IMG/VR virus record: IMGVR_UViG_3300042350_004528 | Coordinates: 186,001-250,000 of that record | Reading direction: 5' to 3' (one strand) | Length of the DNA stretch: 64,000 nt | Shown: piece by piece, positions 1-64,000 of the stretch | How the letters are laid out: each line of letters begins with the position of its first letter | How positions within the stretch are numbered: position 1 is the stretch's first letter | Made by a program: the position numbers and the translations under genes | The notes under the pieces: model-generated | The model's database searches: none | The model's input: the letters and a program-made list of their open reading frames with translations, nothing else | What the model was told of the DNA's origin: nothing

Positions 1-313
1 AGTACTCACACGATAGGTCGCTTTTCTTTGCTACGATAGAGCCGTTAAAGCCGTCATTTACGGGCGTAAACCAATTTTCTTTGGCTACGAAGTCAGCCTC
101 TTTACCCTCACGAATACGGGCGTTATTCACCATATTTTGATAGTTAGCGTTTAACAACATATTGTAGTCAACTAACTTGGTGATAACGGCACTACGCAAA
201 GGGTTGCCCGTCTTTAACATTTTTTGTTCAACCACTGCTAATACTTGGGCGAACTTTGCACTGCCTCCGTCATTGATAAGGCTTGCGATTACTTGTGATT
301 TTTTGTTTTGCAT
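1..313 (-). CDS. Hypothetical protein (3'-truncated by window), paralogue of 10169..10684
   Basis: Manual translation MQNKKSQVIASLINDGGSAKFAQVLAVVEQKMLKTGNPLRSAVITKLVDYNMLLNANYQNMVNNARIREGKEADFVAKENW..; array promoter upstream; absent from ORF track. Confidence 0.88.
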   Translation of the reverse strand, partial: MQNKKSQVIASLINDGGSAKFAQVLAVVEQKMLKTGNPLRSAVITKLVDYNMLLNANYQNMVNNARIREGKEADFVAKENWFTPVNDGFNGSIVAKKSDLSCEY

Positions 314-399
314 ATCTGTTTGTTTTGATTTGATGATACAAATGTAGGTGTAATTTTTTTAACCCGCAAATTTTAACGCAAATTTTTTTATCTTTTTTT

Positions 400-498
400 T
401 TGTTTAACTTTTCGGGCAAAACATTAAACACAAAAAGTATCGTGTAGGTTGGAGTATACTCTCCCGACTTGTTCAGCCCGCCCGTTGTCTTTAACAAC
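400..498 (-). ncRNA. Putative structured small RNA 1 (three-way junction)
   Basis: Array promoter at 503-534 with no ATG-initiated ORF; stem CGGGCGGGC/GUUUUGCCCG enclosing GGAG-AGUAUA-CUCC and ACAC..GUGU hairpins. Confidence 0.55.
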
Positions 499-502
499 AA
501 TA

Positions 503-534
503 CAAAGGTAAATGAAATAAATTTAACTTGCAAA
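503..534 (-). promoter_or_regulatory. Array promoter (representative copy)
   Basis: TTTG(534-531)-20 nt-TACCTTTG(510-503). Confidence 0.85.
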
Positions 535-691
535 CTTTAACACAAATTTCTTTGTTTTTTTTTTGACTCATTTTAAGCCGTTTTAAGACACTCTAACAAC
601 TAAACCATACGAACATATACCTTTGTTCCTTTCGTTTAATCTGAGCATAAAAAAAGGGGCGATTTGCCCCTTTCTTTGTTTCTTGTTTACC

Positions 692-925
692 TTACCAAAC
701 CAAAACCGCTGGGTCTTCCGTTTGGGCGATTTGTTCCGCCTTTGTTTTTAACTCGGTCATTTGAGCGATTAAAACCTCATAGGTCGGTCTTTGATTTGTT
801 TTGTAACCCAAAATTCGTTTGGCACAATCCCTCGCTGAAATTCGGCTCATTTTCATTCCTGTTTTTTTCTCGAACTCTAAGCCGCGAAGGCATACTACGA
901 TTTGAAAAAGTGATGTTGTTGTCAT
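692..925 (-). CDS. Hypothetical protein, 77 aa
   Basis: Start corrected to MTTT after promoter and A-rich leader; terminator ~650-672. Confidence 0.8.
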   Translation of the reverse strand: MTTTSLFQIVVCLRGLEFEKKTGMKMSRISARDCAKRILGYKTNQRPTYEVLIAQMTELKTKAEQIAQTEDPAVLVW

Positions 926-989
926 TGTTTGTTTGTTTTGATAGTTCAAAGATAAACGAAATAAATTTAACTTGCAAATTTTAACATAA

Positions 990-1016
990 AAAAAAGGGGA
1001 ATTTCTTCCCCTTTCT
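990..1016 (-). terminator. Intrinsic terminator GGGGAA-GAAA-TTCCCC + U tract (similar copies ~1240, 2801, 6661, 17538; + strand ~25958)
   Basis: GC stem, GAAA tetraloop, flanking A/T tracts. Confidence 0.85.
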
Positions 1017-1032
1017 TTGTTTCTTGTTTACC

Positions 1033-1173
1033 TTAAAAATTTCTTCCCGAAATTTTATATTTGTCTTCTTTTGGATTACCCCAAAACCAATTGTTAAGTT
1101 TACGAACTATAACTATTGATAGCCAAATGGTAAGAAAAAATATGGGCAATCCGATAATAAAGAAATCTTTCAT
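1033..1173 (-). CDS. Small membrane protein, 46 aa
   Basis: MKDFFIIGLPIFFLTIWLSIVIV TM segment; own promoter and terminator. Confidence 0.75.
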   Translation of the reverse strand: MKDFFIIGLPIFFLTIWLSIVIVRKLNNWFWGNPKEDKYKISGRNF

Positions 1174-1282
1174 AGGTTTGTTTGTTTTGTTGATATAAAG
1201 ATAAGTTAAATTTATTTCATTTGCAAGTTTTAACATAAAAAAAGGGGAATTTCTTCCCCTTTGTTTGCATTAGCACTTTTGT

Positions 1283-1348
1283 TTACATTAGCACAGCCAT
1301 GATTAACAAAGCACCGCAAAAAAGCGTTAAGACGAATAGAATACTCAT
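1283..1348 (-). CDS. 21-aa hydrophobic peptide MSILFVLTLFCGALLIMAVLM
   Basis: Only ORF between an array promoter (1371-1401) and a terminator (~1240-1262). Confidence 0.62.
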   Translation of the reverse strand: MSILFVLTLFCGALLIMAVLM

Positions 1349-1465
1349 TGTTTATTTTGATTTGTTGATACAAAGATAAGTTAAATTTATTTCATTTGCA
1401 AGTTTTAACATAAAAAAAAGGGAACTTTTTTTGTTCCCTCTCTTTTGATCCACAACCCTATTCTT

Positions 1466-2017
1466 TTAATATGAACAACCTTTTGATTTAACAAAGGGAA
1501 TAAAAACCCCGAAGTTTGCACTAACTTGTTTTTGTGTGTTTATATCAACCCTAACCCAACCAACATAATAGTTAAGATACAAACCCCCAACCAAAGTGTT
1601 TATGTTTTTGCGACAACTTAAAACGCTGAACTCCCCGACACTTGTTTTTGTGTAGTTTGTGTATGTTTCTCTTTGATTAAAGTTTAACCCTGCGTGAACC
1701 CCAACCCGAACTGCGTTATCATTGTTCAACACTTTACCAACCAACAACTTTGTGTTTGTTTCTTTTGTTGATATGTTTCTAACCTCGTAATTGTTGTATT
1801 GTGGGTGTTGTTCGGGTGCAACATAATCATATTGAAACAAAGGTGCTTGTTCCCCTTGTTTAATACAACCATAAGAAACTGAACCATAGTAACCCCAATT
1901 GTTTGCGTCAACCCCCAGGGTTATATCGTTTAACTTTGTGTTTGTTCCTACCAACATTTGTCCGTTTGCAACCATTGAAGAAACTCCGAGTGCGATTGAG
2001 AAAATTAACTTTTTCAT
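1466..2017 (-). CDS. Secreted, putative outer-membrane beta-barrel-like protein, 183 aa
   Basis: Signal peptide MKKLIFSIALGVSSMVANG; alternating hydrophobic/aromatic strands. Confidence 0.65.
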   Translation of the reverse strand: MKKLIFSIALGVSSMVANGQMLVGTNTKLNDITLGVDANNWGYYGSVSYGCIKQGEQAPLFQYDYVAPEQHPQYNNYEVRNISTKETNTKLLVGKVLNNDNAVRVGVHAGLNFNQRETYTNYTKTSVGEFSVLSCRKNINTLVGGLYLNYYVGWVRVDINTQKQVSANFGVFIPFVKSKGCSY

Positions 2018-2119
2018 TTGTTTTGTTTGATTTGATAACACAAAGATATGTTAAATTTATTTCATTTGCAAATTTTAACATAAAAAAAGGGGACTTTTTT
2101 GTCCCCCTTTTTTGTTCGG

Positions 2120-2185
2120 TTAATCTAACTTGTTGCTGACAAACGAACCGATAGCAACAAGAATTAAAGCTATTAATAGTCCCAT
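2120..2185 (-). CDS. 21-aa hydrophobic peptide MGLLIALILVAIGSFVSNKLD
   Basis: Between gene 2192..2404 and its terminator; manual translation. Confidence 0.55.
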   Translation of the reverse strand: MGLLIALILVAIGSFVSNKLD

Positions 2186-2191
2186 AGTTTT

Positions 2192-2404
2192 TTATATGTT
2201 ATTTGTTTGACAAAACCTATCAAAATAGGCTTCTTCTTGGGCTTGAACATAACGAGATTCATCCGTTATTGTTTCACTTGGGGAATAACTTGGGTGGTAC
2301 GCTAATTTACGATTTACATCATAAACAATTGTGTCCCCCTTTTGTAGTCTTTTACCACTTGCGGCACATTTGCTACTGAATTTGGCTACGATTATTTTTA
2401 ACAT
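2192..2404 (-). CDS. Hypothetical protein, 70 aa
   Basis: Start corrected to MLKII. Confidence 0.8.
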   Translation of the reverse strand: MLKIIVAKFSSKCAASGKRLQKGDTIVYDVNRKLAYHPSYSPSETITDESRYVQAQEEAYFDRFCQTNNI

Positions 2405-2518
2405 TGTTTGTTTGTTTTGATAGTTCAAAGATAAACGAAATAAATTTAACTTGCAAATTTTAACATAAAAAAAGGGTAAATTTCTTTACCCCCTTTTCAA
2501 ACATTATGAACAACAAAT

Positions 2519-2746
2519 TTATTTTATCTTTTCCGCGAAATAGTTTACAACATCGGGAATGTGTTTTTTGTAGTACGGCTGATTTTCCATGCACCACTTT
2601 TTAACCTCTTCTTTTGTTGTGAAACCTTTGTTACCCCAACTTGAAGCGTTTGATTGAATTTGATTGAATGTTGGCTCCAAGTCGTTGATGAAGTCGCGAA
2701 CTGTCCAACCCTCCCAAATGTGTTTGTCTAAATTTACTTTTGCCAT
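2519..2746 (-). CDS. Hypothetical protein, 75 aa
   Basis: Start corrected to MAKVN. Confidence 0.82.
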   Translation of the reverse strand: MAKVNLDKHIWEGWTVRDFINDLEPTFNQIQSNASSWGNKGFTTKEEVKKWCMENQPYYKKHIPDVVNYFAEKIK

Positions 2747-2830
2747 TGTTTGTTTGATTTGTTGATGCAAAGATAAATGAAATAAATTTAACTTGCAAAT
2801 AAAAAGGGGAATTTCTTCCCCTTTCTTTTT

Positions 2831-3019
2831 TTAGTTATAAGCATCGCAAGTGTGGTGCTTGTGTCTTTCAGGTTTAATCGGTGCATAGTGTGTTTTGTAC
2901 GCATCGCACTGAACATACTTTGTGCGTTTTTTATGTTTCTTTAACTTGATACCATCGTTTGCAAAACTTGTTCCCGTTGCCATAACTGAAACCAACAATA
3001 AAATAAATAACTTTTTCAT
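2831..3019 (-). CDS. Small secreted basic protein with two CDAY motifs, 62 aa
   Basis: Signal peptide ending TSFA; QCDAYK and TCDAYN. Confidence 0.75.
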   Translation of the reverse strand: MKKLFILLLVSVMATGTSFANDGIKLKKHKKRTKYVQCDAYKTHYAPIKPERHKHHTCDAYN

Positions 3020-3132
3020 AGGGTTTGTTTTTGATTATGATGTAAAAGTATATAGATTAAATTTAATGTGCAAATTTTTTGCAAAAAAAAAGGAAGAAAT
3101 TTCTTTCTTCCAATTTTCGTATCAAATCAAAC

Positions 3133-3510
3133 TTAATCTTTCGTTACTTGCATTGTCTTTTCAAGCAACAATATTCGTGGTACAATGTACTCAACATATT
3201 CGGGTGTAAGTTGTTTGTTGTATATCTCCATAACAAAATCAACCGAAGGTGTTGCACCATAGAATGTTCCCAGCAAAACATTTGTTTCTTTGTGTCTTAT
3301 CTCGGTGTAACTTTCCTTTGTGGTTTTCGCCACTTTAATATCAAAGACACAACAAAATTCGGGGTCGGACTGCAAAGCGTTTAGTTTGGCTATATCCGTT
3401 TCGTTTGTGTAGTGAACCTCCAAAACAAGTTTGGGCTCTTTCGGGTTTGTACTCGCTTTAACTCCAACAAAGGTAGTTAAGCAAATGAGTGTTAAAAGTA
3501 TTTGTTTCAT
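3133..3510 (-). CDS. Secreted hypothetical protein, 125 aa
   Basis: Signal peptide ending VKA; ATG 4 nt after -7 box. Confidence 0.8.
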   Translation of the reverse strand: MKQILLTLICLTTFVGVKASTNPKEPKLVLEVHYTNETDIAKLNALQSDPEFCCVFDIKVAKTTKESYTEIRHKETNVLLGTFYGATPSVDFVMEIYNKQLTPEYVEYIVPRILLLEKTMQVTKD

Positions 3511-3546
3511 ACTACAAATATAAACATTTTATTTTTAATATGCAAA

Positions 3547-3699
3547 TTAAACTCTCCCCTCAATGATTGCCGCGAACCAAAGTGATGCGTAAAGAAACGC
3601 AGACATAAAAATCATAAAGGCGACTGAACCATAAAACTCTTTCGGATCTTCCTTGCGAAAATCATTCAGCGTGATGAACATTTCTTTAATATCTTTCAT
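3547..3699 (-). CDS. Small membrane protein, 50 aa
   Basis: Manual translation MKDIKEMF..YGSVAFMIFMSAFLYASLWFAAIIEGRV; own promoter. Confidence 0.72.
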   Translation of the reverse strand: MKDIKEMFITLNDFRKEDPKEFYGSVAFMIFMSAFLYASLWFAAIIEGRV

Positions 3700-3761
3700 T
3701 GTTTGTTTGTTTTTGTTGATACAAAGATAAGTGAAATAAATTTAACTTGCAAATTTTAATT

Positions 3762-3922
3762 CAAAAAAAGGGGAAATTTCTTTCCCCAATTAAATGCATT
3801 TTGCCTTTTTCTGTTTATTGACGGATTACAAAAGACAAACGTCATCCGTTCTCACCCACCTTATAAATCCTTCCCGTGCACGAAACAAGAAACTGGGGCG
3901 GGATTGTTTCTACTTGTTATTT
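3762..3922 (-). ncRNA. Putative small RNA 3 (~160 nt)
   Basis: Array promoter 3927-3958 and terminator ~3762-3790 bracket a GC-richer segment with no ORF at a normal start position; helices AAUCC/GGAUU and ACGGAU/AUCCGU. Confidence 0.5.
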
Positions 3923-3962
3923 AATACAAAGATAAACGAAATAAATTTAATGTGCAAATTTT

Positions 3963-4160
3963 TTACCAAGTGAAATCATTTTTATTCGCATTCAAAGAAA
4001 GGAATAAAATGAATAGAAACAATAAACCTGTTCCGAAGAAGAATGCAAACTCTTCGTTCTTGATGTAACCCTTTGATTGCAGGGCAAGTCCAACGCTTAC
4101 TCCAATGGTTATCAAACCAAGGATTGAAAGCACGAATGGGATAACTTTAACTTTTTTCAT
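3963..4160 (-). CDS. Two-TM membrane protein, 65 aa
   Basis: Start corrected to MKKVK; two hydrophobic helices. Confidence 0.78.
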   Translation of the reverse strand: MKKVKVIPFVLSILGLITIGVSVGLALQSKGYIKNEEFAFFFGTGLLFLFILFLSLNANKNDFTW

Positions 4161-4200
4161 ATTTTTTTGTTTTGATAGTTCAAAGATAAACGAAATAAAT

Positions 4201-4344
4201 TTAACTTGCAAACTTTTGTTTAAGTTTTTTTCGGTTATATGTTTTACCCGAAGGTTTGCTCCTTGTTATCATATTCCTACGAATGATTTGAGCAATGTGT
4301 CTTTCTGACAAACCTTGTTTCCAATCTTGTGTTTCGTTTTTCAT
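4201..4344 (-). CDS. Small basic protein, 47 aa
   Basis: Manual translation MKNETQDW..KLKQKFAS; stop lies inside the next promoter. Confidence 0.68.
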   Translation of the reverse strand: MKNETQDWKQGLSERHIAQIIRRNMITRSKPSGKTYNRKKLKQKFAS

Positions 4345-4382
4345 AACACAAAGATAAATGAAATAAATTTAATGTGCAAATT

Positions 4383-4724
4383 TTATTCTGCAAAATTATC
4401 TTTACCACATTCAGGACAAACTTTTTCCTCATACAAAGTATGGTCTTGTGGATTATGTTCGTTGTCAACCATTACCGATTTCAACTCATCCTTACCACCA
4501 ATCCAACCACAATTTTCGCAATAAAGGTCGTATTCAATTTCAATAACCTCATCAAAAATTTCCTTGTATTCAGTAACCAATTCTTTATCGGTGAAATTCG
4601 CATACCCTTTCATCCCGTATTCAAATATACTGGCAACATAACTATTGTCACCTCGTTCGTGTTCCGATATGATTGTGTTGATGTCGTTATCTACCAACTT
4701 GTCTATGATTTCCTGTCTTTTCAT
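4383..4724 (-). CDS. Hypothetical protein with C-terminal Zn ribbon, 113 aa
   Basis: CENC..CPEC. Confidence 0.8.
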   Translation of the reverse strand: MKRQEIIDKLVDNDINTIISEHERGDNSYVASIFEYGMKGYANFTDKELVTEYKEIFDEVIEIEYDLYCENCGWIGGKDELKSVMVDNEHNPQDHTLYEEKVCPECGKDNFAE

Positions 4725-4751
4725 AACTTAAAAGTTTTTCTTATATTGTAC

Positions 4752-4802
4752 TCATCGCCAACCTTGTTTAACTATTACGTTCTTTCTACCTTGCTTTCGC
4801 CA
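4752..4802 (-). pseudogene. Start-less remnant of the 3' end of a paralogue of 16275..16508
   Basis: WRKQGRKNVIVKQGWR* versus WIKQGKKNVIIKQGWQ*. Confidence 0.7.
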
Positions 4803-4806
4803 TATT

Positions 4807-4917
4807 TTAGTTATATCGTTGTTTACAAATCACCCAAATGCTATAAAGAATAAGTGGTGAAAAAAGAATTAATTGCCCCAAACAAACCATTCTTTGTCTT
4901 GCTGTTAATCTTTTCAT
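4807..4917 (-). CDS. 36-aa membrane peptide
   Basis: MKRLTARQRMVCLGQLILFSPLILYSIWVICKQRYN; ATG 4 nt after variant -7 box TATCTTTA. Confidence 0.6.
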   Translation of the reverse strand: MKRLTARQRMVCLGQLILFSPLILYSIWVICKQRYN

Positions 4918-4941
4918 AGTTTAAAGATAAGTTAAATAAAT

Positions 4942-5106
4942 TTAACTTGCAAACTTTGTTTCAATTTTTTTATCCCCAACAAAGTTATACCCAGAGTTAA
5001 ACCACCATAGGGCCAAACGGATTGACCAGTAAATGCTTCGTTTTTGTTTCCTTCCATTCAGATAGCATTCCCACGCTTTCCGAATTCTAAACTTGTTTAT
5101 TCGCAT
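4942..5106 (-). CDS. Hypothetical protein, 54 aa
   Basis: Manual translation MRINKF..ETKFAS; overlaps stop of upstream gene. Confidence 0.6.
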   Translation of the reverse strand: MRINKFRIRKAWECYLNGRKQKRSIYWSIRLALWWFNSGYNFVGDKKIETKFAS

Positions 5107-5315
5107 AATTCAACCTCAATGATTTCACAATAGTTTTCCAACTCGTCTAACGGAATTCTACCATAGTTCGTTGATGAATAGTAACCTTGAAACTCGTAAC
5201 GCTTCTTCCATTCAGTTAAGGCGTTCTTTGCTTCCTCAACACTATTGTAAGTGTCGCTGAAATGAATGCTAAACCCATCGGGACTTAACACATCGTATTG
5301 CTTGTTTGATTTCAT
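5097..5315 (-). CDS. Hypothetical protein, 72 aa
   Basis: ORF with array promoter. Confidence 0.82.
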   Translation of the reverse strand: MKSNKQYDVLSPDGFSIHFSDTYNSVEEAKNALTEWKKRYEFQGYYSSTNYGRIPLDELENYCEIIEVELCE

Positions 5316-5418
5316 AGTTCAAAGATAAGTGAAATAAATTTAACTTGCAAATTTTAATACAAAAAAAAGGGGCAGATTTCTCCGCCCACCTTTTTCAAAT
5401 ATGAAAACAAATCAAGTT

Positions 5419-5793
5419 CTATGAAAAGTAAGGTTGTATAACCTCTTTGTCGCTCAAATTAGCTCTCATCTTTGCATACGCTTCCGCTTCTTTATCATCT
5501 TTGTTATAGATGAAATCAACATTGCTTGAAGCGATTGCAAATTGTCCGTTCGCAATACCCCAAAAGTAATAACGAACATTGTCATTCACATCAACTGCAT
5601 TCAATGCCCTCTCGCAAACCTCGTTCAGTTCGGGGAATAACTTAACGCTTCCCGTGATACTTGAAACGATTGCAAGTTTCATACTGCCGTTGGCGAATTC
5701 ATCAGCTACCTTGTTCTCACCAATGTTTCTTAAACCCTCAATAAGGATTTGTTTGTAGCTACCCGAAGGTGCTTTTGGAAATGGATTGTTCAT
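5419..5793 (-). CDS. Hypothetical protein, 124 aa
   Basis: ORF, promoter, terminator. Confidence 0.85.
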   Translation of the reverse strand: MNNPFPKAPSGSYKQILIEGLRNIGENKVADEFANGSMKLAIVSSITGSVKLFPELNEVCERALNAVDVNDNVRYYFWGIANGQFAIASSNVDFIYNKDDKEAEAYAKMRANLSDKEVIQPYFS

Positions 5794-5835
5794 ATCGTTT
5801 TGTTTTTTGATACAGCAAAGATAAGTGTAATAAAT

Positions 5836-6006
5836 TTAACTCGCAAGTATTTTTTTAATTTCTTTTAATCGATCCAAAACTTTATCCATTTCTTTTGAAA
5901 TCTTTGTGTGGGTTCTATGTTTGCTATTAGGTTCCCACAACTCGGACAAAGTTTTATATCGTTCTTTGAGCCGTATCTCCTCAACAATCAATACCGAATG
6001 TTCCAT
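5836..6006 (-). CDS. Hypothetical protein, 56 aa
   Basis: Start corrected to MEHS; ends ILAS inside next promoter. Confidence 0.72.
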   Translation of the reverse strand: MEHSVLIVEEIRLKERYKTLSELWEPNSKHRTHTKISKEMDKVLDRLKEIKKILAS

Positions 6007-6008
6007 TG

Positions 6009-6212
6009 TTAATTCAGTATTGATTGGTAAGGGATTGGAAATTCCAAGAAAGGTGCGGACAACCATTTGTCAATTTTGATTGTCTTGTCGGTAATCTTTT
6101 CCTTTCGGTAAACCTTTACGCAAGTTTCCAAGTTTTCATCAGCGAATATGGTTTCGGTGCTTTCATCATCATTTGTGCGAAATACCTCGTACCAAGTTTT
6201 TGTGTTTTCCAT
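6009..6212 (-). CDS. Hypothetical protein, 67 aa
   Basis: ORF with array promoter. Confidence 0.78.
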   Translation of the reverse strand: MENTKTWYEVFRTNDDESTETIFADENLETCVKVYRKEKITDKTIKIDKWLSAPFLEFPIPYQSILN

Positions 6213-6285
6213 TTTTTCTTTTTCCTAATTTTGTGAGTGCAAAGGTATATATAATAAATTTAACTCACAAGTTTTCAACACATTT

Positions 6286-6606
6286 TTACCAAGTTTTTGG
6301 ATATTTGTCCAATGTTTCTTGCGGATATAAAACTTCGTTTCCGTTGTTCAAAACATCTTCCCACCAACGAATACCAATCTGCAATCGTGGTACTGCGAAC
6401 TTCATAACATCTTCATCGTGGACACGAAAGAACAAATCGTTTCTTCCACCTGTTCCCTCTTCGCCAGGTGTTGGCAAAGTTAAAACTTCTTCGCAATAAA
6501 CTCCGCGAACATTAAACTCTTCTTTGAGCCAATTTTCAAAATCTTTGGCACAACTCTTTCCAACAATTGTTCCGTGCCAAACACATACTTGATTAAAATT
6601 TTCCAT
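6286..6606 (-). CDS. Hypothetical protein, 106 aa
   Basis: Start corrected to MENFN; GGRNDLFF motif. Confidence 0.85.
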   Translation of the reverse strand: MENFNQVCVWHGTIVGKSCAKDFENWLKEEFNVRGVYCEEVLTLPTPGEEGTGGRNDLFFRVHDEDVMKFAVPRLQIGIRWWEDVLNNGNEVLYPQETLDKYPKTW

Positions 6607-6694
6607 TTGTTTTGTTTTTGATATAACAAAAATAAATGAAATAAATTTAATGTGCAAATAAAAAGGGGAATTTCTTCCCCTTTCTTATCCACAA

Positions 6695-7099
6695 TTAGCG
6701 GTCAAAATATGTTTCTTTGATACCTTGTTTCTTTTCCATTGACTGCGACATAAGGTACATTGTTTCCCCCATTGGTTTATCGTGGTGAGAAATAACAACT
6801 TCAATGATACCCTTGTTGTCGGTCGGGTGAAACAACATTGTAAACTCCCCAGTGTTCGGTGCAAGTTTACGGATTAAAGTTTCTGCACTATCCGTTTCAA
6901 ATTCGGTGTACCCTGCAACATTTCTCCAAGTCAAAGAAAGTCCGTAACAAAAGAATTTCTTTGTACGCATTTTCTTCATCATTGTTTTTACTTCGTACAC
7001 AAAATCTTCCCAATAGATTTGTGCTTCCATTTCATCTTCAACTTCGGGCATATCCCAACCCGCTAAAATTCTTTTTGTTTCTTTGATTAAAGTTTCCAT
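6695..7099 (-). CDS. Hypothetical protein, 134 aa
   Basis: Start corrected to METLI; SHHDKPMGE motif. Confidence 0.85.
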   Translation of the reverse strand: METLIKETKRILAGWDMPEVEDEMEAQIYWEDFVYEVKTMMKKMRTKKFFCYGLSLTWRNVAGYTEFETDSAETLIRKLAPNTGEFTMLFHPTDNKGIIEVVISHHDKPMGETMYLMSQSMEKKQGIKETYFDR

Positions 7100-7210
7100 T
7101 TGCTTGTTTGTTTTTGTTGATACAAATATAAATGAAATAAATTTAACTTGCAAATTTTAACACAAAAAAAAAGGGCGGATTTCTCCACCCCTTTTTTCAA
7201 TCGGAAAGAA

Positions 7211-7567
7211 TTAAAGTTTATAGAATGTTATGACACACTTATTTTTTTTGTTGTCAATATCGGGTGCTGAACTATTATATTTACTACCCTTTGGTTGCCA
7301 CCTTTCATAATAATAGTTTATGTAGTTTTTAACCAACTCAATATCACTTTCTGCCAAATGCTTTGTGAATGTAGCAACTAATGTTCCGTTACTTGCGTTC
7401 CTTGAAATTGTCATTTCTTCGGAAATGTTTGTTGGCAAAGTAAGTTTGTTTTGTGCTAACTTTGAGCAAGTTTCAAGGGTGTCAACAACATCAACCTTGT
7501 TGGTTGTTTGTGCTTTTGCGGTTGTTACTCCGAACAACACAACTGCGATAAAGAATACTTTTTTCAT
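7211..7567 (-). CDS. Secreted hypothetical protein, 118 aa
   Basis: Signal peptide ending AKA-Q (Bacteroidota Q rule). Confidence 0.82.
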   Translation of the reverse strand: MKKVFFIAVVLFGVTTAKAQTTNKVDVVDTLETCSKLAQNKLTLPTNISEEMTISRNASNGTLVATFTKHLAESDIELVKNYINYYYERWQPKGSKYNSSAPDIDNKKNKCVITFYKL

Positions 7568-7629
7568 CTTGTTTATTTTTGATTATGATACAAAGATAAA
7601 TGAAATAAATTTAACTTGCAAATTTTACC

Positions 7630-7905
7630 TCAAAAATCTTCGGTTGAAAAATCAATGTTAAGTTCGCTAACCATTTGTATTGTTTCAAACTCCGTTTTAA
7701 GTTCATTAACTTCTTCGTTGATAAGACACATCTCAAAGTCCAGTGCGTGTACTTTCATAAGACAAAGAATAGGGTGTATGTGCCCGTTCTCCAACTTAAA
7801 CATCAATGTTGTTTTCTCACCCAAAATTTCTGTTGCTCGGTCATTAAACTTAACCAACTTACTCTTTAGCTCCATTAAACGAATGTCCGTTTGCTTGATT
7901 GCCAT
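7630..7905 (-). CDS. Hypothetical protein, 91 aa
   Basis: Start corrected to MAIKQ. Confidence 0.8.
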   Translation of the reverse strand: MAIKQTDIRLMELKSKLVKFNDRATEILGEKTTLMFKLENGHIHPILCLMKVHALDFEMCLINEEVNELKTEFETIQMVSELNIDFSTEDF

Positions 7906-8045
7906 TTTGTTTGTTTTTGTTGATACAAAGATAAATGAAATAAATTTAACTTGCAAATTTCAGGGATCTAAGTTATCCACATTGTTATAAACAAAAAAGG
8001 GTGGGGATTTCCCCCACCCAATCATCAAATAAACAAACAAGCAAT

Positions 8046-8285
8046 TTAACAAATCAATGATACTTCCATACTTTGAAGTTTTTTGATAAACTTCTCTTCA
8101 TCGGTATCAACCATAAGTTTAATTGTTGGATTGATACTTTGGGCATAACCCCATTTTTGTTTTACCGCCTCAAAGTAATTTCTTGCGGTTTTCAGTTGCA
8201 AAAAGTTGTTACAACTGCTCAACACTTTGAATGCCCTTTCTCGGTCATCGTGGTAATCTTTTGCGAAGTCGGTTACTTTTAACAT
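8046..8285 (-). CDS. Hypothetical protein, 79 aa
   Basis: Start corrected to MLKV. Confidence 0.8.
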   Translation of the reverse strand: MLKVTDFAKDYHDDRERAFKVLSSCNNFLQLKTARNYFEAVKQKWGYAQSINPTIKLMVDTDEEKFIKKLQSMEVSLIC

Positions 8286-8342
8286 ATTTGTTTGTTTTTG
8301 TTGATACAAAGATATGTGTAATAAATTTAACTCGCAAGTTTT

Positions 8343-8693
8343 TTAGTTAAATTGTGCAGCCCATCGGTCGCAAGTGGCTTTGTCCACCCAAATAACCATT
8401 GCTTCCAATTCTTCTTTTGTTGTGATTGGCTCGGTGCTTTCGCCATCATCATCAGTACCTTGTAAGATAGCGTTTCCTACAATAGGGTATTGCCAGTCCG
8501 CCATCATAAACCCACCATCAAACGGATGATACAACCCCTCATCATCGGTGTAGATTGTGTCGTTGTTCTCGAATGTTACAGGACAAGCGAAGGTTTCGCA
8601 ACCATTACCAATAGCAGGTGCAATGTCTTTCCAATCGTTGATTTCAATTTCTTCGATTTTGCGGTCAGCGGTGTTAATCTTAAATGCTTTCAT
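8343..8693 (-). CDS. DUF3846-like protein
   Basis: DDEGL..PIVGNAIL pattern. Confidence 0.65.
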   Translation of the reverse strand: MKAFKINTADRKIEEIEINDWKDIAPAIGNGCETFACPVTFENNDTIYTDDEGLYHPFDGGFMMADWQYPIVGNAILQGTDDDGESTEPITTKEELEAMVIWVDKATCDRWAAQFN

Positions 8694-8729
8694 ATCGTTT
8701 CGTTTTGTTGATACAAAGATAAATGTAAT

Positions 8730-8960
8730 TTATTTAACCTGCAAATTTTCATTCAATTTATTTGCAAAGTTTTCAGCACTTTGTTTATCGTGAAACCAAT
8801 AGTTAGCCAAGTCCTTACCTCTATAAGGTTTTAAGGTTTTGTGGCTTACCACTTGCCCTCGTTCGTTGGTAACATAATAGTATGTCGCACACATAGGCAT
8901 ACCACTCGGTGTGCTTTTACCCTTACGGGGTATGTATTGATTTGATTGTACTTGAAACAT
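8730..8960 (-). CDS. Hypothetical protein, 76 aa
   Basis: Leaderless-type start. Confidence 0.78.
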   Translation of the reverse strand: MFQVQSNQYIPRKGKSTPSGMPMCATYYYVTNERGQVVSHKTLKPYRGKDLANYWFHDKQSAENFANKLNENLQVK

Positions 8961-8984
8961 AATGCAAATATAAGTATAATAAAT

Positions 8985-9200
8985 TTAACTCGCAAATGGT
9001 TTCCAACTTAATGGTTCATCGGTTGAAAGGTCGCAAGCAATTTCAATGTTGTTTAAGTGTGTCCAACACTCGTCAGCCATTCCCGTTGGTTGCTCAAATT
9101 GTTTTGCCAACCCGTTCTCATAGATAAACTTTCGGATAACATCCAAGTCATCTTTAACCATTGCAAGGCGGTGCTTTAATTGATCGATTTCGTTTTCCAT
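8985..9200 (-). CDS. Hypothetical protein, 71 aa
   Basis: Leaderless-type start; ends PFAS. Confidence 0.78.
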   Translation of the reverse strand: MENEIDQLKHRLAMVKDDLDVIRKFIYENGLAKQFEQPTGMADECWTHLNNIEIACDLSTDEPLSWKPFAS

Positions 9201-9236
9201 ATCACAAAGATAAACGAAATAAATTTAATGTGCAAA

Positions 9237-9536
9237 TTAATCAACAACTCCGTTCCCGTAGTAAAGGTCAAACGATTTCTTTTTATAGTCATCGGACTTT
9301 AACCACGCTTGGTACTTTTGTTCCCACTCGTTGTCTTGAAACTTGTAATAACTCCCGTTGCAATATCTTAAACGATTATTCAGTTTATAGAATTGTTCAA
9401 ACAAACCTATCTCGGTTATGTCCGCAATTTCCTTTGTACTGGTGATAACCGATGTCTTATCAAGGTAACAAAAACCCGTTTCGGTTACAACCGTTTCGTT
9501 TCTTGGGTTCCAATAGTTCAATGTCGCTTTGTGCAT
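9237..9536 (-). CDS. Hypothetical protein, 99 aa
   Basis: ORF with array promoter. Confidence 0.82.
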   Translation of the reverse strand: MHKATLNYWNPRNETVVTETGFCYLDKTSVITSTKEIADITEIGLFEQFYKLNNRLRYCNGSYYKFQDNEWEQKYQAWLKSDDYKKKSFDLYYGNGVVD

Positions 9537-9589
9537 ATCGTTTGATTTCTTGATACAAAGATAAGTGTAGTTTTTTTAACTTGCAAATT

Positions 9590-9907
9590 TTATTTCAAAA
9601 TAATACCATCAACAATCAACACTCGGTCATACTTTAAAATCTTAATATCAGCCAATAGTTTAGTTGTTTTACGAAGATACTCCGCTTCAGTCATATTAGA
9701 ATACTCCAATTCATTTTCAATCTTACTTAACTTATTTTGACTTCTTTCGGCTTTTTTAACCATTTCGTGGTAAAGTTCGGAAAGGGTTTCCTTTGTGTCG
9801 CTTGGACTACCTGCGATAATATCTGTTTGTTGGTGGCGAACGCTTGAATAGTCGGTGTCATAAACTCCAACGCAGGTGTAGTCTGTTTTTAATCCGATTA
9901 ATAACAT
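9590..9907 (-). CDS. Hypothetical protein, 105 aa
   Basis: Start corrected to MLLIG. Confidence 0.8.
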   Translation of the reverse strand: MLLIGLKTDYTCVGVYDTDYSSVRHQQTDIIAGSPSDTKETLSELYHEMVKKAERSQNKLSKIENELEYSNMTEAEYLRKTTKLLADIKILKYDRVLIVDGIILK

Positions 9908-10038
9908 ATTGTTTGTTTGTTTTGTTGATACAAAGATAAACAAAATAAATTTAACTTGCAAACTTTATCACAAAAAAAAGATAAAAAAAACTTACATTAA
10001 AGTTTGCACATTAAAAAAAATACATTTACCTTTGTATT

Positions 10039-10150
10039 GTCCAATTAAGGAAGGGCGGGCACTCAAAAGGTGGCTGGGGTGTTCTAAGGGAACCTGCCCT
10101 TTACTCTCGTATTATGTTAAATAAAAAAAAAGGGGATTGCTCCCCTTTTC
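10039..10150 (+). ncRNA. Putative structured small RNA 2 (three-way junction)
   Basis: The only + array promoter in the - block (TTTG 10003, TACCTTTG 10027-10034); stem AAGGGCGGG(10051-59)/CCUGCCCUU(10093-101); internal GCACUC/GGGUGU and GUUC/GAAC hairpins; ends at bidirectional terminator ~10127-10150. Confidence 0.65.
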
Positions 10151-10168
10151 TTGTTTCGGCTTTCTCGC

Positions 10169-10684
10169 TTACTTGAAAGCGATTACATTCTTGTTGGCTC
10201 TCACTTCCTTAATGCCCTCAATCTTGATTGTGCGGAAGATTACTTCATCTGCAACACCTTGATTTGCGGCACTTGAAACTCGCTTAAAGTTCTTGATGAT
10301 TTCCACTTCTTCTGCGGTGGCTTCTTTGCCATCAACAAAGTATTGCAACACTTCTGCACTTTCAACAATGCCCGACAAATACATTTTGTCTTGTGCTTTC
10401 TTGCTTCTTACGATTGCACCATTCTTGCTATCGTAAACTTTCTCGTGCCAATTACTTTTGGCTTGAAAATCGGCTTCTTTGCCCTCACGAACACGCTGAT
10501 TGTTTACTGCATTTTGGTACACAGCATTAAGCAAAAACTTGTAGTTTACAAGTTTGGTAACATTCGCCTTACGCAAAGGATTACCTGTTTTTACCATGTC
10601 TTGTTCAACATTGGCAATGATTGTTGCGAAGGTGGCACTTCCGCCATCGTTAATCGCATTGAAGATGATTTGTTCTTTGTTCAT
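10169..10684 (-). CDS. Hypothetical protein, 171 aa, paralogue of 1..313
   Basis: Shared INDGGSA, KTGNPLR, TKLVxY, REGKEADFxAKxNW. Confidence 0.88.
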   Translation of the reverse strand: MNKEQIIFNAINDGGSATFATIIANVEQDMVKTGNPLRKANVTKLVNYKFLLNAVYQNAVNNQRVREGKEADFQAKSNWHEKVYDSKNGAIVRSKKAQDKMYLSGIVESAEVLQYFVDGKEATAEEVEIIKNFKRVSSAANQGVADEVIFRTIKIEGIKEVRANKNVIAFK

Positions 10685-10760
10685 ATTGTATCGTTTTTTG
10701 ATGATGCAAATATAAGTGCAATAAATTTAACTTGCAAATTTTACTGCAAAAAAATTAAAA

Positions 10761-11078
10761 TTATTCTTCAAGCAATTCCGTAACCTCAAATTCCTTTTCC
10801 TCAATCATCTTCAACAAACAAATAAGTTGGTCGGTTGAAAGGTCTTGCAAAGAAATGGTGTCCATATCGTGTCCACTATCAATAAACACTCGTTCATCAA
10901 GTGTAACCCCACCAATAACCTCGTTCATTTGGTCATCAATGTAGTTAAAGATAATACCACCATGCAGGTTTATCTCTTGTGCGTTGTTGCATATCATTTC
11001 GGTCTTAATATCCTCAATGATTTCCTTTCGTTGCAATTCAATGCGAAGATTGTGTCGGTATGATTTATCTTTGTTCAT
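10761..11078 (-). CDS. Hypothetical protein, 105 aa
   Basis: ORF between identical promoter copies. Confidence 0.82.
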   Translation of the reverse strand: MNKDKSYRHNLRIELQRKEIIEDIKTEMICNNAQEINLHGGIIFNYIDDQMNEVIGGVTLDERVFIDSGHDMDTISLQDLSTDQLICLLKMIEEKEFEVTELLEE

Positions 11079-11129
11079 AGGTTTGTTTTTGATGATGCAA
11101 ATATAAGTGCAATAAATTTAACTCGCAAG

Positions 11130-11369
11130 TTAAACTTCGATTTCACCACTTTTTATTTTCTCGTCAATCAGTTGTTCATACTCGGTTTGTATTTCCTTTG
11201 AACACTGGCTAACTTGGATCGCGACAAACTCACCATGAGGTAAACCCTCAAGTGCGTCATCAACGCTTCCCGCAAAAAACAATTTGTTATCGGACTTCCA
11301 ACGCAAGGGTTGGTCTGTTCCTCTTTCAAACACCAAATAGGTGTTTTCCTTTTTGTATATGTTGTTCAT
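11130..11369 (-). CDS. Hypothetical protein, 79 aa
   Basis: ORF track. Confidence 0.75.
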   Translation of the reverse strand: MNNIYKKENTYLVFERGTDQPLRWKSDNKLFFAGSVDDALEGLPHGEFVAIQVSQCSKEIQTEYEQLIDEKIKSGEIEV

Positions 11370-11547
11370 ACGCTTGGCGTTCTTCTTTGATTTTTATGAG
11401 AGTATTCAACTTGTTCTTTGCACATTCAATCGCTTCTTTCTTCGCACCCTTGTATTCAATAACCCACATTAAGTTTGCTTCTTCTTGGTGAAAGTTATTT
11501 GAACTCAAATTTCGCAACCAATAGTCATAGTTTGAATACATACTCAT
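11326..11547 (-). CDS. Hypothetical protein, 73 aa
   Basis: ORF track. Confidence 0.7.
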   Translation of the reverse strand: MSMYSNYDYWLRNLSSNNFHQEEANLMWVIEYKGAKKEAIECAKNKLNTLIKIKEERQAYEQHIQKGKHLFGV

Positions 11548-11551
11548 AGCG

Positions 11552-11668
11552 TTATAGTTTAGTTAATATACGAAAGATAAGGGCAATAAAATGTAGTGTT
11601 ATTACCAACACTCCAAATATCACAACAAAGTAATAAAAGTAATCGTGTGCTGTCCTTTTCAATTTCAT
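11552..11668 (-). CDS. 38-aa membrane peptide
   Basis: MKLKRTAHDYFYYFVVIFGVLVITLHFIALIFRILTKL; ATG 4 nt after -7 box. Confidence 0.65.
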   Translation of the reverse strand: MKLKRTAHDYFYYFVVIFGVLVITLHFIALIFRILTKL

Positions 11669-11705
11669 AATACAAAGATAAGTGAATTAAATTTAATGTG
11701 CAAAT

Positions 11706-11954
11706 TTACAAGTGAGTAACATGCCCACAATTTAAGCATTCAATATAAGGTTTTCCACCTTGTGCAACAATAACACTTTCTTTGGGAAACAACCACCATT
11801 CATTCTCGCCACATTGTTCACATTCTGCATTCTCACTCCCCATTCTCTCGGTCATTGTCATTTGTCCCTTTCCTTTCAAATGTGGGTACACCAGGTCAAG
11901 TACATTTCCATTCACTTCTTGAAGGACTGCTTGATAAAATTTCGGTTTGCTCAT
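11706..11954 (-). CDS. Zn-ribbon protein, 82 aa
   Basis: CEQC..CLNC. Confidence 0.8.
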   Translation of the reverse strand: MSKPKFYQAVLQEVNGNVLDLVYPHLKGKGQMTMTERMGSENAECEQCGENEWWLFPKESVIVAQGGKPYIECLNCGHVTHL

Positions 11955-12054
11955 ACTCGTTTTGTTTTTGATAGTTCAAAGATAAGTGAATTAAATTTAA
12001 TATGCAAATAAAAAGGGGACTTTCGCCCCCTTTTTTTACCCACAGTTTTATGGT

Positions 12055-12711
12055 TTAATCATCACTATCACTATACTCGTAAACCTCACAATCAACATAC
12101 AACTTCACATACAACTTGCCCTCTTGTTCAACAACCTCTAAACCATTCTCGCCCTCATCTTCTGCCGTATTGTAGTTTACGCTATCATCAGTAATTTCGC
12201 CCTTGTGTTCGGGTGTCCAATCGTTTGCACAATCTTGGAAACTTTCGTGCAACTGCTCAATCATTTGTTCGTTTTCTTCGGTAAGAATGAAATCCTTTTT
12301 GTAGTCAGTATTCTTTCCGTTCCAATTAGTGTGCGACATACCACCAATGTATTCAGTTAGAAAGTCGGCTTGTTCCTTTGTAACCTCACAAAGTACATTA
12401 CCACTATACCTTTCGCACCACTCCGATTGAGCCGATTTTGAGTAAGTGAAATCATCTTCTTCATCACTCAATTCAATACGGACAATACCACTTTCGCCCA
12501 TATAGTGTCCGTCAGACGCTTCATAAAACTGAACTTGGTTGTAAACCTCATTGTCAAAGTAGTCAGTTAAACCACTTTCATCATTCACAATCTCGCCCTT
12601 TTTATCGTGGAACAAAAGGTTTGTGTCATTCATACTATCGCCACCACAACTGAAATGAAATTCAGCGAAAGCGATTTTTTGGGCTTTCCATTTTTCAATA
12701 ATTTCTTGCAT
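12055..12711 (-). CDS. DUF6878-like acidic protein, 218 aa
   Basis: FSCGGDS motif; adjacent to DUF6915-like gene. Confidence 0.6.
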   Translation of the reverse strand: MQEIIEKWKAQKIAFAEFHFSCGGDSMNDTNLLFHDKKGEIVNDESGLTDYFDNEVYNQVQFYEASDGHYMGESGIVRIELSDEEDDFTYSKSAQSEWCERYSGNVLCEVTKEQADFLTEYIGGMSHTNWNGKNTDYKKDFILTEENEQMIEQLHESFQDCANDWTPEHKGEITDDSVNYNTAEDEGENGLEVVEQEGKLYVKLYVDCEVYEYSDSDD

Positions 12712-12754
12712 ATCGTTTTTGTTTTTGATTGGTACAAAGATAAATGAAATAAAT

Positions 12755-13171
12755 TTAACTTGCAAGTTCTTCGTTCTCTTTTCTTAATTTATCCAAGAAA
12801 ACATTTGCAGTTTCAATACTTTCGGGGTTGTCCACCAACTTAACCCCATTGTGTATCCAATCGGGCAAATCAAAGTGTTTAAGATAGTCCTGTGCAGTCG
12901 GCACAAACTTCATACGGAAATCTTCCAAGATATGCAACATAGCAATATCAATCGTGTCTACACTTCTACCACTTGAATTGGTTATATTGTAACCAAACAC
13001 CTTTGGAATGATTGTGTAAGCAAACCAAGTATTGTGTGTTAATACCCTTGCTGAATTGTTGTTCATAGTCGCTTTCGGACTATCAATAAGTTCGTGGATA
13101 GCCAAGTAATCTTCCACTTTACCACCCCAACGCTTAACGCTGGACTTTGAATGAATTAACGGATTAGCCAT
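12755..13171 (-). CDS. DUF6915-like protein
   Basis: MANPLIHSKSSVKRWGGKVEDYLAIH..HILED. Confidence 0.72.
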   Translation of the reverse strand: MANPLIHSKSSVKRWGGKVEDYLAIHELIDSPKATMNNNSARVLTHNTWFAYTIIPKVFGYNITNSSGRSVDTIDIAMLHILEDFRMKFVPTAQDYLKHFDLPDWIHNGVKLVDNPESIETANVFLDKLRKENEELAS

Positions 13172-13294
13172 ATTGTTTTGTTTTTTGATATTGCAAATGT
13201 AAGTGTAATAAATTTAACTCGCAAATTTTAACACAAAAAAAGGGGGAAATTTCTTTCCACCCTCTTTTCTTTATCAAATAAACAAACAAAATCC

Positions 13295-13564
13295 TCAATC
13301 CCAAATTCGTGTAACTTGTTGGCTGAATGGGTTGTACTCAACTTGTTTACCCATTTTCCAATCCCCTTTGTCCACTAACAAGGTTTTGTGTTCGTTACTC
13401 CACGCACCATTCGGTTTTTCGTGTTTCAGTTCACTATCCTCTTTGACAAGGACTTCGGGGAAATCGGTTTTCTCTTGCAAGTCCATAGCGAAATTGCCAT
13501 AGAGTGTGTGTTGGTTTGTTCCCTCGCCCACCAACAAAGTGTGCTTTGTTAAACTCTTTTTCAT
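13295..13564 (-). CDS. Small His-containing protein of the type that partners DUF6745-like proteins, 89 aa
   Basis: GEGTNQH..LKHE..EH..QVEYNP..RIWD. Confidence 0.65.
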   Translation of the reverse strand: MKKSLTKHTLLVGEGTNQHTLYGNFAMDLQEKTDFPEVLVKEDSELKHEKPNGAWSNEHKTLLVDKGDWKMGKQVEYNPFSQQVTRIWD

Positions 13565-13626
13565 ATCATTTATGTTTTTGATTGGTACAAAGATAAGTAT
13601 AATTTTTTTAATGTGCAAGTATTTTT

Positions 13627-14304
13627 TTAACTTTCTGCAACAAGTAATGTTTTGTACTCTTTCTCGGTCAAGTGTCTTGCACTACCCAAAGATTGGTATT
13701 TACCCTTTGGTTTAATCATAATACAATCCCCTTGTCGGATAATCTTCTCAATCTTACCCATTGGAATATCGGTTTGGATAGTCCACGCAATACATTGTAT
13801 AGCGTTTACTTTCTTTTTGTCAAACTTCCACATATCCCCCAAATCGTTTGTGCGATATACGGACTGCAAATCAACCCAAATAAGATATTCTCTATCGGTG
13901 CTTGTATCTTTGCAACGGACATAATGACAACTTTCCATACCCCTACCATTCAACCCCTCGTTAAAATAACTACCCTCAACCTCGTACAATTCATAAGTAT
14001 CGTTAAACTTGTGTTCAACCAATTTACCATTGGTATCAACCCAAGTGGTTGATTTTTTGAGTGTTTTTTTGGATAACAATTTTGGGTTTACATCAGCGAC
14101 AATTTTGTCCAAACCCAAATGTAAAACACCAATTCGCCTTTGTTCAAGGTTGTTTAATCGTGCAATCTCATTGAAAGACAAGGGAACAATATCGTTCCAA
14201 AAATCTTCAAGTTGTTCCATTGGACAATCCTCTTTGTGTTTCAGTTTTAGAACACGACACCCCAAGTCAAAGGGGAACTCTACATTGTTGATTACTAATT
14301 TCAT
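13627..14304 (-). CDS. DUF6745-like protein, 225 aa
   Basis: NLEQRR, CKDTSTDREY, IAWT, RQGD motifs. Confidence 0.55.
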   Translation of the reverse strand: MKLVINNVEFPFDLGCRVLKLKHKEDCPMEQLEDFWNDIVPLSFNEIARLNNLEQRRIGVLHLGLDKIVADVNPKLLSKKTLKKSTTWVDTNGKLVEHKFNDTYELYEVEGSYFNEGLNGRGMESCHYVRCKDTSTDREYLIWVDLQSVYRTNDLGDMWKFDKKKVNAIQCIAWTIQTDIPMGKIEKIIRQGDCIMIKPKGKYQSLGSARHLTEKEYKTLLVAES

Positions 14305-14452
14305 ATTGTTTCGTTTTTGATAGTGCAAATGTAAGTGTAATAAATTTAACTTGCAAGTATTCACAAAAAATAATTTGAAATACTTTTCTTTTCTCTGGCA
14401 ATCAAGTTAAAAAGAAAAAGGGGACTTTCGCCCCCTTATCTTGTTCATACTT

Positions 14453-15280
14453 TTAGTTATTCCAACAAGCGTTGAAAAATTCAAGGTAATCTTCTTTGCG
14501 ACCATAGGTTTTTCCGTTAAAGTCGCGTTTCTTCATACCCCTTTTAATACATTCAATAAACTTGTTTTGGCTCTTGTAGTATTTCTCAACTCCCAAGTTA
14601 CCCATAAAGTTAATCAACCCCGTTGTCGCATATTGACTGCGAACAAACCCCGTTGCATTGTAGAAGAAATCAATCGCATTGATACGCTTAATTGCTTCTT
14701 GCATATCAACAACTTTGAAACTCCCGTTTATGATTTGCTTCTTTGCCAAAGCGGTGGTTGAATTTGTGAGCAAAGCGGCAATCGTTGTGTGGGTGAGAGA
14801 GAAATCCTCCGTTAATTGACTAATAACTTTTACATCTTTGTTGAAATCCGACCAACCACAAATAAAGTCGGATATACCCCAATTACGAGAACTGCTATTT
14901 AATTTCGTTACAACAATCAACGCTTCCTTTTCGTCTTTCACCTCAATAAGTTTGCAACGAATAGGTAATTCAACACCCTTTAAGGCGGTGGTTAAATGTT
15001 GTCCATCAGCCACATTGTAAGACATACCGATTTTAACAACAACCACATCACGAAGAACTGCACCTAATTGTGTAACGCTTGAAGCCATTTTTTGGACATG
15101 AGAAGGTGATACTTTTCGGTTAAACTTTAATAGTTTTAACAACTCATAATTAGTTGTTTCAACAATCGCAGGGTAACAAATTACATTACCATTCACATCA
15201 TACTCAATCGTTTCTTTGAGTAAGGTTTTGAACGCAAAATTCCTTGAATTTTTACGCCCGATTTTCTCTGTTTTTTTCAT
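14453..15280 (-). CDS. ParB/Srx-like N-terminal domain protein, 275 aa
   Basis: FNRKV..HV and VADGQH (canonical DGQHR; R replaced by L). Confidence 0.7.
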   Translation of the reverse strand: MKKTEKIGRKNSRNFAFKTLLKETIEYDVNGNVICYPAIVETTNYELLKLLKFNRKVSPSHVQKMASSVTQLGAVLRDVVVVKIGMSYNVADGQHLTTALKGVELPIRCKLIEVKDEKEALIVVTKLNSSSRNWGISDFICGWSDFNKDVKVISQLTEDFSLTHTTIAALLTNSTTALAKKQIINGSFKVVDMQEAIKRINAIDFFYNATGFVRSQYATTGLINFMGNLGVEKYYKSQNKFIECIKRGMKKRDFNGKTYGRKEDYLEFFNACWNN

Positions 15281-15452
15281 AAAGAATTATTTTTTGTTTT
15301 TGATTGGTGCAAATATGAGTGTAATTTTTTTAACTCGCAAATTTTATCACAAAAAAATTTAAAAAACTTTTCAAACCTGGTGGATCCATAAAAAGAAAGG
15401 GGCAATGTTTCCACCGCCCCCTATTGTTGTAATCAAAAAACGCAACAATATA

Positions 15453-16058
15453 TTATTCTGTAAGGTCAAAAATGAACTCTGTATATCCTTTCGGTATTCT
15501 ATTTCCAACCGAAATTGAATGACGAGCCCAAACTCCAACCTGCCCTCTTTCATCCCCTCTAAAATCTCCACCGCCTCGCCCGTTGCCCTCGCAAGTTAGC
15601 AAAGGTAAAGGGTGAATTGTGAACGGCCACTTTTTCCCGTTCTTATCTTCCCAATAATCGCTAACGGGTACTTTTGTTTTATCAACATACTGCTTTTTGG
15701 TATGGTTGATAATGTACTGATACCTTGAACGATTAACACGGGTAGGTGCGAGCTCGTTATCATCATCGCAAAGGTCGTAAAGATTAACCTCTCTAACTTT
15801 CCCCTCTTCGTCTTGGTGAGTTAAACCTTTTTCCCCGTCTGCATAATCACCAGCCCAAACTACACGGGCTTTGTTAAACTTTCCTCTCGGTGATAACAAC
15901 TTTTCAAAAGTGTTCACAAAATCGTTACGCATCCACGAGTGCTCCATAAGTTTGAGCCCGTTGTTGTACTTGTGTGAATACATCCACCCTAAGACCGTTT
16001 CTTTTTCATCATCGCCCGTCTTTTCAGCGAGAATACAAGGTTTGTAATACTGTCCCAT
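15453..16058 (-). CDS. Phage hypothetical protein, 201 aa
   Basis: MGQYY, GLKLMEHSW, HPLPLLTCEGNGRGGGD. Confidence 0.85.
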   Translation of the reverse strand: MGQYYKPCILAEKTGDDEKETVLGWMYSHKYNNGLKLMEHSWMRNDFVNTFEKLLSPRGKFNKARVVWAGDYADGEKGLTHQDEEGKVREVNLYDLCDDDNELAPTRVNRSRYQYIINHTKKQYVDKTKVPVSDYWEDKNGKKWPFTIHPLPLLTCEGNGRGGGDFRGDERGQVGVWARHSISVGNRIPKGYTEFIFDLTE

Positions 16059-16113
16059 ATCTGTTTTGATTTATGAATACAAAGGTAAGTGTAATTTTTT
16101 TAATGTGCAAATT

Positions 16114-16278
16114 TTAATTCAATAATTTTATCCAACCTTGTGAGTGTGCTTCATTTATAAGATACTCATCACTAACACTATTATAGTTCTCATCACCTTG
16201 GGAACGCAAAAACTCTACCATTGCTTCATCACCTTTATAGGTAATCCCTGTGTTATTGTCTATCCAAATGTTCATCAT
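16114..16278 (-). CDS. Hypothetical protein, 54 aa
   Basis: Manual translation MMNIWIDN..; ATGA overlap with upstream stop. Confidence 0.65.
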   Translation of the reverse strand: MMNIWIDNNTGITYKGDEAMVEFLRSQGDENYNSVSDEYLINEAHSQGWIKLLN

Positions 16279-16508
16279 TGCCACCCTTGTTTTATTATTA
16301 CATTTTTTTTACCCTGTTTAATCCAGTGTTCAAACCATTCGCCCCATTCACCTCTCCTGTGTCGGTAAACGCAAATGTATTCATCAAAACTATCGTTCAT
16401 AAATGCATTCATACGCTTCTTAACTTCTGCGTATGTATTCACCCTCAAAGAAACATCTTTTCCTTGTTGGTTTCTATAACTCACCGAAGGTTTAAATGCT
16501 TTTGCCAT
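16275..16508 (-). CDS. Hypothetical protein, 77 aa
   Basis: RRGEWGEWFEHW motif. Confidence 0.82.
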   Translation of the reverse strand: MAKAFKPSVSYRNQQGKDVSLRVNTYAEVKKRMNAFMNDSFDEYICVYRHRRGEWGEWFEHWIKQGKKNVIIKQGWQ

Positions 16509-16509
16509 A

Positions 16510-16860
16510 TTACTTCCACAAATTTTCGTAAGACATCAATGAAGCGGTAATCCTTTCAATAAACAAATCACCCCACTCAACATCACTCATCGTTCCGATA
16601 CCCTTTTGGTTTTTGTAATCTTTCAAATCATTGTTCATTTCAAACAAAATAGTTTTACAAGCAATTAACCTTTCGGGTATTTCAAAATCGGTGCTTTCGT
16701 TACTCTCTCTGCGATAATACTCCGCAATGTTGATAACCTCATCAACCAATTGTTCATCGGACATCTTCGCATACTTAACCATATCTTGCGGTGTTTCGAT
16801 TTCATCCCCCGCCATATCCACAATGGCGTCTATTAGTTTTTCTCTCATTGTTTGTTTCAT
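16510..16860 (-). CDS. Hypothetical protein, 116 aa
   Basis: Leaderless-type start. Confidence 0.8.
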   Translation of the reverse strand: MKQTMREKLIDAIVDMAGDEIETPQDMVKYAKMSDEQLVDEVINIAEYYRRESNESTDFEIPERLIACKTILFEMNNDLKDYKNQKGIGTMSDVEWGDLFIERITASLMSYENLWK

Positions 16861-16953
16861 AGTACAAAGATAAGTGTAATAAATTTAATGTGCAAATTTT
16901 TTTACAAAAAAAAGGGATAATTTCTTATCCCCTTTGTATTCAATCGTTACGGA

Positions 16954-17469
16954 TTAATAAGCGTATTCAACTTCCCAACCCGCATTTGTTTTCTTCTTCT
17001 GCAAGAAAGGTTTAAGGTCTTTAATGAACTTCTTTTCCGCCTCGCTATCAAAGAATGAACCCAAAGCACTCTTAACCACTTCAAGTATCGGTGTGTTGGT
17101 TGTTGTATCAGCGAATGTGCAATACAAATCAGCACTCCAATCTTTTGGTATTGAGCCGTGTTCTTGGTGTGATACCTTTGCTTTCTTCAAACCTCTCTCA
17201 ATACGAACAATCGGTGTTTCGTAAATGTCGGTCATATCATCGTACCAATCAATTTCGCTGAATGATACTGACATTGACAACAACTTTTTGGTCTTGATTG
17301 ACTTCCAAAAGTTTTCAACTTCCTCAGCAATTCGTTTCTCGTTCACATACAACTGCGACTTGCGTGATGAACCCGAATAGTCCGAACTGATACATAAACG
17401 GATTTTGTTTTCATTCAATCGGTTCACGCTAACCGAAAGCGACTCCTTGGTGAAAAGATTTTTTATCAT
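16954..17469 (-). CDS. Hypothetical protein, 171 aa
   Basis: Start corrected to MIKNL. Confidence 0.82.
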   Translation of the reverse strand: MIKNLFTKESLSVSVNRLNENKIRLCISSDYSGSSRKSQLYVNEKRIAEEVENFWKSIKTKKLLSMSVSFSEIDWYDDMTDIYETPIVRIERGLKKAKVSHQEHGSIPKDWSADLYCTFADTTTNTPILEVVKSALGSFFDSEAEKKFIKDLKPFLQKKKTNAGWEVEYAY

Positions 17470-17575
17470 ATCTTGTTTTGTTTTTGTTGATGCAAAGATA
17501 AGTACAATAAATTTAATGTGCAAATTTTAAGATAAAAAAAAGGGGAATTTCTTCCCCTTTCTTTTCAATGTTTTA

Positions 17576-17908
17576 TTACTCAACCACTTCTTCTTCTTTT
17601 GTTTCAATGTTGCTGAACAACTCTCCGATGTCGTGTGTGATTGCATTCACATAATGTGATGCATCAAAATCGGCATCATCAATCTCAATCTCGTTTCCGT
17701 TGGTAATTCGGAATGTAGTGCGGTATCCACTGATTTCAATATCACTTGGATCCGCTTCCTCAACGATCGCGATAACTCTTTCGCGTAACTCGTTAAGGTC
17801 TACCGAACTTTCACCCTCAACCTTGTTAATAAGATTGATGACATCTTCCTTTGTGAACAATGAACCTGCGGACTCGTTCACTAACTTAATAACTTCATTT
17901 TTTTTCAT
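17576..17908 (-). CDS. Acidic hypothetical protein, 110 aa
   Basis: Start corrected to MKKNE. Confidence 0.82.
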   Translation of the reverse strand: MKKNEVIKLVNESAGSLFTKEDVINLINKVEGESSVDLNELRERVIAIVEEADPSDIEISGYRTTFRITNGNEIEIDDADFDASHYVNAITHDIGELFSNIETKEEEVVE

Positions 17909-17969
17909 AGGTATTATATGTTTTTGATTATGATACAAATATAAGTGCAATAAATTTAATGTGCAAATT

Positions 17970-18440
17970 TTAACCCAAAAACTTTGGGTTTAATTTGAAC
18001 TCCAATTTGTATGTAGGGTTATAGCGACCACCCGAACAAAAACCGCAAGAAGATGTATTGCGTGTTGCTCTATGTTTCTTATGAGTATGACCACAACCCG
18101 AACAAACTGCAATATAGCGTGATTCGGGCGTTGTAACACTCTTACCACTATAACATCTATCGCCTGAGCAACCAATTTCTTGTGCTTTGGCTTTCCATAC
18201 TCTATCGTGGTGATGACCTGGTGTGAGGGCGTGTGCAATCTCGTGTAGGATTGTATTTCTAACTTCTTTTTCATCGTTCAAATGTGTTAAATACTTTGAT
18301 AATGTAATTACCTTTGCTCGGTACTTGCAACAACCAAATCTGCGTCTTGCGTTGTCAAAGGTGAAACGCCAACCTTGTTGTTTGATACCATGCTTTTGCA
18401 TGAGTTCGTTTGCGAGTGTTTGTGCTTTGTATAAGTCCAT
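17970..18440 (-). CDS. SprT-like zinc metalloprotease
   Basis: HEIAH, H..W, C-terminal CSGC..CGFC ribbon. Confidence 0.88.
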   Translation of the reverse strand: MDLYKAQTLANELMQKHGIKQQGWRFTFDNARRRFGCCKYRAKVITLSKYLTHLNDEKEVRNTILHEIAHALTPGHHHDRVWKAKAQEIGCSGDRCYSGKSVTTPESRYIAVCSGCGHTHKKHRATRNTSSCGFCSGGRYNPTYKLEFKLNPKFLG

Positions 18441-18460
18441 TGCTTTGTTTTTTGATGATG

Positions 18461-18557
18461 CAAATATAAGTGTGATAAATTTAACTTGCAAATTTTACTG
18501 TAAAAAAAATTTTTTTGTAAAAAAGTTTGCGGGTTAAAAATATTGTATGTACATTTG
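18461..18557. promoter_or_regulatory. Back-to-back array promoters at the main strand switch
   Basis: - promoter ~18461-18492 and + promoter 18526-18557. Confidence 0.85.
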
Positions 18558-18785
18558 TATTACAAAACAATTAAAATGGATTTAAATCAAAAATCATCAG
18601 CAGACCACATTATCGAACATCTATTAGCTATTGATGTGGATGGGGAAACAATGGAATATATCATCAATGGGGTTTGTATGGATGAACAGGTATTCAGACA
18701 ATTATTTCTTAAAGCATCGCTCTCGCAAATTAATCAGTTGATGGATGTAAAAAAGTTTGCGGGTTAAAAATATTGTATGTACATT
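18516..18785 (+). repeat. Exact 40-bp direct repeat (18516-18555 and 18746-18785) flanking one gene
   Basis: TGTAAAAAAGTTTGCGGGTTAAAAATATTGTATGTACATT twice. Confidence 0.95.
18576..18767 (+). CDS. Hypothetical protein, 63 aa
   Basis: Start corrected to MDLNQ; ends KFAG in next promoter. Confidence 0.78.
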   Translation: MDLNQKSSADHIIEHLLAIDVDGETMEYIINGVCMDEQVFRQLFLKASLSQINQLMDVKKFAG

Positions 18786-18791
18786 CGCAAC

Positions 18792-19091
18792 ATGAAAACA
18801 AAAGACATAAACACGAGTATCGGTCTGTCAATCTATAAAGGTGATTGGGACGGGGCTGAATGGACGATAACGGGCTTTCCCAAAGCCGAGGTCATCGGAC
18901 ATAAATATGAAAGTGCATACGATTTCGAAGAAGCCGTTAAACGCAATGTGAATTGTAGCGGTATTAAGTTTGATAGTGAGATGTGCCAGTTCTTTGCATA
19001 CGCCAAAACCAAAGCAAGGTTGGTTAGTTTCGCGAAGCAAATTGAGAAGCACTACGCTAAAGCGAATGAGTTGAAAGAAAAAATGTTTTAA
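18792..19091 (+). CDS. Hypothetical protein, 99 aa
   Basis: Start corrected to MKTKD. Confidence 0.82.
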   Translation: MKTKDINTSIGLSIYKGDWDGAEWTITGFPKAEVIGHKYESAYDFEEAVKRNVNCSGIKFDSEMCQFFAYAKTKARLVSFAKQIEKHYAKANELKEKMF

Positions 19092-19144
19092 TACTTGCAC
19101 ATTAAATTTATTTCATTTACATTTGCCTCCAAATCAAAAACGCA

Positions 19145-19360
19145 ATGGAAGATATTATTAAAATCAACAAGTTGGAACTCGCAAGTGAGTTAGCCAACGA
19201 AGCCACAAAGGATGAGATGTTCTCAAAGGGTCTTATCGTGGATGAGGATGAAATGTATCGTGAGGACAATGGTTGCTCAATCTATACAGAGGAAGCACAA
19301 GACATCTTCAACGATTACTACGATTATTTCTTAACCAAGATTGAGGAGGTTGCGATATGA
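19145..19360 (+). CDS. Acidic hypothetical protein, 71 aa
   Basis: YTEEAQDIFNDYYD. Confidence 0.8.
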   Translation: MEDIIKINKLELASELANEATKDEMFSKGLIVDEDEMYREDNGCSIYTEEAQDIFNDYYDYFLTKIEEVAI

Positions 19361-19551
19361 GTAAGGTAGCAAAACTGGTTACAATATCCCTGATGACAAG
19401 AGTCATCGTGGATGAGAATGCAAGTGAGGAAGAGATTTTGAATTCTGCCAGACCTAAATTCATTCAGAAGGTTCAGGAAGAACTGAATGAAAACATCGAG
19501 GAAATTTGGTACGACAATGAATGTCCCTACGACCCTGAATTCGACAATTAA
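19357..19551 (+). CDS. Hypothetical protein, 64 aa
   Basis: ATGA-coupled. Confidence 0.78.
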   Translation: MSKVAKLVTISLMTRVIVDENASEEEILNSARPKFIQKVQEELNENIEEIWYDNECPYDPEFDN

Positions 19552-19605
19552 AATCTTTTTGTATTCAAATTTGCACATTAAAAAAATTATACTTATCTTT
19601 GCTGT

Positions 19606-19926
19606 ATGGAAAAATCAATGAGAACAGCGGCTGTATGTTCAAACTACGCCCTGAAAATAAAAGAAGCCCTTGTTCAAATGGCTGTTGAGGATAAACTCCC
19701 AATGGATATGACCACTTTGAATACGGATGAATTCGAAAACATTCTCGAACCGCTTGTTCGCAAGGTTGTCCGTGACGAGGACGAGAATGCAATCCCTGAG
19801 AGCATTCAGGTTGGTGTTTACTACTATGAGGATGATGAAACAGGGAAGCCTGTGTTTGATACTGATAGTATGATGGATGAATTCGAAAATGAGTTGAAAA
19901 AACTTGAAGACAAGTTTGCGAGTTAA
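19606..19926 (+). CDS. Acidic hypothetical protein, 106 aa
   Basis: Leaderless-type start; ends KFAS. Confidence 0.8.
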   Translation: MEKSMRTAAVCSNYALKIKEALVQMAVEDKLPMDMTTLNTDEFENILEPLVRKVVRDEDENAIPESIQVGVYYYEDDETGKPVFDTDSMMDEFENELKKLEDKFAS

Positions 19927-19955
19927 ATTAAATTCACTTATATTTGCATAACACA

Positions 19956-20258
19956 ATGACAAACTATACTGATTTCAATGAAGAGGTTGGCAAGATTCGG
20001 GTGAGGCTAGCCCAACAAACCGAAGCTTTACTTAAGCCCGCGATTCCGCCAGCCATTTACAACTGCAAGAACGAAGGCATTGCCATATCGACAGCAGAAG
20101 GTACGATGAAAGTTGAAACCATTGGTTACGACAACGGCGGAGTATTCGTTAAAACCGAAACAGGTGAGGTATGGGATTACATGGATTTGGACACTGATGA
20201 TATGGTCGCGATTTACGAGCATGTTTGGTACCAAATTAATTCCGCACCTATGAGGTGA
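19956..20258 (+). CDS. Hypothetical protein, 100 aa
   Basis: Start corrected to MTNYT. Confidence 0.8.
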   Translation: MTNYTDFNEEVGKIRVRLAQQTEALLKPAIPPAIYNCKNEGIAISTAEGTMKVETIGYDNGGVFVKTETGEVWDYMDLDTDDMVAIYEHVWYQINSAPMR

Positions 20259-20405
20259 GTCTTTGTGTGATGTTTTGTTTTGATGATGAAGAGGAGACCT
20301 AGTGTCTCCTTTTCTGATTATACCAGGATCAACAGCAAAAAAAGTTGATTTCAGATTTGCACATTAAATTTAATTCATTTATATTTGCATTCAAAACAAA
20401 ACGAA

Positions 20406-20621
20406 ATGGCTAAACCAAAATTTTACGAGTGTGTGATTTCATTTACATACGAAGCGGAGAACCCAACAGACGCCGCGAGGCAGTTTATCGCAAACATTCA
20501 GAACAATCCAAACTGGAATGTACTGGTGAAAGATTGTGAGAACTTTGAGAACACCTTTAATGTTGATACGGAAACAGGTGAGTGTGAAACCAATTCAATC
20601 GAGGATTATGACGACCTGTAA
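20406..20621 (+). CDS. Hypothetical protein, 71 aa
   Basis: Start corrected to MAKPKFY. Confidence 0.8.
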   Translation: MAKPKFYECVISFTYEAENPTDAARQFIANIQNNPNWNVLVKDCENFENTFNVDTETGECETNSIEDYDDL

Positions 20622-20820
20622 AGCCCTGACAGCACATATTGTTGAAGAAGGAAACCTGATCGACAGGTGGCCCTGTGATGTTAACGAAGAGAATGAGATG
20701 CAATCAAACGGGTCTCAGGAATTTCTTTATGAATATAACGGGAACAAGTACTGTGTCTGGATGGACTGGAACGACAATCCAATCCTACCTGGTGAAATTT
20801 TATCACCAATTCCTGAATAA
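20608..20820 (+). CDS. Hypothetical protein, 70 aa
   Basis: Start corrected to MTTCK. Confidence 0.7.
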   Translation: MTTCKALTAHIVEEGNLIDRWPCDVNEENEMQSNGSQEFLYEYNGNKYCVWMDWNDNPILPGEILSPIPE

Positions 20821-20875
20821 AATTTGCAGGTTAAAAAAATTATACTTATATTTGCATCATTAAATCAAAACAAAT

Positions 20876-21160
20876 ATGTCAAAGCCCACAGCAAAAGAAA
20901 CGGTAGAAACCGTAACCAATTACCTGAACAGTTTCTCGAGCAAAGAGAAGGAATTCATTGAGGAAATGAACAGGGAACATCGCACACTTCAACAGTCATT
21001 CACAAAACTATGTCTGGCATGGCTTGAGAACTGCGCCAATGAAGAATATCGTTTTGATGGAAGGAATGAAGCGAGTCACACTGTATCGAAGGAACTCGTT
21101 GAGAACTTCAAGTGGAACAAGGATGGTTTCAAACCATCTGAATTCTTACCCTGTATATAA
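20876..21160 (+). CDS. Hypothetical protein, 94 aa
   Basis: EHRTLQQSF..DGRNEAS. Confidence 0.85.
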   Translation: MSKPTAKETVETVTNYLNSFSSKEKEFIEEMNREHRTLQQSFTKLCLAWLENCANEEYRFDGRNEASHTVSKELVENFKWNKDGFKPSEFLPCI

Positions 21161-21193
21161 AAAAAAGAGGGGACTTTTACATCCCCTCATTTT

Positions 21194-21364
21194 TTATTGT
21201 ACCGAGTCTGTGGTTGTGGAAACATTCGTAGTGTCTACGCTTGTGGTATCGGTAACAACAGCGGTTGAGTCCGTAGCTGTTGTTGACTCGGTGGATTCCG
21301 ATCCGCAAGATACAACTGTCAACATTGAAGCGACAATTGCAAGTGTCATGAGAATTCTTTTCAT
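21194..21364 (-). CDS. Short Thr/Ser/Asp-rich lipoprotein, 56 aa
   Basis: Lipobox VVSC; four D-(S/T)-(T/V) sequons. Confidence 0.8.
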   Translation of the reverse strand: MKRILMTLAIVASMLTVVSCGSESTESTTATDSTAVVTDTTSVDTTNVSTTTDSVQ

Positions 21365-21470
21365 GTCCACAATATTAAACAAAAAATAGATAAATGTCAA
21401 GCAAATTAGACAAAAAAAAATTTGCAGGTTAAAAAAATTACATTTACATTTGTATTCAAAATCAAAAGCA

Positions 21471-21815
21471 ATGAAATATAAACAGCAAGCTCCAATTGAT
21501 GATTGGTCAGACATCGACAAGTGCATCAAGAATTCTGAAATCAACCTGAAACATTTACAGGACATTGACAAAGCTCAGGAAGCCAAAGGTGAACCCTTAC
21601 TTTACCGTTACTTTTACAGGCCTGTCGCTGACGGTCGAGCTTGGTATCAGGTGACGAAGGTTACATCTAGAACAGCTACCGTCACATGGTGCGCAGGGAT
21701 TTGTCTTGACGACTATGTTGATATGATGTTGGGTGAGGAAGCTACGATATCTCGCGGCATGATTGAGAACATGGTGAATGGAAGAATTGCACTTGAAAAA
21801 TTATTTGCACATTAA
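21471..21815 (+). CDS. Hypothetical protein, 114 aa
   Basis: PVADGRAWYQV; ends LFAH. Confidence 0.83.
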   Translation: MKYKQQAPIDDWSDIDKCIKNSEINLKHLQDIDKAQEAKGEPLLYRYFYRPVADGRAWYQVTKVTSRTATVTWCAGICLDDYVDMMLGEEATISRGMIENMVNGRIALEKLFAH

Positions 21816-21860
21816 ATTTTTTCCATTTATATTTGTATTCATAAATCAAAAACAAAATAT

Positions 21861-22484
21861 ATGCACAAAGGAGTAATCTTATTAGTAAAAGCGGATGACC
21901 GCGATGACGCCATTGGCCAAGCCAACGAGTTTCTTGACCACTATGGGGATGGCGATGTATGGGATTGGTTCGTAATCGGTGGCCGTTGGAGCGGTAACCT
22001 GAACACCCTATCGAAAACTTTCTACGAGAAAGCAAAGGTTCTTTTCGAACAAGCATATCCAAATGAGGATAGCCCATTCTTGTCAACCAAAATGGTTGAG
22101 GAGCAAGCACAGGGTTTGCAAGAGATTTGGGAAAGCATTGGCGGGAAAGGTCAGAACCCATATTCTCGCAGCAGTTATATCAGTGACGGATTTGAGGATG
22201 ATTGTCTCCCGTTGACTGATTGCATTCCCGTCATTCAGGATTGGAAGAAAGATATGGTGGCGGAGGCTGAAACCATTTGGAATAAAATGATTGAGGCCAA
22301 GAAAGATAGTGCGGACAAGTACGATATGTCAGGGTACTACGCAGGTATCTATCGTGACTTAAAGTATGATAATTTCTCTTTCGAGAGTAATGTCTACGAT
22401 GTCGTCAATCACACGAACGACCCCTCGCAGGCTTTGGAGAACCCCGAGCAGTGGTGGGCGGTTCAAATTGATATGCACAATTAA
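21861..22484 (+). CDS. Phage hypothetical protein, 207 aa
   Basis: WDWFVIGGRWSG..IDMHN. Confidence 0.87.
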   Translation: MHKGVILLVKADDRDDAIGQANEFLDHYGDGDVWDWFVIGGRWSGNLNTLSKTFYEKAKVLFEQAYPNEDSPFLSTKMVEEQAQGLQEIWESIGGKGQNPYSRSSYISDGFEDDCLPLTDCIPVIQDWKKDMVAEAETIWNKMIEAKKDSADKYDMSGYYAGIYRDLKYDNFSFESNVYDVVNHTNDPSQALENPEQWWAVQIDMHN

Positions 22485-22572
22485 TATTCCTCTTATCATT
22501 CCACAAAGGGGAGGTTTTTAAAATCTCCCTTTTTTTTTATCACATTTGTAAAATCAATTAATAACAGAGCAT

Positions 22573-22680
22573 ATGTCTAAGTCAGTAAAAGTAAAAATCA
22601 CGAAGAGTACATTCAAGTATGTAAGCAAACCAACAACTAAACAGGGCCGTGTGCCAAAACCCTCATCCAAAAAAAGATAG
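22573..22680 (+). CDS. 35-aa Lys-rich peptide
   Basis: MSKSVKVKITKSTFKYVSKPTTKQGRVPKPSSKKR. Confidence 0.55.
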   Translation: MSKSVKVKITKSTFKYVSKPTTKQGRVPKPSSKKR

Positions 22681-22740
22681 ATTCACATTTGCAAGTTAAA
22701 AAAATTATACTTATCTTTGTCCCAATCAAAACAAAATAAT

Positions 22741-22995
22741 ATGGAACTTTTAGTTGGAACCAACCTTGAGGTTATGAGTAGGACAATTTACATCGCCGTT
22801 GATGTACAATTTGACAAGAACGGTGAAACCTACGAGGCTAATCTCACCTGTTGTTTATCGGAAGATATAAACATTGGATTTGATTCCTGGGATATCACAA
22901 TTGCAAACGAGGAAGAACTTCCTGAGTTAACGGCGGAAGAAACTGAGCAACTTAAAGAATTTGCAAAAAAATATGCCCAAGTACTTGCAAATTAA
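22741..22995 (+). CDS. Hypothetical protein, 84 aa
   Basis: Start corrected to MELLV; ends VLAN. Confidence 0.8.
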   Translation: MELLVGTNLEVMSRTIYIAVDVQFDKNGETYEANLTCCLSEDINIGFDSWDITIANEEELPELTAEETEQLKEFAKKYAQVLAN

Positions 22996-23034
22996 ATTTA
23001 TTACACTTATATTTGTAACCTAAATCAAAACAAT

Positions 23035-23649
23035 ATGTCAAAAGTATTCAAAGTAACTTCAGGTACAATGGTGTGTTCCGACCCTTGTTACGAAATCCCG
23101 ACTTGGTGTCAGGGTATCGTGAGTAATGTGAAAAACGGAAATTGGGAAGCGGGTATTGAAACTTCCGATGAAGGCTCTTGGGGTGAGCGTATCGCTCGTC
23201 TTTGGGTTTACAACTTGGAAGCGGCTATCAAAGACCCAAGTATAGTTAAAGCCATTGAGAATGGTGGTGGACACGAAATGCCTTTCAGTGCGGGTGTTGA
23301 TAGTGGTCAGTTCGGTTTCTTCGACCACGCCAACTATCGCAAAGATGATAGTGCGAAAGATTTACCACAATACGACTTCGGTGGTGACTTTGGAATGGGT
23401 ACTAACGAGGGTGATGCTTGGTATGGTGCTTGTTGTCATTTAACACTTGGTGAAGAAAATTGGGGTGTCCTACCAAATGGTGTTGTTTCTTCTTCAGGAT
23501 ATGGTGATGGCTCTTATGCAGTCACAGGTATCAAGAACGATGAGGGTGAGTATGTTGCGTTCTGCATTGTCTTTATCGGTAACGATGATGAGGAGGATAA
23601 CGATGATTTGGATTGGGGTGATTGGAACGAAACTACCGATGAGGATTAA
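23035..23649 (+). CDS. DUF4241-like protein
   Basis: SDPCY, GVDSGQ, SSGYGDGSY. Confidence 0.72.
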   Translation: MSKVFKVTSGTMVCSDPCYEIPTWCQGIVSNVKNGNWEAGIETSDEGSWGERIARLWVYNLEAAIKDPSIVKAIENGGGHEMPFSAGVDSGQFGFFDHANYRKDDSAKDLPQYDFGGDFGMGTNEGDAWYGACCHLTLGEENWGVLPNGVVSSSGYGDGSYAVTGIKNDEGEYVAFCIVFIGNDDEEDNDDLDWGDWNETTDED

Positions 23650-23763
23650 ATTGGGTTTTTAGGTTGGAGCCTCCTGATCAATTCAGGGGGCTTTTTTTTT
23701 CTTAAAAAATTTGCATATTAAATTTATTTCATTTATCTTTGCATTCATAAAATCAAAAACAAA

Positions 23764-24342
23764 ATGAATATTTTACCAAAATCAATTACTGACCGAGTGT
23801 CAATCAAGAATGTGAAAGAAAACTTCGGACACGACTTGGGTGGTTTCTTCTGCGACATCTACTTCGACAACAAGAAAGTAGGTTACCTGAACAATGATGG
23901 TTGGGGTGGTTGCCCTGACATTCGTACCTATGGTTTCGATGCAAAGCACAAAGCGATGATGAAATCATTTGAGGACTTCCTGACCGAGCAGAACTTCGCC
24001 CAGTTTGTTGCTGATGATTACAACAAACCGCACCCGCAAATGCCCAATGGTAAGAATGATTGGGTTGCTGATGATTTCAGGTTTGACAGCCAAGTTGAAT
24101 TCCTTTGTGAACGCCTGAACTTTATGAAAAGTATTGAACGCCAAACAAAGAAAGCAATCCTTTATGGTAACCCTCGTTCAACCAATTACAAGATAGTATC
24201 TTGGAAAGGTGCAAAGACACTTGAAGATGTTGTGAAGAGTATCGGTAATGCTCGTTTCAAGGTTGTTGTTGATGGTATCAAAGCCAAACTTGTTGAGGGG
24301 GAAATGATTTACAACACAAACCTCGAAAAGTTTTTGCAATAA
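23764..24342 (+). CDS. Hypothetical protein, 192 aa
   Basis: NDGWGG motif. Confidence 0.87.
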   Translation: MNILPKSITDRVSIKNVKENFGHDLGGFFCDIYFDNKKVGYLNNDGWGGCPDIRTYGFDAKHKAMMKSFEDFLTEQNFAQFVADDYNKPHPQMPNGKNDWVADDFRFDSQVEFLCERLNFMKSIERQTKKAILYGNPRSTNYKIVSWKGAKTLEDVVKSIGNARFKVVVDGIKAKLVEGEMIYNTNLEKFLQ

Positions 24343-24398
24343 AATTTGCACATTAAATTTATTTCACTTATCTTTGTACCAACAAAATCAAAAAACAT

Positions 24399-25016
24399 AT
24401 GGGATATTCAACCGATTTCTTTGGCTCATTGTCTTTGAGCCGACCAGCGACCATCGTAGAGAAGAACTACTTGGATAAACTCGCTGACACTCGCAGAATG
24501 AAACGCGATGTTAACAAACTCATGGAACTCTACAAAGGGGAACATGGCAATCCATTTGCTAAAGACAAGAACAACCCTGACGATATCTATGGTTTCAAAG
24601 GGGAATACTTTGTTGGGGCAGATGGTTTCAAGGGTCAGAATGGCGATGATAGTGTTATCGACCACAACAGCGCCAGTGGCGAGATTGGATGGGGAGAATA
24701 CAAAGGCGATTGGGTTTTGCGTGATAAATTACAAACCGAACTCAACGCTGATAAAATCAAACAGCCAGGTCTTTGGTTGCAATGGGTGCTTAACGAGGAT
24801 GGTACTGAACTATCATGGGATGGTAACGAAAAGTTTTACCACTACACCGAATGGTTGCAGTATCTTATCGCCCATTTCTTTGAGCCATGGGGTATCAAAC
24901 TCAATGGCGAGATTGAATGGGTTGGCGAGGACAGCAATGACCGAGGAAAGATTGTTGTGTCCGACAACCATGTTGAAATTCTTGACGCTGTTATAGGATA
25001 TCAGAAGAGGGGTTAA
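24399..25016 (+). CDS. Phage hypothetical protein, 205 aa
   Basis: MGYSTDF, QPGLWLQW, WDGNEKFY. Confidence 0.87.
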   Translation: MGYSTDFFGSLSLSRPATIVEKNYLDKLADTRRMKRDVNKLMELYKGEHGNPFAKDKNNPDDIYGFKGEYFVGADGFKGQNGDDSVIDHNSASGEIGWGEYKGDWVLRDKLQTELNADKIKQPGLWLQWVLNEDGTELSWDGNEKFYHYTEWLQYLIAHFFEPWGIKLNGEIEWVGEDSNDRGKIVVSDNHVEILDAVIGYQKRG

Positions 25017-25123
25017 TCCCCTCTTTTCCTGAATTCTGGATCGGATCAAAAAAAAATGTAAAAAAGTTTGCGTATTAAATTTATTCCACTTATCTTTGTA
25101 TCATAATTAAAAACCAAAATAAA

Positions 25124-25936
25124 ATGTACGAACTCGAAAAAATCAAAGAACTTGCACCTGCGGCTTTCCGTATGCCTGAAGACGGTGCTCAGGACGGTGT
25201 GTCAAAGCACTACCAATTCATGACCACCGCTGAAATCATTGACGGTCTTGGTGGAATGGGTTGGGATGTTCACTCGGCTATGCAACAAAAGTCGAAGAAG
25301 AACCCTGAAACCACAAAGCACATGTTGCGCTTCCGTAATGACAACTACGGTTCACTGGGTGTTAAGGGGAATGTTCCTGAAATCCTGTTAGTGAATTCTC
25401 ACGACCGCACAACCTCATTGAACTTTCATGTGGGTATCTTCCGCATCATCTGTTCGAACGGCTTGGTGGTTGCTGATGAAACATTCAACAAGTTCCGTAT
25501 TCGTCACATGGGTACAACATTCGATGAGGTTAAGGGATTAATCAACAACATCACTGAGAACCTACCAACTGTGTTCAATACAATCAACCGCTTCGAGGGT
25601 GTGATTATGAGTGAGGAGGCACAAACCGAGTTCGCTATGCGAGCATTCGCTATCCGCTTCCCTGAGTACATCAACCCAAAGACAAACGCTTTGGACACCA
25701 AGAAAGTAATGAAGAATGTATCAGTTGATGAAATCCTGAAAGCAGTTCGTCCTGAGGACAATGGCCCTGACTTGTGGAGAGTTTACAACCGAGTTCAGGA
25801 GAAACTCATCAAGGGTGGCTTCCAACATCAAGGCGAGGGGCAGAAGCCTCGTGCTTCACGCCCTATCAGCAACATTCGTATGAATGTCCTGATTAACAAA
25901 GGCCTGTGGAACTTGGCGGAGGAGTTCGCTAACTAA
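25124..25936 (+). CDS. DUF932/DUF945 family protein
   Basis: KHMLRFR, NSHD, GIFRIICSNG, LWRVYNRVQE. Confidence 0.85.
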   Translation: MYELEKIKELAPAAFRMPEDGAQDGVSKHYQFMTTAEIIDGLGGMGWDVHSAMQQKSKKNPETTKHMLRFRNDNYGSLGVKGNVPEILLVNSHDRTTSLNFHVGIFRIICSNGLVVADETFNKFRIRHMGTTFDEVKGLINNITENLPTVFNTINRFEGVIMSEEAQTEFAMRAFAIRFPEYINPKTNALDTKKVMKNVSVDEILKAVRPEDNGPDLWRVYNRVQEKLIKGGFQHQGEGQKPRASRPISNIRMNVLINKGLWNLAEEFAN

Positions 25937-26037
25937 CTCACAATACACTTGAAAGAAAGGGGGAAGAAATTCCCTCTTTTTTTTTGCACATTAAATTTAA
26001 TTTACTTATCTTTGTTATCGAAATCAAAAACAATAAT

Positions 26038-26607
26038 ATGAAGTTACTTAATTTTGTGATGGTCGCCAAACACCTGACAGGTGACAGCGAAGTTTATTTC
26101 TTTCCTACAAAGGAGGAAGCAAGAACATTCTACAACAACAGAGTTAAACCGCTGTTGGATATTTGTATGAAGAACGAATTGGAGGAAGATGAGGCGTACT
26201 CATTCGGACAAACCAAAGATTGTGTTCGTTTCGATTGTGGTTACGATGAGGAACTTGATGCGATGCTTAACGAGTGTAATCATTACTATCGTGTGGACAG
26301 CGTTGAAGTTCCTGAAAATGTTACACACTATGTGGCTGACTTTTCCGAGTGGGTTGATGAGAGTGTTATCGAGTTCCACACCGAACAACAGGCAAAGGAA
26401 GTTTGGAACGATAAGATTGATGAGGAAATCAGGTTGGCTTCCGAGTATCATGGGATTGAGATTAGCAGACATCACCAAGAAACTTGGGAAGATAAATCAG
26501 GTATGACCTTGTTTCAGGAAACACATTACAGCGATATGTATTCCGATGCTTACTTTGGTCATTCAATGGATATGACTTGGACATTCAGGATTGGACAAAT
26601 AAATTAA
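26038..26607 (+). CDS. Hypothetical protein, 189 aa
   Basis: Start corrected to MKLLN. Confidence 0.83.
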   Translation: MKLLNFVMVAKHLTGDSEVYFFPTKEEARTFYNNRVKPLLDICMKNELEEDEAYSFGQTKDCVRFDCGYDEELDAMLNECNHYYRVDSVEVPENVTHYVADFSEWVDESVIEFHTEQQAKEVWNDKIDEEIRLASEYHGIEISRHHQETWEDKSGMTLFQETHYSDMYSDAYFGHSMDMTWTFRIGQIN

Positions 26608-26611
26608 TCTT

Positions 26612-26839
26612 ATGGCGATAAAAATCATTTACTACTCGGAGGTTATAGATAACTGGGGTAGAACAGAAAGTTCAATGAAAGGTGATATCATCTTCGCGGC
26701 CCTGAACAATGTTGAGGACTGGACTGACGATATGATGTTCGAGGGTGATGACGGTCGCAAGTATTCAATAGATGAGCTTGCAGGTAAAGAAGTTTGTGTA
26801 CCAGACATCGGGATATTCACCGTACCAGAAGAAGAATAA
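26612..26839 (+). CDS. Hypothetical protein, 75 aa
   Basis: ORF track. Confidence 0.78.
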   Translation: MAIKIIYYSEVIDNWGRTESSMKGDIIFAALNNVEDWTDDMMFEGDDGRKYSIDELAGKEVCVPDIGIFTVPEEE

Positions 26840-26896
26840 TTAACGGGGCTTAAAAGCCCCTTTATTTTTTTATCTGGGACGTTATATTTATCATGG

Positions 26897-27379
26897 ATGG
26901 TGAAGTCCCAGATTTTAAATGAGAGATCTTTTGATATAACAGACGGTGAACGATATTTAATTGTCGTGATCACCCCAGATAGATCGTACTCAGTTTTCAC
27001 CAGAAAGTACCAGAGCAAACCAGTTGTCTCTGTGGAATTCAAAGAAGCAAAACTTTATAAGGAGCTGAAGACAGCTCAGAATGTTGTGAAGGAAATCTTC
27101 CAGAACAATGAACACTACCAGGAATCTGTAATAAAGATATTCCAGGTGAAGGATCTATTCGAACCCAGATATTTTGTACAGTATATTAAAAAAGCTTACA
27201 TGAATTCTCCTGAGCTTAAGTGTTACATCGACTGGTACGTGATCGGCGAGAACCAGGTTGATACTTATCTGGATTACAGCGAAGCTCAAAAACATCTGGA
27301 CAAATACAAACGCGATCTACTTGAATTCTATTACAGCCAGATCATGAACATCAGGAGCTTCGACTTAAAAAAAATATAA
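26897..27379 (+). CDS. Hypothetical protein, 160 aa
   Basis: Preceded by TATTTAT rather than the array promoter. Confidence 0.8.
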   Translation: MVKSQILNERSFDITDGERYLIVVITPDRSYSVFTRKYQSKPVVSVEFKEAKLYKELKTAQNVVKEIFQNNEHYQESVIKIFQVKDLFEPRYFVQYIKKAYMNSPELKCYIDWYVIGENQVDTYLDYSEAQKHLDKYKRDLLEFYYSQIMNIRSFDLKKI

Positions 27380-27435
27380 AAAAAAACGGCTCCATTTCTG
27401 GAACCGTCTCTTCACCACTAAATCAAAAACAAAAA

Positions 27436-27702
27436 TCAATACTGGTAGTATGTGTATTCAATTGTGTCCCCCACCCTGTAACGGGCATGTTGAGGATCAA
27501 CTGTAACTGGAGCTGTGCTGTCCCAGAATTCATATCGGTAGCGCTTCTTGTAATTCAGTGTTGTTGGATCGTACTGTTCGATCGTGTCAACTTTCTTAAT
27601 CACATGTGGCACCACATGAATTGACTTCGGTGGTCTCTGGACACACCCTGTCACCAGGACAGTGAATACAAATATTAGTTTACGCACCTTTGGTAAATAC
27701 AT
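27436..27702 (-). CDS. Putative lipoprotein (start uncertain)
   Basis: LIFVFTVLVTGC lipobox. Confidence 0.65.
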   Translation of the reverse strand: MYLPKVRKLIFVFTVLVTGCVQRPPKSIHVVPHVIKKVDTIEQYDPTTLNYKKRYRYEFWDSTAPVTVDPQHARYRVGDTIEYTYYQY

Positions 27703-27913
27703 CTGGGTTTTCAAAATCAGTTTCAGTATCCAGAAACATGAATGAATCCTCCAACTCCTCATCGGTGAGTTTAACATCTTCCGACAAAGAATTCAGAAAG
27801 TCCATTGCTTCCCGTTTGCTGTTGAAATACTTGTAGTCTGTGTTGTCCTCATTCATAAGGTACTCCAAACCATTTAACGATATGCCCTCAATGGGTCTTC
27901 CAATTATTATCAT
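27680..27913 (-). CDS. Hypothetical protein, 77 aa
   Basis: GRPIEGISLNGLEYL; leaderless-type start. Confidence 0.82.
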   Translation of the reverse strand: MIIIGRPIEGISLNGLEYLMNEDNTDYKYFNSKREAMDFLNSLSEDVKLTDEELEDSFMFLDTETDFENPDVFTKGA

Positions 27914-27991
27914 ATGACAAAGGTAATTTAAATTTATTTAATATGCAAGAAACTGGGGAAGTTTTTTTCTCCCCCAGTTAATTTTATTACA

Positions 27992-28837
27992 TTATTCCCA
28001 AGGTGTATCAAAGTTATCGAATGGGTTTTCTGGGAAGCAAGAGTTCTCATCATTCCATTCTTCTTCCGAAATTACATTTCCGTCCTCACCAACATAAACT
28101 CTTTGTTCAACATTGTAGTTATATACAACGCCATCCAAAACATATTCTGGTTCACCCTCCGCTAACATAAGTTCACCATCCTCGCTGTAAGCACAACCCG
28201 CGAACCAGTTTCCAGTTTCCATAAACACCAGTTTGAAGTTCAAGTTCGGAAACATTTTGATAACTTTTCCCAACCAGTTGATTGGTGGCGACCAGGCGGA
28301 GTTGAAGTTAATTGTAATATAGTTTTCGTTATCTGTATCGAAACCCATTTCCTCTGACGAGCAATCCCACTTTGTTCCCCAGTTCATAACATTCCAGTCG
28401 TACCAGTTGTCAGTCCCATACTCTTCAATAAGAGCCTCTCGCTTCTCTTCTGTACCATTGGCACATTCAATTAGTTCTGGAATTTCAATTGGTATCTTTG
28501 CTTCATTCAATTGGTTGTTGATGAAGTCCCTGTCGGTTTTGTCTGTGGTCTCCAGAAGTTTTTTCTCCAGATCAGCGATCAACTCTTGTTGTTTCTCGAT
28601 ACGATTTTTTGCGTGGTTCACATCCCACTCGTTCACCCATTCACAATCACGAGGTGGTGATATGGTTCTGGAAAGTGGTTCTGGTGTCGGTAAGTAGTTC
28701 GACATTCTCCAGACAAGTTCTGTTTCACCTGTTTTGCTGTAACGCACAGGTTCTTCGGTAATTCCCATTGCAAGGAATTGTTTGAATTCTTTGGTATCAC
28801 CCGATACCTCTAAACGATTTTCGCACCAGTTTGGCAT
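27992..28837 (-). CDS. YubB/DUF1281 ferredoxin-like domain protein
   Basis: MPNWCEN, WYDW..NWGTKW, FNSAWSPP. Confidence 0.82.
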   Translation of the reverse strand: MPNWCENRLEVSGDTKEFKQFLAMGITEEPVRYSKTGETELVWRMSNYLPTPEPLSRTISPPRDCEWVNEWDVNHAKNRIEKQQELIADLEKKLLETTDKTDRDFINNQLNEAKIPIEIPELIECANGTEEKREALIEEYGTDNWYDWNVMNWGTKWDCSSEEMGFDTDNENYITINFNSAWSPPINWLGKVIKMFPNLNFKLVFMETGNWFAGCAYSEDGELMLAEGEPEYVLDGVVYNYNVEQRVYVGEDGNVISEEEWNDENSCFPENPFDNFDTPWE

Positions 28838-28979
28838 AGTATATTGTTTTTGATTTCGAGAGCAAATATACACCATATATTTTTAACTCGCAAACTTTAT
28901 CACAAAAAACTTTTTTCATTTTTATTTGCACATTAAATTTATTGCACTTATCTTTGTGTCGAAATCAAAAATAAAAATC

Positions 28980-29723
28980 ATGTTTAATCTAGGGTACACG
29001 TACAAGAAGCCTACCACACTGTTTGGTACGCAGAATGCAAAGACAAAGAAAGGTGAAAAACTGGGGTATACAACCTATATCCTGTATATGTCACCAGAAA
29101 AACAAAACACGCTTGGCAAGAACATTTGCCCGAAAGCCACAGCAGGCTGTTCGAAGTCATGTCTCTTCACAGCGGGTCGTGGCAAGTTTAGCAATGTCAT
29201 GAAAGGTCGTCTGAATAAGACTGAATACTTTCTTCGTGACAAGGTGAACTTCATGGACGATGTTGTTAAGGAAATTAAAAAGGGTATTAAAAAACATGGT
29301 GCGGGTGCAATGTGCGTTCGTCTCAATGGTACCTCTGATATTCCTTACGAGAACATTCCAGTGGGTGGTTTTAAAAATGTCATGGAAATGTTTCCTGATG
29401 TGCAATTTTACGATTACACAAAGATCTATTCAAGGTTGACAAAGCAATTGCCTGCGAACTATCACCTTACCTTTTCCAGGGCGGAGACAGAGGACAACCA
29501 ACGCGAAGCGGACAAAGCACTCGCACTTGGTTTCAATGTCGCTGTTGTTTTCGCTGTTAAGGACGAGACAGAACTTCCCGCTGAATACAACAATGCAAAG
29601 GTTATCAATGGTGACGAGCACGATCTTACTTTCTTACATGGCAATGGTGTTGTCGTGGGGTTGAAAGCAAAGGGTGAAGCAAAGAAAGATGATACAGGTT
29701 TCGTAGTAAGGGGTTGTAACTAA
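28980..29723 (+). CDS. Gp88-like phage protein (Cys cluster, radical-SAM-like)
   Basis: CPKATAGCSKSCL, RLNGTSD, FYDYTK, NYHLTFS, GLKAKG. Confidence 0.78.
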   Translation: MFNLGYTYKKPTTLFGTQNAKTKKGEKLGYTTYILYMSPEKQNTLGKNICPKATAGCSKSCLFTAGRGKFSNVMKGRLNKTEYFLRDKVNFMDDVVKEIKKGIKKHGAGAMCVRLNGTSDIPYENIPVGGFKNVMEMFPDVQFYDYTKIYSRLTKQLPANYHLTFSRAETEDNQREADKALALGFNVAVVFAVKDETELPAEYNNAKVINGDEHDLTFLHGNGVVVGLKAKGEAKKDDTGFVVRGCN

Positions 29724-29784
29724 CCCCTTATTTTTTTTTGCATTCAGACTTGCAAGTTAAATTAAATTCATATACCTTTGTCAT

Positions 29785-30102
29785 ATGAAAGCAAAACAAA
29801 ACAATTATCCAAAGTTTATCATCCGTTGGAACGGTCGATTCCATAAGGGTCTGATAACCGAAGACTTCGTCTTCTACTGTAACTACCAGGAAGGAGATGA
29901 TAACGGCAATGTTGAGATGTATCGCAGGGTTGAATCTAACCCGCATGACAGGGACAACAGCGGGCTAGAATTGGTATCGAACAATTACTTTGCTAGCGTT
30001 GGTCTCTTCGAAGCGCTCGAGGCGGGCGTCTGGGAATACATCTCACCAACCATGAAACTGAATTATAAACTAGCAAAAGAAGCGGGACAATTCGATGAGT
30101 AA
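29785..30102 (+). CDS. Hypothetical protein, 105 aa
   Basis: Leaderless-type start. Confidence 0.8.
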   Translation: MKAKQNNYPKFIIRWNGRFHKGLITEDFVFYCNYQEGDDNGNVEMYRRVESNPHDRDNSGLELVSNNYFASVGLFEALEAGVWEYISPTMKLNYKLAKEAGQFDE

Positions 30103-30406
30103 GAAAGAAAGAAAAATATACGAGACCTCTGTAATATACAGAGGGTACCAGACATTTAAACTGTGCTGGGCCACCTCATATGCTGAAGCTGCCAGGATCT
30201 TGGATGTGGCCCCTAGTTACCTTAAGAATTACGGCCTGTCTTATAAACGCGATCGGGATTTTGACTTCGAGGGTTGTTATGGGTATATCGATTCAGGTGA
30301 GATCATCTTTGGTGAACCAGGACGACCTGATCTGATGAGAAAACTTATGCCATGGGCGGAGTTGACGGAGATCGTTGATACTTATATTAAAGAGAAATAC
30401 GAATGA
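30095..30406 (+). CDS. Hypothetical protein, 103 aa
   Basis: Coupled ORF. Confidence 0.75.
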   Translation: MSKKERKIYETSVIYRGYQTFKLCWATSYAEAARILDVAPSYLKNYGLSYKRDRDFDFEGCYGYIDSGEIIFGEPGRPDLMRKLMPWAELTEIVDTYIKEKYE

Positions 30407-30768
30407 GACCAGAATTCAAGATATACAGGAATCTACACAGAGACTGTTTCAGTGTGATGAGATGGAACCAGGAGAAGAGAGGGTACCGTCTGTATCAGCA
30501 TGTCAAGGATCTAGAAGCTTACGGCGTAACGTTCAGGGTATCTCAGGCTGGACGGGCCAGGGTTCTGGAGACGAAGCAAAAGAATGTACATGCATTCGTA
30601 TGCTGCCAAGAATTCAAGCTTGCTTCTGGGGCCGCGAACCTGGGTGAGGAGATCTACTACAATCCATACAAGATGGAAACGTTCAGGATCAAGAGCTCGG
30701 ACGAATCGATTCTGAATGCAGATTCGGTTATCATGACGAATAATAAATGTTATTTAAATGTGATCTGA
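30403..30768 (+). CDS. Phage hypothetical protein, 121 aa
   Basis: YRNLH..FSV, KNVHAFV, YNPY. Confidence 0.82.
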   Translation: MRPEFKIYRNLHRDCFSVMRWNQEKRGYRLYQHVKDLEAYGVTFRVSQAGRARVLETKQKNVHAFVCCQEFKLASGAANLGEEIYYNPYKMETFRIKSSDESILNADSVIMTNNKCYLNVI

Positions 30769-30772
30769 ATTC

Positions 30773-31324
30773 ATGGGCGGAGATGAGAGAAGCGCGATAG
30801 AAGTGATCGCTGAATTCACGTCACCATTTGAGGATTCACTTAACGTGTTAATCCTAGGTGATCATATAGATGATCTTGAGGCTGCTGAAGTAAAGGCGGC
30901 GTTCGATCGAACCAGGAATGAATTCCTGAGTCTGCCATCGGTGGACGAGGAGAAGATGGCCCCGATCAAATATATTAAAATTAATACATCCGAATTTTTC
31001 AGGGGGAAGATCAGTAATAAAATTAAGAAGGAACCCTGTGTTGTATATCTGGATCACGAGCTCAGCAAAAATGCTTTGAACATCCTCACCAATAATAACA
31101 GTGAGGTGGATGATCTGGAGGAAATGCTTCTGGAGAAATATCTTTTCGGGATCAACCAGGAAAAATTTATTCTGGATCTCACCAGCTGTCTGGATGAAAG
31201 GATCGAACTTCTCATGAGTGCCATGGACGCCAGAGCTGGGGAATTCAATTATGTTCTGGTGGAAAAGTATCTGGCGATCTGGATATATGCGCTTGACGAA
31301 TTCGCCCCATTTCAGTTCGATTAA
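30773..31324 (+). CDS. Hypothetical protein, 183 aa
   Basis: ORF track. Confidence 0.75.
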   Translation: MGGDERSAIEVIAEFTSPFEDSLNVLILGDHIDDLEAAEVKAAFDRTRNEFLSLPSVDEEKMAPIKYIKINTSEFFRGKISNKIKKEPCVVYLDHELSKNALNILTNNNSEVDDLEEMLLEKYLFGINQEKFILDLTSCLDERIELLMSAMDARAGEFNYVLVEKYLAIWIYALDEFAPFQFD

Positions 31325-31386
31325 AAAAAAGATAAAAAAAGTTTCAAAAAAACTTGCATAATAAAAAAAGTTGTATTACATTTGTA

Positions 31387-31470
31387 GTCCTTAAGAGTTC
31401 AGGCCTGGGAGGCAACCCTTTCTCTCTGTTTTGTTTTTGATTTCAAAAAGTCCTCCCAGGTTCTGTTCTC
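31387..31470 (+). ncRNA. Putative small RNA 4 (hairpin with anti-leader loop)
   Basis: Array-type promoter 31353-31384 with no ORF; CCUGGGAGG(31404-12)/CCUCCCAGG(31452-60) stem; loop UUUUGUUUUUGAUUUC. Confidence 0.62.
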
Positions 31471-31609
31471 GAATTCAAGTTTAAGTTTCTACTAGAATTC
31501 AACCCCGTATAATTTTTAGAATTCATATTGCTGGATCTTCCAGAATTCATATCCGTAACTTTTTTAGAATTCATATATAAATAAAAAAGGTGAACCCTTT
31601 TAGAATTCA
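31471..31609. repeat. GAATTCA repeats at 24-bp period
   Basis: GAATTCA at 31471, 31495, 31519, 31543, 31567, then 31603. Confidence 0.9.
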
Positions 31610-31634
31610 CCTTTCAGTTTTTTTATGTATTCAC

Positions 31635-31892
31635 TTATTCGTCATCCGCTTCTTTCTTGCGTCTGGTCTTTCTGGTTGGTAAACCTCTTTTCTCACGTAT
31701 CCTGTCCCTGAGTTCCATCACCTTCAGGATGGCTGTGATCACCGCGATGAAAAGACCGAGGATCACACCGATCAATTGTAGGAGATCTGTTGCACTCATG
31801 GTGATTGATAACATTGATGATAATATTCCGTATTCAGGTTTTTTAGTTAGTGTATCCGTTAATTGGGTGATGAGTGTGTCCTTCATTTTCAA
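31635..31892 (-). CDS. Holin-like small membrane protein
   Basis: TM helix followed by very basic tail; ACTATTTAT upstream. Confidence 0.5.
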   Translation of the reverse strand: MKMKDTLITQLTDTLTKKPEYGILSSMLSITMSATDLLQLIGVILGLFIAVITAILKVMELRDRIREKRGLPTRKTRRKKEADDE

Positions 31893-32037
31893 TACTGTTT
31901 TTGTTTATTTTTTTGTATACAAATAAATAGTATGAATGAATAGAAAACGCCCGTTGTTAACTCGAATACATTATTTTTTTTTAAAAAAATTTGCACATTA
32001 AATTTTAATGTGTTATCTTTGATTAAATTAAAATAAT

Positions 32038-32331
32038 ATGAATGCAATAAATACAGCCTATACATTGGGTTTGGTCGCCATGTATTTTATCATGGGCGGA
32101 GAATTCACATTCTGGGTGTTCATGACCTCGGTCTTGATCGCACTGATTCCACTGACAACTTCGAACCTGTTATTCGCGACCCCGATCGTGGTTCTGATCT
32201 GGTGTTTCTTTTTCACCAGCAGTACAGTTTACGATTCCGACTTCGCGTGGTTATGCATCCTGTATGCACCCTTCCATTACACCTCATTCATATCCCATGT
32301 CATAGACGCCATCGAGGGCATTTTCGATTAA
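32038..32331 (+). CDS. Multi-TM membrane protein, 97 aa
   Basis: Hydrophobic; last array promoter 31990-32021. Confidence 0.78.
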   Translation: MNAINTAYTLGLVAMYFIMGGEFTFWVFMTSVLIALIPLTTSNLLFATPIVVLIWCFFFTSSTVYDSDFAWLCILYAPFHYTSFISHVIDAIEGIFD

Positions 32332-32409
32332 ATTTACGCCGTTTTTTTAATAATTTAAAAAAAATATATCGAAAACTGTCGAGGGGCTCAAATTTTTTTC
32401 ACTTGTTCC

Positions 32410-32462
32410 TGGGTGGGAAATGGGATTTTGTGGGGGTAAGTGGGGGATTGTGGGAAATAGTG
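32410..32462 (+). repeat. TGGG repeats at 10-bp period
   Basis: TGGG at 32421, 32431, 32441, 32451, plus 32410 and 32414. Confidence 0.85.
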
Positions 32463-32608
32463 TAAGTAACTGATTATCAGGTAATTCAGTGACTGTCAGT
32501 GAGTTATCTGAATGCACTCATTTTCAGTCAGTTGCGGGTATGTGTGTTTCTCGGCAGAATTCACATGGGATCCTGGGCAATATAATGTAAAATGAATGCA
32601 TTTTAAGG

Positions 32609-32905
32609 CTATTTAAGCGCACTTCGTGCTGCTGTGGTAGCCTCTATCATTTTATTGTATTCAATCCACTGAAGGTATGTTTTCTCCTCGAATACTCTGG
32701 TGTATTTATTACAGTTTTTCACTCCGTACTTCCATACAACCTTCATGATATTTTCATCCTCAGCCAGAGAGCTGTACCATGTGAGTATTCTTTTTTTACC
32801 CTTCATGTATACAAACTCATCTCCTTCTTTCAGACTGTGAATTCCATTCTCAAGCTCCTGAAGAATGAATACACCTTTCATATGATTCACTCTTATTGTA
32901 TTCAC
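32609..32905 (-). CDS. Hypothetical protein, 98 aa
   Basis: Last gene of the - strand block. Confidence 0.75.
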   Translation of the reverse strand: MNTIRVNHMKGVFILQELENGIHSLKEGDEFVYMKGKKRILTWYSSLAEDENIMKVVWKYGVKNCNKYTRVFEEKTYLQWIEYNKMIEATTAARSALK

Positions 32906-33132
32906 TTCTTCTGTACGATATCAATATATTCTTTTAATCTATTCGCAGCCCTCTGACTCGGTTTTCCATTCTCAACCGTGAACAAATACTTCTCAAAGAA
33001 ATACCTCAGCGCTTCCACGTCCGATAGTTTTGCATCTGGCAATGTTTCCTTGTTCGATTCCTTACATTCTCCTGTGCAAGATTCCCCACAACTGTAAAGA
33101 CATCCTTGCGTTCCTGAATAACCTATACCCAT
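32902..33132 (-). CDS. Hypothetical protein with Cys-rich N-terminus
   Basis: CLYSCGESCTGEC. Confidence 0.75.
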   Translation of the reverse strand: MGIGYSGTQGCLYSCGESCTGECKESNKETLPDAKLSDVEALRYFFEKYLFTVENGKPSQRAANRLKEYIDIVQKK

Positions 33133-33272
33133 ATCTTATTATTTTACATTGGATGTATTTCATTTATTATAGCTTTAACAAGTAATCCATAAGTTATAAT
33201 TAATGATATAACTATAATTATCTCAAATAGATTTTGCCACTTTTTTGGTGTTTTTCTTACCCACATAATTTT

Positions 33273-33551
33273 TTAATATTCGGTTATTGTATAATTGTTG
33301 CAGACGATGCGTTTAATTCCAAATCCATCCTTAAAGGTAATGCACCCGCTCTTTTCATCCCTGGTATATTCTCTGGTGAAATATGTCTCCATGGTTTGAA
33401 AATTGTTCACGCTTACCTGATACAAGGTTTCGTTTGACTTGACCCCCTTGTAAATAAAATATGCTCTGGAGCCCACCAAAGCAATCACGGCGATGATCGT
33501 GAATACCATAATCATCTTAATCAACGAATGTGTTCTGTCGTATGTTCTCAT
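33273..33551 (-). CDS. Membrane-anchored hypothetical protein
   Basis: N-terminal TM. Confidence 0.75.
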   Translation of the reverse strand: MRTYDRTHSLIKMIMVFTIIAVIALVGSRAYFIYKGVKSNETLYQVSVNNFQTMETYFTREYTRDEKSGCITFKDGFGIKRIVCNNYTITEY

Positions 33552-33568
33552 TGTTTTTATTTATTTTT

Positions 33569-33865
33569 TTAATCCATTGGAATCTCAAGAACTCTCCCCC
33601 CAGAAATATCAACCCAGGTTTTGCATACAATCAGATCCAATCCAATCATATAACCCCTGACATGATTATCTTTGCTGAACACCTTCTTCGCCACCCATGG
33701 GCCAGTTGGTTTTCCAACCGCAAGATATGGTTTTACCCAGATACCCAGTTCATATTCCTTTCTGAGTTTCCATACGGTGTAATTATCCATACCCTTGTTC
33801 TTCTCCCACCTGTGTCTCAACACAAAGGTCATTCTAAACCACTTTGTTCTTATTCTTCCAATCAT
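33569..33865 (-). CDS. Hypothetical protein, 98 aa
   Basis: ORF track. Confidence 0.75.
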   Translation of the reverse strand: MIGRIRTKWFRMTFVLRHRWEKNKGMDNYTVWKLRKEYELGIWVKPYLAVGKPTGPWVAKKVFSKDNHVRGYMIGLDLIVCKTWVDISGGRVLEIPMD

Positions 33866-33868
33866 CCT

Positions 33869-34117
33869 TTATTGTTTCATTCCATACACACCCATCACCA
33901 ACAACATCAAGATCAACCCAGCCGTCACCAACATTGATAATACGGATATCTTCTCGCTATCCTCAACTTGTTGTGGTGTTCTTCCTTGGTACTCCACGGT
34001 GTTATCCTTTGGTTTATTATTGTCAACCAGACTGCGAACCTTTTCACCCAATTCGGAATCATTTGGTGTCTCCCACACCATCTCCGTTAATTTCTTCATT
34101 AATTCTTGATTATCCAT
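33869..34117 (-). CDS. Membrane-anchored hypothetical protein
   Basis: PNDSELGEKVR; C-terminal TM. Confidence 0.78.
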   Translation of the reverse strand: MDNQELMKKLTEMVWETPNDSELGEKVRSLVDNNKPKDNTVEYQGRTPQQVEDSEKISVLSMLVTAGLILMLLVMGVYGMKQ

Positions 34118-34123
34118 GTGTTT

Positions 34124-34348
34124 TTATTTTTTATCTATTTTAATATTTTGACTGAAATAATATTTTCCGCAAGTATCAATAAACTCATCTCTGTATGGCA
34201 AACCAACCTTAACCCATTGAACCACCATGTATTCGCATTGGTTGTCACCAATATCTTTGATTCCAACAACCTCCCACGGTTTATTCGGGTCTGGTTGCGA
34301 ACAGGAAACCAAGAACAAAATTAATAACGATGCAAATTTTTTTGTCAT
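34124..34348 (-). CDS. Putative lipoprotein
   Basis: LFLVSC lipobox. Confidence 0.72.
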   Translation of the reverse strand: MTKKFASLLILFLVSCSQPDPNKPWEVVGIKDIGDNQCEYMVVQWVKVGLPYRDEFIDTCGKYYFSQNIKIDKK

Positions 34349-34358
34349 AACCAAATTT

Positions 34359-34628
34359 TTATTGTTTTACTTTTACCATATGATCGTTGAAACTATCCAC
34401 ATCCACAAACTCCCGCTCAAGATATTCAATCACCTCACGCATTGCCTTGGCATCATTGTCAGAACTCTTTATTGTCAGAGCGACTGCACCAGCCAGAATC
34501 ATTCTTATCTCATGAAGAGTTAATTCATCCTGTTCTTTGGGTTGTACAATATTAAAATAAGACATCCCATCCCTTCGTGTCATCTGAACAACAACCGTCC
34601 GTGTCGTTTCATCGAATTTACTGTCCAT
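34359..34628 (-). CDS. Hypothetical protein, 89 aa
   Basis: ORF track. Confidence 0.78.
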   Translation of the reverse strand: MDSKFDETTRTVVVQMTRRDGMSYFNIVQPKEQDELTLHEIRMILAGAVALTIKSSDNDAKAMREVIEYLEREFVDVDSFNDHMVKVKQ

Positions 34629-34804
34629 GTTTTATTTATTGTTCAAACGTTTTTGCTTCTCGTAATAAATCGAATCGTGCTTTCCTTTCCAAGCCACCCA
34701 TTGCACATCACCCCTCTTTATATCCCTGTGCGTTTTCCTCGCACCAAGATAACTCAACCCCACGATGAAACCAATTCCAATTTTAAACCATAGCGCTGCC
34801 ATAA

Positions 34805-35032
34805 TTATTTCCTTAAATGTTCTGGGTGAATGGGATTCTTGCAATTACCCTTATGTTCAAAGATCGCCCCCCTATCATAATCAGCAAAGAAATATTCACA
34901 ACCCTCAATCTCAACAATGTTTAATTTGGAATGTCCGTTGTTGATCACAATGTTTGTTTGTCTCTTCTCAACCGTTGATTGTGTGCAAGAAACCAATCCG
35001 ATTAAAATCACCGCAATTAATATCTTTCTCAT
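34805..35032 (-). CDS. Putative lipoprotein
   Basis: LVSC lipobox; EGCEY..HKGNCKNPIH. Confidence 0.8.
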   Translation of the reverse strand: MRKILIAVILIGLVSCTQSTVEKRQTNIVINNGHSKLNIVEIEGCEYFFADYDRGAIFEHKGNCKNPIHPEHLRK

Positions 35033-35889
35033 GCTGTTTCCCTTTCCGCATTAAGAGACTTCAATTTCAATCCTGGTGTGGACAACCATTTGATGATTTC
35101 CTCAGCGGTGTACCAACCAAAGTTATCATCATCGTCAGAGTAGTTCACCCAAAACATAATATCATACTCCGTGTTCGCTTTTCTCTTCTTCTCTTCCCTC
35201 GCAACAGCATCCTTATAATCAATCCACCTCGGTGAACAAGCCATAAAATACTTATTACCTTTGTAACCACTGTTACGTCTTGTCTCCTCCTTCAACTTGG
35301 TGACGCCAATCTCTTTCTCATACTCAATGAGATCATATGCTTCCTTATCCACGTTGTACATCTCATCCAATACGTCTTGTGGCAACTTATCCAGAATGAG
35401 AACGGACAATGATGAATTTGAGAACGCTGGCACCTCAGACTTTAGAAATGTGATGGCGATGTTCTTATTCTTGAACGCCTCATACAACTCCCTCATCTTA
35501 GGGAAATCTTCCTTGTTCTTGCTAGCGATACAAAAGTCACCCTCGTCCCAAGCGCACTCAAGGTCGTTGTAAACATTCTTAATGTCATAGCCCAAAAGAT
35601 CCTTGGCCTTATACTTCTCCTTCAACCCATATGGTCTTTCAGATGTCAACACACAAAGGTCTTTATCTTCTTTGAACAGAACCTCACCGATTGTCATTCT
35701 TCGGTTATCAATCCCAAGCAATGGTTTCTTAATCCCCAAGATGTTTGTCTTGTCGGACTTCAATCCAAACTTGTTTTTGATTCCCCTGATTCCCCATTCG
35801 TGTTCCGATGTGAAATCCCAACCGAGTGATACCCCATAAAAGTTATCACCCTCAACGATGAACGATACGTTTTGATATGCTCTTCTCAT
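35029..35889 (-). CDS. Phage hypothetical protein, 286 aa
   Basis: GWDFTSEHEWGI. Confidence 0.87.
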   Translation of the reverse strand: MRRAYQNVSFIVEGDNFYGVSLGWDFTSEHEWGIRGIKNKFGLKSDKTNILGIKKPLLGIDNRRMTIGEVLFKEDKDLCVLTSERPYGLKEKYKAKDLLGYDIKNVYNDLECAWDEGDFCIASKNKEDFPKMRELYEAFKNKNIAITFLKSEVPAFSNSSLSVLILDKLPQDVLDEMYNVDKEAYDLIEYEKEIGVTKLKEETRRNSGYKGNKYFMACSPRWIDYKDAVAREEKKRKANTEYDIMFWVNYSDDDDNFGWYTAEEIIKWLSTPGLKLKSLNAERETA

Positions 35890-36106
35890 GATATATTATT
35901 TTTTTGTGTATTTTTTTAAATCCTTTGCTGAAATATTCAACTCACAATTTCCGTGTGCTTTCAATGAAACGAAAATTTCGCCACGCTCGGTTATCCAGAC
36001 ATTGGTTGCCTTGGTTTTCACACCATCGATGTAAAAATCCTTATCCTTTATGTTTGTTGCGTCTCGCATGTCGCAAATATATAACAGGAATTTTTAATAC
36101 GCAAAT

Positions 36107-36343
36107 TTATTTCGTTAATTTTATAAAGATTCCAGCTGGCCCATGTGATACATGATAACCACAACATCTATTGTCCAAAGTCATACCATACGATTTAAGA
36201 CGAAATATTATCGCGGACTCAGCCTCACCATAAAAAATAGCGTGAACCGTGCTATCAGCGTAATCAATTGAAACGCCAATTATTTTATTTATTGCCCAAG
36301 ATGGGTTTATGTCCAACTCTTCAACTGGTATGTGTACTAACAT
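36107..36343 (-). CDS. Hypothetical protein, 78 aa
   Basis: ORF track. Confidence 0.7.
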   Translation of the reverse strand: MLVHIPVEELDINPSWAINKIIGVSIDYADSTVHAIFYGEAESAIIFRLKSYGMTLDNRCCGYHVSHGPAGIFIKLTK

Positions 36344-37167
36344 TGTATTCTTTTTAATACGTCTAATATTCTTGAGTATGCTTCAACACCAACTGGTATC
36401 GACATTAATGAGACCAAAAAGTTACTGATGTATGAGTACATTGCGATGATATCCCCTTGAGATAACTTGTCAGATGTCTTGATGAAGACAATCAAAGCTG
36501 TCACAAGAAATGTATATTTAACCGCATTCACCCAGAACCAATTCTTTCCTTGTAATGTTGAACCGTATATCCATAACTTTCTTCTTCTGTTAAAGAAACT
36601 TGTTATCTCATCCTTATTGGAACGATTGATAACATCAACTTTTTTCTCATATTGATTGTTCCCAACAACAGTTGCTTGTTTTATCTTCTTGTAAAACTTA
36701 AACACAATAAACATAATTGGGAACACACAACCCAACACAATGAAACCTGTTATCAAACTTCCCCTCATCACAAAAACCAAACTACCCAGAACCGTGACAA
36801 TAACGGAAATGTAATAATGAACGTAACTCTCGAGAACATCCACAATCTGGTGAGCCATATCTGTCCTGGCTACCTTAGATGAGTTATCAACATCGGTCTT
36901 ATGTATAAACTCCATCACGATGTTGTTATATATCTTTGTGTATACCTTTGTGTCATAAACCATTCTCTTGTATATGAACATGGTTGATCCAGCGTAAACC
37001 AGAACCAAACCAATCAACCAATTCCAGTTACCAACCAACAAACCATCAATCGTCTTTCCAAGAAAATAGGGTTGCAATAAAAGCAAACCCTCGGCAATTA
37101 ACATGTAAGTGTATATTAATAATAACTCATACTTATATTGCTTAAATATATTAATCAGATGTTTCAT
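36337..37167 (-). CDS. ABC transporter six-TM domain protein (no ATPase domain)
   Basis: PYFLGKTIDGLL, RMVYDTKVY, six hydrophobic segments. Confidence 0.75.
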   Translation of the reverse strand: MKHLINIFKQYKYELLLIYTYMLIAEGLLLLQPYFLGKTIDGLLVGNWNWLIGLVLVYAGSTMFIYKRMVYDTKVYTKIYNNIVMEFIHKTDVDNSSKVARTDMAHQIVDVLESYVHYYISVIVTVLGSLVFVMRGSLITGFIVLGCVFPIMFIVFKFYKKIKQATVVGNNQYEKKVDVINRSNKDEITSFFNRRRKLWIYGSTLQGKNWFWVNAVKYTFLVTALIVFIKTSDKLSQGDIIAMYSYISNFLVSLMSIPVGVEAYSRILDVLKRIQC

Positions 37168-37717
37168 CGTTTTCAGTTTCCCCTTTCAGTTTTTCATAAT
37201 AATCTTTTAGTTCACATAAGCTATACCAGTCCTTATCGAATGTCGGTTCCATTTCCTTTATGTTCTCAACCAGCTCGGCTTTGTAGCCTCTGTGATATAC
37301 ATAATGTTCTATCGCATCAGCCAAATCCTGAAGATGCTTCGGTGCCCCTATGCTTATTCTCAAATCGTAATCAGACCATTTAGTTTTATAATCCCACATT
37401 CGAATCCCCTTGGTTATTTTTCTCTCAATATTATGTAAGAACCTGTTCCTTACTCTAACGATTGAGTTATCCGATCCAAATAAATGCAAGAACCTTAGGA
37501 ACCACCTTGGGCACCACCAGGGTTTGGCTTCAGCATCCATTGCCATTACCAATGCGTGAATCATTCCACGCTTCTCGTAAGCATCCTCGAAAGGAACATA
37601 GCCTAGGTAGCCATACTTTTCATGGAAATTCTTTGGAAAGAAAACCGCTCGCAGGTCATCCAACCTTATATCCATTGTGTGGATCATCCCTTTATTTTTA
37701 CCCTTGAATATTTTCAT
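37151..37717 (-). CDS. Hypothetical protein, 188 aa
   Basis: ORF track. Confidence 0.82.
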   Translation of the reverse strand: MKIFKGKNKGMIHTMDIRLDDLRAVFFPKNFHEKYGYLGYVPFEDAYEKRGMIHALVMAMDAEAKPWWCPRWFLRFLHLFGSDNSIVRVRNRFLHNIERKITKGIRMWDYKTKWSDYDLRISIGAPKHLQDLADAIEHYVYHRGYKAELVENIKEMEPTFDKDWYSLCELKDYYEKLKGETENDETSD

Positions 37718-38054
37718 TTCGAATGTTGTTAAATTCTTCTCTTATTCTTCTGATTATTTCAGCATCGATATTTCTCATTAGTTCTTCTGTCAATGCTCTG
37801 GTCAATTCTTTCTCAACATCTTCATCACATCTAACACGAGTTATTAATTTATCTTTCTCATAAAACCAAATAACCTTGAATCTTTCATATGAAAAGTTCG
37901 ATTTGATTTTTGGATATCTAAACTCTTCGGTTTTGGGAAATGGTTCTTCAAGTTCATTGTTGAATAAAATAACATAATGGTCACCAACATCAATGATATC
38001 ATCACACAATAGGTAGGTTCCATACTCATCATTTAATAACCATTCTTTAGACAT
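37698..38054 (-). CDS. Hypothetical protein, 118 aa
   Basis: ORF track. Confidence 0.78.
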   Translation of the reverse strand: MSKEWLLNDEYGTYLLCDDIIDVGDHYVILFNNELEEPFPKTEEFRYPKIKSNFSYERFKVIWFYEKDKLITRVRCDEDVEKELTRALTEELMRNIDAEIIRRIREEFNNIRNENIQG

Positions 38055-38057
38055 AAA

Positions 38058-38423
38058 TTACTTCTTAGTGTCATCCTTTATGACAATACTGTAATCCAAT
38101 TTATTTAGTTCATCAGATAATCTTTTCAAGAAAGTTTCTTCACCATCATCACCAGACAATAACCAATCAACACGCTGTGCGTATATCTCAGCAATTCTCA
38201 AAATCTTTACAGCATCCCTGAATTTTTTGATGACCTCATCGGGATATTTGTGGTGGGTTCTCTCATCTGGGTATCTTTCAAAATACTCAACGCCATACCA
38301 TCTAACCTTTTCTCTGAACTCCTCATCGGTTAAAGGTCTGCCACTTCGTTCTATTTCACTTTCAATGCTATCAGCAATGTTGCGAATCTTATATTGGTCG
38401 TAATCAAATGCTCCTCCACTCAT
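38058..38423 (-). CDS. Phage hypothetical protein
   Basis: MSGGAFDY..DWLLSGDDGEE. Confidence 0.85.
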   Translation of the reverse strand: MSGGAFDYDQYKIRNIADSIESEIERSGRPLTDEEFREKVRWYGVEYFERYPDERTHHKYPDEVIKKFRDAVKILRIAEIYAQRVDWLLSGDDGEETFLKRLSDELNKLDYSIVIKDDTKK

Positions 38424-38974
38424 ATTTTATTTGTATAAATTTCTTTTATTGTACCATCTTTATAAAAAATTCTGCAATCAGGTTTTGTCCACCCATAGAG
38501 GTTAGCCATAACTTGCGCATACTGCTCAATGCTATCCAATTTAAGTCTACCAACAACTCTTGTTGAACTATATTTATTTTCAACAATTGGTTCAACCAAC
38601 CAAGTGGCGCCAGGATATTGGCTCTTCAAGTTTTTAATAGCGACATCTTTCTGAATGGTTCCTTTTTTACCATCGGTCAGCCATTGAGAAACCTCGTAAC
38701 CATTCCATTTTGTGTTCATCTCCTCGATGTTGGTGGCATAAGATGCTGGGTACCAACGATCGCCACAGCAAGGGCAATCCATACCCTCATCACAACCATT
38801 CCAATAACAACCCAAGTCCTCGGCAATTCTTAGAGCCTCATCCTCCGAAACGGCCTCAATGTACAATCTGTGGCATAGTTTATCATCGGTGATGAATGAA
38901 CCACCACTGTTGTTCTGTGTAATTTCGTAAAATTCGGTTGATTTTGCCTTAATCGCTGATTTTTCGCTGACCAT
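38420..38974 (-). CDS. Phage hypothetical protein with CPCCGDRW motif
   Basis: QNNSGG..DCPCCGDRW. Confidence 0.85.
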   Translation of the reverse strand: MVSEKSAIKAKSTEFYEITQNNSGGSFITDDKLCHRLYIEAVSEDEALRIAEDLGCYWNGCDEGMDCPCCGDRWYPASYATNIEEMNTKWNGYEVSQWLTDGKKGTIQKDVAIKNLKSQYPGATWLVEPIVENKYSSTRVVGRLKLDSIEQYAQVMANLYGWTKPDCRIFYKDGTIKEIYTNKI

Positions 38975-39039
38975 AATTTTTATTTTAGGTCACAAATATA
39001 AAGAAATATTTTTAAATATCCAAATCTTATTGAAACATT

Positions 39040-39300
39040 TTAATCAAAATTATATTTGACTGTAACCAGATAATTTTTTTTGATATCTTCTGGTATAAAA
39101 CACCAGACAATATTAATCATCTTGTGGCGCGAAAAAAATGTTGATGGTTTCTCATCTATTTGTTTCAACGCATCGGAATTTTCTATAATATGTTTCTCAT
39201 CGTTTGATATCCAAACGTATTGATCACCGATTCTATTTGGTTTTTTATCATCAACCAAAAGAACCATCTTGTCAAGCATTATAAATCTCTCATTCAGCAT
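39040..39300 (-). CDS. Hypothetical protein
   Basis: ORF track. Confidence 0.7.
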   Translation of the reverse strand: MLNERFIMLDKMVLLVDDKKPNRIGDQYVWISNDEKHIIENSDALKQIDEKPSTFFSRHKMINIVWCFIPEDIKKNYLVTVKYNFD

Positions 39301-39329
39301 AATCGTATTGAAAATCTAAGTAAAACAAT

Positions 39330-39578
39330 TCACCCCCTTGGGCTGTCCATTGGTTGGACAGCCACTAAATCTTGTGAAATAAATGTATGCGTAACACCAG
39401 TCGCATAAGGCATAAAGATCATGTCATAGTAAACGGAAACGTGTGTACCGAATGTTTCGTAATACCAAACTACTTTGTGGTTTACACCATCGATTGTGAT
39501 GTACTCATCACCATCTTTTAATTGATCATCCGTAACAATATAATGATTGCCCTGGTACTTTATGAACTCACCAATCAT
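39330..39578 (-). CDS. Hypothetical protein
   Basis: ORF track. Confidence 0.72.
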   Translation of the reverse strand: MIGEFIKYQGNHYIVTDDQLKDGDEYITIDGVNHKVVWYYETFGTHVSVYYDMIFMPYATGVTHTFISQDLVAVQPMDSPRG

Positions 39579-39829
39579 ATTGAAATGTCATCATTCTTTG
39601 GGGATGCGAAAGTATAATTAGCTGCCATAGCAACTTCAAACTTAGTTAAAAGTTCTTTTATATCAGTCGCACCCCAACCCGTACCAACCGTTCTGTTTTT
39701 TGCGGTGTGTTCGATTGTGTATCGCACAACTCTATCGTGTGTTACACTAACGGACACTCGGAAGTCAGACCTATCAGTGTATTTCCTTTCAATCTCAGCA
39801 ACTTTATCCGCTAGTTCAAGTAATGTCAT
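39575..39829 (-). CDS. Hypothetical protein
   Basis: ORF track. Confidence 0.72.
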   Translation of the reverse strand: MTLLELADKVAEIERKYTDRSDFRVSVSVTHDRVVRYTIEHTAKNRTVGTGWGATDIKELLTKFEVAMAANYTFASPKNDDISI

Positions 39830-39830
39830 A

Positions 39831-40070
39831 TCAGTCCCACTCTGTTATGTCCATATCTCTGTCGTTGATCACACAATCTAATGCTCTTTCAATGTCCCAA
39901 AAATATGTAACGAAATTACCATCAATCATTGTAATTGTGTTCACACCAAGTGCAGTGTAAAACTTGTCTGGGTCAATATCGTTATCGACTAACATTGTGA
40001 CGATCTCATCACTAGTGAAACCGACCTCATATTTTCTTTTGCTATTTTTAATTATTTCTTCTGCCGTCAT
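39831..40070 (-). CDS. Hypothetical protein, 79 aa
   Basis: Start corrected to MTAEE. Confidence 0.75.
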   Translation of the reverse strand: MTAEEIIKNSKRKYEVGFTSDEIVTMLVDNDIDPDKFYTALGVNTITMIDGNFVTYFWDIERALDCVINDRDMDITEWD

Positions 40071-40148
40071 ATTATTTCTTATTTTTACGAGCATTCGGTA
40101 GCACCAGGAAAAAATACCATAGTATTACCAGTATCGTTAATGTATGCA

Positions 40149-40754
40149 TTAATTAATTTTTTCTATGTAACTTAAAACCTCTTCTTTAGTATTAACCCAA
40201 TCCAATAGTTCGTAGTGTTCGCCTTTGGCGTTTATAAACTCGGCGTTGATTATTTGCAAACTATCTTCAACATTGTGAATGTTTCCGATGTATCGCTCAC
40301 GTGCTTCATCGTCATATTCAAAAAGACAACCATCGGAATCTTCCTCAACTCTGATCGTGCTTCCCCATTTAACAATGTTCCAGAAAGCGCCACCCTCGGA
40401 TATTGATGTTGCAAAATCATCCACATCGAATGATTCAGCATCTTCTTTGATTGGCATGTCCCAAGTTTCTTTCAACATTGGTAGCAACTCGTTCCACCAT
40501 TTAACATCACCATCAAAATTATCCTCAACGGTAACAACAACCTCGGCAATACCATGCTCTTCTTCATCATCCCAGTATAATTCATCACCCTCGGTGGATA
40601 TCCATTTCTTGGTGAAATCCTCTGAGAATCTGATTGAATCGAGTAGTTCTGTTAAAAATCTAACCCACGCTGACTCATCCGATTCTAACTCCTCAAACAA
40701 ATCGTAATCAGTAATTTTGTAAGTTAATGTGTAGGATACTTTAAACTTTTTCAT
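40149..40754 (-). CDS. Acidic hypothetical protein, 201 aa
   Basis: ORF track. Confidence 0.8.
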   Translation of the reverse strand: MKKFKVSYTLTYKITDYDLFEELESDESAWVRFLTELLDSIRFSEDFTKKWISTEGDELYWDDEEEHGIAEVVVTVEDNFDGDVKWWNELLPMLKETWDMPIKEDAESFDVDDFATSISEGGAFWNIVKWGSTIRVEEDSDGCLFEYDDEARERYIGNIHNVEDSLQIINAEFINAKGEHYELLDWVNTKEEVLSYIEKIN

Positions 40755-40758
40755 TGTA

Positions 40759-42210
40759 TTAAATTTTAATCTTTATGTTTTCGATAATTAAATCACCAGT
40801 GTGAATACCGTTATGTTTATAAATTTCAACATGGTATCTGTTAGATGAGTTGACCTCAAATTCAAATTGCATTGTTGGTCTACCGTCAGCGTTGAGTGTT
40901 CTACAACAACCCTTTTCACAAGACTCACCAGGCATTTTATGATCGGCTCCGAAGAAAGACATATAACCCGCGAAGCTCTCAACCATATTCGGGTGTGCTG
41001 TTGTTAATTTATTTCGATTAACGTAAACCTCATAGACACCTTTAGGTATCTTCGTGAATGAAACGGTTAATACTAATTTAACTCTATTTGGCGCACCTAG
41101 CTGGCCACTTGTTGGCGTAACCTGTGTGACAGCATCTGTGATTTGACCATTAATTGGTATGCTGAAATTATTGCTATGTAAAACATTGTTGTATGCTCTA
41201 GCCATCATCGGTTGATCAGCTTTTTCATATACCTCAACATCATCATAATCATAATCAAGTTTGTATATTATCTTTATCACATCTTCCATTGTATAGGTAA
41301 CTTTCTTACCATTCTCATCGAAGAAAACATAAGACCAGTCAGCTGATTTTAACATCTCCAATGTAACTTTCTCCCCATTCGGAGAATTAGTCCATTGCTG
41401 CCATAGTCTATCAATGTTTGAGTGATGTGTCCAGAAAACTGGATCAAACCCAGCTGTCGGAACCCAACCCATCAACCCTGTCTCACTAATTTTACCAGTG
41501 ATTGGGTTGTTGAACAACTTACCAGTTTGTACATTACCAGCGCCGATGTAATCGTGCATCGCACCATGTGGGGCATTGTTAATCTGCGAGTTAAACATTT
41601 CGTATGAGGTGTAACTCATTAATTTATCTGTCTCCAAAGCTCTTTGGATTTCACCTGCAATAGGATAACCATAGTTCAAGCTATCAAATCTACAACGTTC
41701 ATATAGGGATGATTTCGGATCTCTGAATTTTTCTTGTAAAAATTTGTCGTAGTCAAAATTATTTGTGTAGCCCCAATAAGGTAATGCGAAATCTTTATAT
41801 CCAGACAATTTTCTAACTATCTTTTCTAAATGGTGAATGTATAATCTATGCCAAACCAAGAAATGAATTTTTTCTTTACCACTTGGTGTATGTGTACAAT
41901 TATCCCAAGCTTCTTTTAAATCGGCTGGGGTCTTATAGCTTGGGCACAGTGGGTTATATAAGATTGTGTCGGGAACCCAATGAATTGCACCTTGATAATA
42001 CCAACTCAATGGGTTATCACAAGGCATATTACGCATAATTTTAAAGGCTTTGTCCATGGCTTCAACGTCCATTTGTGCCTCTGGTGTGTGAATTTCTTTT
42101 CGGAGATATCGTTTTCCAACAACATCTCCAACGCTTTCGGTTCTGTCTTTACATGATATTAGCCATAATAGGCCAAACATCAAAATGAATAGTATTAATA
42201 TTTTTTTCAT
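40759..42210 (-). CDS. Tyrosinase / polyphenol oxidase (type-3 copper), lipoprotein
   Basis: CuA AIHW..CTH..FLVWHRLY; LPYW; CuB PHGAMH..DPVFWTHHSNIDRLW; LISC lipobox. Confidence 0.93.
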   Translation of the reverse strand: MKKILILFILMFGLLWLISCKDRTESVGDVVGKRYLRKEIHTPEAQMDVEAMDKAFKIMRNMPCDNPLSWYYQGAIHWVPDTILYNPLCPSYKTPADLKEAWDNCTHTPSGKEKIHFLVWHRLYIHHLEKIVRKLSGYKDFALPYWGYTNNFDYDKFLQEKFRDPKSSLYERCRFDSLNYGYPIAGEIQRALETDKLMSYTSYEMFNSQINNAPHGAMHDYIGAGNVQTGKLFNNPITGKISETGLMGWVPTAGFDPVFWTHHSNIDRLWQQWTNSPNGEKVTLEMLKSADWSYVFFDENGKKVTYTMEDVIKIIYKLDYDYDDVEVYEKADQPMMARAYNNVLHSNNFSIPINGQITDAVTQVTPTSGQLGAPNRVKLVLTVSFTKIPKGVYEVYVNRNKLTTAHPNMVESFAGYMSFFGADHKMPGESCEKGCCRTLNADGRPTMQFEFEVNSSNRYHVEIYKHNGIHTGDLIIENIKIKI

Positions 42211-42220
42211 AATTTTTAAT

Positions 42221-42397
42221 TTATTTTACAACATTAAGTAAAAAAAGTGTGATGTAAACCATAGATACAACTGTCATAAATTTAATTGTCATGGCGATGA
42301 TGGGTTTAGTACCGTTAACTTTAGCAACAAGCATGAAGGATCCTGTTGCATAGAACCAAATGATGGTTATGATCTTAGCAATGTCTAATATGTTCAT
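42221..42397 (-). CDS. Two-TM small membrane protein
   Basis: Hydrophobic, 58 aa. Confidence 0.65.
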   Translation of the reverse strand: MNILDIAKIITIIWFYATGSFMLVAKVNGTKPIIAMTIKFMTVVSMVYITLFLLNVVK

Positions 42398-42401
42398 AGT
42401 T

Positions 42402-42965
42402 TTAATTTTTAAATAAATCACTCAGGTATTGAAACATTTCAAAGTAAGGTTCGGTGGCATACCAAGTAAACCCCAACTTAGTCATGAATTCCTCATTTTC
42501 TTTTTTATACATCTCAAACATACGACTACCAGTCATCTTAGAGTATTGTACATTAGCGATACGATCACATAATTTAACAAATACAGCGCCTTTGGTATTA
42601 CGAATACCCTCATAGTATTTGTCATTGGCACGTTCCTTACGGTTCTTACCCTTTTCATTGGTTACAGCATAAATAATCTCAGCCGCTTCCTGACCCAAAA
42701 TATCTTTAACATCGTTATATGACACACGACAATCTTCGATCAAATCGTGGCCCCAACAAGCAAGCATACATGCGTGTTTAGTCGAAACCTGTGTGGTTGG
42801 ATTAACAACCACATCACCAGTAAAGTATTCTTTATCGTCTAAAAGATGGTTGTACTTCTCACCGACATGGGCCACCATTCTCAAGTGGAACTCATACGGT
42901 AAGTATGTGTCGTACATGTGGTTTGTTTCATTGTGCTTCTCAATGCACCATTTTTTCTTATCCAT
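42402..42965 (-). CDS. HD-domain (p)ppGpp hydrolase-like protein (SpoT/Mesh1 type)
   Basis: PYEFHL, HDLIED, VKLCDRIAN. Confidence 0.82.
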   Translation of the reverse strand: MDKKKWCIEKHNETNHMYDTYLPYEFHLRMVAHVGEKYNHLLDDKEYFTGDVVVNPTTQVSTKHACMLACWGHDLIEDCRVSYNDVKDILGQEAAEIIYAVTNEKGKNRKERANDKYYEGIRNTKGAVFVKLCDRIANVQYSKMTGSRMFEMYKKENEEFMTKLGFTWYATEPYFEMFQYLSDLFKN

Positions 42966-43064
42966 AATTTCTCTTGTTGTTACAAAGGTAAGAAAGAAAA
43001 ATTTAATAACCAAAAAAAGGGGATAATTATTTCTAATTACCCCCCAGCACTTGACATGGCATGC

Positions 43065-43421
43065 TTAAGATTTTTTGTAATAGATCGTATCAGGTAAAGA
43101 CCCAAACACGAACTTGGTTACGTCACATAACCACATTTTAATATCAAATGGTATACCCATGTAAGACTCAACCTTATATGTGGCACCAGAACCATTCCCC
43201 TCATCATACAACCAACCATCCGAAATTTTTTTGAGCTCCTCAGCACCCTCAAATGGTTTATCGGACAATGCTATCCAAATATACCACTCACCTTCACATA
43301 GCAAATCAAGCCAGGTGTCAGCACCAAGAACCATTTGTAGATCGGCTTTAGATCCTTCCCATTCTGGAAGATCAACAAACCAACCATTAAATTCTTTATC
43401 AAATCTTAATCTTTGTTTCAT
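43065..43421 (-). CDS. DUF6717-like protein
   Basis: WFVDLP..MVLGAD..WLCDVTKFVFG. Confidence 0.7.
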   Translation of the reverse strand: MKQRLRFDKEFNGWFVDLPEWEGSKADLQMVLGADTWLDLLCEGEWYIWIALSDKPFEGAEELKKISDGWLYDEGNGSGATYKVESYMGIPFDIKMWLCDVTKFVFGSLPDTIYYKKS

Positions 43422-43804
43422 AAACTACATTTAAACATATAGTTAAATATCTCACAATTTGAATTTAGTTTAGATAAATCTGGAAAGGTCACATCACCTA
43501 TATAGTTATTATCTATATGTGATATGTGTAACTCGGTGAACATGTGTGCATATTTTTCATATGTTTTTTTGCCACCAATGCACCAATCAATAACTTCGAT
43601 ATCTGGATTCCAAAGTCCCCTGGTATCGATTACAACTTCACGACCCTTCAATGGTGGTAACTCTAGTGATGTGTTGTAGCCAACGAGTAATCTACCACCC
43701 ATGGTTTTTTCTTTGAAATGTTTGAAATCTTCGGAACTACGCCATAGCATTTTATTACCGATTCCTATGAACCCGAGATTATTTACAGCAATTATAGCTT
43801 TCAT
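43418..43804 (-). CDS. folA: Dihydrofolate reductase (short)
   Basis: AVNNLGFIG..LW..EDFKHFKEKT, PLKGR, IGG, GDVTFP. Confidence 0.88.
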   Translation of the reverse strand: MKAIIAVNNLGFIGIGNKMLWRSSEDFKHFKEKTMGGRLLVGYNTSLELPPLKGREVVIDTRGLWNPDIEVIDWCIGGKKTYEKYAHMFTELHISHIDNNYIGDVTFPDLSKLNSNCEIFNYMFKCSL

Positions 43805-44115
43805 TTTGATAATAAATCAATTAGTATGTAAGACAATTTATAACCAGCGAATGCACCTAAAGCTGATGGTATTGGAAACACAATTAACTTACCAAGTGAT
43901 GTAACATACTTCGGTCGGTTAACAATTCTACCCATATAAAAGTAGTAGGTTATATAACCAAGAAGAACCGCTAGATCTGTTTTGGTTGCGATAAACACAA
44001 CCAACATAGCACCGATAAAACCAAACGTAAAATTGTCTCTGGACTCGGTAAAAACCTCACCAGGAGTTGCATCTTTATATTCTTTAACTATTTGTTTTAT
44101 CGTTGTCTTGCCCAT
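43801..44115 (-). CDS. Membrane protein, 104 aa
   Basis: Three hydrophobic segments. Confidence 0.78.
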   Translation of the reverse strand: MGKTTIKQIVKEYKDATPGEVFTESRDNFTFGFIGAMLVVFIATKTDLAVLLGYITYYFYMGRIVNRPKYVTSLGKLIVFPIPSALGAFAGYKLSYILIDLLSK

Positions 44116-44371
44116 TTTGTTTTATTTTCTCAAGATATTCAATCATAGTTTCGGCGTCTTTTGGGTTAATGATTATTTCATCAAATGCGCCGTAATTTGA
44201 CTGTCTACCGAATATATAATCAATAGCATATAAAATCCTATCACGCAATGATTTACGTTTCAAGTGTGGCTCGATGTATAGCGTATTATCTTCATCATCA
44301 TACCAAATGGCAAATTGATGTTCGAGCGATTCACATTCACACACCAAGATTTCTCTATTAATCTTTTCCAT
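44084..44371 (-). CDS. Hypothetical protein
   Basis: CECESLEH. Confidence 0.8.
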   Translation of the reverse strand: MEKINREILVCECESLEHQFAIWYDDEDNTLYIEPHLKRKSLRDRILYAIDYIFGRQSNYGAFDEIIINPKDAETMIEYLEKIKQNGQDNDKTNS

Positions 44372-44588
44372 CTTCTTTTTTAATATCCTCTCGAGTTAAT
44401 TCTTTTTCAGCTTGGTGCATGAAGATAATCTCTTTTGTTTGTTCATCAACTGTGCAAGCGGCAATTGGTTTATCAACTCGGTAATGATATTCTTCTCCTA
44501 GCATACCAACTTCTCCGTTGACAACTTCAAAGGCATCAAACTCCTCTGGTAGGGTGTTGAGCCACGTTTTTAATTCTCCTAAATTCAT
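44358..44588 (-). CDS. Hypothetical protein
   Basis: ORF track. Confidence 0.75.
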   Translation of the reverse strand: MNLGELKTWLNTLPEEFDAFEVVNGEVGMLGEEYHYRVDKPIAACTVDEQTKEIIFMHQAEKELTREDIKKEDGKD

Positions 44589-45592
44589 ATATCGTAAGGT
44601 GTTGTACTGAATGTTATCTTCTCGATACTCAAACAGTTTGTGTTTATTATTTTTTCGATAAACATAATAAAATCAGAAACAATATCAAATGATTTTATTT
44701 GTTTGTTCAGGTATAGGTTGTAAACCCCAATTTCTTGAAGAACATCTGATTTATTGATTATTAAATCAGTCACACCGTTGATGTTAATTGCTTTGATCAT
44801 ATCGTCCAAGTCCAACCAATCAACTTGCCTCGGTCTACCAGTTGTTGCACCAAACTCATTACCAACTTCTCTTATCTTCACAAACAATGGGTCTGCACCT
44901 TCAAAGTTTTTGGCACCAACATATGTGCGATAAGCTTTTGCAACGCCGTACACTCTGTCAATTTTTTGTGCTGGTATTCCATTAAGGATGGCCCCACCAA
45001 TTGTGCAATGTGATGATGTAACATATGGGTAATCACCCCAATCAATATCCAACTCAAAACCCTGAGCCCCTTCGCAAAGTATACTACAACCGTCTTGCCC
45101 ATTAAATAATCCGTATGTATCAACAACCATGTCGGCTAACATAGGAACATCAACAGCTCTAAGACCTTTTCGATAATACTTATCTCGGTAAGCTGGGCCA
45201 TTCCCAGTTTTAGTCGTACCGATTTTACTATCCAAACTATCTTCGTGTAGATGTTGCTCGGTGATGATGTGAACACGTTTATCAATCAATAAGTTCTCAC
45301 GAACTTTAAATCCAGCTAATTCGAGTTCATCAATTTCTTGAATAAGTTTGTCTGGGTTGACCACACAACCAAGTCCAATAATTGATTTGATTCCATACAA
45401 TACACCAACTGGTATGAAATGTGTTACATATTTTTCACCATTGTGATATATCGTGTGACCAGCATTACCACCACCATTGTAGCGCATAACATAATCATAC
45501 TCATCTGGCTTCTTAGCCAGAGCGTGGGCAACCTTGCCCTTTCCAGTGTCACCCGCTTGCAGGTCAACAATTACATCAGCTTTGCGTATCAT
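44585..45592 (-). CDS. purA: Adenylosuccinate synthetase (short form, 335 aa)
   Basis: GDTGKGK, GGGNAGHT, GTTKTGNGPAY, EGAQG, YPYVTSS, EFGATTGRPR, NKSD. Confidence 0.92.
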   Translation of the reverse strand: MIRKADVIVDLQAGDTGKGKVAHALAKKPDEYDYVMRYNGGGNAGHTIYHNGEKYVTHFIPVGVLYGIKSIIGLGCVVNPDKLIQEIDELELAGFKVRENLLIDKRVHIITEQHLHEDSLDSKIGTTKTGNGPAYRDKYYRKGLRAVDVPMLADMVVDTYGLFNGQDGCSILCEGAQGFELDIDWGDYPYVTSSHCTIGGAILNGIPAQKIDRVYGVAKAYRTYVGAKNFEGADPLFVKIREVGNEFGATTGRPRQVDWLDLDDMIKAININGVTDLIINKSDVLQEIGVYNLYLNKQIKSFDIVSDFIMFIEKIINTNCLSIEKITFSTTPYDI

Positions 45593-46047
45593 AGTGCGTG
45601 GTTTTCCCAATAACCGTTAGGGTAATCAATATTAACATAAAGCATATAAGTTGTGTAACCTTTGCGCTCATCTTTTTTATAGTGATTCCAGGTAGCATCT
45701 TCATCCATAAATGGTCGCAAACCAATAGCTTTGAATTTCTCAACAAACCACTTACAAAGTTCATGGTGAATGACCATATCTTTTGTCTCGAGTTCAAAAC
45801 GAACACAAACCCATGGTGTTGTCATATAACCATCGGATCCCCCACCATAACTCAAAAGTTCTGGATATAAAACGATACCGATTTTTGGTTTCCATTCGTC
45901 ATTTTTAGAGTCTGGGTTAATCAAAAAAGGTGTTTTAACTTCCAAGTAATGTTCATCAACCTGTTTAAAATTTGGGTCGTGTAATTGTAATCGATCAATA
46001 ATTTGGTCGATTTCTTTGTCGATTTGTTCTCTTATATTTACTAACAT
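45589..46047 (-). CDS. Hypothetical protein
   Basis: Start corrected to MLVNI. Confidence 0.75.
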   Translation of the reverse strand: MLVNIREQIDKEIDQIIDRLQLHDPNFKQVDEHYLEVKTPFLINPDSKNDEWKPKIGIVLYPELLSYGGGSDGYMTTPWVCVRFELETKDMVIHHELCKWFVEKFKAIGLRPFMDEDATWNHYKKDERKGYTTYMLYVNIDYPNGYWENHAL

Positions 46048-46099
46048 AATTTTATTTAAAATAGGATTGGGTTGTTTCCAACCCAATCCATTGTTTTAA

Positions 46100-47962
46100 T
46101 TATTTTACCTCGGTTACAGTACCCTGTTCAGATTCTTTTTTCTCTTGGATTTGCTTTAACAATTCCATTCCAAGTAAGCCATTGATTGGGCTACTATCAC
46201 CACTACCTGTGATAAGAATCTCAGGGATGATTTTGATACCATTTGTACCAATCATTTCGGTAACTTTAAGTTTACCAAAGTTTTCAACACCCATAGCTTT
46301 AACTTGCTTTTCGTAAGCCTCAGCAGTTGATTTACCAATCGCGGAAATCTTAGATGCTTCAGCATCACCAGTCAATTTAATCTGCGTAGCATCAGCTTCA
46401 GCGTTCAATTTCTTAGCTTCAGCTTGAGCGGCAGCTTTTAATTTCAAGGCTTGTGCTTCACCCTCAGATTTCTTAACAGCGGCCTCAGCTTCACGTTGAG
46501 AAATCTCAACCGATTGTTGTGCTGACACCATTTGTCCTTGCATATCGGCAAGTGCTTTAGCCGATTCAAGCGTCTTACGTTTATCTTGAGCTTTGCGTTG
46601 AGTGTCAAATGTTACCTCTTCTTCTTGTGCAATCTTACGGTCAGTAAGAGTTTTCATCAGAGAGTCTGGTGGTGTGATGTCACCAATAAGCGTATCAACC
46701 GCATGCACGTTGTATTCTTCAAGAACCGTGCTGATCTTATCTTTAGCAGCATTCTGTCTTTGTTGACGAGTTGATAAGAACGCAATCACATCAGAATCTT
46801 GTGCCGAGTTACGGAAATAGTTACCGATGGTTGGTTCAAGAACTTGTGACACAAGGTTCTGCATTGAGCCGAAACGAGCAATTACTTTAGGCGCTTCGGT
46901 TGATGGGATGTGGATAATCTGTGAAACATCCAAATTGAATGGGAAACCGTCTTGTGAACGTACTGTGATGGTACTCAAGTTCTTATCAAGATTGTGTGAT
47001 TCATTACGAGCATTTGCCCAGTTAAGAACCAAGTTTGTTGTTGGTACTATCTCAATCTTCTGTGTATAAGGATTGATTGCGTATTTACCTGGATCCAATG
47101 GGGTTGCCCACACACCTTTCTGACCTTTTTTAACGATGTTACCGTGTTTAAAATCACTTCCAGTGGTGTCTTCACCATCTTCACCAACATAAGAGATAAC
47201 AACACCAACATGACCGATAGGAATGGATGTCATTTCTTTCTTCTCAACTTCGATTGCCCATGGGTTCAATGAATAAGAACCAGCTTGAATAACTTGGATT
47301 TGTAAACCCCTTTGTCCACCATTAGCCAAAAACTTATCAAAGTCTTGGAAATTATTGTGACCGCTAACCACAGAACCAGCGATTGAACCAATCTCAAGTG
47401 GTGTACCATCAAGTGCTGTAACAACGCCAACCATACCATCTTCAATGTATGTGATGTCAGCGAGGAATATCTCGAATAAATGGGTATTAACACGATACAC
47501 ACCGTTGTTTAAATAACCAACTTGTTTACCACGTTGTCCACCTGTTGATAAAAACGCTCTAGCATCTTGGTAATCATCACAATCAACGTGTCGAGCCAAG
47601 ATAGCACCCTTTGGTAACTGTGCGCCATCTTTAGCTGATAACAAGCCGATCTTACCTTTAGGTATTGTTGTTAAAGGGGCTTGTTCGATTTCGAATTGCC
47701 ATATCCAGTAAGCCCAATATAAACCTGGGGCTAATGTGTCGGCCTGAAAGCCTGGTTCATTGTTTAAGGCGATAATCTTACCATCGGGTAATTGTTTATT
47801 GGGGCCAAAAAGTACAAATTTTTTGGTCACCAAACCAATTTTGTCTTCAGGTATGATAACCATACCAAAGAACACTCGTAGTACGAACTTGTAGAATACT
47901 ACCATGAGGATCGGGATTAAAACCCATGCGTAACCCAATACGCTAGTTAATTGTTCTGTCAT
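46100..47962 (-). CDS. SPFH/band-7 flotillin-like membrane protein, 620 aa
   Basis: N-terminal TM, repeated GQRG..PG.Y units, VRSQDGF SPFH core, Ala/Glu coiled coil. Confidence 0.9.
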   Translation of the reverse strand: MTEQLTSVLGYAWVLIPILMVVFYKFVLRVFFGMVIIPEDKIGLVTKKFVLFGPNKQLPDGKIIALNNEPGFQADTLAPGLYWAYWIWQFEIEQAPLTTIPKGKIGLLSAKDGAQLPKGAILARHVDCDDYQDARAFLSTGGQRGKQVGYLNNGVYRVNTHLFEIFLADITYIEDGMVGVVTALDGTPLEIGSIAGSVVSGHNNFQDFDKFLANGGQRGLQIQVIQAGSYSLNPWAIEVEKKEMTSIPIGHVGVVISYVGEDGEDTTGSDFKHGNIVKKGQKGVWATPLDPGKYAINPYTQKIEIVPTTNLVLNWANARNESHNLDKNLSTITVRSQDGFPFNLDVSQIIHIPSTEAPKVIARFGSMQNLVSQVLEPTIGNYFRNSAQDSDVIAFLSTRQQRQNAAKDKISTVLEEYNVHAVDTLIGDITPPDSLMKTLTDRKIAQEEEVTFDTQRKAQDKRKTLESAKALADMQGQMVSAQQSVEISQREAEAAVKKSEGEAQALKLKAAAQAEAKKLNAEADATQIKLTGDAEASKISAIGKSTAEAYEKQVKAMGVENFGKLKVTEMIGTNGIKIIPEILITGSGDSSPINGLLGMELLKQIQEKKESEQGTVTEVK

Positions 47963-48031
47963 TTTTTTATTTTTTTAAATGTTGTACAAAGGTAAGTTAA
48001 AATTTTTAAATCACCAAATTTTTTTATAAAA

Positions 48032-48286
48032 TTATTTAATGGTTTTGTTGAGTGAATCAATCATATGCATCGCATCATTCCAAGTAACTTCTTTTGAAAG
48101 CTGGATTGTGTAATCAGCGGCATTTTCAACATTTACGTTGATGGCTGGTACTCCGTGTGAGTACCTACCATCAAGTTCGTATGCTACAACTTTTTTTGGT
48201 GATAGAATAAAATAAATCCCAACCGATAGGACTGATGCTACAACTAGCATCAAAAAGTATAACCAAGATTTTTCCATTGTGCTCAT
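48032..48286 (-). CDS. Membrane-anchored hypothetical protein
   Basis: N-terminal TM. Confidence 0.72.
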   Translation of the reverse strand: MSTMEKSWLYFLMLVVASVLSVGIYFILSPKKVVAYELDGRYSHGVPAINVNVENAADYTIQLSKEVTWNDAMHMIDSLNKTIK

Positions 48287-48287
48287 C

Positions 48288-49817
48288 TTATAATTTATTT
48301 AAACGTTCACGAATTTCAGTTAATGTTGTTTGGTTGTGGAACTTACCATCTTCATAAATGGTTTGTAAGATTCCAGTTCCCTCTTGCTCCCAAGTACATT
48401 GAGTTAATACCTCATGGTCTTCAGTTACACAGATCAAACCTTTCAAAGATTTCTTGGTACCATCATCAGTTACTGGATCTTTGTAGATGTTGTAACCAAC
48501 CTTTCCTTTTGGAATTAAAGCACTTCCCAAAAGTCCATCGGCTGAAGGTATAGTATCAAACTCCTCAACTTCAAACCAAGCACCTTTGGCTGCGAAACCT
48601 AAAGTGTCACGGGTATTCATTTGGTAAGTAAATGAACCAACACCCAATACAATGTTTGTTGCCGCAAATCCTTTTGCTTCCAATCTCTTGTAGATTTCAA
48701 TTTGACGGTCTAATGTGATTGAATCTCCGTAGATTGCTCCGATGTGTGGGTCAAGAACCTTGTAACCTTGTTCATTGATTGTTCCACCAAAGATGTCCCA
48801 AAGTAATTCTATTACCCCGACTTCAGCAGGTGTTTTATACTCACCAGGCGCATCGGATAATTGTTCTTCTCTACCACAAATAATATCAACTGGATCACCA
48901 GAGTCAGGACGAATTACTAACTTACCGTCACGAGCCATGATAGCTTCTTTGTTTGCTGGTAAGTATTCAGTAATCAACTTCCACAAATCAAATGTGTCAG
49001 ATACAATTGATAGGATTCCATTCGGAAAATCTACCAACCAATCGGCAATCATTTGTTGTTCACCAACAGTAAAGATTTTTGTTGTTGATACAGAGTGTTC
49101 AGATGCGTTAACCGAGTTAATGCACACTTCGTCTTTTGGTTCATTATAGAAATAACGAGCCCCTGGAATACAGATGATTGTATCTGAACCACGGAACGAT
49201 GTTGCATGTCCCATTCCACTAGTCAACATATCCCATGGTGATAAACCACGTGCTGAAAAGTCATGACACATAAAAGGAATTAACCAAGCTGTTGATGGGT
49301 CGGTTTTCATAACCCACTCAACAACATTACGTTTGTATTGCAATGCTATTGTTGCTGATGTGGATGGTTTCCAAGCCAACGAACTGATAATTGTTTCCAA
49401 ATACAATGTCAACCACGCAAACCCATCGACAGTATTGATGAAAGTCATGTGTGGAACATTTGGGTTTGTTTCAATACCTTCAGGTAGTGCTTTAACACGA
49501 ATAGGTAAGTAACCTAATCTGTGTAGTGCAACGAAGTGTGATGCATCGTAATCCATTCCAAGATACAATGACATATCTTTTCCAAAGTTAACCGCAACTT
49601 CCTCGGGTAAACTGAAAAAGTTCTCTTGAAATTCATCATGTAACCATTTAACAACCAATTGTTGTCCGAATGAAACGATTTTTGACACGCCTTTAGGTGC
49701 ATACTTAACACTACGTGGAATCCATGTGCCGTACAAACGGGTGGTTCCAGGAGCTAACATTTTCTTGTGACCGATCTTATATCCGTCAGTGTAAAATAAA
49801 CTTGTTGGTTTGAACAT
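48288..49817 (-). CDS. Nicotinamide phosphoribosyltransferase-like (NadV/Nampt; probable Namat)
   Basis: TDGYKIGH, HDFSARG, ASEHSV, SIVSDTFD, VIRPDSGDP, IYGDSIT, KKSLKG. Confidence 0.92.
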   Translation of the reverse strand: MFKPTSLFYTDGYKIGHKKMLAPGTTRLYGTWIPRSVKYAPKGVSKIVSFGQQLVVKWLHDEFQENFFSLPEEVAVNFGKDMSLYLGMDYDASHFVALHRLGYLPIRVKALPEGIETNPNVPHMTFINTVDGFAWLTLYLETIISSLAWKPSTSATIALQYKRNVVEWVMKTDPSTAWLIPFMCHDFSARGLSPWDMLTSGMGHATSFRGSDTIICIPGARYFYNEPKDEVCINSVNASEHSVSTTKIFTVGEQQMIADWLVDFPNGILSIVSDTFDLWKLITEYLPANKEAIMARDGKLVIRPDSGDPVDIICGREEQLSDAPGEYKTPAEVGVIELLWDIFGGTINEQGYKVLDPHIGAIYGDSITLDRQIEIYKRLEAKGFAATNIVLGVGSFTYQMNTRDTLGFAAKGAWFEVEEFDTIPSADGLLGSALIPKGKVGYNIYKDPVTDDGTKKSLKGLICVTEDHEVLTQCTWEQEGTGILQTIYEDGKFHNQTTLTEIRERLNKL

Positions 49818-49836
49818 AATAATTATTATTTTGGGG

Positions 49837-50808
49837 TTAAAATACGTTTAATTGTTTAACTAATGAGTGAATTGTTTTGTGCCTTGAAAGCGTGTCAACG
49901 ATAGTTCCGTCTTGAACATCCTTCACACTATTTGTTGTGTAGATACCATCAAAATATTCACTTAGGAAATCAAACCCAGCGCTGAAGATGCCATGAGTAA
50001 CTATCAAATAGTTTTTACCGTGGTGTTTTGGGTGAACAGTACTTGATATTTTTCTGGCATCATTGACAGCTTTAGCGATTTCAATGAATGTTCTACCACC
50101 ATCGCAGATGTCATCAATAATGAAAATATCTTTGTCGGCATCGTTTACTGAAATTGGTACGTTAGTGTAATCAATCTTACCAGTTTCAATATTACGATGT
50201 TTTGATGCGATGATAACTTCATGTCTATATTTGAGTTGTTCAGCACAATGAAACACTTTTTTCAAAGCACCAGCATCGGGTGATACTAAACGTACACCAT
50301 CGAAATTCATGGAGTCCCAAATTTCAAATCCTTTTGATAAAAAGTAATCTTTAAATGCGAAATAAAGTAAAACGGTATTGTCCCGTTTCTCAAAGTTATT
50401 GATGCATGCCTCAAGAACATCTGAGTGTGGGTCAAGGACTGTTACCTTTTCGTAACCCTGTGAGTTAATGATTGGTGCGATTACGTTCTTAACATAATTG
50501 ATACCACCTTCCGTAAACTTACGGTCGCTTCTAGCACCCATACAATAAGGAATGTAAAGACGAATACGATTAACACCAACCTCTTTTAACGCTTGTGTTG
50601 CACAGATAATAATTTCCAAATCCTGGAATGTATTTAAACGAGATTTGATTGTTATACCTTGCGAATTATCTTTAAGTGAACAAAAGGTATTGTATCCATT
50701 TTCAACCAATCTCAATGATTGTTGTCCATCGGGAAAACGACTAATCTCATATTTGAATGATAGCTTATCGTTATCGTTATGGTTAACTAAATTTAAAAGT
50801 TCCGCCAT
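49837..50808 (-). CDS. Ribose-phosphate pyrophosphokinase-like (probable Adps)
   Basis: FPDGQ, PYCMGARSDR, DPHS, SPDAGA, IDDICDGGRTF, VTHGIFS. Confidence 0.9.
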   Translation of the reverse strand: MAELLNLVNHNDNDKLSFKYEISRFPDGQQSLRLVENGYNTFCSLKDNSQGITIKSRLNTFQDLEIIICATQALKEVGVNRIRLYIPYCMGARSDRKFTEGGINYVKNVIAPIINSQGYEKVTVLDPHSDVLEACINNFEKRDNTVLLYFAFKDYFLSKGFEIWDSMNFDGVRLVSPDAGALKKVFHCAEQLKYRHEVIIASKHRNIETGKIDYTNVPISVNDADKDIFIIDDICDGGRTFIEIAKAVNDARKISSTVHPKHHGKNYLIVTHGIFSAGFDFLSEYFDGIYTTNSVKDVQDGTIVDTLSRHKTIHSLVKQLNVF

Positions 50809-50865
50809 TTTTTTATTTTCTTTAAATGTTGTACAAAGATAAGTTAAAATTTTTAAACCACCAAA

Positions 50866-51375
50866 TTATTTAATTTTTCCAATGATATCCAACATTCTTT
50901 CGAGTTGTGGATTCTTGTGGGCTGTGGACTCATTTAAATTTGAAGTGCCCTTGGAGATGTTAACTGGTGCTATGTTCGCACCGCTACTGAGTAAGTCTTG
51001 TAATTCACTATCCGATAATTTTTCAGCATCTATTTCTACAAATGTACGTGGGTCATACCTTCTACCACGAAAAGATATTGGTCTATCGTAAGACTGTTGA
51101 TATGCTGTACTTGCGAATGGCATCATGGACGTCCCATTATTACCAATAGTTTCAGATCTAACCATGGTTGTTGCCCCAGTTAAAATATCACCACTAGTGC
51201 CAGTTTTTTTACTTATGAACTCCTGTGACGCAGCGCTAGTTTGCTTTGGGTTATTGTTCTTTATTTTTATCGCAGATACAGTTTCGTGATTTATAGTTGC
51301 ACTCGAACTCTTGGGTTCGCCAGTTTGATTTATCAACTTGATAAATTTTGCAAGTAATCTAAAAAGAATATTCAT
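50866..51375 (-). CDS. Hypothetical protein, 169 aa
   Basis: ORF track. Confidence 0.72.
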   Translation of the reverse strand: MNILFRLLAKFIKLINQTGEPKSSSATINHETVSAIKIKNNNPKQTSAASQEFISKKTGTSGDILTGATTMVRSETIGNNGTSMMPFASTAYQQSYDRPISFRGRRYDPRTFVEIDAEKLSDSELQDLLSSGANIAPVNISKGTSNLNESTAHKNPQLERMLDIIGKIK

Positions 51376-51495
51376 TTAATCTCTATCAAAAAATGTTGTA
51401 AATACCGATAAAATAAAAATACAAACGACAATACCAATAACTATTATCGCTGTGACTTGAGCTGCTGGGTGTAAACTTTCCATATTATTAATTTT

Positions 51496-52050
51496 TTAAT
51501 TATCAAACCAAACTATCATTCTAGAAACATAACCATTTTCCTCAAAGGTTTTCATGGCCGATAGCAAAACCACATACTCAATAGGTGCACCAAAATCATA
51601 CTCAGATGATGAGCAATATTTAGTGTAGCGATTGATTGCGGTTTCAAATTCTTTTGTGGTTAACCAAGTGTGTGAGTGCCAATCAGGATGTTCGACCCAA
51701 CAAGGTTTATCATTTCTGTCCTTGATTATTTTAAGACGACCACTCTCAGCCCATCTCATCGCAGTTTCTAATGTAACGCTATTCTCAGATGGCGAATCAC
51801 TTATGTAACAAACAGAATCGTTCCTCGAATAGTAACCAAGTTCCTCAAATGGTGGTAATCCTTTAGGTAATAATCCATTTTTATGATTGGATCTAACACC
51901 CTGTGAGATAAAGCCAAACATATCATAGTTTCTACCTGGATTAATGGCACCAGCAAAATCACGCCAATATGCTGGTTTACCAGTTTTTTTAGCTTCTTTT
52001 AATTCTTCTTTTGTGGTGTACTCAAGGTACATATGAATATCACATCCCAT
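51496..52050 (-). CDS. Phage hypothetical protein
   Basis: MGCDIH..RNY..HSHTWLT..WFDN. Confidence 0.87.
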   Translation of the reverse strand: MGCDIHMYLEYTTKEELKEAKKTGKPAYWRDFAGAINPGRNYDMFGFISQGVRSNHKNGLLPKGLPPFEELGYYSRNDSVCYISDSPSENSVTLETAMRWAESGRLKIIKDRNDKPCWVEHPDWHSHTWLTTKEFETAINRYTKYCSSSEYDFGAPIEYVVLLSAMKTFEENGYVSRMIVWFDN

Positions 52051-52065
52051 ATTATTTTCTATTAG

Positions 52066-52139
52066 TGGGCCCTGCTGGGTTCGAACCAGCGACCACCTGA
52101 TTATGAGTCAGACGCTCTAACCGACTGAGCTAAGGGCCC
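52066..52139 (-). tRNA. tRNA-Ile2 (CAT anticodon, lysidine type), CCA not encoded
   Basis: Cloverleaf GGGCCCT..TAGCTCAG..GACTCATAATC..GGTTCGAA..AGGGCCCA; resembles ileX-type rather than Met tRNAs. Confidence 0.88.
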
Positions 52140-52169
52140 TAATTTTATACAAAGATAGTAATTAATTTT

Positions 52170-52673
52170 TTATTTTCCAAATCCAGTATCGGTAAAAAAT
52201 CTGAGCGTCTCGGCCATAAATGTATTTGTATCAAAATTTGGGTCGAATGTTAAATTATCATCCACAATAATATTATCATCCTCATCAACTTTATATTGGT
52301 ACATTTCAAAACTGTTTGGGGTAGTTTTTATAGGATCAACTTTAATAATATCACCCTCAAATTGAACCCCACATAGTTCACAAAAATGTACAACTTTATA
52401 ACTATTCGTATCAGGCATTGGGATTAGAATGTCTTTATGTGTTAAACTCATCGCCTTTGAACCATCTTCATTTGTGTGATTGCAACTCAATTTTATCTCA
52501 TAAATTTGTTTTTCATACGAAGTTATGTGATTATTTTTCGATTCGATTAAAATATCAACTTTTTTCTTGAGCTCTCGTTCAATGGAGTTTAGATCTCGAG
52601 TAACCTTTTCTTTATTAATCTCAAGTTCGATTATTTTTTTACGGCCCTCTATAAACGGATTCTTTGATTCCAT
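52170..52673 (-). CDS. Hypothetical protein, 167 aa
   Basis: Coiled coil, CNH..CELC. Confidence 0.78.
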   Translation of the reverse strand: MESKNPFIEGRKKIIELEINKEKVTRDLNSIERELKKKVDILIESKNNHITSYEKQIYEIKLSCNHTNEDGSKAMSLTHKDILIPMPDTNSYKVVHFCELCGVQFEGDIIKVDPIKTTPNSFEMYQYKVDEDDNIIVDDNLTFDPNFDTNTFMAETLRFFTDTGFGK

Positions 52674-52678
52674 AAAGA

Positions 52679-53113
52679 TTAACCATTTGTATTTTTTAAT
52701 TCTAATTCATAATATTTTACCATCAGAGATGCGCTGGCATAATTGGTGGCAAGTGGTATGTTATGTACATTACATATCCTCAAAAGCATGCTCACATCCA
52801 CCTGATGTGGGTGGGCTTCAAGTGGGTCGATGAAAAAAACAACACCGTCAATTTTACCGTTAACAATCATAGATGCTATCTCCGCATCACCACCGTAAGG
52901 CCCAGAGTTTAACTTGGTTACATTCGTCAAACCAGCGTGTTCAACGTGTTTACCTGTGGTTCCAGTAGCATATATGTTTACGTTGTTTTTAAAGAAATCG
53001 AGACGTTTCATAATGAATGAGACCATATCCGCTTTCTTACCATCATGTGCGATAATAGCAACATTAAGTTTTTTCCGATTCTCTTTGTCAGCTAAAAATT
53101 TATTCAACAACAT
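52679..53113 (-). CDS. mgsA: Methylglyoxal synthase
   Basis: IAHDGKK, ATGTTG, SGPYGGD, FFIDP..HPHQVD, IPLATN. Confidence 0.94.
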   Translation of the reverse strand: MLLNKFLADKENRKKLNVAIIAHDGKKADMVSFIMKRLDFFKNNVNIYATGTTGKHVEHAGLTNVTKLNSGPYGGDAEIASMIVNGKIDGVVFFIDPLEAHPHQVDVSMLLRICNVHNIPLATNYASASLMVKYYELELKNTNG

Positions 53114-53115
53114 AA

Positions 53116-53637
53116 TTAAAATTTAATTCTAAGACCCATTTTTTGCATAGCCAATAATGCCTCGGCGTTACCCATAGCATCATCAACGGGATTGTGAGTA
53201 TGTTTTGTTTTTCTATACAAACGTTTCCACTCCTGGTTCTTACTAGCATCCTTAACCAAACCACAATACAAATCACCGATACGTCTGCCAGAAAACCCGA
53301 ATGGGTTTCTACCGCAGTACTTATGCATGTACCAGTTAATCCACTGCCAATCAAAGGCTAAGTTATCGCTGATAAAGGTTGGTTTACCTTCGGAATTTTT
53401 AACTAACCATTTTTCGAACTCGCTCATAACCTCATATGGTTCCCCAAACTGTTCATGCTCAGACCTTGAAAACCCACTGACAGCTAACGCATCTGGTTTG
53501 TATTGATCAGTTAATGGTCTGATCTTACCATAAAACGTTTTTGATGTGTCGGACACTTTAACAACACCGAAACATACAATTGAATGTGTACCAACTAATT
53601 CACCATCAGCCTCAACATCCACTACAAAATAACTCAT
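53116..53637 (-). CDS. DEDDh 3'-5' exonuclease
   Basis: VDVEADG, FD, HNPVDDA. Confidence 0.85.
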   Translation of the reverse strand: MSYFVVDVEADGELVGTHSIVCFGVVKVSDTSKTFYGKIRPLTDQYKPDALAVSGFSRSEHEQFGEPYEVMSEFEKWLVKNSEGKPTFISDNLAFDWQWINWYMHKYCGRNPFGFSGRRIGDLYCGLVKDASKNQEWKRLYRKTKHTHNPVDDAMGNAEALLAMQKMGLRIKF

Positions 53638-54068
53638 ATCTTTACTAATTTTTTAATTTCTCTGTCAATATCGCGCTTTTTAATTGTCTCGCGTTTATCG
53701 TAATTCTTTTTACCCCTAGCAATAGCGATTCTACATTTTATCTTACCAGAACCATTCAAGTAAAACCAAAACGGAACGATTGTTAAACCTTTTGTCAAAC
53801 TGTTCTGAATCTTTCGGATTTCTGTTCTGTGTAAAAGTAATTTTTTATCACGATTCTCATCATGACCAAAAAATTCGCTATTTGTGGTTATTTTAAAATT
53901 TTTGATGAACATTTCGTCATCCTTGATATAGCAAAACGCATCAACTATGCTAATTTTACCATCCTTAATTGCTTTAACTTCAGAGCCAAAAAGAATAATA
54001 CCAGCCTCATACTCTTGAAGGTATTCATAATCAAATTTTGCTTTTCTATTTGTAACTAAAGTTTTCAC
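53634..54068 (-). CDS. smpB: SsrA-binding protein SmpB
   Basis: NRKAKFDY, EAGI.L.GSEVK, KLLLH, ARGKK.YDKRE. Confidence 0.94.
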   Translation of the reverse strand: MKTLVTNRKAKFDYEYLQEYEAGIILFGSEVKAIKDGKISIVDAFCYIKDDEMFIKNFKITTNSEFFGHDENRDKKLLLHRTEIRKIQNSLTKGLTIVPFWFYLNGSGKIKCRIAIARGKKNYDKRETIKKRDIDREIKKLVKI

Positions 54069-54154
54069 AATACAAATATAGTAAATGATTTGAATAAAAA
54101 CAAAAAAACCCCGTAATTTTTTACGGGGTTTAGTTTATTCGATGATACGCTCGA

Positions 54155-54790
54155 TTAAAAGTAAGTTTGTTCGAAATACAATACTTCAAATTTGTTCTCT
54201 TCGTTAATTAATTCAATTGCATTAATTAAATCATTATATTCAACGACAGATTCTTTTTGACCAGTTCTATAAGTTTGTAAGAAATCAAATGTAGTTAAGT
54301 CATTCCCGAATAGTTTTGAAGATGTTGTGTTGTACTTCATCATCAAACCTAACTCTAACTTATAAGCTTCTCTAACTATCTCACATAATCCAGAGAAAGT
54401 TCTCTTAGTATCAACTGATGGTATAGTTGGGATAATATTAAATCCAACCATATACTCTTGTAACCCTTTAGCGTGTACTAATTCGGTATCAGCCTCAGCG
54501 TCAAAGAAAGCGCCAGCTTTTTTATAGTTTCTATCGTGACACCAGTTAGCGGCGTTTCTATAAAAATAATGGGCTTCATATTCATCGGCAATTCTACTAG
54601 TCAATTCAGCGACAGTTTCGCCAGGTAAGTTATACAACATTTGGCCCTCATCTTCCATCGGTTCAACGGAAACAGCAACGGGGGTGACATCTTCAGCATC
54701 TGGTGTCATTGTAACCTCAGCCTCAGGTAATTTATTATCCCTTGCAATGTTCATAATCTTACTTTTCATTTCTTCTTTTGTAACATTCAT
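54155..54790 (-). CDS. Ferritin-like protein
   Basis: E..AHYFY, E..HA, EAYKLE, TFDFLQ. Confidence 0.8.
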   Translation of the reverse strand: MNVTKEEMKSKIMNIARDNKLPEAEVTMTPDAEDVTPVAVSVEPMEDEGQMLYNLPGETVAELTSRIADEYEAHYFYRNAANWCHDRNYKKAGAFFDAEADTELVHAKGLQEYMVGFNIIPTIPSVDTKRTFSGLCEIVREAYKLELGLMMKYNTTSSKLFGNDLTTFDFLQTYRTGQKESVVEYNDLINAIELINEENKFEVLYFEQTYF

Positions 54791-54835
54791 GATTAAATCT
54801 TTTACATAAATAGTTTGATTTTATAATAAATCCCC

Positions 54836-55603
54836 TTACAAATCATTAAATAACTTGATCATATCCGAGATATCAACAACACCCTTTTTCTGAATCACAT
54901 GAGTTGCACATTCGTTTGCAAAGAAAATGCTAGTCTCAACATGCCTTGTTTTAATTAACGCAGCGGTGAACGCGGCGATAAAAGTATCACCAGCCCCAGC
55001 CACATCCCTAACATCAACCTTTTTTGTTGGATAGTTATTGCCATTAAGGTCACAACCATCACCACCTTTAGTGATTAATAATTTATTACTTATCTTATTG
55101 ATAACGTTATTATTATGCGCTGGGTTCTTACTTTCTGAATGATTAACTTTGATATATGTTGCATTAGTTATCCACGACCCGAAAGGTTTCTTAGTGTCAA
55201 CTGTCGATATGTTGCTATTCGCTATGATATACTCAATCATCTCTGTCGTTAAAAATCCCTTGTCGTAATCGGATATAATAACAGCATCATAGTTAGCAAA
55301 CTCAACGCTTGATATTTTACTGAAAACCAGCGGTTCAACAACATCACCATCATCAACTCTCAATAAAATGTAATTGGATTTCTCATCTACATAACGAGTC
55401 TTAACCATGTTTGTTTCTTGGTAAATAAAATCAACATCAATACCCAATGATTTTAAATTAGCAACAACATTACCAGCCATACCTGGATTAGTTTTGGTAT
55501 CGATTGGTTTAAATACTGGTGTGGGGGCTTCTGGGTTTAACCTGGAACACTCTCCATAGATAAATTTATCTATACAAATTTCACCGATAACTAAAATTTT
55601 CAT
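54836..55603 (-). CDS. PfkB-family kinase similar to HldE heptose-7-phosphate kinase domain
   Basis: RLNPEAPTP, GMAGNV, SDYDKG, DVAGAGDT. Confidence 0.85.
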   Translation of the reverse strand: MKILVIGEICIDKFIYGECSRLNPEAPTPVFKPIDTKTNPGMAGNVVANLKSLGIDVDFIYQETNMVKTRYVDEKSNYILLRVDDGDVVEPLVFSKISSVEFANYDAVIISDYDKGFLTTEMIEYIIANSNISTVDTKKPFGSWITNATYIKVNHSESKNPAHNNNVINKISNKLLITKGGDGCDLNGNNYPTKKVDVRDVAGAGDTFIAAFTAALIKTRHVETSIFFANECATHVIQKKGVVDISDMIKLFNDL

Positions 55604-55785
55604 ATTAAATAACAAAATTGCGATTCTTTTTCTGAAGACCTAACCTGATGAATTATACCTCGGTCTGTCCTCACAACTAATTTATTTTCTTTTGGTAGCA
55701 CTTCTAAAACTACACCTGTTTTATGTTCACCGAGGAACGAGAAATTAACTGGATCCCCAACTTTATAGTCCGAAATCTTTTTCAT
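55600..55785 (-). CDS. Small beta-barrel hypothetical protein
   Basis: KVGD.V..GVV. Confidence 0.7.
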   Translation of the reverse strand: MKKISDYKVGDPVNFSFLGEHKTGVVLEVLPKENKLVVRTDRGIIHQVRSSEKESQFCYLI

Positions 55786-56430
55786 TTAATCCCACCAACC
55801 TCTAATGTCTCTGTTTAATAACTTGAACAAAATATCCTGAGCCCTTTTTTCGTTGTAGTGACTAAGATTCATCGCCAATCTTCTTTTATATTCATCTTTG
55901 GTTAATTCAAAAATTTGATGTTTTTTATTGGCCAAAACTTTCCTAACAGCAGCTTTATGTTGATTAAAATACTCGTCATATCTCTCAGAGACCTCAACAA
56001 TTTCTAGTTCCTTGTAATCAGGTTTATCATCCATATCCAACCAATTGTAATTTGATTCGTGATAATCCATGTATTCCATTGAATAATATTCTTCTTGAAT
56101 TTTATCAATAAGCCTAACACATAACATCATTCTTTGAGCATCGTATTTGGCTGATGTATGGATATCCCTATCACCAATATATTTGGATTGATTTTTAAGT
56201 TTAAACTTTAATATCTCCCAGATAAAATGATCATCCCAATCCCTATCTTTCCAGATAACTGGGAACCATCTGACTAAATTTTTAATGTTACGCGAAAATT
56301 CCCTGAATCTCCACCCCAGGTTTTTCCAATAATAATCGTAAGTTTTATCCCATAAAACTTTTAATTTATTGGGTTCCTTAACATTTTCATCAGTATCAAA
56401 ATCAATATTTAGTTTATGGCTATTTCTCAT
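55786..56430 (-). CDS. Phage hypothetical protein
   Basis: WFPVIWKDRDWD..GWWD. Confidence 0.85.
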   Translation of the reverse strand: MRNSHKLNIDFDTDENVKEPNKLKVLWDKTYDYYWKNLGWRFREFSRNIKNLVRWFPVIWKDRDWDDHFIWEILKFKLKNQSKYIGDRDIHTSAKYDAQRMMLCVRLIDKIQEEYYSMEYMDYHESNYNWLDMDDKPDYKELEIVEVSERYDEYFNQHKAAVRKVLANKKHQIFELTKDEYKRRLAMNLSHYNEKRAQDILFKLLNRDIRGWWD

Positions 56431-56811
56431 TCAGTTAAATAATTTAAGTTTTGTGTGTTTAAATGTTTTCTTTGTGTAAATACTTACTCGGCGTTTAAAA
56501 CAACGGAATCTAATTTTCAACTCATCAATACCATCAACACCAGCACAAACTGTTTTGTGAAACTTTAGTAGTTCTCTGATCATTTGTGGCCTCTTCTTAG
56601 CTGACTTTAAAAAGACATCGTTAAACTTACCAAAGTGCTTAATTTCGTACTTGCAACCATCAAAGTCAGCCACATTGTATGTGATGGAAAATTGATGGTC
56701 TGTGACCATAATTGATGTGGTGTCAGGTACATTTGACGTAATCCAAACGGTTAACCCATCTTCCGTATGAAAGATAGATTTGGAAACTTTTTGATTTACA
56801 TTACTTTCCAT
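56431..56811 (-). CDS. Hypothetical protein
   Basis: ORF track. Confidence 0.72.
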   Translation of the reverse strand: MESNVNQKVSKSIFHTEDGLTVWITSNVPDTTSIMVTDHQFSITYNVADFDGCKYEIKHFGKFNDVFLKSAKKRPQMIRELLKFHKTVCAGVDGIDELKIRFRCFKRRVSIYTKKTFKHTKLKLFN

Positions 56812-56819
56812 TTTTATAT

Positions 56820-57428
56820 TTATATTAGATGTTTCAATATTTTTTCTTTAATACCAGATTGTTTTATACCCTCGAAATCTCTAGGCGTCCAGACAAAATT
56901 TTCTAAACCCCAATCGCGATCAAATGGGCCATATGAACTATTCTCAACATGTATACCCATGTGTAAATCATCAACAGCGACCCAATGAGTAACTTCTGGA
57001 TGATCTCTTAACCAACGAAGGATTTCAAAATGTCTTTCTTGCTCCCTATCAGAGGTTCGAGTCCACGGAAAATCGTTATGGTCAGGGACAAACCCTTCCT
57101 CTAACCAATTTGTAAAATGAAACACCTCTGTTCCATCAATTGGTCTTTTAATAATACCTTTAGATTCATAGTAGTCACCTAATTCTTCAATTGTCGCGTG
57201 TAATCGCCAATCGGAACTAACAACAATTTCAGCGCCAGTTTCTTCAAGTATTTCATTGAGCACTTTAACAGCTTTATCGTCAAAATTATCGAACCTATAT
57301 TCAACAGGAATCTCTTTCGAGGTCATGGACAACTTTCTACCACCCCACTTTTCTTGTTTTTTGTATCGACTACCCCAATTGTTTGACAAACAAATGACCC
57401 CGTCATTATCTAAAAATATAACTTTCAT
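56820..57428 (-). CDS. HAD-superfamily phosphatase (HAD_SAK_2-like)
   Basis: FLDNDGV, IVVSSDWR, AVDD. Confidence 0.85.
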   Translation of the reverse strand: MKVIFLDNDGVICLSNNWGSRYKKQEKWGGRKLSMTSKEIPVEYRFDNFDDKAVKVLNEILEETGAEIVVSSDWRLHATIEELGDYYESKGIIKRPIDGTEVFHFTNWLEEGFVPDHNDFPWTRTSDREQERHFEILRWLRDHPEVTHWVAVDDLHMGIHVENSSYGPFDRDWGLENFVWTPRDFEGIKQSGIKEKILKHLI

Positions 57429-57429
57429 C

Positions 57430-58002
57430 TTAATAATTTAAATCAATGATATCTTTTTCCAACATTGCTTTTGCAATTTCATAGTAATGTTGGTTAAACC
57501 CATCTTTATTTCTTGGTGATGGTAATACATGCACAAAATGATTACGTTGCCCGTAAAGCATATCAGAATCATCATCTATGATGATATAGTTTTCAACACC
57601 AGACTTATCCATGTACTCTTGCTGTACAACTTCATCCCAATTAATATGGTGGAATTGTAGATCGTTATTTAGGTAATACTCTATCTCCATTCCTCGCGGA
57701 ATTGAATAACCTTTGGCTCTCATACTAGGCGTGATGCCAATGATTTTACCTGCCATCTCTTCCATCTCCCAAACCTTTCTCATAAAGTCTATACCACCGT
57801 GTCTCCAGGTTGAACTAACGACAATTTCGGCGCCAGTTTCAAGAATTAATTTGTTCATTAACTCTTTACTCCAAGAGCAAAATGTTTGATAATGATCTTT
57901 GCGGCCATCTTCCCAAACCCATTCTTTGTATTGACACTCACCACTTCGATAAGCATTCTCGCAGTTCAACACACCGTCTATGTCAAGGAATATTACTTTC
58001 AT
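57430..58002 (-). CDS. HAD-superfamily phosphatase (HAD_SAK_2-like)
   Basis: FLDIDGVLN, IVVSSTWR, RGMEI, IIDDDSD. Confidence 0.87.
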   Translation of the reverse strand: MKVIFLDIDGVLNCENAYRSGECQYKEWVWEDGRKDHYQTFCSWSKELMNKLILETGAEIVVSSTWRHGGIDFMRKVWEMEEMAGKIIGITPSMRAKGYSIPRGMEIEYYLNNDLQFHHINWDEVVQQEYMDKSGVENYIIIDDDSDMLYGQRNHFVHVLPSPRNKDGFNQHYYEIAKAMLEKDIIDLNY

Positions 58003-58211
58003 TTTTTATCATTTGATGAGAGTGAAGAATAACCGAGCAAACCAATTAATACTTTGATACCAAGAGCTTGCCAAAACCCAATCTTTACTAAGATAGTGGG
58101 CATAGCTGGAACCAAACAAAAGTTCCATAACCACATTATAGGTAACGCCAAGATAACCGCTAAAAGAAGCAGTAATCCGATCACAATCAAGAACGCTAAT
58201 AATTTTTCCAT
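57999..58211 (-). CDS. Small membrane protein
   Basis: MWLWN..IGFWQALG. Confidence 0.8.
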   Translation of the reverse strand: MEKLLAFLIVIGLLLLLAVILALPIMWLWNFCLVPAMPTILVKIGFWQALGIKVLIGLLGYSSLSSNDKK

Positions 58212-58254
58212 GTTACAAATATAATATTTTTTTATTTAACAACAAAATTTATTT

Positions 58255-58584
58255 TTATTTTATAGTTACTTTTATGCTAACACCAATCGTATCTATTTGA
58301 TAATCCGAATATATCTTGATTGTTTTTTCATTATCTTCGTAGGTACCAGCATCACCATTAAAAAACAAAATAAACTTTTCACCAAAATAAACCTCGTTAG
58401 ATTTATAATTTGTATCTTTATTGATTATCTCGTACTTATATTCTAGTTTGTCTTTTTTATGATGGTTGTATAATAAAAAAGAAAATCCTATCAATATATG
58501 CACTGATAGGAACACACTTAAAATGAGTTTAAAATTTTCTTTGAAAAATTCTAAGATTCGATTAGTTTTCGTCTCCTGGTTCAT
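58255..58584 (-). CDS. Membrane-anchored hypothetical protein
   Basis: One TM. Confidence 0.7.
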   Translation of the reverse strand: MNQETKTNRILEFFKENFKLILSVFLSVHILIGFSFLLYNHHKKDKLEYKYEIINKDTNYKSNEVYFGEKFILFFNGDAGTYEDNEKTIKIYSDYQIDTIGVSIKVTIK

Positions 58585-59107
58585 AATTCAATTGTTTAAG
58601 TATTATATAGTCGTTCGTTTGAATGTATAAGTTGTTTTTACGCATCAGGGTAATAAATGAGTCTAACGGACTTGTTAATGGGAAATATTCGATGACATCG
58701 GATGGTATCCCATAATTTATATAATTAAACCCAGATAATCTGCGATATTTCTTCTCTCTACCCATTTGTTTATAAGGTCGACCAGAATCATCAATAAAAT
58801 TAAACTCTTCCCAGCCATCTGGATCGCGTTTAGGTATATCCCAAGTTTCCTCGTATTTTGGTAACTTTTCAATAACCTCATTCAATAATTCTGGGTTTTC
58901 ACCACATTGTGTGACAGTACCCATTAGTTTGTAATTTTTCGATTCCCCTGGATTAAATTCAAACAAGATGTTACCATCGCTGGTGATTTTGCCCCATGCG
59001 TGATCCATTGTGATGTTTTCTCTAGGTGAATCAATCTCTATCAACAATAATTTGTTCTTTATTGTGTATACTTCAATTGGATTCCATATCGCTTTTAAGT
59101 CTTGCAT
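58562..59107 (-). CDS. Hypothetical protein
   Basis: ORF track. Confidence 0.78.
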   Translation of the reverse strand: MQDLKAIWNPIEVYTIKNKLLLIEIDSPRENITMDHAWGKITSDGNILFEFNPGESKNYKLMGTVTQCGENPELLNEVIEKLPKYEETWDIPKRDPDGWEEFNFIDDSGRPYKQMGREKKYRRLSGFNYINYGIPSDVIEYFPLTSPLDSFITLMRKNNLYIQTNDYIILKQLNYEPGDEN

Positions 59108-59108
59108 A

Positions 59109-59570
59109 TTAACTATTCTTTAATGTACTATCCCAAGCTACATAACAAACTAGATCGTAATTAACTTTACTGGCATCATTGTTCAATATATATGGTTCAC
59201 TTGGTTTAAATTTAACGTATTCGAGTATATCCTCAGCGGGTAATAACTCACTAAGTTGTACTAATTGTTTTAAACTTAATGACTTAAAAACCAATTTACT
59301 CAACATCAAATTCTCTGGATGGAGTCTACTTGAGAAGTGATAAAAGATATTGTCTTTAGTTACTAAGTGTTCGTTTAAACAATAGTCAACCAAATACATG
59401 AACCTCAGATCTTTGAACCATTTCGGTATTGCCTGATCATTCACATCAATACCATGGACAATCTTAAATTGAATCTGGTCAATATAAACACCACGCTCAA
59501 ATTTACCAGCAGTCAAGCCGTTAAATGATGGGTTTTTGGGATTCGTGGTTATGTAATTGTTTAAATCCAT
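59109..59570 (-). CDS. Hypothetical protein
   Basis: Leaderless-type start. Confidence 0.78.
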   Translation of the reverse strand: MDLNNYITTNPKNPSFNGLTAGKFERGVYIDQIQFKIVHGIDVNDQAIPKWFKDLRFMYLVDYCLNEHLVTKDNIFYHFSSRLHPENLMLSKLVFKSLSLKQLVQLSELLPAEDILEYVKFKPSEPYILNNDASKVNYDLVCYVAWDSTLKNS

Positions 59571-59597
59571 ACCACAAATATAATCAAAATTTTTTAA

Positions 59598-60221
59598 TTA
59601 CAAAACTTTAATGACATTTTCTGGACTAATTGCATGATAATTAGTGCCAACCGTTATTATCTTAATCCCATCAATCTCCATAATAATAGGTTTTGGGGCA
59701 TCGTTTGATAAAATCATTAACTCGGAATCATGGGTGTAGCCACACTCAACCAAAGCGGTTGTTAGCCTATGAATAATATAAACGCTGAGGTAATAATCTA
59801 AAACTTTCATATGGTAATTATAATCAAGCTCCTTTTTACCCGTCATACTACCCTGTCCGCTACCATCACATTCTTTACAATCAACAATACTCTCGCAACA
59901 TTCGCACTCAATCTTACCATCACCATCACATGCATAACAATCATCGTATTCATCAATCATTGGAACCGTGTTCAACTTAGTAATTAAATCACCTAATTTT
60001 ACTGGTACATTATTATCCAGTTTCTGGTTCTTTAATACAAATGAAAAATCTGGCATACCATCGGTTTTAATTGTGATCTCATCATCTGGTATTTGCTCTT
60101 TTGGTACCATAATTAAAAGTCGAGAGTCTGTTGCGCAATAATAATCTTCGTACTCAAAATACGCATTTAGTTTGTCCGCTGCAAACATTTTAGCTGCATC
60201 TAGTAATTTAATCTTACTCAT
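59598..60221 (-). CDS. Protein with DnaJ-type CxxCxGxG zinc finger
   Basis: CYACDGDG..CECC..CKECDGSG; start corrected to MSKIK. Confidence 0.8.
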   Translation of the reverse strand: MSKIKLLDAAKMFAADKLNAYFEYEDYYCATDSRLLIMVPKEQIPDDEITIKTDGMPDFSFVLKNQKLDNNVPVKLGDLITKLNTVPMIDEYDDCYACDGDGKIECECCESIVDCKECDGSGQGSMTGKKELDYNYHMKVLDYYLSVYIIHRLTTALVECGYTHDSELMILSNDAPKPIIMEIDGIKIITVGTNYHAISPENVIKVL

Positions 60222-60504
60222 GTTGTCTTTTATTTTTAAATTCTTCAAGTTGTTTTTCCACAATTCTATTCCAATCCATTTCATCGTACTTTGAGCCAAT
60301 GGTTCCAAAATCTTTCTTATACTCGAATATTTCTTTAACCATTAAATCTTTATCAATTGGTGTAAACTTGTCCCAGTTTGTTAATATCATATCAACCGTT
60401 CGGCTAACAATAGGGGTTCTTCTCCCTAATGCATATCTAAAAGCTGATATCATTATAACAGAGTCGACTCTAAATATTTTTCTAAATCTCGGATCTTTCG
60501 TCAT
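60214..60504 (-). CDS. Phage hypothetical protein
   Basis: AFRYALGRRT. Confidence 0.8.
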   Translation of the reverse strand: MTKDPRFRKIFRVDSVIMISAFRYALGRRTPIVSRTVDMILTNWDKFTPIDKDLMVKEIFEYKKDFGTIGSKYDEMDWNRIVEKQLEEFKNKRQHE

Positions 60505-60505
60505 G

Positions 60506-60907
60506 TTATTCTCTATAATAATCGTTTTTTATATGAATATGGCCATTATATATTGGTGAAAACCCATCGAAAGATTCAGCAGGTTCTTCCAATGCAAATC
60601 CCAGTAAAACCAATTTGACATCAAATTTATCGTTCACCGATGAGTAAACCAATTCTTTACCACAAAAAAATAAACAATTTTCTAAAAAATCTGGTATTAT
60701 TTTTTTAAAATCGTAAGAAGCATCAAATGCTTCAATCACATCAATACCCACCCTATCAACAATATAATCAATTTTAACACCGAAATAATTTTTTCTAATC
60801 GATGTTAATGACTTAAGTGATAAAACATAAGCACCCAGTTTACCTGTGAGTTTGTTTAATGGATCGTCTATATTAAAATTAGTATCAAGATAATGAAAAA
60901 TATTCAT
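60506..60907 (-). CDS. Hypothetical protein
   Basis: ORF track. Confidence 0.72.
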   Translation of the reverse strand: MNIFHYLDTNFNIDDPLNKLTGKLGAYVLSLKSLTSIRKNYFGVKIDYIVDRVGIDVIEAFDASYDFKKIIPDFLENCLFFCGKELVYSSVNDKFDVKLVLLGFALEEPAESFDGFSPIYNGHIHIKNDYYRE

Positions 60908-61205
60908 GGTTTTTTATTACAATGTAATTTATAATCTTATGTTTCAACACCAAATCGACAATATTTTTTTTCAAAACAAGTTTTTTAACTTTAGATTTGG
61001 ATCCATCATATATGTGAAAATAAAAATCAAAGATTTCTTTATCATAGTAATGGTAGGGCCCGATTAAATCCACCAACCCAGCTTTTTTTAGCGCCAGATA
61101 GTATTCCTCGATTTTTTCATAGTCACTTTCAGATAACGGATTCTTTATGTTATCTAACAAAATTTTGTTGACAGAAACTTCTCTTTCTATTTCTAATACA
61201 TCCAT
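60885..61205 (-). CDS. Hypothetical protein
   Basis: ORF track. Confidence 0.72.
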   Translation of the reverse strand: MDVLEIEREVSVNKILLDNIKNPLSESDYEKIEEYYLALKKAGLVDLIGPYHYYDKEIFDFYFHIYDGSKSKVKKLVLKKNIVDLVLKHKIINYIVIKNHEYFSLS

Positions 61206-61206
61206 A

Positions 61207-61803
61207 TTAAATTATTTGATCGATAACACCATTTTTCAAAGCTTCTTCTGCCGAAAAATACCAATCTTTTTTAAGATTTTTGATTTGGTCAAGTTGTTTC
61301 TGTTTCAGACGAGTACAATCAATTAAATGTGCGTCATAAACCATCATAATCCTTTTGGTTTCTTCAAGATTTTCCTTCAATATACTAAGTTTATCGTATG
61401 GCATTTGATCCAAACACTCATGATACATGTATGTCGATAACTTGTGTCCGTATCTTTTATCCCCAGATACTAATACAAGTAGAGCCATCGACATAGCAGA
61501 ACCAAAACAATAAGTATAGACCTCGGTATTCGAACTCTCTATTGCCGCGATTAAAGCAAAGCCATCATATACCGATCCCCCAAAGCTATTCACAATCAAT
61601 TTTATTGGCTTACGTTCATAATCAACCAAATTCTCTTGGTTCTCGTCATCATACTCATTAATCTCAGCAATATATTGGATTATATCGCCTACGGAAGATT
61701 CATCTATCTCGCTACTTAGTGTGATCGTCCTTGATGGATTTTCCCTATCAAAAGAAAAATACCTATTCTTCTTTTTGTTCTGGTTTTTTAATTTCATATT
61801 CAT
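61207..61803 (-). CDS. clpP: ClpP-like protease subunit
   Basis: VNSFGGSV, AMSM (Ser), MYH (His), DWYFSAEEA. Confidence 0.87.
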   Translation of the reverse strand: MNMKLKNQNKKKNRYFSFDRENPSRTITLSSEIDESSVGDIIQYIAEINEYDDENQENLVDYERKPIKLIVNSFGGSVYDGFALIAAIESSNTEVYTYCFGSAMSMALLVLVSGDKRYGHKLSTYMYHECLDQMPYDKLSILKENLEETKRIMMVYDAHLIDCTRLKQKQLDQIKNLKKDWYFSAEEALKNGVIDQII

Positions 61804-62101
61804 ATGTCAACCATGGTTTTTTTTGTTGGGTGTTTAGTGCCTCAACTATCTTATTATAATTTTCTTCATAAAATCTTTCACCGTCTTCCGAATTTGCCCA
61901 AAATAGAAATCCTGGTTCAGTCTGCGTCCTCCCCAGGATTTCTTTTGTTGCTCTTCTATCTTTTTTAAGAAATGAAATACTAACATAGTTCAGTATAAAC
62001 TTCCCATCAGTCTTTGACCAATACGCCAGTTGGCCAAATTTTTGTTTGTTCTTTACTCTGGCATTTTCAATAATCTCTATTAAAAATTTAACATTTCCCA
62101 T
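61763..62101 (-). CDS. Hypothetical protein
   Basis: ORF track. Confidence 0.72.
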   Translation of the reverse strand: MGNVKFLIEIIENARVKNKQKFGQLAYWSKTDGKFILNYVSISFLKKDRRATKEILGRTQTEPGFLFWANSEDGERFYEENYNKIVEALNTQQKKPWLTYEYEIKKPEQKEE

Positions 62102-63432
62102 TAACTAGATTCTTCCATATCAACCACACCCGAGTCTTTAACTATACCCTCAAGAACCTTAAACTCAAAAGATTTGTGTTTGTAAATTCTAGGTACCAGA
62201 CCAGATTCTAATCTGACACATACACCCTCACGGATATGGGTATCATCGAGCATTGATTTACCTTTAGAATAAATATCAACAAGTTCAGTAATCTTGTCAT
62301 TAAAATCCCTATCACCGTTTATACTTGGATAGGTTAATTCCATTTCAATTCTTCTGAAACGTGTTATCTCTGGAACATGTTTTACACCTATCTCATTACA
62401 TCTTTTAACAACATCATCCCAAGTGTAATCAACTGATTGGCCATCTGGGTTGGTCATTGTCATACGGTACACATAAAAGTCTTGTTGGGCTGTCGAACAA
62501 CCATATGAGTAAACCATGTGCTTTTTATCGCCCATGTTGGAATACTGTTTCGTGAATTCCTTATCACCCATTTTACTTGTATCAACAGATGGCATGATTG
62601 GCGTATTCTCATTCTCATAACCAACAATCTCAAGATAAACAGTCTCACCTTTTCTTAGATTACCTTTGAAAAGAGCGAAAGCTTTATCTCTTATGGTTGG
62701 ATCATGGAATTGGGTTGCATTTGATTTAGCCTCCTCCAAAACAACTCTGCGTGTACCAGTTAAATAAGCCCATTCAGTCTCGTTTATCTTGATACCAAGC
62801 TTAATCAATAATCTTTCAAACCAATTTAAATCACGGTCAACCAACACATGCCCAACTCTATGAGAAGTTCCGTGTAGTTTTTCTGTGATGACAACCAAAT
62901 CCTCACGATTTATTTGATGTACATTCTTACCAAAATGTTCGGTATCAATATGTTCCTTGAACATAACCGAAGTTTTTGCCACTCTGGTTTTTTTACCTTG
63001 GTTTTGTTGAGCGGCTTTTATTGTGTTCGGGTTGATGTACTTATTACAAATTGGTACACCACCCCATTCATCAATCTCAAGACCCTCATCAACCAGACCA
63101 GTCACATAAATGAAACCAAAACTGTGTAATGGTGTCCAGAAACCATCTGAGATTTCCCCACGAAATCTCTGGGCCCTAACCCTACGGTTATCATCAAACA
63201 TACCAGCTTTATCATCTGGGAATTTGTTCTTTGTTTTATCTCGATATAAGTTATTCGCATGGCAAAACTCATGAGATAACTGACCATCACATGGGAAGTA
63301 TACCCCCCAATGATCTTCTTTGCAATCTAAACCAACCACCACTTGATTACCGTGGCATGTCGCTAATTGCACCTTATCCGCATTAGGATGCGGTCTAACG
63401 TTTTTAAGTTTTGTTACTATTCCTTTATACAT
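62101..63432 (-). CDS. RNA ligase (DRB0094-like: OB fold + Rnl2-type domain)
   Basis: HPNADKV, TEKLHGTS, EIVG, REGVCVR, YKHKS. Confidence 0.85.
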   Translation of the reverse strand: MYKGIVTKLKNVRPHPNADKVQLATCHGNQVVVGLDCKEDHWGVYFPCDGQLSHEFCHANNLYRDKTKNKFPDDKAGMFDDNRRVRAQRFRGEISDGFWTPLHSFGFIYVTGLVDEGLEIDEWGGVPICNKYINPNTIKAAQQNQGKKTRVAKTSVMFKEHIDTEHFGKNVHQINREDLVVITEKLHGTSHRVGHVLVDRDLNWFERLLIKLGIKINETEWAYLTGTRRVVLEEAKSNATQFHDPTIRDKAFALFKGNLRKGETVYLEIVGYENENTPIMPSVDTSKMGDKEFTKQYSNMGDKKHMVYSYGCSTAQQDFYVYRMTMTNPDGQSVDYTWDDVVKRCNEIGVKHVPEITRFRRIEMELTYPSINGDRDFNDKITELVDIYSKGKSMLDDTHIREGVCVRLESGLVPRIYKHKSFEFKVLEGIVKDSGVVDMEESS

Positions 63433-63437
63433 ATTTT

Positions 63438-63719
63438 TTACTTTGATTCTACCATTACGTAAGTACCCTCTACCATACCCCATGAAGATTCTTCATGAAA
63501 GTAATATGTTTCTGGTACGTCTTTGTCTGTCATAGGTCTTGTCAGATACCATAATTGTGACCCTTTCCAAGTGACATTTAACAATTTTTGACCTTTTGGT
63601 AAATGCAATGTGGCCTCACCGCCCCAGTTTTTAACCCGAGAGTTATCAGTACAGGATGTAAATAAACAAACTGAAATAATGGCCGCCCAAATAGATGCGA
63701 TGATAATAATTTTTCTCAT
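63438..63719 (-). CDS. Putative lipoprotein
   Basis: LFTSC lipobox; KL.NVTWK..LWYLTRPM. Confidence 0.82.
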   Translation of the reverse strand: MRKIIIIASIWAAIISVCLFTSCTDNSRVKNWGGEATLHLPKGQKLLNVTWKGSQLWYLTRPMTDKDVPETYYFHEESSWGMVEGTYVMVESK

Positions 63720-63818
63720 ATTATTTTTATTAAGGTACAAAGATAGTGATTATTTTTTTAATTCGCAAATAAAAAAACCCCACAGAGGGGGTTTTTTAAA
63801 AAAAAATTCATATTAAAT

Positions 63819-64000
63819 TTAAATAGAGAATATTTCTGCGAGTTGATCTATGAATTTATTCTTTGGTACATAACCGCTTTTAGTAGCGATTTTTGCCCCA
63901 TTCTTGTAATATAAAAGGGTTGGAATTCCTCTTACATTATTTTTTGCAGCTAACTCTGGACAATTATCCACGTTAACTTTGCATATTTTAACGATACCAA
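63819..64000 (-). CDS. Thioredoxin, C-terminal part (5'-truncated by window)
   Basis: Manual translation KVNVDNCPELAAKNNVRGIPTLLYYKNG. Confidence 0.8.
   Translation of the reverse strand, partial: GIVKICKVNVDNCPELAAKNNVRGIPTLLYYKNGAKIATKSGYVPKNKFIDQLAEIFSI

What the first reader, a model, noticed from the sequence alone, without database searches (positions are those of the whole stretch)
2491..27435. 3' UTRs repeatedly carry reverse-complement copies of the translation-initiation leader
Seen: between stop codon and terminator, several transcripts contain U-rich tracts whose complement reads like a leader or start. Examples: ATCATCAAATAAACAAACAA (~8021-8040), ATCAAATAAACAAACAAAA (~13273-13291), AATCAAAAAACGCAACAA (~15430-15448), CATCATCAAAACAAAACA (- strand ~20272-20289), AAATCAAAAACAAAAA (~27420-27435), CAAATATGAAAACAAATC (~5396-5413) and CAAACATTATGAACAACAAA (~2498-2517). 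Inference: either 5'-3' panhandles that gate translation in cis, or 3'-UTR-derived anti-leader sRNAs forming a family with sRNA 4, or scars of inverted cassettes.
Basis: partly seen in the sequence, partly recalled or inferred. Interest (0 to 1): 0.7.

Follow-up and report, generated by a model that had tools for sequence, protein, structure and literature searches.

The report
Anti-leader tracts in phage early 3'UTRs
In the early-gene region of an uncultured 299-kb freshwater phage, about a third of the terminated early genes carry, between stop codon and terminator hairpin, a U/G-rich tract that is the reverse complement of the A/C-rich leader shared by the early genes; the enrichment is real and recurs in related phages, but what the tract does is still inferred.

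Summary
Observation confirmed. All seven cited tracts, plus an eighth at 3112-3132, lie on the transcribed strand between a stop codon and a GC hairpin with a T run.

The window is part of a complete 299-kb virus record. Its first 27 kb hold about 70 short ORFan genes. About 50 of them follow a near-identical Bacteroidota-type promoter, usually with an A/C-rich, SD-less leader of about 20 nt.

- Enrichment: anti-leader 7-mers reach 129/kb in early stop-to-hairpin spacers. Coding sequence has about 6/kb and other 3'UTRs of the genome 3.5/kb.
- By spacer: 7 of 27 spacers have three or more hits, against 0.2-0.4 expected (0 of 5000 samples).
- Controls: forward-orientation words are not enriched, and no non-terminated early gene has a tract.
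- Replication: the pattern recurs in related viral contigs, including at non-orthologous genes.

Interpretation partly supported. The tracts can pair with the leader family at -14 to -22 kcal/mol. The gene's own leader is not a preferred partner, three of eight tract mRNAs have no normal leader, no covariation was found, and the RNA data are uninformative.

Best reading: an RNA-level anti-leader acting on the shared leader in trans or on read-through transcripts. A simple own-mRNA panhandle is less likely and inverted-cassette scars are unlikely.

The parts
2496..2518 (-). Anti-leader tract, the 3'UTR of gene 2519-2746: ATTTGTTGTTCATAATGTTTGAA
   Evidence: its own leader is the best partner here (-9.6 kcal/mol)
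3112..3132 (-). Anti-leader tract, the 3'UTR of the leaderless gene 3133-3510: GTTTGATTTGATACGAAAATT.
   Evidence: (best partner -16.1 kcal/mol); ortholog in L030 keeps GTTTGTTGATTTGATA
5394..5418 (-). Anti-leader tract, the 3'UTR of gene 5419-5793 (stop TAG): AACTTGATTTGTTTTCATATTTGAA
8020..8045 (-). Anti-leader tract, the 3'UTR of gene 8046-8285: ATTGCTTGTTTGTTTATTTGATGATT. It shares an identical 17-mer, TTGTTTGTTTATTTGAT, with the tract at 13267-13294.
   Evidence: (best partner -21.6 kcal/mol, the leader of gene 6695-7099)
13267..13294 (-). Anti-leader tract, the 3'UTR of gene 13295-13564 (stop TGA): GGATTTTGTTTGTTTATTTGATAAAGAA
   Evidence: pairs with the next gene's leader in the read-through fold, 15.9 bp against 7.8 in shuffles, p=0.02
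15423..15452 (-). Anti-leader tract, the 3'UTR of gene 15453-16058. A local stem ATTGTTG/CAACAAT displays CGUUUUUUGAUUA in its loop.
   Evidence: best partner -20.0 kcal/mol; stem and loop kept in a 79%-identical relative
20259..20292 (+). Anti-leader tract, the 3'UTR of gene 19956-20258 (stop TGA): GTCTTTGTGTGATGTTTTGTTTTGATGATGAAGA
   Evidence: -21.2 kcal/mol; 14-nt core TGTTTTGTTTTGAT identical in relatives whose CDS ends barely align
27413..27435 (-). Anti-leader tract, the 3'UTR of a two-gene leaderless operon (27680-27913 and 27436-27687, stop TGA): TTTTTGTTTTTGATTTAGTGGTG. There is no same-strand gene downstream.
   Evidence: (-19.0 kcal/mol)
7999..8019 (-). Example terminator hairpin directly 3' of a tract (GGGTGGGGGAAATCCCCACCC plus a T run). 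The equivalent hairpins are at 2470-2495, 3092-3111, 5364-5393, 13238-13266, 15397-15422 and 27381-27412 (all -), and at 20293-20309 (+).
7906..7958 (-). Example of the shared early promoter and leader: ATTTGCAAGTTAA (-33 TTTG), TTATCTTTG (-7 TAnnTTTG), then leader TATCAACAAAAACAAACAAA before the ATG at 7905. About 50 such cassettes lie in window 1-30000.
   Evidence: (33 matches against 0.5 expected)

Best explanation
The tracts are RNA-level 'anti-leader' elements. They are single-stranded U/G-rich sequences, carried on a subset of early transcripts directly 5' of the intrinsic terminator hairpin, and they are complementary to the A/C-rich, SD-less leader that nearly all early genes of this phage share.

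In Bacteroidota, initiation depends on an unstructured A-rich leader (PMC6847099). Pairing with the tract should therefore occlude the leader and lower translation, and possibly the stability, of early mRNAs.

The tract matches the family consensus rather than its own gene's leader. The most likely partners are therefore other early leaders in trans, either from the intact mRNA 3' end or from a terminator-protected decay fragment. A second candidate is the next gene's leader on transcripts that read through the terminator.

Shown: position, orientation, enrichment, complementarity, and recurrence in relatives. Inferred: that pairing occurs in vivo, which partner is used, and any effect on translation.
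For: - Position is strictly transcribed, untranslated and upstream of the hairpin. 8 of 27 terminated early genes have a tract; 0 of 42 non-terminated ones do.
- Enrichment is about 20-fold over every other compartment. Orientation is uniformly 'anti': no window spacer has 3 or more forward words.
- The same words are depleted in the first 30 nt of early CDS (1.2/kb).
- The complement covers the whole leader in register, including TTTGAT (reverse complement of ATCAAA) next to the hairpin.
- Duplex energies with the best leaders are -14 to -22 kcal/mol. Means are -7 to -13, z = -4.5 to -9.5 against shuffles. The spacers score like true leader complements.
- Generic rather than cognate matching: own-leader percentile rank averages 0.64, and 3 of 8 tract mRNAs lack a normal leader.
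- Relatives at about 79% identity keep the T/G plus TTGAT character at 4 of 4 orthologous spacers even where the hairpin is replaced. Three further tracts sit at non-orthologous genes.
- Lineage 3 tracts pair better with lineage 3 leaders (-9.0 against -7.4 and -7.6), though n=3.
- Read-through folds pair the tract with the next leader in 4 of 7 cases.
- Elsewhere, long-range anti-RBS words inhibit translation and are depleted from genes (PMC12697547). Enrichment here therefore runs against the usual trend.
Against: - There is no direct RNA evidence. The only RNA runs give sparse 150-200-nt contigs with no 3'-end information.
- No covariation between tract and any specific leader was found.
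- Tract identity between orthologs is not higher than that of the flanking CDS: 0.50 against 0.83, 0.70 against 0.76, 0.35 against 0.39, and 0.62 against 0.53.
- Tracts are gained and lost between lineages, and in one relative the tract is translated as the last codons of the gene.
- Only about 30% of terminated early genes have a tract here, and about 15% in relatives.
- Both sequences are low-complexity, so much of the predicted pairing comes from composition. Shuffled tracts still give 3-7 bp with the leader.
- Bacteroidota lack Hfq, so efficient trans pairing is not assured (own knowledge).
Confidence: 0.35

Rival explanations
1. Own-mRNA 5'-3' panhandle. The tract pairs with the leader of the same transcript once transcription is complete. 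Translation would then be limited to a co-transcriptional pulse, or both ends would be protected. This is the icaR or hok fbi type.
For: - Full-length folds pair leader and tract in the MFE structure of all 5 leadered tract mRNAs: 7-12 expected bp against 3-7 for shuffled tracts.
- Leader unpaired probability is 0.47, against 0.79 in 11 tract-less early mRNAs (Mann-Whitney p=2e-4).
- Adding the 3'UTR lowers accessibility by 0.18, against 0.02 in tract-less mRNAs.
- In two mRNAs with no or a very short leader, the MFE fold pairs the tract with the 5'-terminal AUG region.
Against: - The own leader is a worse-than-average partner: percentile ranks are 0.65, 0.98, 0.83, 0.74, 0.02, 0.40, 0.36, 0.86 and 0.90.
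- Own-leader duplexes are only -5 to -13 kcal/mol, while other leaders reach -17 to -22.
- Three of eight tract mRNAs are leaderless or have a 5-nt leader. In those, pairing does not exceed shuffles, and in the 27436 operon it is absent.
- Ortholog swaps show no covariation.
Confidence: 0.2
2. No selected function. The tracts would be by-products of how these spacers evolve. Candidate processes are slippage of (TTTG)n-like low-complexity DNA, recombination between shuffling terminator-promoter cassettes, and selection only against leader-like (sense) or hairpin-competing sequence in the spacer.
For: - Tracts turn over. They are present or absent among orthologs, and in L007/L008 the tract is coded as ...NCLFIC*.
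- Chimeric cassettes suggest crossovers inside tracts.
- Ortholog identity is not above that of the CDS.
- The number of spacers with at least one hit is no greater than in dinucleotide shuffles.
- Only a minority of cassettes have a tract.
Against: - The 34 other terminated 3'UTRs of the same AT-rich genome show background density, 3.5/kb.
- Word order exceeds dinucleotide shuffles, p=0.0018.
- The specific TTGAT signature sits at a consistent place in all 15 distinct tracts (8 in the window, 7 in relatives); in the window's 2519 tract it is degenerate (TTTGAA).
- Independent tracts occur at non-orthologous genes in three lineages.
- A 14-nt core is identical where the neighbouring CDS is unalignable.
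Confidence: 0.2
3. A binding site rather than a pairing element. One version is an RNA-binding or double-stranded-DNA-binding phage or host protein that recognises the ATCAAAA/TTTTGAT motif, acting as an operator or roadblock near early promoters. Another is that the A/C-rich, G-poor opposite strand serves as a Rho-loading site that stops antisense transcription.
For: - The conserved ATCAAAA core in leaders sits at a variable distance from both the -7 box and the ATG. That suggests sequence-specific recognition beyond mere A-richness.
- The tract lies about 45-70 bp upstream of the next -33 box.
- The opposite strand of each tract is C>G and unstructured, which is inference only.
Against: - Orientation is strictly 'anti' relative to transcription, which a double-stranded-DNA site does not require.
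- No candidate binding protein was identified. The tract-bearing genes are ORFans.
- The 27413-27435 tract has no downstream promoter.
Confidence: 0.15
4. Scars of inverted cassettes. The tracts would be remnants of leaders of genes that once ran on the opposite strand.
For: - The early region has two divergent arms (switch near 18,500), so inverted leader copies exist in the genome.
- Two tracts contain an ATG when read on the opposite strand.
Against: - No reverse-complement promoter, -7 box or ORF accompanies any tract. The hairpin abuts the tract directly.
- Creating each tract this way would need two precise replacements, and that would have had to happen at least 11 times in three lineages.
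- Opposite-strand ORFs after the tracts are 7-30 codons long (read from the sequence).
Confidence: 0.05

Closest known systems
icaR mRNA 5'-3' UTR pairing in Staphylococcus aureus (PMC3868564); also the hbs 5'/3'-UTR interaction in B. subtilis (PMC5737220)
   Same: A short motif in the 3'UTR, upstream of the terminator, is complementary to the translation initiation region and is expected to block initiation.
   Different: In icaR the motif is an anti-SD that pairs with its own mRNA, and this is shown experimentally with RNase III. Here there is no SD, the target is an A/C-rich leader shared by about 40 genes, the own leader is not preferred, and nothing has been tested in vivo.
3'UTR-derived sRNAs of enterobacteria such as CpxQ, SroC and MicL (own knowledge)
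   Same: The architecture is the same: a single-stranded seed directly 5' of the mRNA's intrinsic terminator hairpin and U tail, able to pair with translation initiation regions in trans.
   Different: Those sRNAs depend on Hfq and RNase E and have specific targets. Here the host phylum lacks Hfq, the 'targets' would be a whole family of phage early leaders, and no processed fragment has been observed.
Phage T4 read-through occlusion of ribosome binding sites (genes e, soc, I-TevI) and lambda sib retroregulation (own knowledge)
   Same: An arm complementary to the initiation region lies upstream of the gene's own promoter. Only transcripts coming from upstream contain both arms. In 6 of 8 sites here the tract lies upstream of the next early promoter.
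   Different: In T4 the stem is local and separates early from late expression. Here the arms are about 90-130 nt apart, enclose a terminator and a promoter of the same class, and are predicted to pair in only 4 of 7 cases.
PeSL (promoter-early stem-loop) mobile regulatory cassettes of T4-type phages (PMC2839356, PMC4122927)
   Same: The context matches: an ORFan-rich early region in which a conserved strong host-type promoter is combined with a GGGG...CCCC stem-loop between nearly every pair of genes. There are signs of cassette exchange between relatives.
   Different: PeSLs are sigma-70/SD cassettes in coliphages, and no inverted copy of the leader is described as part of them. Here the promoter is the Bacteroidota -33/-7 type with an SD-less leader, and the anti-leader is an optional extra on the 5' side of the stem-loop.
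Long-range anti-SD-like sequences in B. subtilis mRNAs (PMC12697547)
   Same: Sequences complementary to the ribosome binding site, hundreds of nt away on the same mRNA, pair with it, inhibit initiation and promote decay.
   Different: In that work such sequences are depleted from genes. Here the equivalent words are about 20-fold enriched at one defined place.

Membership tests
icaR-type 5'-3' UTR pairing (cis) | The 3'UTR motif is complementary to the initiation region of the same mRNA | tested here: inconclusive
   Pairing is predicted in 5 of 5 leadered mRNAs, with accessibility 0.47 against 0.79. Against that, the own leader ranks below average (mean 0.64) and 3 of 8 mRNAs lack a normal leader.
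icaR-type 5'-3' UTR pairing (cis) | Pairing lowers translation and/or triggers RNase III cleavage | not testable with these tools
   The phage is uncultured, and the RNA runs hold only sparse contigs.
3'UTR-derived sRNA | A single-stranded seed immediately upstream of the mRNA's intrinsic terminator | tested here: met
   All 8 tracts end 0-12 nt before a GC hairpin with a T run. The tracts are T/G-rich and cannot self-pair, except at 15423-15452, where the core sits in a loop.
3'UTR-derived sRNA | Complementarity to initiation regions of target mRNAs | tested here: met
   The best leader partners reach -14 to -22 kcal/mol, z = -4.5 to -9.5 against shuffles.
3'UTR-derived sRNA | A stable processed 3' fragment accumulates | not testable with these tools
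   Metatranscriptome contigs do not cover the tracts or hairpins.
T4-type read-through occlusion stem | The upstream arm lies outside the transcript made from the gene's own promoter, and the downstream arm is its initiation region | tested here: inconclusive
   The geometry is met at 6 of 8 sites: at 5394-5418 the next gene is leaderless, and 27413-27435 has no next gene. The MFE fold pairs tract and next leader in 4 of 7 cases, above shuffles only at 13267-13294 (p=0.02) and 20259-20292 (p=0.08). The downstream leader's mean rank is 0.39, not significant.
PeSL-type regulatory cassette (context, not the tract itself) | A repeated composite of a strong early host-type promoter and a stem-loop terminator between ORFans | tested here: met
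   The promoter core has 33 matches against 0.5 expected, concentrated in window 1-24,000. GC hairpins lie directly upstream. The flanked genes have no Pfam hits.
PeSL-type regulatory cassette (context, not the tract itself) | Recombination between cassettes shuffles genes (indels between relatives, mini-circles) | tested here: inconclusive
   Chimeric tract and hairpin combinations occur between the 79-aa and 89-aa gene cassettes of the window and lineage 2. Mini-circles are not testable.

The most novel reading that the evidence does not exclude
A Bacteroidota jumbo phage regulates its whole early gene class through RNA. Optional anti-leader modules, embedded in the 3'UTRs of some early transcripts, act on the one leader shared by about 40 early genes. 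They would work as terminator-protected fragments or on read-through RNA, giving a self-limiting shut-off of early translation. This would be an RNA counterpart, in an SD-less host, of T4's leader-directed RegB/RegA shut-off, and the first anti-'Kozak-like-leader' element described in bacteria or phages.
Probability: 0.25. Interest if true: 0.7.

Novelty: new variant of a known kind. Interest (0 to 1): 0.5.

Why it matters
Bacteroidota do not use Shine-Dalgarno pairing, so almost nothing is known about how translation initiation is repressed by RNA in this phylum or its phages. This region offers a defined, recurrent element: a 15-30-nt complement of a family-wide leader, placed at a fixed position in early transcripts of a jumbo phage lineage. 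If it works by pairing, it would show that 3'UTR anti-RBS logic (icaR, long-range anti-SD) extends to SD-less leaders, and that a phage can address a whole temporal class of mRNAs through one shared leader. Even if the tracts prove non-functional, the region is a clear Bacteroidota analogue of T4 PeSL cassettes. It has about 50 near-identical promoters, a well-defined start site and nine leaderless genes, which makes it useful for promoter and leader studies.

Tried and rejected
- Megablast of 8 kb against GenBank phages found nothing. The only protein-level relative is the uncultured 642-kb phage record LR756502.1.
- Rfam and ARAGORN found only tRNA-Met at 52065-52139.
- RNA evidence: two lake metatranscriptomes hold pieces of the phage, but only as 150-200-nt unstranded contigs. 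No ends, processing or read-through could be read, and DNA carry-over cannot be excluded.
- The metagenome scan used a loose promoter pattern.
- Cognate specificity: ranks of the own and the downstream leader among all leaders were not significant.
- Ortholog swap covariation: none.
- Conservation above the flanking CDS: not found for whole tracts.
- Family link to dedicated sRNAs: the two promoter-driven non-coding stretches (about 495-400 and 3925-3769, minus strand) have only -6 kcal/mol mean pairing with leaders.
- The DnaA-box idea for TGTGGATAA in spacers: 3 matches against 1.1 expected, not significant.
- The hydrophobic C-terminal coding remnant idea: the last 30 nt of early CDS show only 9.7/kb anti-leader words.

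Full report
**What the region is.** The window is bases 186,001-250,000 of a single 298,833-bp virus record with 34% GC. CheckV rates it 100% complete, and it encodes a terminase. It also encodes NAMPT, PRPP synthetase, an RNA ligase and a tRNA-Met. Its only GenBank relative at protein level is an uncultured 642-kb phage. Lake and freshwater metatranscriptomes hold pieces of it.

Window 1-27,400 is an early-type, ORFan-rich region of about 70 short genes. Genes run on the minus strand up to about 18,500 and on the plus strand after that. About 50 of them are preceded by a nearly identical cassette:
- `aaaATTTGCAAGTTAAatttatttcacTTATCTTTG`, with a -33 TTTG and a -7 TAnnTTTG, the Bacteroidota promoter type;
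- then an A/C-rich leader without a Shine-Dalgarno sequence, typically `TATCAACAAAAACAAACAAA`, before the ATG.

The promoter core occurs 33 times against 0.5 expected, and 35 copies in the whole genome cluster at 180-210 kb. Nine genes have exactly 4 nt between the -7 box and the ATG. They are therefore leaderless, which places the transcription start at the fifth base after TTTG. Many cassettes are preceded by the upstream gene's GC hairpin and T run. Overall this is a Bacteroidota counterpart of the PeSL promoter/stem-loop cassettes of T4-type phages (PMC2839356).

**The observation.** Each lies on the transcribed strand between a stop codon and a terminator hairpin. I found an eighth at 3112-3132. 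The tracts are 21-34 nt, T/G-rich, and read as full-length leader complements. The leader's commonest word, ATCAAA (31 of 42 leaders), appears as TTTGAT 0-12 nt before the hairpin. The start-codon-proximal end of the leader complement abuts the stop codon. Two tracts, at 8020-8045 and 13267-13294, share an identical 17-mer.

**Is it more than chance?** Yes.
- Reverse complements of 7-mers found in at least 5 leaders give 41 hits in 317 positions of early stop-to-hairpin spacers, or 129/kb.
- The same words give 5.6 and 6.1/kb in coding sequence, 3.5/kb in the 34 terminated 3'UTRs elsewhere in this genome, and 1.2/kb in the first 30 nt of early genes.
- Forward leader words are not enriched: 2 hits.
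- Shuffling each spacer gives 10.7 +/- 4.6 hits (mononucleotide) and 22.0 +/- 5.7 hits (dinucleotide, p=0.0018).
- Seven of 27 spacers have 3 or more hits, against 0.16-0.43 expected from length-matched coding samples (0 of 5000). None of 42 early genes without a terminator has a tract (p=8e-4).
- In an energy scan of both strands of window 1-30500, four of the five best anti-leader windows that lie on a gene's sense strand are these spacers. They score in the same range as the true antisense strands of leaders.
- Caveat: the count of spacers with at least one hit does not exceed dinucleotide shuffles of the same spacers. T/G-rich composition itself carries part of the signal.

**Relatives.** Promoter-pattern scans of viral contigs gave 53 loci. 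Among the first 30, those that aligned to the genome were about 90-94% or 76-83% identical; 3 did not align, and the identity of the other 23 loci was not measured.
- Among cassettes not identical to the window, anti-leader words reach 120/kb against 4.6/kb in CDS, and 8 of 44 cassettes carry a tract.
- Four tracts sit at positions orthologous to window tracts and keep the T/G plus TTGAT character. One does so although the hairpin is replaced. Another keeps a 14-nt core, TGTTTTGTTTTGAT, identical while the adjacent CDS ends barely align.
- Three tracts sit behind other genes, of 119, 186/187 and 217 aa.
- There is also turnover. The window's 218-aa gene lacks the tract that lineage 3 has. In L007/L008 the homologue of the 8020-8045 tract is translated as the last codons of the 79-aa gene.
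- Whole-tract identity between orthologs is not above that of the flanking CDS.

**Mechanism tests.**
1. *Pairing potential.* Each tract pairs with the leader family at a mean of -7 to -13 kcal/mol (z = -4.5 to -9.5) and with its best partners at -14 to -22.
2. *Own-mRNA panhandle.*
   - For: full-length folds pair leader and tract in all five leadered tract mRNAs. Leader accessibility is 0.47, against 0.79 in 11 tract-less early mRNAs (p=2e-4).
   - Against: the own leader is a below-average partner (percentile rank mean 0.64, n=9). Three of eight tract mRNAs have no leader or a 5-nt one: 3133-3510, 19956-20258 and the 27913-27436 operon. Swapping orthologous leaders and tracts shows no covariation.
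3. *Read-through occlusion of the next gene's leader.* The tract and the next leader pair in the MFE fold in 4 of 7 cases. The pairing exceeds shuffles at 13267-13294 (p=0.02) and marginally at 20259-20292 (p=0.08). The downstream leader's mean rank is 0.39, not significant. One tract has no downstream gene.
4. *Trans action.* This is compatible with every tract and with the consensus-like sequence. At 15423-15452 a conserved local stem presents the core in a loop. No RNA data can show fragments.
5. *Lineage effect.* Lineage 3 tracts pair somewhat better with lineage 3 leaders, but n=3.
6. *Scars.* No reverse-complement promoter or ORF accompanies any tract.

**Verdict on mechanism.** The best-supported reading is an RNA-level anti-leader that addresses the shared early leader generically, either in trans or on read-through transcripts. 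In an SD-less host, where an unstructured A-rich leader drives initiation (PMC6847099), this should damp early translation. I put this at about 0.35. A strict own-mRNA panhandle gets about 0.2, a non-selected by-product of spacer and cassette evolution about 0.2, a protein-binding or Rho-loading site about 0.15, and inverted-cassette scars about 0.05. All functional steps are inferred. Only position, orientation, enrichment, complementarity and recurrence are shown.

**Comparison with known systems.** The nearest functional precedents are:
- icaR 5'-3' UTR pairing (PMC3868564);
- long-range anti-SD sequences (PMC12697547);
- 3'UTR-derived sRNAs, and T4 read-through occlusion stems (both from my own knowledge).

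The context matches PeSL cassettes (PMC2839356). The tracts differ from all of these in three ways. They target an SD-less leader common to a whole gene class. They are an optional module at a fixed place beside the terminator. They are not matched to their own gene. I rate this a new variant of a known kind, of moderate interest, limited by the lack of any expression data and by the phage being uncultured.

Noticed in passing
window 1-30000, e.g. 3510, 5315, 8960, 16860, 19091 (ATG positions): Nine early genes have exactly 4 nt between the -7 box (TTTG) and the ATG. They are therefore leaderless mRNAs, which fixes the transcription start at the fifth base after the -7 box for the whole promoter family.
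   Followed up: partly
window 3925-3769 (- strand): The early promoter at 3959 drives about 165 nt without an ORF, ending in the terminator at 3787-3769. The stretch is 100% conserved in close relatives. The deepest RNA-library contig laid on the window (depth 19, 94% identical) falls on 3802-3900. This is a likely abundant small RNA.
   Followed up: partly
window 495-400 (- strand): The early promoter at 535 is followed by about 100 nt of structured, non-coding sequence (MFE -27.7 kcal/mol for 129 nt) before the next promoter. It is conserved in relatives and is a second candidate small RNA.
   Followed up: partly
stop codons at 13295-13297, 20256-20258, 27436-27438 (TGA) and 5419-5421 (TAG): Four of the eight tract-bearing genes end in TGA or TAG. 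Only 2 of about 54 other terminated genes in the genome do, in a strongly TAA-biased genome. The reason is unexplained; it may simply reflect the local T/G richness.
   Followed up: no
window 27436-27913 (- strand): The gene before the 27413-27435 tract probably starts at GTG 27687, overlapping the stop of gene 27680-27913. It encodes a small lipoprotein with signal peptide ...LVTGC. The two genes form a leaderless operon.
   Followed up: partly
L007 3409-3648 and L008 1803-2042, compared with window 8020-8066: In 80%-identical relatives the homologue of the 8020-8045 tract is translated (...NCLFIC*). The window copy has an 18-nt insertion that carries a TAA upstream of it. The tract therefore straddles the boundary between coding and non-coding sequence across lineages.
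   Followed up: partly
window 21163-21192 and 27381-27412: Two hairpins serve convergent gene pairs as bidirectional terminators, with an A run on one side and a T run on the other. The pairs are 20876-21160(+) with 21194-21349(-), and 26897-27379(+) with 27436-27687(-).
   Followed up: no
window 1300-1365 and 2120-2190 (- strand): Very small hydrophobic ORFs of about 21 aa (MSILFVLTLFCGALLIMAVLM, MGLLIALILVAIGSFVSNKLD) sit inside cassettes, the first with its own promoter and leader. They are candidate membrane micro-peptides.
   Followed up: no
window 6685-6693 and 7973-7981; also the hairpin just upstream of the window start (ATGTTATCCACATCACAAGTGTGGATAACTT): Perfect DnaA-box sequences (TTATCCACA) lie in early-region spacers, and an inverted pair of them forms a terminator-like hairpin. 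The count in the window is not significant: 3 against 1.1 expected.
   Followed up: yes
first 30 nt of early CDS, window 1-30000: The 5' coding ends of early genes continue the A/C-rich leader style. Forward leader words reach 35.6/kb against 11/kb mid-gene, and the words complementary to the leader are depleted (1.2/kb). This is consistent with selection for an unstructured initiation region.
   Followed up: yes
genome G000:C1:139608-155558 (outside the window): A single ORF of 5,316 codons lies on the minus strand of the phage genome.
   Followed up: no

What the first reader, a model, noticed from the sequence alone, without database searches (positions are those of the whole stretch)
3510..59570. 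Two translation classes: fixed 4-nt gap between -7 box and start codon indicates leaderless mRNAs
Seen: TAnnTTTG-NNNN-ATG with exactly 4 nt at starts 3510, 4344, 5315, 8960, 9200, 11668, 16860, 19606, 27913, 29785, 58211, 59570, and GTG at 54068 (smpB). Variant boxes at 4917 and 18792 keep the same gap. Other cassettes have longer A-rich leaders. Inference: +1 is the start codon itself. These mRNAs would escape the anti-leader RNAs, giving a two-tier programme from one promoter type.
Basis: partly seen in the sequence, partly recalled or inferred. Interest (0 to 1): 0.6.

Follow-up and report, generated by a model that had tools for sequence, protein, structure and literature searches.

The report
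Leaderless early genes in Bacteroidota phage
In this 299-kb freshwater jumbo phage, about one early gene in five has its start codon exactly where the host-type promoter is expected to start transcription, so these mRNAs probably have no leader; this is a known kind of mRNA, unusually frequent here, and no experiment has yet confirmed it.

Summary
All 15 listed sites have a -7 box (TAnnTTTG or a one-letter variant), exactly 4 nt, then ATG (GTG for smpB). The window has 14 exact matches where 1.9 are expected. I found one more site, at 36069.

The window lies in a 298,833-bp lake phage. Its early region carries about 62 near-identical Bacteroidota sigma-A promoters (TTTG-N20-TAnnTTTG). The distance from box to first ATG takes only two kinds of value: exactly 4 nt, or 16-29 nt with an A/C-rich, G-poor leader. 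Almost nothing falls between.

Published Flavobacterium TSS maps place the box at -12 to -5, so a 4-nt gap puts the A of ATG at +1. Leadered cassettes have a pyrimidine then A at that same position. The N-termini look genuine: one has a signal peptide from codon 1, another shows only synonymous changes.

In relatives of 50-86% protein identity the gap length never changes, although the gap letters do. Orthologues nevertheless switch freely between leaderless and leadered forms.

The leaderless reading is therefore well supported but inferred, because no TSS data were available. I found no support for "anti-leader RNA" escape or a two-tier programme.

The parts
300..30102 (.). Early region. It holds about 62 copies of one long promoter (-33 TTTG, 20-nt A/T-rich spacer, -7 TAnnTTTG). 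The minus-strand arm runs to about 18500 and the plus-strand arm from about 18550. The units comprise 46 leadered genes, 12 with ATG at gap 4, one with a 5-nt leader (ATG at 19956) and 3 without an ORF.
   Evidence: PWM hits above 12 bits: 78 in the genome, 0 in a shuffled genome.
3133..3546 (-). Leaderless unit: promoter, gap tagt, ATG at 3510, 125-aa ORF with an N-terminal signal peptide starting at codon 1.
   Evidence: The orthologue in L044 (64% aa identity) keeps gap 4 with different letters (tggt).
4201..4380 (-). Leaderless unit: ATG at 4344, 47-aa ORF.
   Evidence: The orthologue in L020/L019 (74-80% aa identity) keeps gap 4 (tgtt becomes aact).
4807..4953 (-). Leaderless unit with variant box TATCTTTA: ATG at 4917, 36-aa hydrophobic ORF. 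The 113-aa ORF 4383-4724 follows without a promoter of its own.
5097..5351 (-). Leaderless unit: ATG at 5315, 72-aa ORF. An intrinsic terminator lies just upstream.
   Evidence: The orthologues in L019, L020 and L041 are leadered, so the class has switched.
5370..5387 (-). Terminator hairpin that insulates the 5315 promoter from upstream transcription.
8730..8996 (-). Leaderless unit: ATG at 8960, 76-aa ORF.
   Evidence: The orthologues in L044 and L020 (50% aa identity) are leadered.
8985..9236 (-). Leaderless unit: ATG at 9200, 71-aa ORF.
   Evidence: The orthologues are either leadered (L044, L020) or lack a promoter (L040, L041).
11552..11704 (-). Leaderless unit: ATG at 11668, 38-aa hydrophobic ORF. 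The 73-aa ORF 11326-11547 follows directly.
16510..16896 (-). Leaderless unit: ATG at 16860, 116-aa ORF. A terminator at 16910-16935 lies just upstream.
   Evidence: The orthologues in L039-L041 keep the gap-4 ATG, while the second in-frame ATG (codon 5) is ATA in them.
18756..19091 (+). Leaderless unit with variant box TACATTCG: ATG at 18792, 99-aa ORF.
   Evidence: The orthologue in L019 (78% aa identity) has a 7-13-nt leader.
19570..19926 (+). Leaderless unit: ATG at 19606, 106-aa ORF. A second in-frame ATG at codon 5 leaves the start ambiguous.
27680..27949 (-). Leaderless unit: ATG at 27913, 77-aa ORF.
   Evidence: The orthologue in L013 (80% aa identity) keeps gap 4 (tcat becomes tgct). 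The first 20 codons show 6 synonymous and 0 non-synonymous changes.
29707..30102 (+). Terminator (about 29707-29739), then a leaderless unit: ATG at 29785, 105-aa ORF.
   Evidence: The orthologue in L013 (70% aa identity) keeps gap 4 (tcat becomes cgtt).
35896..36105 (-). The promoter match is weaker.
53634..54130 (-). smpB unit. A terminator hairpin (about 54102-54130) has a T-run that ends in the -33 TTTG (54101-54104). A 20-nt spacer follows, then the box at 54073-54080, the gap tatt, and GTG at 54068. No other canonical in-frame start exists.
57999..58246 (-). Leaderless unit outside the early region: TTTG-N19-TATATTTG-taac-ATG at 58211. The 70-aa membrane protein has a hydrophobic segment from the start.
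59109..59604 (-). Leaderless unit outside the early region: TTTG-N18-TATATTTG-tggt-ATG at 59570, 153-aa ORF.

Best explanation
The window is part of a 299-kb freshwater jumbo phage. Its early genes are transcribed by the RNA polymerase of a Bacteroidota host carrying the housekeeping sigma factor, from about 60 near-identical promoters (-33 TTTG, 20-nt spacer, -7 TAnnTTTG). That polymerase starts 5 nt after the G of the -7 box.

In 12 of 59 protein-coding early cassettes, the base at that position is the A of the start codon. The same holds for four separate promoters further on, including the one for a phage smpB that starts with GTG. These transcripts would therefore begin with AUG (or GUG) and have no 5' UTR. 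They would have to be translated by the leaderless route, in which a ribosome with initiator tRNA binds the 5'-terminal start codon.

The other cassettes carry an A/C-rich, G-poor leader, mostly 14-25 nt and without a Shine-Dalgarno sequence, of the usual Bacteroidota type.

Shown here:
- the motif
- its discrete spacing
- its conservation in relatives
- that these ATGs are the genuine N-termini
- upstream terminators for at least four units

Inferred, not shown: the exact TSS and the mode of translation.

The two states interconvert easily in evolution. A leader can be lost, or it can be captured as coding sequence when the +1 ATC/AAC triplet becomes ATG. I therefore read the leaderless state as a workable alternative way of expressing these genes, not as a demonstrated regulatory tier.
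For: 1. Enrichment and discrete spacing. The window has 14 matches against 1.9 expected. Genome-wide, 17 of 17 gap-4 ATGs open ORFs of at least 38 aa, against one ORF-opening ATG at gaps 0-3 and 5-8 together. Across 58 own plus 111 non-identical relative promoters, the first ATG lies at gap 4 in 22, at gaps 0-3 and 5-7 in none, and otherwise at gap 8-30 (nearly all at 16-30).

2. Promoter geometry. In Flavobacterium the box lies at -12 to -5, with 4-5 nt to the TSS. The leadered cassettes here show a pyrimidine at -1 and A at +1 at exactly that position.

3. Comparative evidence. Five orthologue pairs at 64-80% aa identity keep a gap of exactly 4 while the four letters change. In the orthologues of the 16860 gene, the downstream in-frame ATG is lost while the +1 ATG is kept.

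4. Genuine N-termini. The 3510 protein has a signal peptide from codon 1. The 27913 gene shows 6 synonymous and 0 non-synonymous changes in its first 20 codons. SmpB aligns to its profile from residue 5, with no other in-frame start.

5. Insulation. Terminators lie directly upstream of the promoters of 5315, 16860, 29785 and 54068.

6. Leaderless mRNAs are known in the host phylum: 5.5% of F. psychrophilum mRNAs, and 3.7% of B. thetaiotaomicron 5' UTRs are shorter than 10 nt.

7. The 5' coding ends are A-rich. The second codon is AAA in 8 of 12 leaderless genes against 11 of 52 leadered genes (p = 0.004).
Against: - No TSS was measured. The one metatranscriptome that holds this phage is stored as contigs, which lie inside three leadered genes and one ORF-less unit. 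It says nothing about 5' ends and does not cover any leaderless gene.
- The host is not identified. The SmpB relatives are a mix of Bacilli and Bacteroidota at 41-51% identity, so the host phylum rests on the promoter type and the leaders without a Shine-Dalgarno sequence.
- Ten of the 16 units have no terminator upstream. They may also be translated from read-through transcripts in which the ATG is internal.
- For 16860 and 19606, a second in-frame ATG 12 nt downstream could serve as a leadered start in this genome. For 5315, an in-frame GTG at codon 9 is possible.
- GUG is a poor leaderless start in E. coli (from my own knowledge), so the smpB case is less certain.
- Flavobacterium and Niastella genomes show no gap-4-specific excess in a crude whole-genome count. 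The distant 642-kb relative LR756502.1 lacks the discrete gap-4 class.
Confidence: 0.7

Rival explanations
1. The ATGs are the true starts, but most protein is made from read-through, polycistronic transcripts that begin at upstream cassettes. The promoter sequence itself then serves as an A/T-rich 5' region without a Shine-Dalgarno sequence, and the +1 transcript is a minor species.
For: Ten of 16 units have no recognisable terminator upstream. Some promoters overlap the end of the preceding ORF, for example 8960 after 9200. Bacteroidota initiation needs no Shine-Dalgarno sequence.
Against: If translation relied on read-through RNA, any promoter-to-ATG distance would do. Yet the gap is exactly 4 in 22 of 22 short-gap cases across this genome and its relatives. 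At least four units sit directly behind strong terminators.
Confidence: 0.15
2. Transcription starts one to a few bases away from the A, either because of a different start-site choice or because a phage factor alters the geometry. The mRNAs would then carry a 1-4-nt leader or lack an intact AUG, and translation would use another codon.
For: F. johnsoniae promoters show 4 or 5 nt between the box and the TSS. The phage encodes at least one sigma-70-family protein.
Against: A start at the 6th base would destroy the AUG of genes whose N-termini are under selection from codon 1-2, shown by the signal peptide and the synonymous-only changes. The leadered cassettes show a pyrimidine-then-A start-site signature at the 5th base. 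T never occupies that position.
Confidence: 0.1
3. One reading: leaderless and leadered mRNAs form two regulated translation tiers, with leaderless mRNAs escaping repression by phage 'anti-leader' RNAs.
For: The two classes are sharply separated. Three ORF-less units are driven by the same promoter, and one of them is covered by a metatranscriptome contig. The phage carries translation-related genes: smpB and 27 tRNAs.
Against: No RNA with extended complementarity to the leader was found. Predicted duplexes of the three RNAs with leaders are only about 2 SD better than shuffled controls for two of them and no better for the third. They are not weaker with the leaderless 5' ends. Class membership switches between orthologues in 5 of 10 comparable own genes, and in two further families in the opposite direction.
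Confidence: 0.07
4. Chance, or a by-product of repeat structure with no bearing on expression.
For: The +1 triplet of the leadered cassettes is often ATC or AAC, one mutation away from ATG.
Against: 14 matches against 1.9 expected. All 17 gap-4 ATGs open ORFs, whereas only 27% of all ATGs open 36 or more codons. G at the third position is otherwise almost absent (1 of 46 own, 0 of 96 relatives).
Confidence: 0.01

Closest known systems
Leaderless mRNAs of Bacteroidota (F. psychrophilum, F. johnsoniae, B. thetaiotaomicron TSS maps)
   Same: Same promoter type, with the -7 box at -12 to -5. A start codon 5 nt after the box therefore equals +1. No Shine-Dalgarno sequence is involved.
   Different: In those bacteria only 3.7-5.5% of mRNAs are leaderless (13% of F. 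johnsoniae leaders are 10 nt or shorter). Here about 20% of early cassettes are (12 of 59). These are phage genes under one repeated promoter. No TSS data exist for this phage.
Phage lambda cI mRNA from PRM, the classic phage leaderless mRNA
   Same: A phage gene whose AUG is the first base transcribed from a host-sigma promoter (from my own knowledge).
   Different: Lambda has a single regulatory gene in a proteobacterial host. Here there are 16 units in one 64-kb window, 20 in the genome, mostly small early ORFs of unknown function.
In-silico leaderless-gene signature in Actinobacteria and Deinococcus-Thermus (promoter box at a fixed distance from the start codon; Zheng et al. 2011, PMC3160421)
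   Same: The same logic applies: a -10-like box at a fixed short distance upstream of start codons marks leaderless genes. GUG starts are known in mycobacteria (from my own knowledge).
   Different: That study could not see Bacteroidetes leaderless genes because it modelled only Pribnow-like boxes. Here the box is TAnnTTTG.
T4-type early regions and jumbo-phage early promoters (AR9, phiKZ)
   Same: Dozens of near-identical strong early promoters, each driving small ORFs of unknown function.
   Different: AR9 5' UTRs are 26-491 nt, and no leaderless transcript was detected in phiKZ. Those phages use their own RNA polymerases. I detected no RNAP beta homologue in this genome.

Membership tests
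Leaderless mRNA | The transcription start coincides with the first base of the start codon (5' UTR of 0 to a few nt) | not testable with these tools
   Only assembled metatranscriptome contigs were available. The TSS is inferred from published box-to-TSS geometry and from the pyrimidine/A signature at the same position in leadered cassettes.
Leaderless mRNA | A promoter element at a fixed short distance upstream of the start codon, beyond chance | tested here: met
   14 matches against 1.9 expected. 17 of 17 open ORFs. 22 promoters at gap 4 and none at gaps 0-3 or 5-7 across this genome and its relatives.
Leaderless mRNA | The codon at +1 is the genuine translation start (AUG, rarely GUG), with no alternative upstream | tested here: met
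   It is the first in-frame start after a stop in every case. Further support comes from the signal peptide from codon 1, the synonymous-only changes in the first 20 codons of the 27913 gene, and the fit of SmpB to its profile. The start is ambiguous for 16860 and 19606 in this genome, where a second ATG sits at codon 5.
Leaderless mRNA | Translation initiates on the 5'-terminal start codon | not testable with these tools
   This needs ribosome profiling, toeprinting or reporter assays.
Bacteroidota sigma-A (sigma-ABfr) promoter | -7 element TAnnTTTG, with no G at the two n positions | tested here: met
   The boxes are TATCTTTG, TATATTTG, TACCTTTG or TACATTTG.
Bacteroidota sigma-A (sigma-ABfr) promoter | -33 element TTTG/TTG about 19-21 bp upstream of the -7 box | tested here: met
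   TTTG-N20 in the early promoters and in smpB, N19 at 58211 and N18 at 59570.
Bacteroidota sigma-A (sigma-ABfr) promoter | Recognised by host RNAP holoenzyme, and the host is a member of Bacteroidota | tested here: inconclusive
   No host could be identified. SmpB relatives are mixed. No phage RNAP beta was found, but one or two sigma-like ORFs were. The leaders are G-poor and lack a Shine-Dalgarno sequence, as in Bacteroidota.
SmpB (tmRNA-binding protein) | A full-length match to the SmpB family profile | tested here: met
   PF01668, E = 6.3e-48, residues 5-143 on profile positions 2-142 of 143.

The most novel reading that the evidence does not exclude
The phage deliberately splits its early genes into leaderless and leadered mRNAs and then shifts the host's initiation machinery during infection. 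It could do this with its own tRNAs, SmpB or small RNAs made from the same promoter. The two classes would then be translated at different times or rates, giving a translational temporal programme layered on a single promoter type.
Probability: 0.1. Interest if true: 0.75.

Novelty: new member of a known kind. Interest (0 to 1): 0.45.

Why it matters
Bacteroidota initiate translation without Shine-Dalgarno pairing, and what their ribosomes need from an mRNA's 5' end is still an open question. This phage lineage offers a natural experiment. Dozens of cassettes share one promoter, and orthologous genes carry either no leader or a short A/C-rich one, mostly 14-25 nt. The only short distance tolerated between promoter and start codon is the one that puts AUG at +1.

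If TSS mapping confirms the inference, these would be, as far as my searches of the held papers show, the first leaderless early genes described in a phage of this phylum. The result would also show how easily the two initiation modes interconvert, and the promoter and start-codon fusions could be used directly in Flavobacterium expression tools. It also improves annotation: start codons of small early ORFs can be fixed from the promoter.

Tried and rejected
- A self-trained Markov gene caller missed most small early genes, so I replaced it with ORF-plus-promoter logic.
- A megablast of the window against cultured phages found nothing.
- Reads: the only RNA holder is kept as contigs. Four pieces fall in three leadered genes and one ORF-less unit, with no 5'-end information and no coverage of leaderless genes.
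- Pfam and PHROGs give no family for the leaderless early proteins, apart from SmpB and one membrane protein.
- Host assignment through SmpB relatives was inconclusive: a mix of Bacilli, Flavobacterium and Chitinophagaceae at 41-51% identity. Viral SmpB relatives are too distant to compare promoters.
- Whole-genome counts of box-N3/N4/N5-ATG in two Flavobacterium genomes, one Niastella genome and two Firmicutes genomes show no gap-4-specific excess. Chance matches inside coding sequence swamp the test, so it says little.
- The nearest public phage, LR756502.1, is a 642-kb lake megaphage with 64% identity on one protein. It has few canonical promoters and no discrete gap-4 class.
- Search for anti-leader RNAs: no dedicated locus was found, and duplex energies do not discriminate between the classes.
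- Rfam: only one tRNA at gathering scores, and nothing for the ORF-less units at E up to 1.
- No relatives of the 59570 protein exist in viral contigs.
- The supplements of the F. psychrophilum paper had no searchable table of leaderless genes.

Full report
**What the window is.** The 64-kb window is bases 186001-250000 of a single 298,833-bp viral record that CheckV estimates to be complete. Many lake-water metagenomes hold it almost identically. Its G+C content is 36.6%. The nearest public phage is LR756502.1, a 642-kb uncultured megaphage from a French lake, with 64% identity on one 620-aa protein. I detected no RNAP beta homologue, found one clear and one weak sigma-70 region-2 ORF, and counted 27 tRNA genes.

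**The observation.** Most listed starts are on the minus strand. Read on the gene strand, each one is TAnnTTTG, four bases, then ATG. Site 54068 has GTG, and sites 4917 and 18792 have one-letter box variants. The pattern scan gives 14 matches against 1.9 expected, and no shuffle out of 100 reaches 14. One match (55144-55158, + strand) lies inside a minus-strand gene and is probably chance. One (ATG at 36069) is an extra candidate.

**The context explains the pattern.** Window 300-30100 is an early region made of about 62 mini-cassettes. Each is headed by the same long promoter: TTTG, a 20-nt A/T-rich spacer, then TAnnTTTG. A matrix built from these sites scores 78 hits in the genome and none in a shuffled genome.

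The distance from the box to the first ATG takes only two kinds of value:
- exactly 4 nt in 12 early cassettes
- 16-29 nt in 46 cassettes
- one case at 9 nt
- no ORF at all in three cassettes

Genome-wide, among boxes with a -33 TTG, 17 ATGs lie at gap 4 and all 17 open ORFs of 38-226 aa. Gaps 0-3 and 5-8 together hold one ORF-opening ATG. Only 27% of all ATGs in this genome open 36 or more codons.

**Where transcription should start.** This is the promoter of the Bacteroidota housekeeping sigma factor.
- In F. johnsoniae the invariant bases are T-12, A-11, T-8, T-7, T-6 and G-5, with 4 or 5 nt between the element and the TSS (PMC6847099).
- In F. psychrophilum, dRNA-seq places the box at -12 to -5 (PMC9723704).

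A 4-nt gap therefore puts the A of ATG at +1. The phage supplies an internal control. In the 46 leadered cassettes, the 5th base after the box is A in 36 and never T, and the 4th is C or T in 44. This is the usual pyrimidine(-1)/purine(+1) start-site signature, at the same position. The leaders that follow are mostly 14-25 nt (median 18; two short outliers of 5 and 7 nt), 67% A and 3% G, with no Shine-Dalgarno sequence. That is typical of this phylum.

**Are these ATGs real starts?** Each is the first in-frame start after a stop.
- The 3510 protein begins with a signal peptide from codon 1, and the peptide is kept in a 64%-identical orthologue.
- The 27913 gene shows six synonymous and no non-synonymous changes in its first 20 codons against an 80%-identical orthologue.
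- The GTG at 54068 gives an SmpB that matches its profile from residue 5, and no other canonical in-frame start exists.
- That GTG sits behind a strong terminator whose T-run ends in the -33 TTTG. A 20-nt spacer and the box follow.
- Terminators also lie directly upstream of the promoters of 5315, 16860 and 29785. For these units the +1 transcript should be the only mRNA.
- Ten other units have no upstream terminator and may also be read from longer transcripts.

**Relatives.** An exact-pattern scan of IMG/VR for the promoter returned 36 loci from related phages at 77-100% nucleotide identity. Their 111 promoters that are not identical to this genome's show the same split: 13 at gap 4, none at gaps 0-3 or 5-7, and almost all the rest at 16-30 (single cases at 8, 9 and 11).
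- Five leaderless genes (3510, 4344, 16860, 27913, 29785) have orthologues at 64-80% protein identity. These keep a gap of exactly four while the four letters change.
- In the orthologues of 16860, the second in-frame ATG is ATA while the +1 ATG is kept. This argues that the +1 codon is the one in use.
- Five others (5315, 8960, 9200, 18792, 19606) have leadered or promoter-less orthologues.
- Two families that are leadered or operonic here (ATGs at about 11075 and 5106) are leaderless in relatives.

The 5' coding ends of leaderless genes look like captured leaders. The second codon is AAA in 8 of 12 against 11 of 52 (p = 0.004), and codons 2-6 are 61% A. The 5315 start aligns base for base with the leader of its orthologues.

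**What could not be shown.** Only one RNA library holds the phage, and it is stored as contigs. Three of its pieces are 100% identical to the window and lie inside leadered genes. A fourth lies inside the ORF-less unit at 3927. None shows a 5' end. The host is not identified. Crude counts in Flavobacterium genomes and in the 642-kb relative show no comparable gap-4 class. The dense two-class layout therefore looks specific to this phage lineage.

**The 'anti-leader' idea.** Three promoter copies (box G at 503-, 3927-, 10034+) drive no ORF. Two of these units end in terminators and look like small RNAs of about 110-160 nt.
- For two of them, predicted pairing with leaders is only about 2 SD better than for shuffled versions. 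For the third it is no better.
- Pairing is at least as strong with the 5' ends of the leaderless mRNAs.
- I found no other locus complementary to the leader and no Rfam match.

Together with the frequent class switching, this gives no support for a regulated two-tier programme. It does not exclude one.

**Comparison with what is known.** Leaderless mRNAs are known in Bacteroidota at 3.7-5.5%, in lambda cI (my own knowledge), and widely in Actinobacteria and Deinococcus, where a box at a fixed distance from the start is the accepted in-silico signature. Transcript maps of the jumbo phages AR9 and phiKZ found no leaderless transcripts. My searches of the held papers found no description of leaderless early genes in a Bacteroidota phage.

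**Verdict.** The leaderless interpretation is likely (about 0.7) but untested. The regulatory extension is unsupported. I classify it as a new member of a known kind, of moderate interest.

Noticed in passing
window 3758-3922 (-), 10039-10153 (+), about 413-498 (-): Three copies of the early promoter drive no ORF. The units at 3927 and 10034 end in intrinsic terminators and look like small RNAs of about 160 and 115 nt. The 10034 RNA is 99% conserved in a relative that is about 81% identical overall. A lake metatranscriptome contig covers 3802-3900 at higher depth than three mRNA contigs. The 503 unit has no terminator and may be a long leader or a tandem promoter for the next gene. None matches Rfam.
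   Followed up: partly
window 53634-54068 (-) and 52065-52139 (-): The phage encodes a full-length SmpB next to a tRNA with a CAT anticodon. ARAGORN finds no tmRNA in the whole 299-kb genome, which carries 27 tRNA genes.
   Followed up: partly
genome 279259-279331 and 278499-278576 (outside the window, minus strand): Two further CAT-anticodon tRNAs lie here. One has an unpaired 1:72 position and two G-C pairs at the bottom of the anticodon stem, which are initiator-like features. A phage initiator tRNA would bear on leaderless initiation. I judged this by eye only.
   Followed up: no
window 993-1014, 1241-1262, 2803-2824, 6665-6680, 17539-17560: The same bidirectional terminator hairpin (GGGGAA...TTCCCC core) recurs almost identically between cassettes. 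The cassettes therefore share terminator modules as well as promoter modules.
   Followed up: no
window 19939-19958 (+): One early promoter has its ATG 9 nt after the box, giving a 5-nt leader, with a 100-aa ORF. It is the only intermediate between the two classes in the window.
   Followed up: no
window 5097-5327 (-) compared with L019, L020 and L041: Leader capture. The first six codons of the 5315 gene align base for base with the untranslated leader of its orthologues, and the orthologues' own ATG is missing here. Leader sequence appears to have become coding once the +1 triplet became ATG.
   Followed up: partly
window 44585-45610 (-), 48288-49817 (-), 49837-50808 (-), 62101-63483 (-): PHROG matches to an adenylosuccinate-synthetase-like enzyme (a family annotated with the PurZ-type name, so a possible link to 2-aminoadenine DNA), to nicotinamide phosphoribosyltransferase, to PRPP synthetase and to an RNA ligase.
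   Followed up: no
window 6859-7074, 7378-7542, 8067-8256: Three contigs of a lake metatranscriptome are 100% identical to the interiors of three leadered early genes. The library could still contain DNA, so this only suggests that these genes are expressed in nature.
   Followed up: partly

What the first reader, a model, noticed from the sequence alone, without database searches (positions are those of the whole stretch)
18516..18785. Single gene flanked by an exact 40-bp promoter duplication (footprint of cassette insertion)
Seen: a rare promoter variant (GCGGGTTAAAAATATTGTATG) is duplicated exactly at 18516-18555 and 18746-18785 around a 63-aa gene whose stop lies inside the second copy. 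Inference: Campbell-type insertion of a promoter-bearing mini-circle or unequal crossover, so the 230-bp unit should be excisable.
Basis: partly seen in the sequence, partly recalled or inferred. Interest (0 to 1): 0.66.

Follow-up and report, generated by a model that had tools for sequence, protein, structure and literature searches.

The report
Promoter-flanked gene cassette in a jumbo phage
A small accessory gene in the early-gene region of a 299-kb T4-like freshwater phage sits between two identical 40-bp copies of one promoter, and three metagenome assemblies hold otherwise matching phage sequence (100%, 99.8% and 99.7% identical to copies that carry the gene) that lacks exactly this gene plus one repeat; this fits the promoter-mediated gene shuffling already described for T4-type phages.

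Summary
The 40-mers at 18516-18555 and 18746-18785 are identical. They are the only such pair in the 299-kb genome, and the next most similar of the 47 array promoters matches 32/40. Both are Bacteroidota-type promoters (-33 TTTG, -7 TAnnTTTG). They bracket a real 63-aa gene (X) from a widespread family of small phage proteins. Its stop lies inside copy 2 because a 29-nt deletion removed its native 3' end.

The predicted empty site exists. Three independent assemblies carry left flank, one 40-mer, then the downstream gene, in three strain backgrounds that each also occur with X. More distant relatives (SprT-like protein 81-92% identical) have one orthologous promoter and no X. A relative at about 96.7% identity has X with a full-length tail and a 46-nt repeat with 2 mismatches, so the duplication is older than this strain. 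The empty alleles are therefore most likely precise losses.

Two further cassette gain/loss or swap events in the same array also break inside promoters. The genome has a T4-type capsid and portal and no tyrosine or serine recombinase. This is a new member of the known PeSL-type "mobile regulatory cassette" phenomenon, using a different promoter type. Mini-circles and the origin of the duplication remain untested.

The parts
18516..18555 (+). Repeat copy 1 (R1): promoter of gene X. The -33 TTTG is at 18526-18529. The -7 box at 18550-18557 is completed to a perfect TAnnTTTG by the two bases after the repeat.
18576..18767 (+). Gene X, 63 aa. It is a small four-helix protein from a widespread phage family of unknown function. 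Family homology ends at about residue 58. The last 6 codons and the stop are read from repeat copy 2, after a 29-nt deletion that abuts position 18746.
18746..18785 (+). Repeat copy 2 (R2): promoter of gene Y. The -33 is at 18756-18759. The -7 box at 18780-18787 has C instead of the near-invariant T at position -6. The ATG of Y follows 4 nt later, which predicts a leaderless mRNA.
   Evidence: -7 rule from PMC6847099
18792..19091 (+). Gene Y, 99 aa, unknown function. It lies directly behind the single promoter in the empty alleles and in distant relatives.
17970..18440 (-). SprT-like metalloprotease gene, the first gene of the leftward arm. Used as the anchor to find the locus in relatives.
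18461..18492 (-). Promoter of the SprT-like gene. Together with R1 it marks the point where transcription diverges in the early-gene array.
16865..16896 (-). Single promoter at a place where the L078 clade has two promoter copies (22-nt exact shared core) flanking an extra 79-aa gene. A second promoter-bounded presence/absence cassette.
9556..9962 (-). Gene between two promoters (9931-9962 and 9556-9587) that is replaced by an unrelated gene in relative L080. Both breakpoints lie inside the promoters.
1..32021 (.). Hyperplastic early-gene array. It holds 47 promoters spaced about 0.2-1.5 kb apart, facing left up to 18492 and mostly right from 18526. Many are preceded by GGGG..CCCC hairpins followed by a T-run.

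Best explanation
The window comes from a 299-kb T4-like jumbo phage of freshwater lakes. Its host is inferred to be a Bacteroidota bacterium. About 32 kb of the window is a hyperplastic early region in which nearly every small gene has its own copy of a conserved host-type promoter (-33 TTTG, -7 TAnnTTTG).

At the point where transcription diverges, the resident promoter of gene Y has been duplicated. One copy now drives an acquired accessory gene X and the other still drives Y. The two direct repeats are substrates for general homologous recombination, or for replication slippage, during phage replication. Either process removes X plus one repeat precisely and leaves a working promoter in front of Y. 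The reverse reaction, integration of an R-X circle or unequal exchange between co-infecting genomes, could put X back or move it between relatives. The outcome is a presence/absence polymorphism of X in natural populations.

Shown: the repeat, its promoter nature by motif, the gene family, the precise empty alleles, the single-promoter state in distant relatives, and other promoter-bounded events in the same array.

Inferred: the recombination mechanism, the direction of each event, promoter activity, and the host phylum.
For: Repeat and outlier status.

Promoter array: the motif occurs 56 times against 2.84 expected. The promoters are co-oriented with the genes and switch strand at 18.5 kb. 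Sigma-70-type sites are not enriched, at 79 against 63 expected.

X is a real gene: it has 98 homologues with a conserved N-terminal core.

Empty alleles:
- L011 is 100.000% identical to the window over 4400+126 nt but lacks the 230 bp.
- L072 is 99.84% identical to the X-carrying contig L010.
- The post-gap piece of scaffold L089 runs from 40 nt of left flank through the repeat into Y, on an L074-like background at 99.74%.
- L011 ends 86 nt past the repeat (126-40), and the L089 piece starts with a 55-mer. This fits branch points of k=127 and k=55 assembly graphs, both larger than the 40-nt repeat.

The X-carrying state is found in 5 identical records, in the L010/L074 strains at 39/40, and in the L065 clade at 44/46 with a full-length X.

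Ancestral single promoter plus leader plus Y: L020-L024 and L095.

Other promoter-bounded events.

T4-type capsid and portal. No tyrosine or serine recombinase.

Precedent: PMC2839356 and PMC4122927.
Against: No reads were examined. The three raw-read runs had zero coverage, and Logan contigs (k=31) break at the repeat. The empty alleles therefore rest on assembled contigs, each of which starts or ends within 90 nt of the repeat.

No circle or tandem junction was found in IMG/VR.

The origin of the duplication is unresolved. One 578-nt contig (L071) has promoter-X-Y with no second promoter. It can be read either as an intermediate or as a secondary loss.

The repeat pair itself lacks the stem-loop that defines PeSLs.

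Promoter activity and the host are inferred from motifs only. No RecA/UvsX-type recombinase was detected with Pfam RecA, although T4 UvsX-type proteins may escape that model.
Confidence: 0.75

Rival explanations
1. The empty alleles are the original state, and the X-carrying genomes arose from them by Campbell-type integration of a small circle carrying the 40-mer and X, repeatedly or followed by spread through recombination.
For: Empty alleles exist. Distant relatives lack X. PeSL mini-circles are documented in T4-type phages. The A/G difference at repeat position 16 sits in copy 1 in L010/L074 but in copy 2 in the L065 clade. Excision and re-integration at different crossover points would produce this, but so would two point mutations.
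Against: The X-carrying state is shared by every strain background and by the 3.3%-diverged L065 clade. This is most simply explained by one old duplication. The empty alleles have a -7 box fused directly to the ATG of Y, unlike the leadered ancestral state in L020, L024 and L095, as expected for a product of repeat-by-repeat deletion. A circle yields an exact 40/40 repeat only if it already carries the identical 40-mer.
Confidence: 0.15
2. The empty-site contigs are assembly artefacts (collapse of the 40-bp repeat or chimeric reads), and X is fixed.
For: All three empty junctions lie within 90 nt of a contig or scaffold-piece end. Assemblies are visibly tangled here, with 100-N gaps in L085, L089 and L091. 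Logan depth for X (18) lies between the depths of the flanks (20.8 and 14.4) in one run.
Against: Collapse requires k of 40 or less. The ends of L011 and the L089 piece match k=127 and k=55 graph nodes, where only real k-mers spanning flank, repeat and Y can build the path. The three contigs come from three different assemblies, and their sequences are closest to three different strains. A filled-only sample would give no branch at this place.
Confidence: 0.07
3. The 40-mer is the site of a dedicated site-specific recombination or transposition system (integron-like cassette, or a 40-bp target-site duplication).
For: The unit boundaries are precise. The PeSL authors raised the idea of a helper recombinase.
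Against: No tyrosine or serine recombinase is found in the 299-kb genome. The unit has no terminal inverted repeats. Repeat boundaries differ between lineages, 40 versus 46 nt. Other events in the array use different promoter copies or a 9-nt start-codon repeat.
Confidence: 0.03

Closest known systems
PeSL (promoter-early stem-loop) mobile regulatory cassettes of T4-type phages (Arbiol et al. 2010, PMC2839356; Comeau et al. 2014, PMC4122927)
   Same: A T4-type genome (gp23 and gp20 hits). A hyperplastic region of small orphan early genes, each behind a repeated host-type early promoter. Many promoters are preceded by GGGG..CCCC hairpins with T-runs. Insertions, deletions and replacements between close relatives have breakpoints inside the promoter repeats. 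Recombination between flanking copies deletes a single ORF. No dedicated recombinase is present.
   Different: The promoter is the Bacteroidota -33/-7 type, not sigma-70-like. This particular pair has no stem-loop, and the upstream gene runs into copy 2. The repeat is an exact 40-mer of a rare variant (a local duplication) rather than two independent consensus copies. The evidence is metagenomic presence/absence, not PCR of mini-circles. About a fifth of the array promoters predict leaderless mRNAs.
Morons of lambdoid and other tailed phages (own knowledge: Juhala et al. 2000; Hendrix et al. 2000)
   Same: An extra accessory gene with its own promoter, inserted between two genes of a conserved backbone and present in some relatives only.
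   Different: Morons usually carry their own promoter and terminator of foreign origin and are not flanked by a duplication of the resident promoter. Here the promoter is the resident one and there is no terminator.
Integron gene cassettes
   Same: Single promoter-adjacent ORFs that are gained and lost as units, possibly through small circles. The PeSL authors draw the same analogy.
   Different: No integrase, no attC/attI sites, each cassette has its own promoter, and the recombination is homology-based.
Deletion between short direct repeats in T4 non-essential regions (Mosig et al. 1998 and Singer et al. 1982, as cited in PMC2839356)
   Same: Homology patches shorter than 50 bp are enough for the phage recombination and replication machinery to delete small non-essential ORFs.
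   Different: Those were laboratory deletion mutants. Here the alleles coexist in natural lake populations.

Membership tests
PeSL-type mobile regulatory cassette | Located in a hyperplastic region of small, non-conserved early ORFs of a T4-type phage genome | tested here: met
   Gp23 (E 1e-74) and T4 portal (E 1e-78) are in the same record. There are 47 promoters with small ORFs in window 1-32000. Several indels and replacements separate relatives at 95-99% identity.
PeSL-type mobile regulatory cassette | The repeated motif is a strong early promoter recognised by the host primary sigma factor | tested here: inconclusive
   The motif TTTG-N19-21-TAnnTTTG occurs 56 times against 2.84 expected, co-oriented with the ORFs. 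It matches the published Bacteroidota consensus. No transcription data exist. The sigma-70 consensus named in the PeSL definition is not enriched.
PeSL-type mobile regulatory cassette | The promoter is combined with a stem-loop terminator in one composite motif | tested here: not met
   For this pair there is no terminator-like hairpin between 18576 and 18790, and the X reading frame runs into copy 2. Elsewhere in the array the composite is present: GGGG..CCCC hairpins with T-runs directly upstream of promoters, with 53 terminator-like sites against 13.8 expected.
PeSL-type mobile regulatory cassette | Indels or replacements between close relatives have their breakpoints inside the flanking motifs, leaving one (chimeric) motif | tested here: met
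   The X unit: L011, L072 and L089. The extra 79-aa cassette in L078 against one chimeric promoter at 16865-16896, and the cassette swap at 9569-9917.
PeSL-type mobile regulatory cassette | Formation of extrachromosomal mini-circles holding one motif plus the ORF | not testable with these tools
   The circle/tandem junction pattern gave 0 hits in IMG/VR. The raw-read runs had no coverage. Inverse PCR or read mining is needed.
Integron cassette or site-specific recombination module | A tyrosine or serine recombinase encoded with the array | tested here: not met
   PF00589 and PF00239 gave no match in the 298,833-bp record, while the controls were positive.
Transposable element with target-site duplication | Terminal inverted repeats and a transposase within the unit | tested here: not met
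   The 190 bp between the repeats hold only the 63-codon X gene. No inverted repeat bounds the unit.

The most novel reading that the evidence does not exclude
Promoter-flanked single-gene cassettes may turn over in natural populations of a far-T4 jumbo phage of Bacteroidota through small circular intermediates that excise from and re-integrate at any of about 47 homologous promoters. Promoter-mediated cassette shuffling would then be a general, promoter-sequence-independent property of T4-like hyperplastic regions. The exchange of the A/G variant between the two repeat copies in different lineages would be the trace of excision and re-integration cycles.
Probability: 0.3. Interest if true: 0.6.

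Novelty: new member of a known kind. Interest (0 to 1): 0.42.

Why it matters
PeSL-mediated shuffling was described from pairwise comparisons of cultured T4-like phages of Proteobacteria and from PCR of mini-circles. Here the same architecture and the same kind of events appear in an uncultured 299-kb far-T4 phage that uses the very different Bacteroidota promoter.

Both alleles of one cassette are recovered from lake metagenomes on near-identical backgrounds. This supports the view that what drives accessory-gene turnover in large phages is a repeated early promoter as such, not a particular sequence.

It also offers a clean natural test locus. Four junctions (flank-R-X, X-R-Y, flank-R-Y, X-R-X) can simply be counted in reads. 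For annotation, it shows that the odd C-terminus of gene X and the imperfect -7 box in front of gene Y are by-products of this history.

Tried and rejected
- Nucleotide searches of the INPHARED phage collection, near and distant modes, found nothing.
- Read laying: the three raw-read runs offered had no reads on the stretch. Logan contigs (k=31, shorter than the 40-nt repeat) break at both copies, at 17600-18545, 18526-18775 and 18756-19600. They say nothing about the polymorphism.
- The circle or tandem-duplication junction pattern gave 0 hits in IMG/VR.
- Function of X: no Pfam or PHROG family. The AlphaFold model is a four-helix bundle (pLDDT 82) with no significant PDB match. X has no paralogue in the genome.
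- Y has only a sub-threshold Imm51 hit, not used.
- I tried to polarise the origin of the duplication from the short leaders (X leader against the ancestral Y leader; the L071 X-Y junction against the left edge of the repeat). The similarities are 14/20 nt and a 7-nt A-run. This is too short and AT-rich to decide, so the origin is left open.
- Gene conversion was considered as the reason for exact identity. It is not required: about 1.3 differences are expected since the L065 split, and 0, 1 and 2 are observed.
- Other X homologues (P0004, P0007, P0011) sit in unrelated phage contexts and did not help.
- SprT-like homologues P0101 and P0108 sit in rearranged contexts.

Full report
**1. The observation**

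The two 40-mers at 18516-18555 and 18746-18785 are identical and 230 nt apart.
- No other copy exists in the window at up to 3 mismatches, and none is expected by chance.
- An exact-repeat scan of the whole 298,833-bp record finds only this pair for the variant.
- The bases on either side differ, so the repeat is exactly 40 nt.
- The ORF between them runs from ATG 18576 to TAA 18765-18767 (63 codons), and the stop lies inside copy 2.

**2. What the repeat is**

The window is G000:C1:186001-250000 of an IMG/VR virus record.

The pattern TTTG-N19-21-TAnnTTTG occurs 56 times in the window against 2.84 expected. Forty-seven of these, in a fixed 20-nt spacing class, lie in window 1-32000.
- They face left up to 18492 and, with two exceptions, right from 18526, each in front of a small ORF.
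- The GC and AT skews switch sign at the same point.
- This is the published -33/-7 promoter consensus of Bacteroidota. The -7 element has near-invariant T-12, A-11, T-8, T-7, T-6 and G-5, and transcription starts 4-5 nt downstream (PMC6847099).
- Sigma-70-type sites are not enriched, at 79 against 63 expected.

In the register of the 40-mer, the 47 promoters are on average 28.9/40 identical (sd 3.5). Only two of 1081 pairs are 40/40, and the nearest other promoter to this variant is 32/40. The pair is therefore a duplicated rare variant and not two consensus copies.

The two copies differ in their -7 box:
- Copy 1 is completed by the next two bases to a perfect -7 box.
- Copy 2 has C at position -6. 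The ATG of the next gene (Y, 18792) follows 4 nt after the box, which predicts a leaderless mRNA.
- Nine of the 47 promoters share this 4-nt spacing.

No terminator-like hairpin lies between X and copy 2.

**3. The genes**
- *X* has 98 homologues at E of 0.01 or better. Most are about 72 aa, with a strongly conserved N-terminal core. It has no Pfam or PHROG family. A four-helix model (pLDDT 82) has no PDB fold match.
- Homology of the window's X to its family ends at about residue 58. The last six codons and the stop are read from the promoter.
- Compared with the closest relatives (L065/L078 clade, X 88% identical with a full-length tail), the window lineage has a 29-nt deletion directly abutting the left edge of copy 2. 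This shifts the frame into the promoter.
- *Y* (99 aa) has no assignable function.
- The leftward neighbour is a SprT-like metalloprotease.

**4. Relatives at this locus**

| State | Records | What is there |
|---|---|---|
| Same strain, with X | 4 other IMG/VR contigs | 100% identical over 10.5 kb, repeat 40/40 |
| With X | L010, L074 strains (about 98.7% and 99.1%) | Repeat 39/40 (A instead of G at repeat position 16 of copy 1) |
| With X | L065-L070 clade (about 96.7%) | Full-length X; 46-nt repeat with 2 mismatches, reaching 4 nt further right. The A/G difference sits in copy 2 instead of copy 1. |
| Single promoter, X then Y | L071 (578-nt contig) | Promoter, full-length X, 7 nt, then Y; no second promoter |
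| Single promoter, no X | L020-L024 (SprT-like 90-92% aa) and L095 (81%) | One orthologous promoter carrying the same GGGTTAAAAATATT signature (L095: GAGGTTAAATAAATT), a leader of about 11-27 nt, and Y |

The single-promoter state is therefore ancestral for the wider group. X was acquired in the clade that contains the window, and the duplication predates the split between the window lineage and the L065 clade. With about 3.3% divergence, roughly 1.3 differences between two 40-nt copies would be expected. The observed 0, 1 and 2 need no gene conversion.

**5. Empty-site alleles**

Three independent assemblies show left flank, one 40-mer, then Y:
- *L011* (IMG 3300034109, 4486 nt) has zero mismatches to the window over 4400+126 nt.
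- *L072* (Ga0315907, 3162 nt) is 99.84% identical to the X-carrying L010.
- *The post-gap piece of scaffold L089* (ERZ4239550) is closest to the X-carrying L074 strain, at 99.74%.

Each ends or begins near the repeat, which at first suggests an artefact. The geometry argues otherwise.
- L011 stops 86 nt after the repeat (126-40).
- The L089 piece starts with a 55-mer that ends at the polymorphic position of the repeat.
- These are node positions of k=127 and k=55 de Bruijn graphs (my inference). Both k values exceed 40.
- At such k, a path from flank through the repeat into Y needs real k-mers that span the empty junction.
- A break at those nodes is expected when both alleles are present in the sample.

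I rate the empty alleles as real at about 85-90%. Every background also occurs with X, and the X-carrying state is shared with the diverged L065 clade. In addition, the empty alleles have the -7 box fused to the ATG of Y, unlike the leadered ancestral state. For these reasons the empty alleles are best read as precise losses by exchange or slippage between the repeats. They arose either recurrently or once, followed by recombination into other backgrounds.

**6. Generality within the array**

Comparison with the L078/L080 contigs (95-97% identity over about 20 kb) shows two more events of this kind:
- An extra 79-aa gene flanked by two promoter copies (22-nt exact core) sits where the window has one chimeric promoter (16865-16896).
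- The gene at 9569-9917 is replaced by an unrelated gene, with both breakpoints inside promoters.

Other observations in the array:
- Promoter motifs cover about 5% of the array, so breakpoints are clearly concentrated in them.
- Not all events use promoters. One extra gene in L010/L072/L074 is bounded by a 9-nt repeat around overlapping stop and start codons (window 19355-19363). L010 also has an illegitimate 300-nt deletion.
- In the leftward arm many promoters are preceded by GGGG..CCCC hairpins with T-runs.

**7. Comparison with known systems**

The record encodes a T4-type major capsid protein and portal. The capsid protein is only 27-34% identical to those of KVP40, nt-1 and some huge phages. 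No tyrosine or serine recombinase was found.

The architecture and the events match the PeSL "mobile regulatory cassettes" of T4-type phages. In that system, composite terminator-promoter motifs flank orphan ORFs in hyperplastic regions, mediate insertions, deletions and swaps between close relatives, and yield mini-circles (PMC2839356, PMC4122927).

Differences here:
- The promoter type is different.
- This pair lacks a stem-loop.
- The repeat is a local exact duplication.
- Mini-circles are untested.

I therefore file it as working like a PeSL cassette and as a new member of that kind. I do not file it as a sequence homologue.

**8. What remains open**

How the duplication arose is not resolved.
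- A Campbell integration gives two identical 40-mers only if the circle already carried that 40-mer.
- L071 could be an intermediate (X inserted promoter-less behind the resident promoter, followed later by copying of the promoter in front of Y) or a secondary loss.
- The sequence similarities bearing on this are too short to decide.

No reads, no transcription data and no host are available.

**9. Verdict**

The mechanism is ordinary for T4-type phages but is documented here in a new lineage and directly in natural populations. Interest is moderate.

Noticed in passing
window 1-32021: Nine of the 47 array promoters, including copy 2 of the repeat, have an ATG exactly 4 nt after the -7 box. 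This predicts leaderless early mRNAs. Most Flavobacterium johnsoniae transcripts are reported as leadered (PMC6847099).
   Followed up: partly
window 1197-1418 (- strand): A 175-bp unit flanked by an exact 47-nt promoter repeat (1197 and 1372). It holds only a 21-codon hydrophobic micro-ORF (1283-1348, - strand), preceded by a GGGG..CCCC hairpin. A second mini-cassette of the same build.
   Followed up: partly
window 923-994 and 2402-2473 (third copy near 4166): A 72-nt exact repeat of promoter plus leader plus start codon, 1479 nt apart, with a 47-nt third copy. This is the only other 40/40 promoter pair in the array. Relatives covering this part were not available.
   Followed up: no
window 19355-19363: Relatives L010, L072 and L074 carry an extra gene of about 64 codons here. 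It is bounded by a 9-nt direct repeat around overlapping stop and start codons (ATATGAG..). This is gene gain or loss without a promoter.
   Followed up: partly
window 16117-16415 and 16508-16714: L010 lacks 300 nt, with the left breakpoint 5 nt upstream of the -33 of promoter 16080-16111 and the right breakpoint inside a gene. It also has about 27 unrelated nt in place of about 200 nt. These are further strain-level indels in the array.
   Followed up: no
window 44585-45610 (- strand): A short (341 aa) adenylosuccinate-synthetase-like protein. It scores below the curated cut-offs of both PurA (274 against 402 bits) and PurZ (123 against 300 bits) in NCBIfam, so whether it acts in a modified-base pathway is open.
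   Followed up: partly
window 40759-42210, 46100-47962, 48288-50808, 62101-63483 (- strand): Auxiliary genes: a tyrosinase-domain protein, a Band_7/SPFH protein, a NAPRTase-family protein followed by a weak phosphoribosyltransferase hit, and an RNA ligase.
   Followed up: no
G000:C1:1-126 and 298689-298814 (outside the window): A 126-nt exact direct repeat lies between the start and near the end of the record, which IMG/VR classes as linear. It may reflect circular closure or terminal redundancy of the assembly.
   Followed up: no
G000:C1:about 140000-154600 (outside the window): About 14 kb of highly repetitive coding sequence with hundreds of exact repeats of 25-117 nt, probably one or a few giant repeat-rich proteins.
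   Followed up: no
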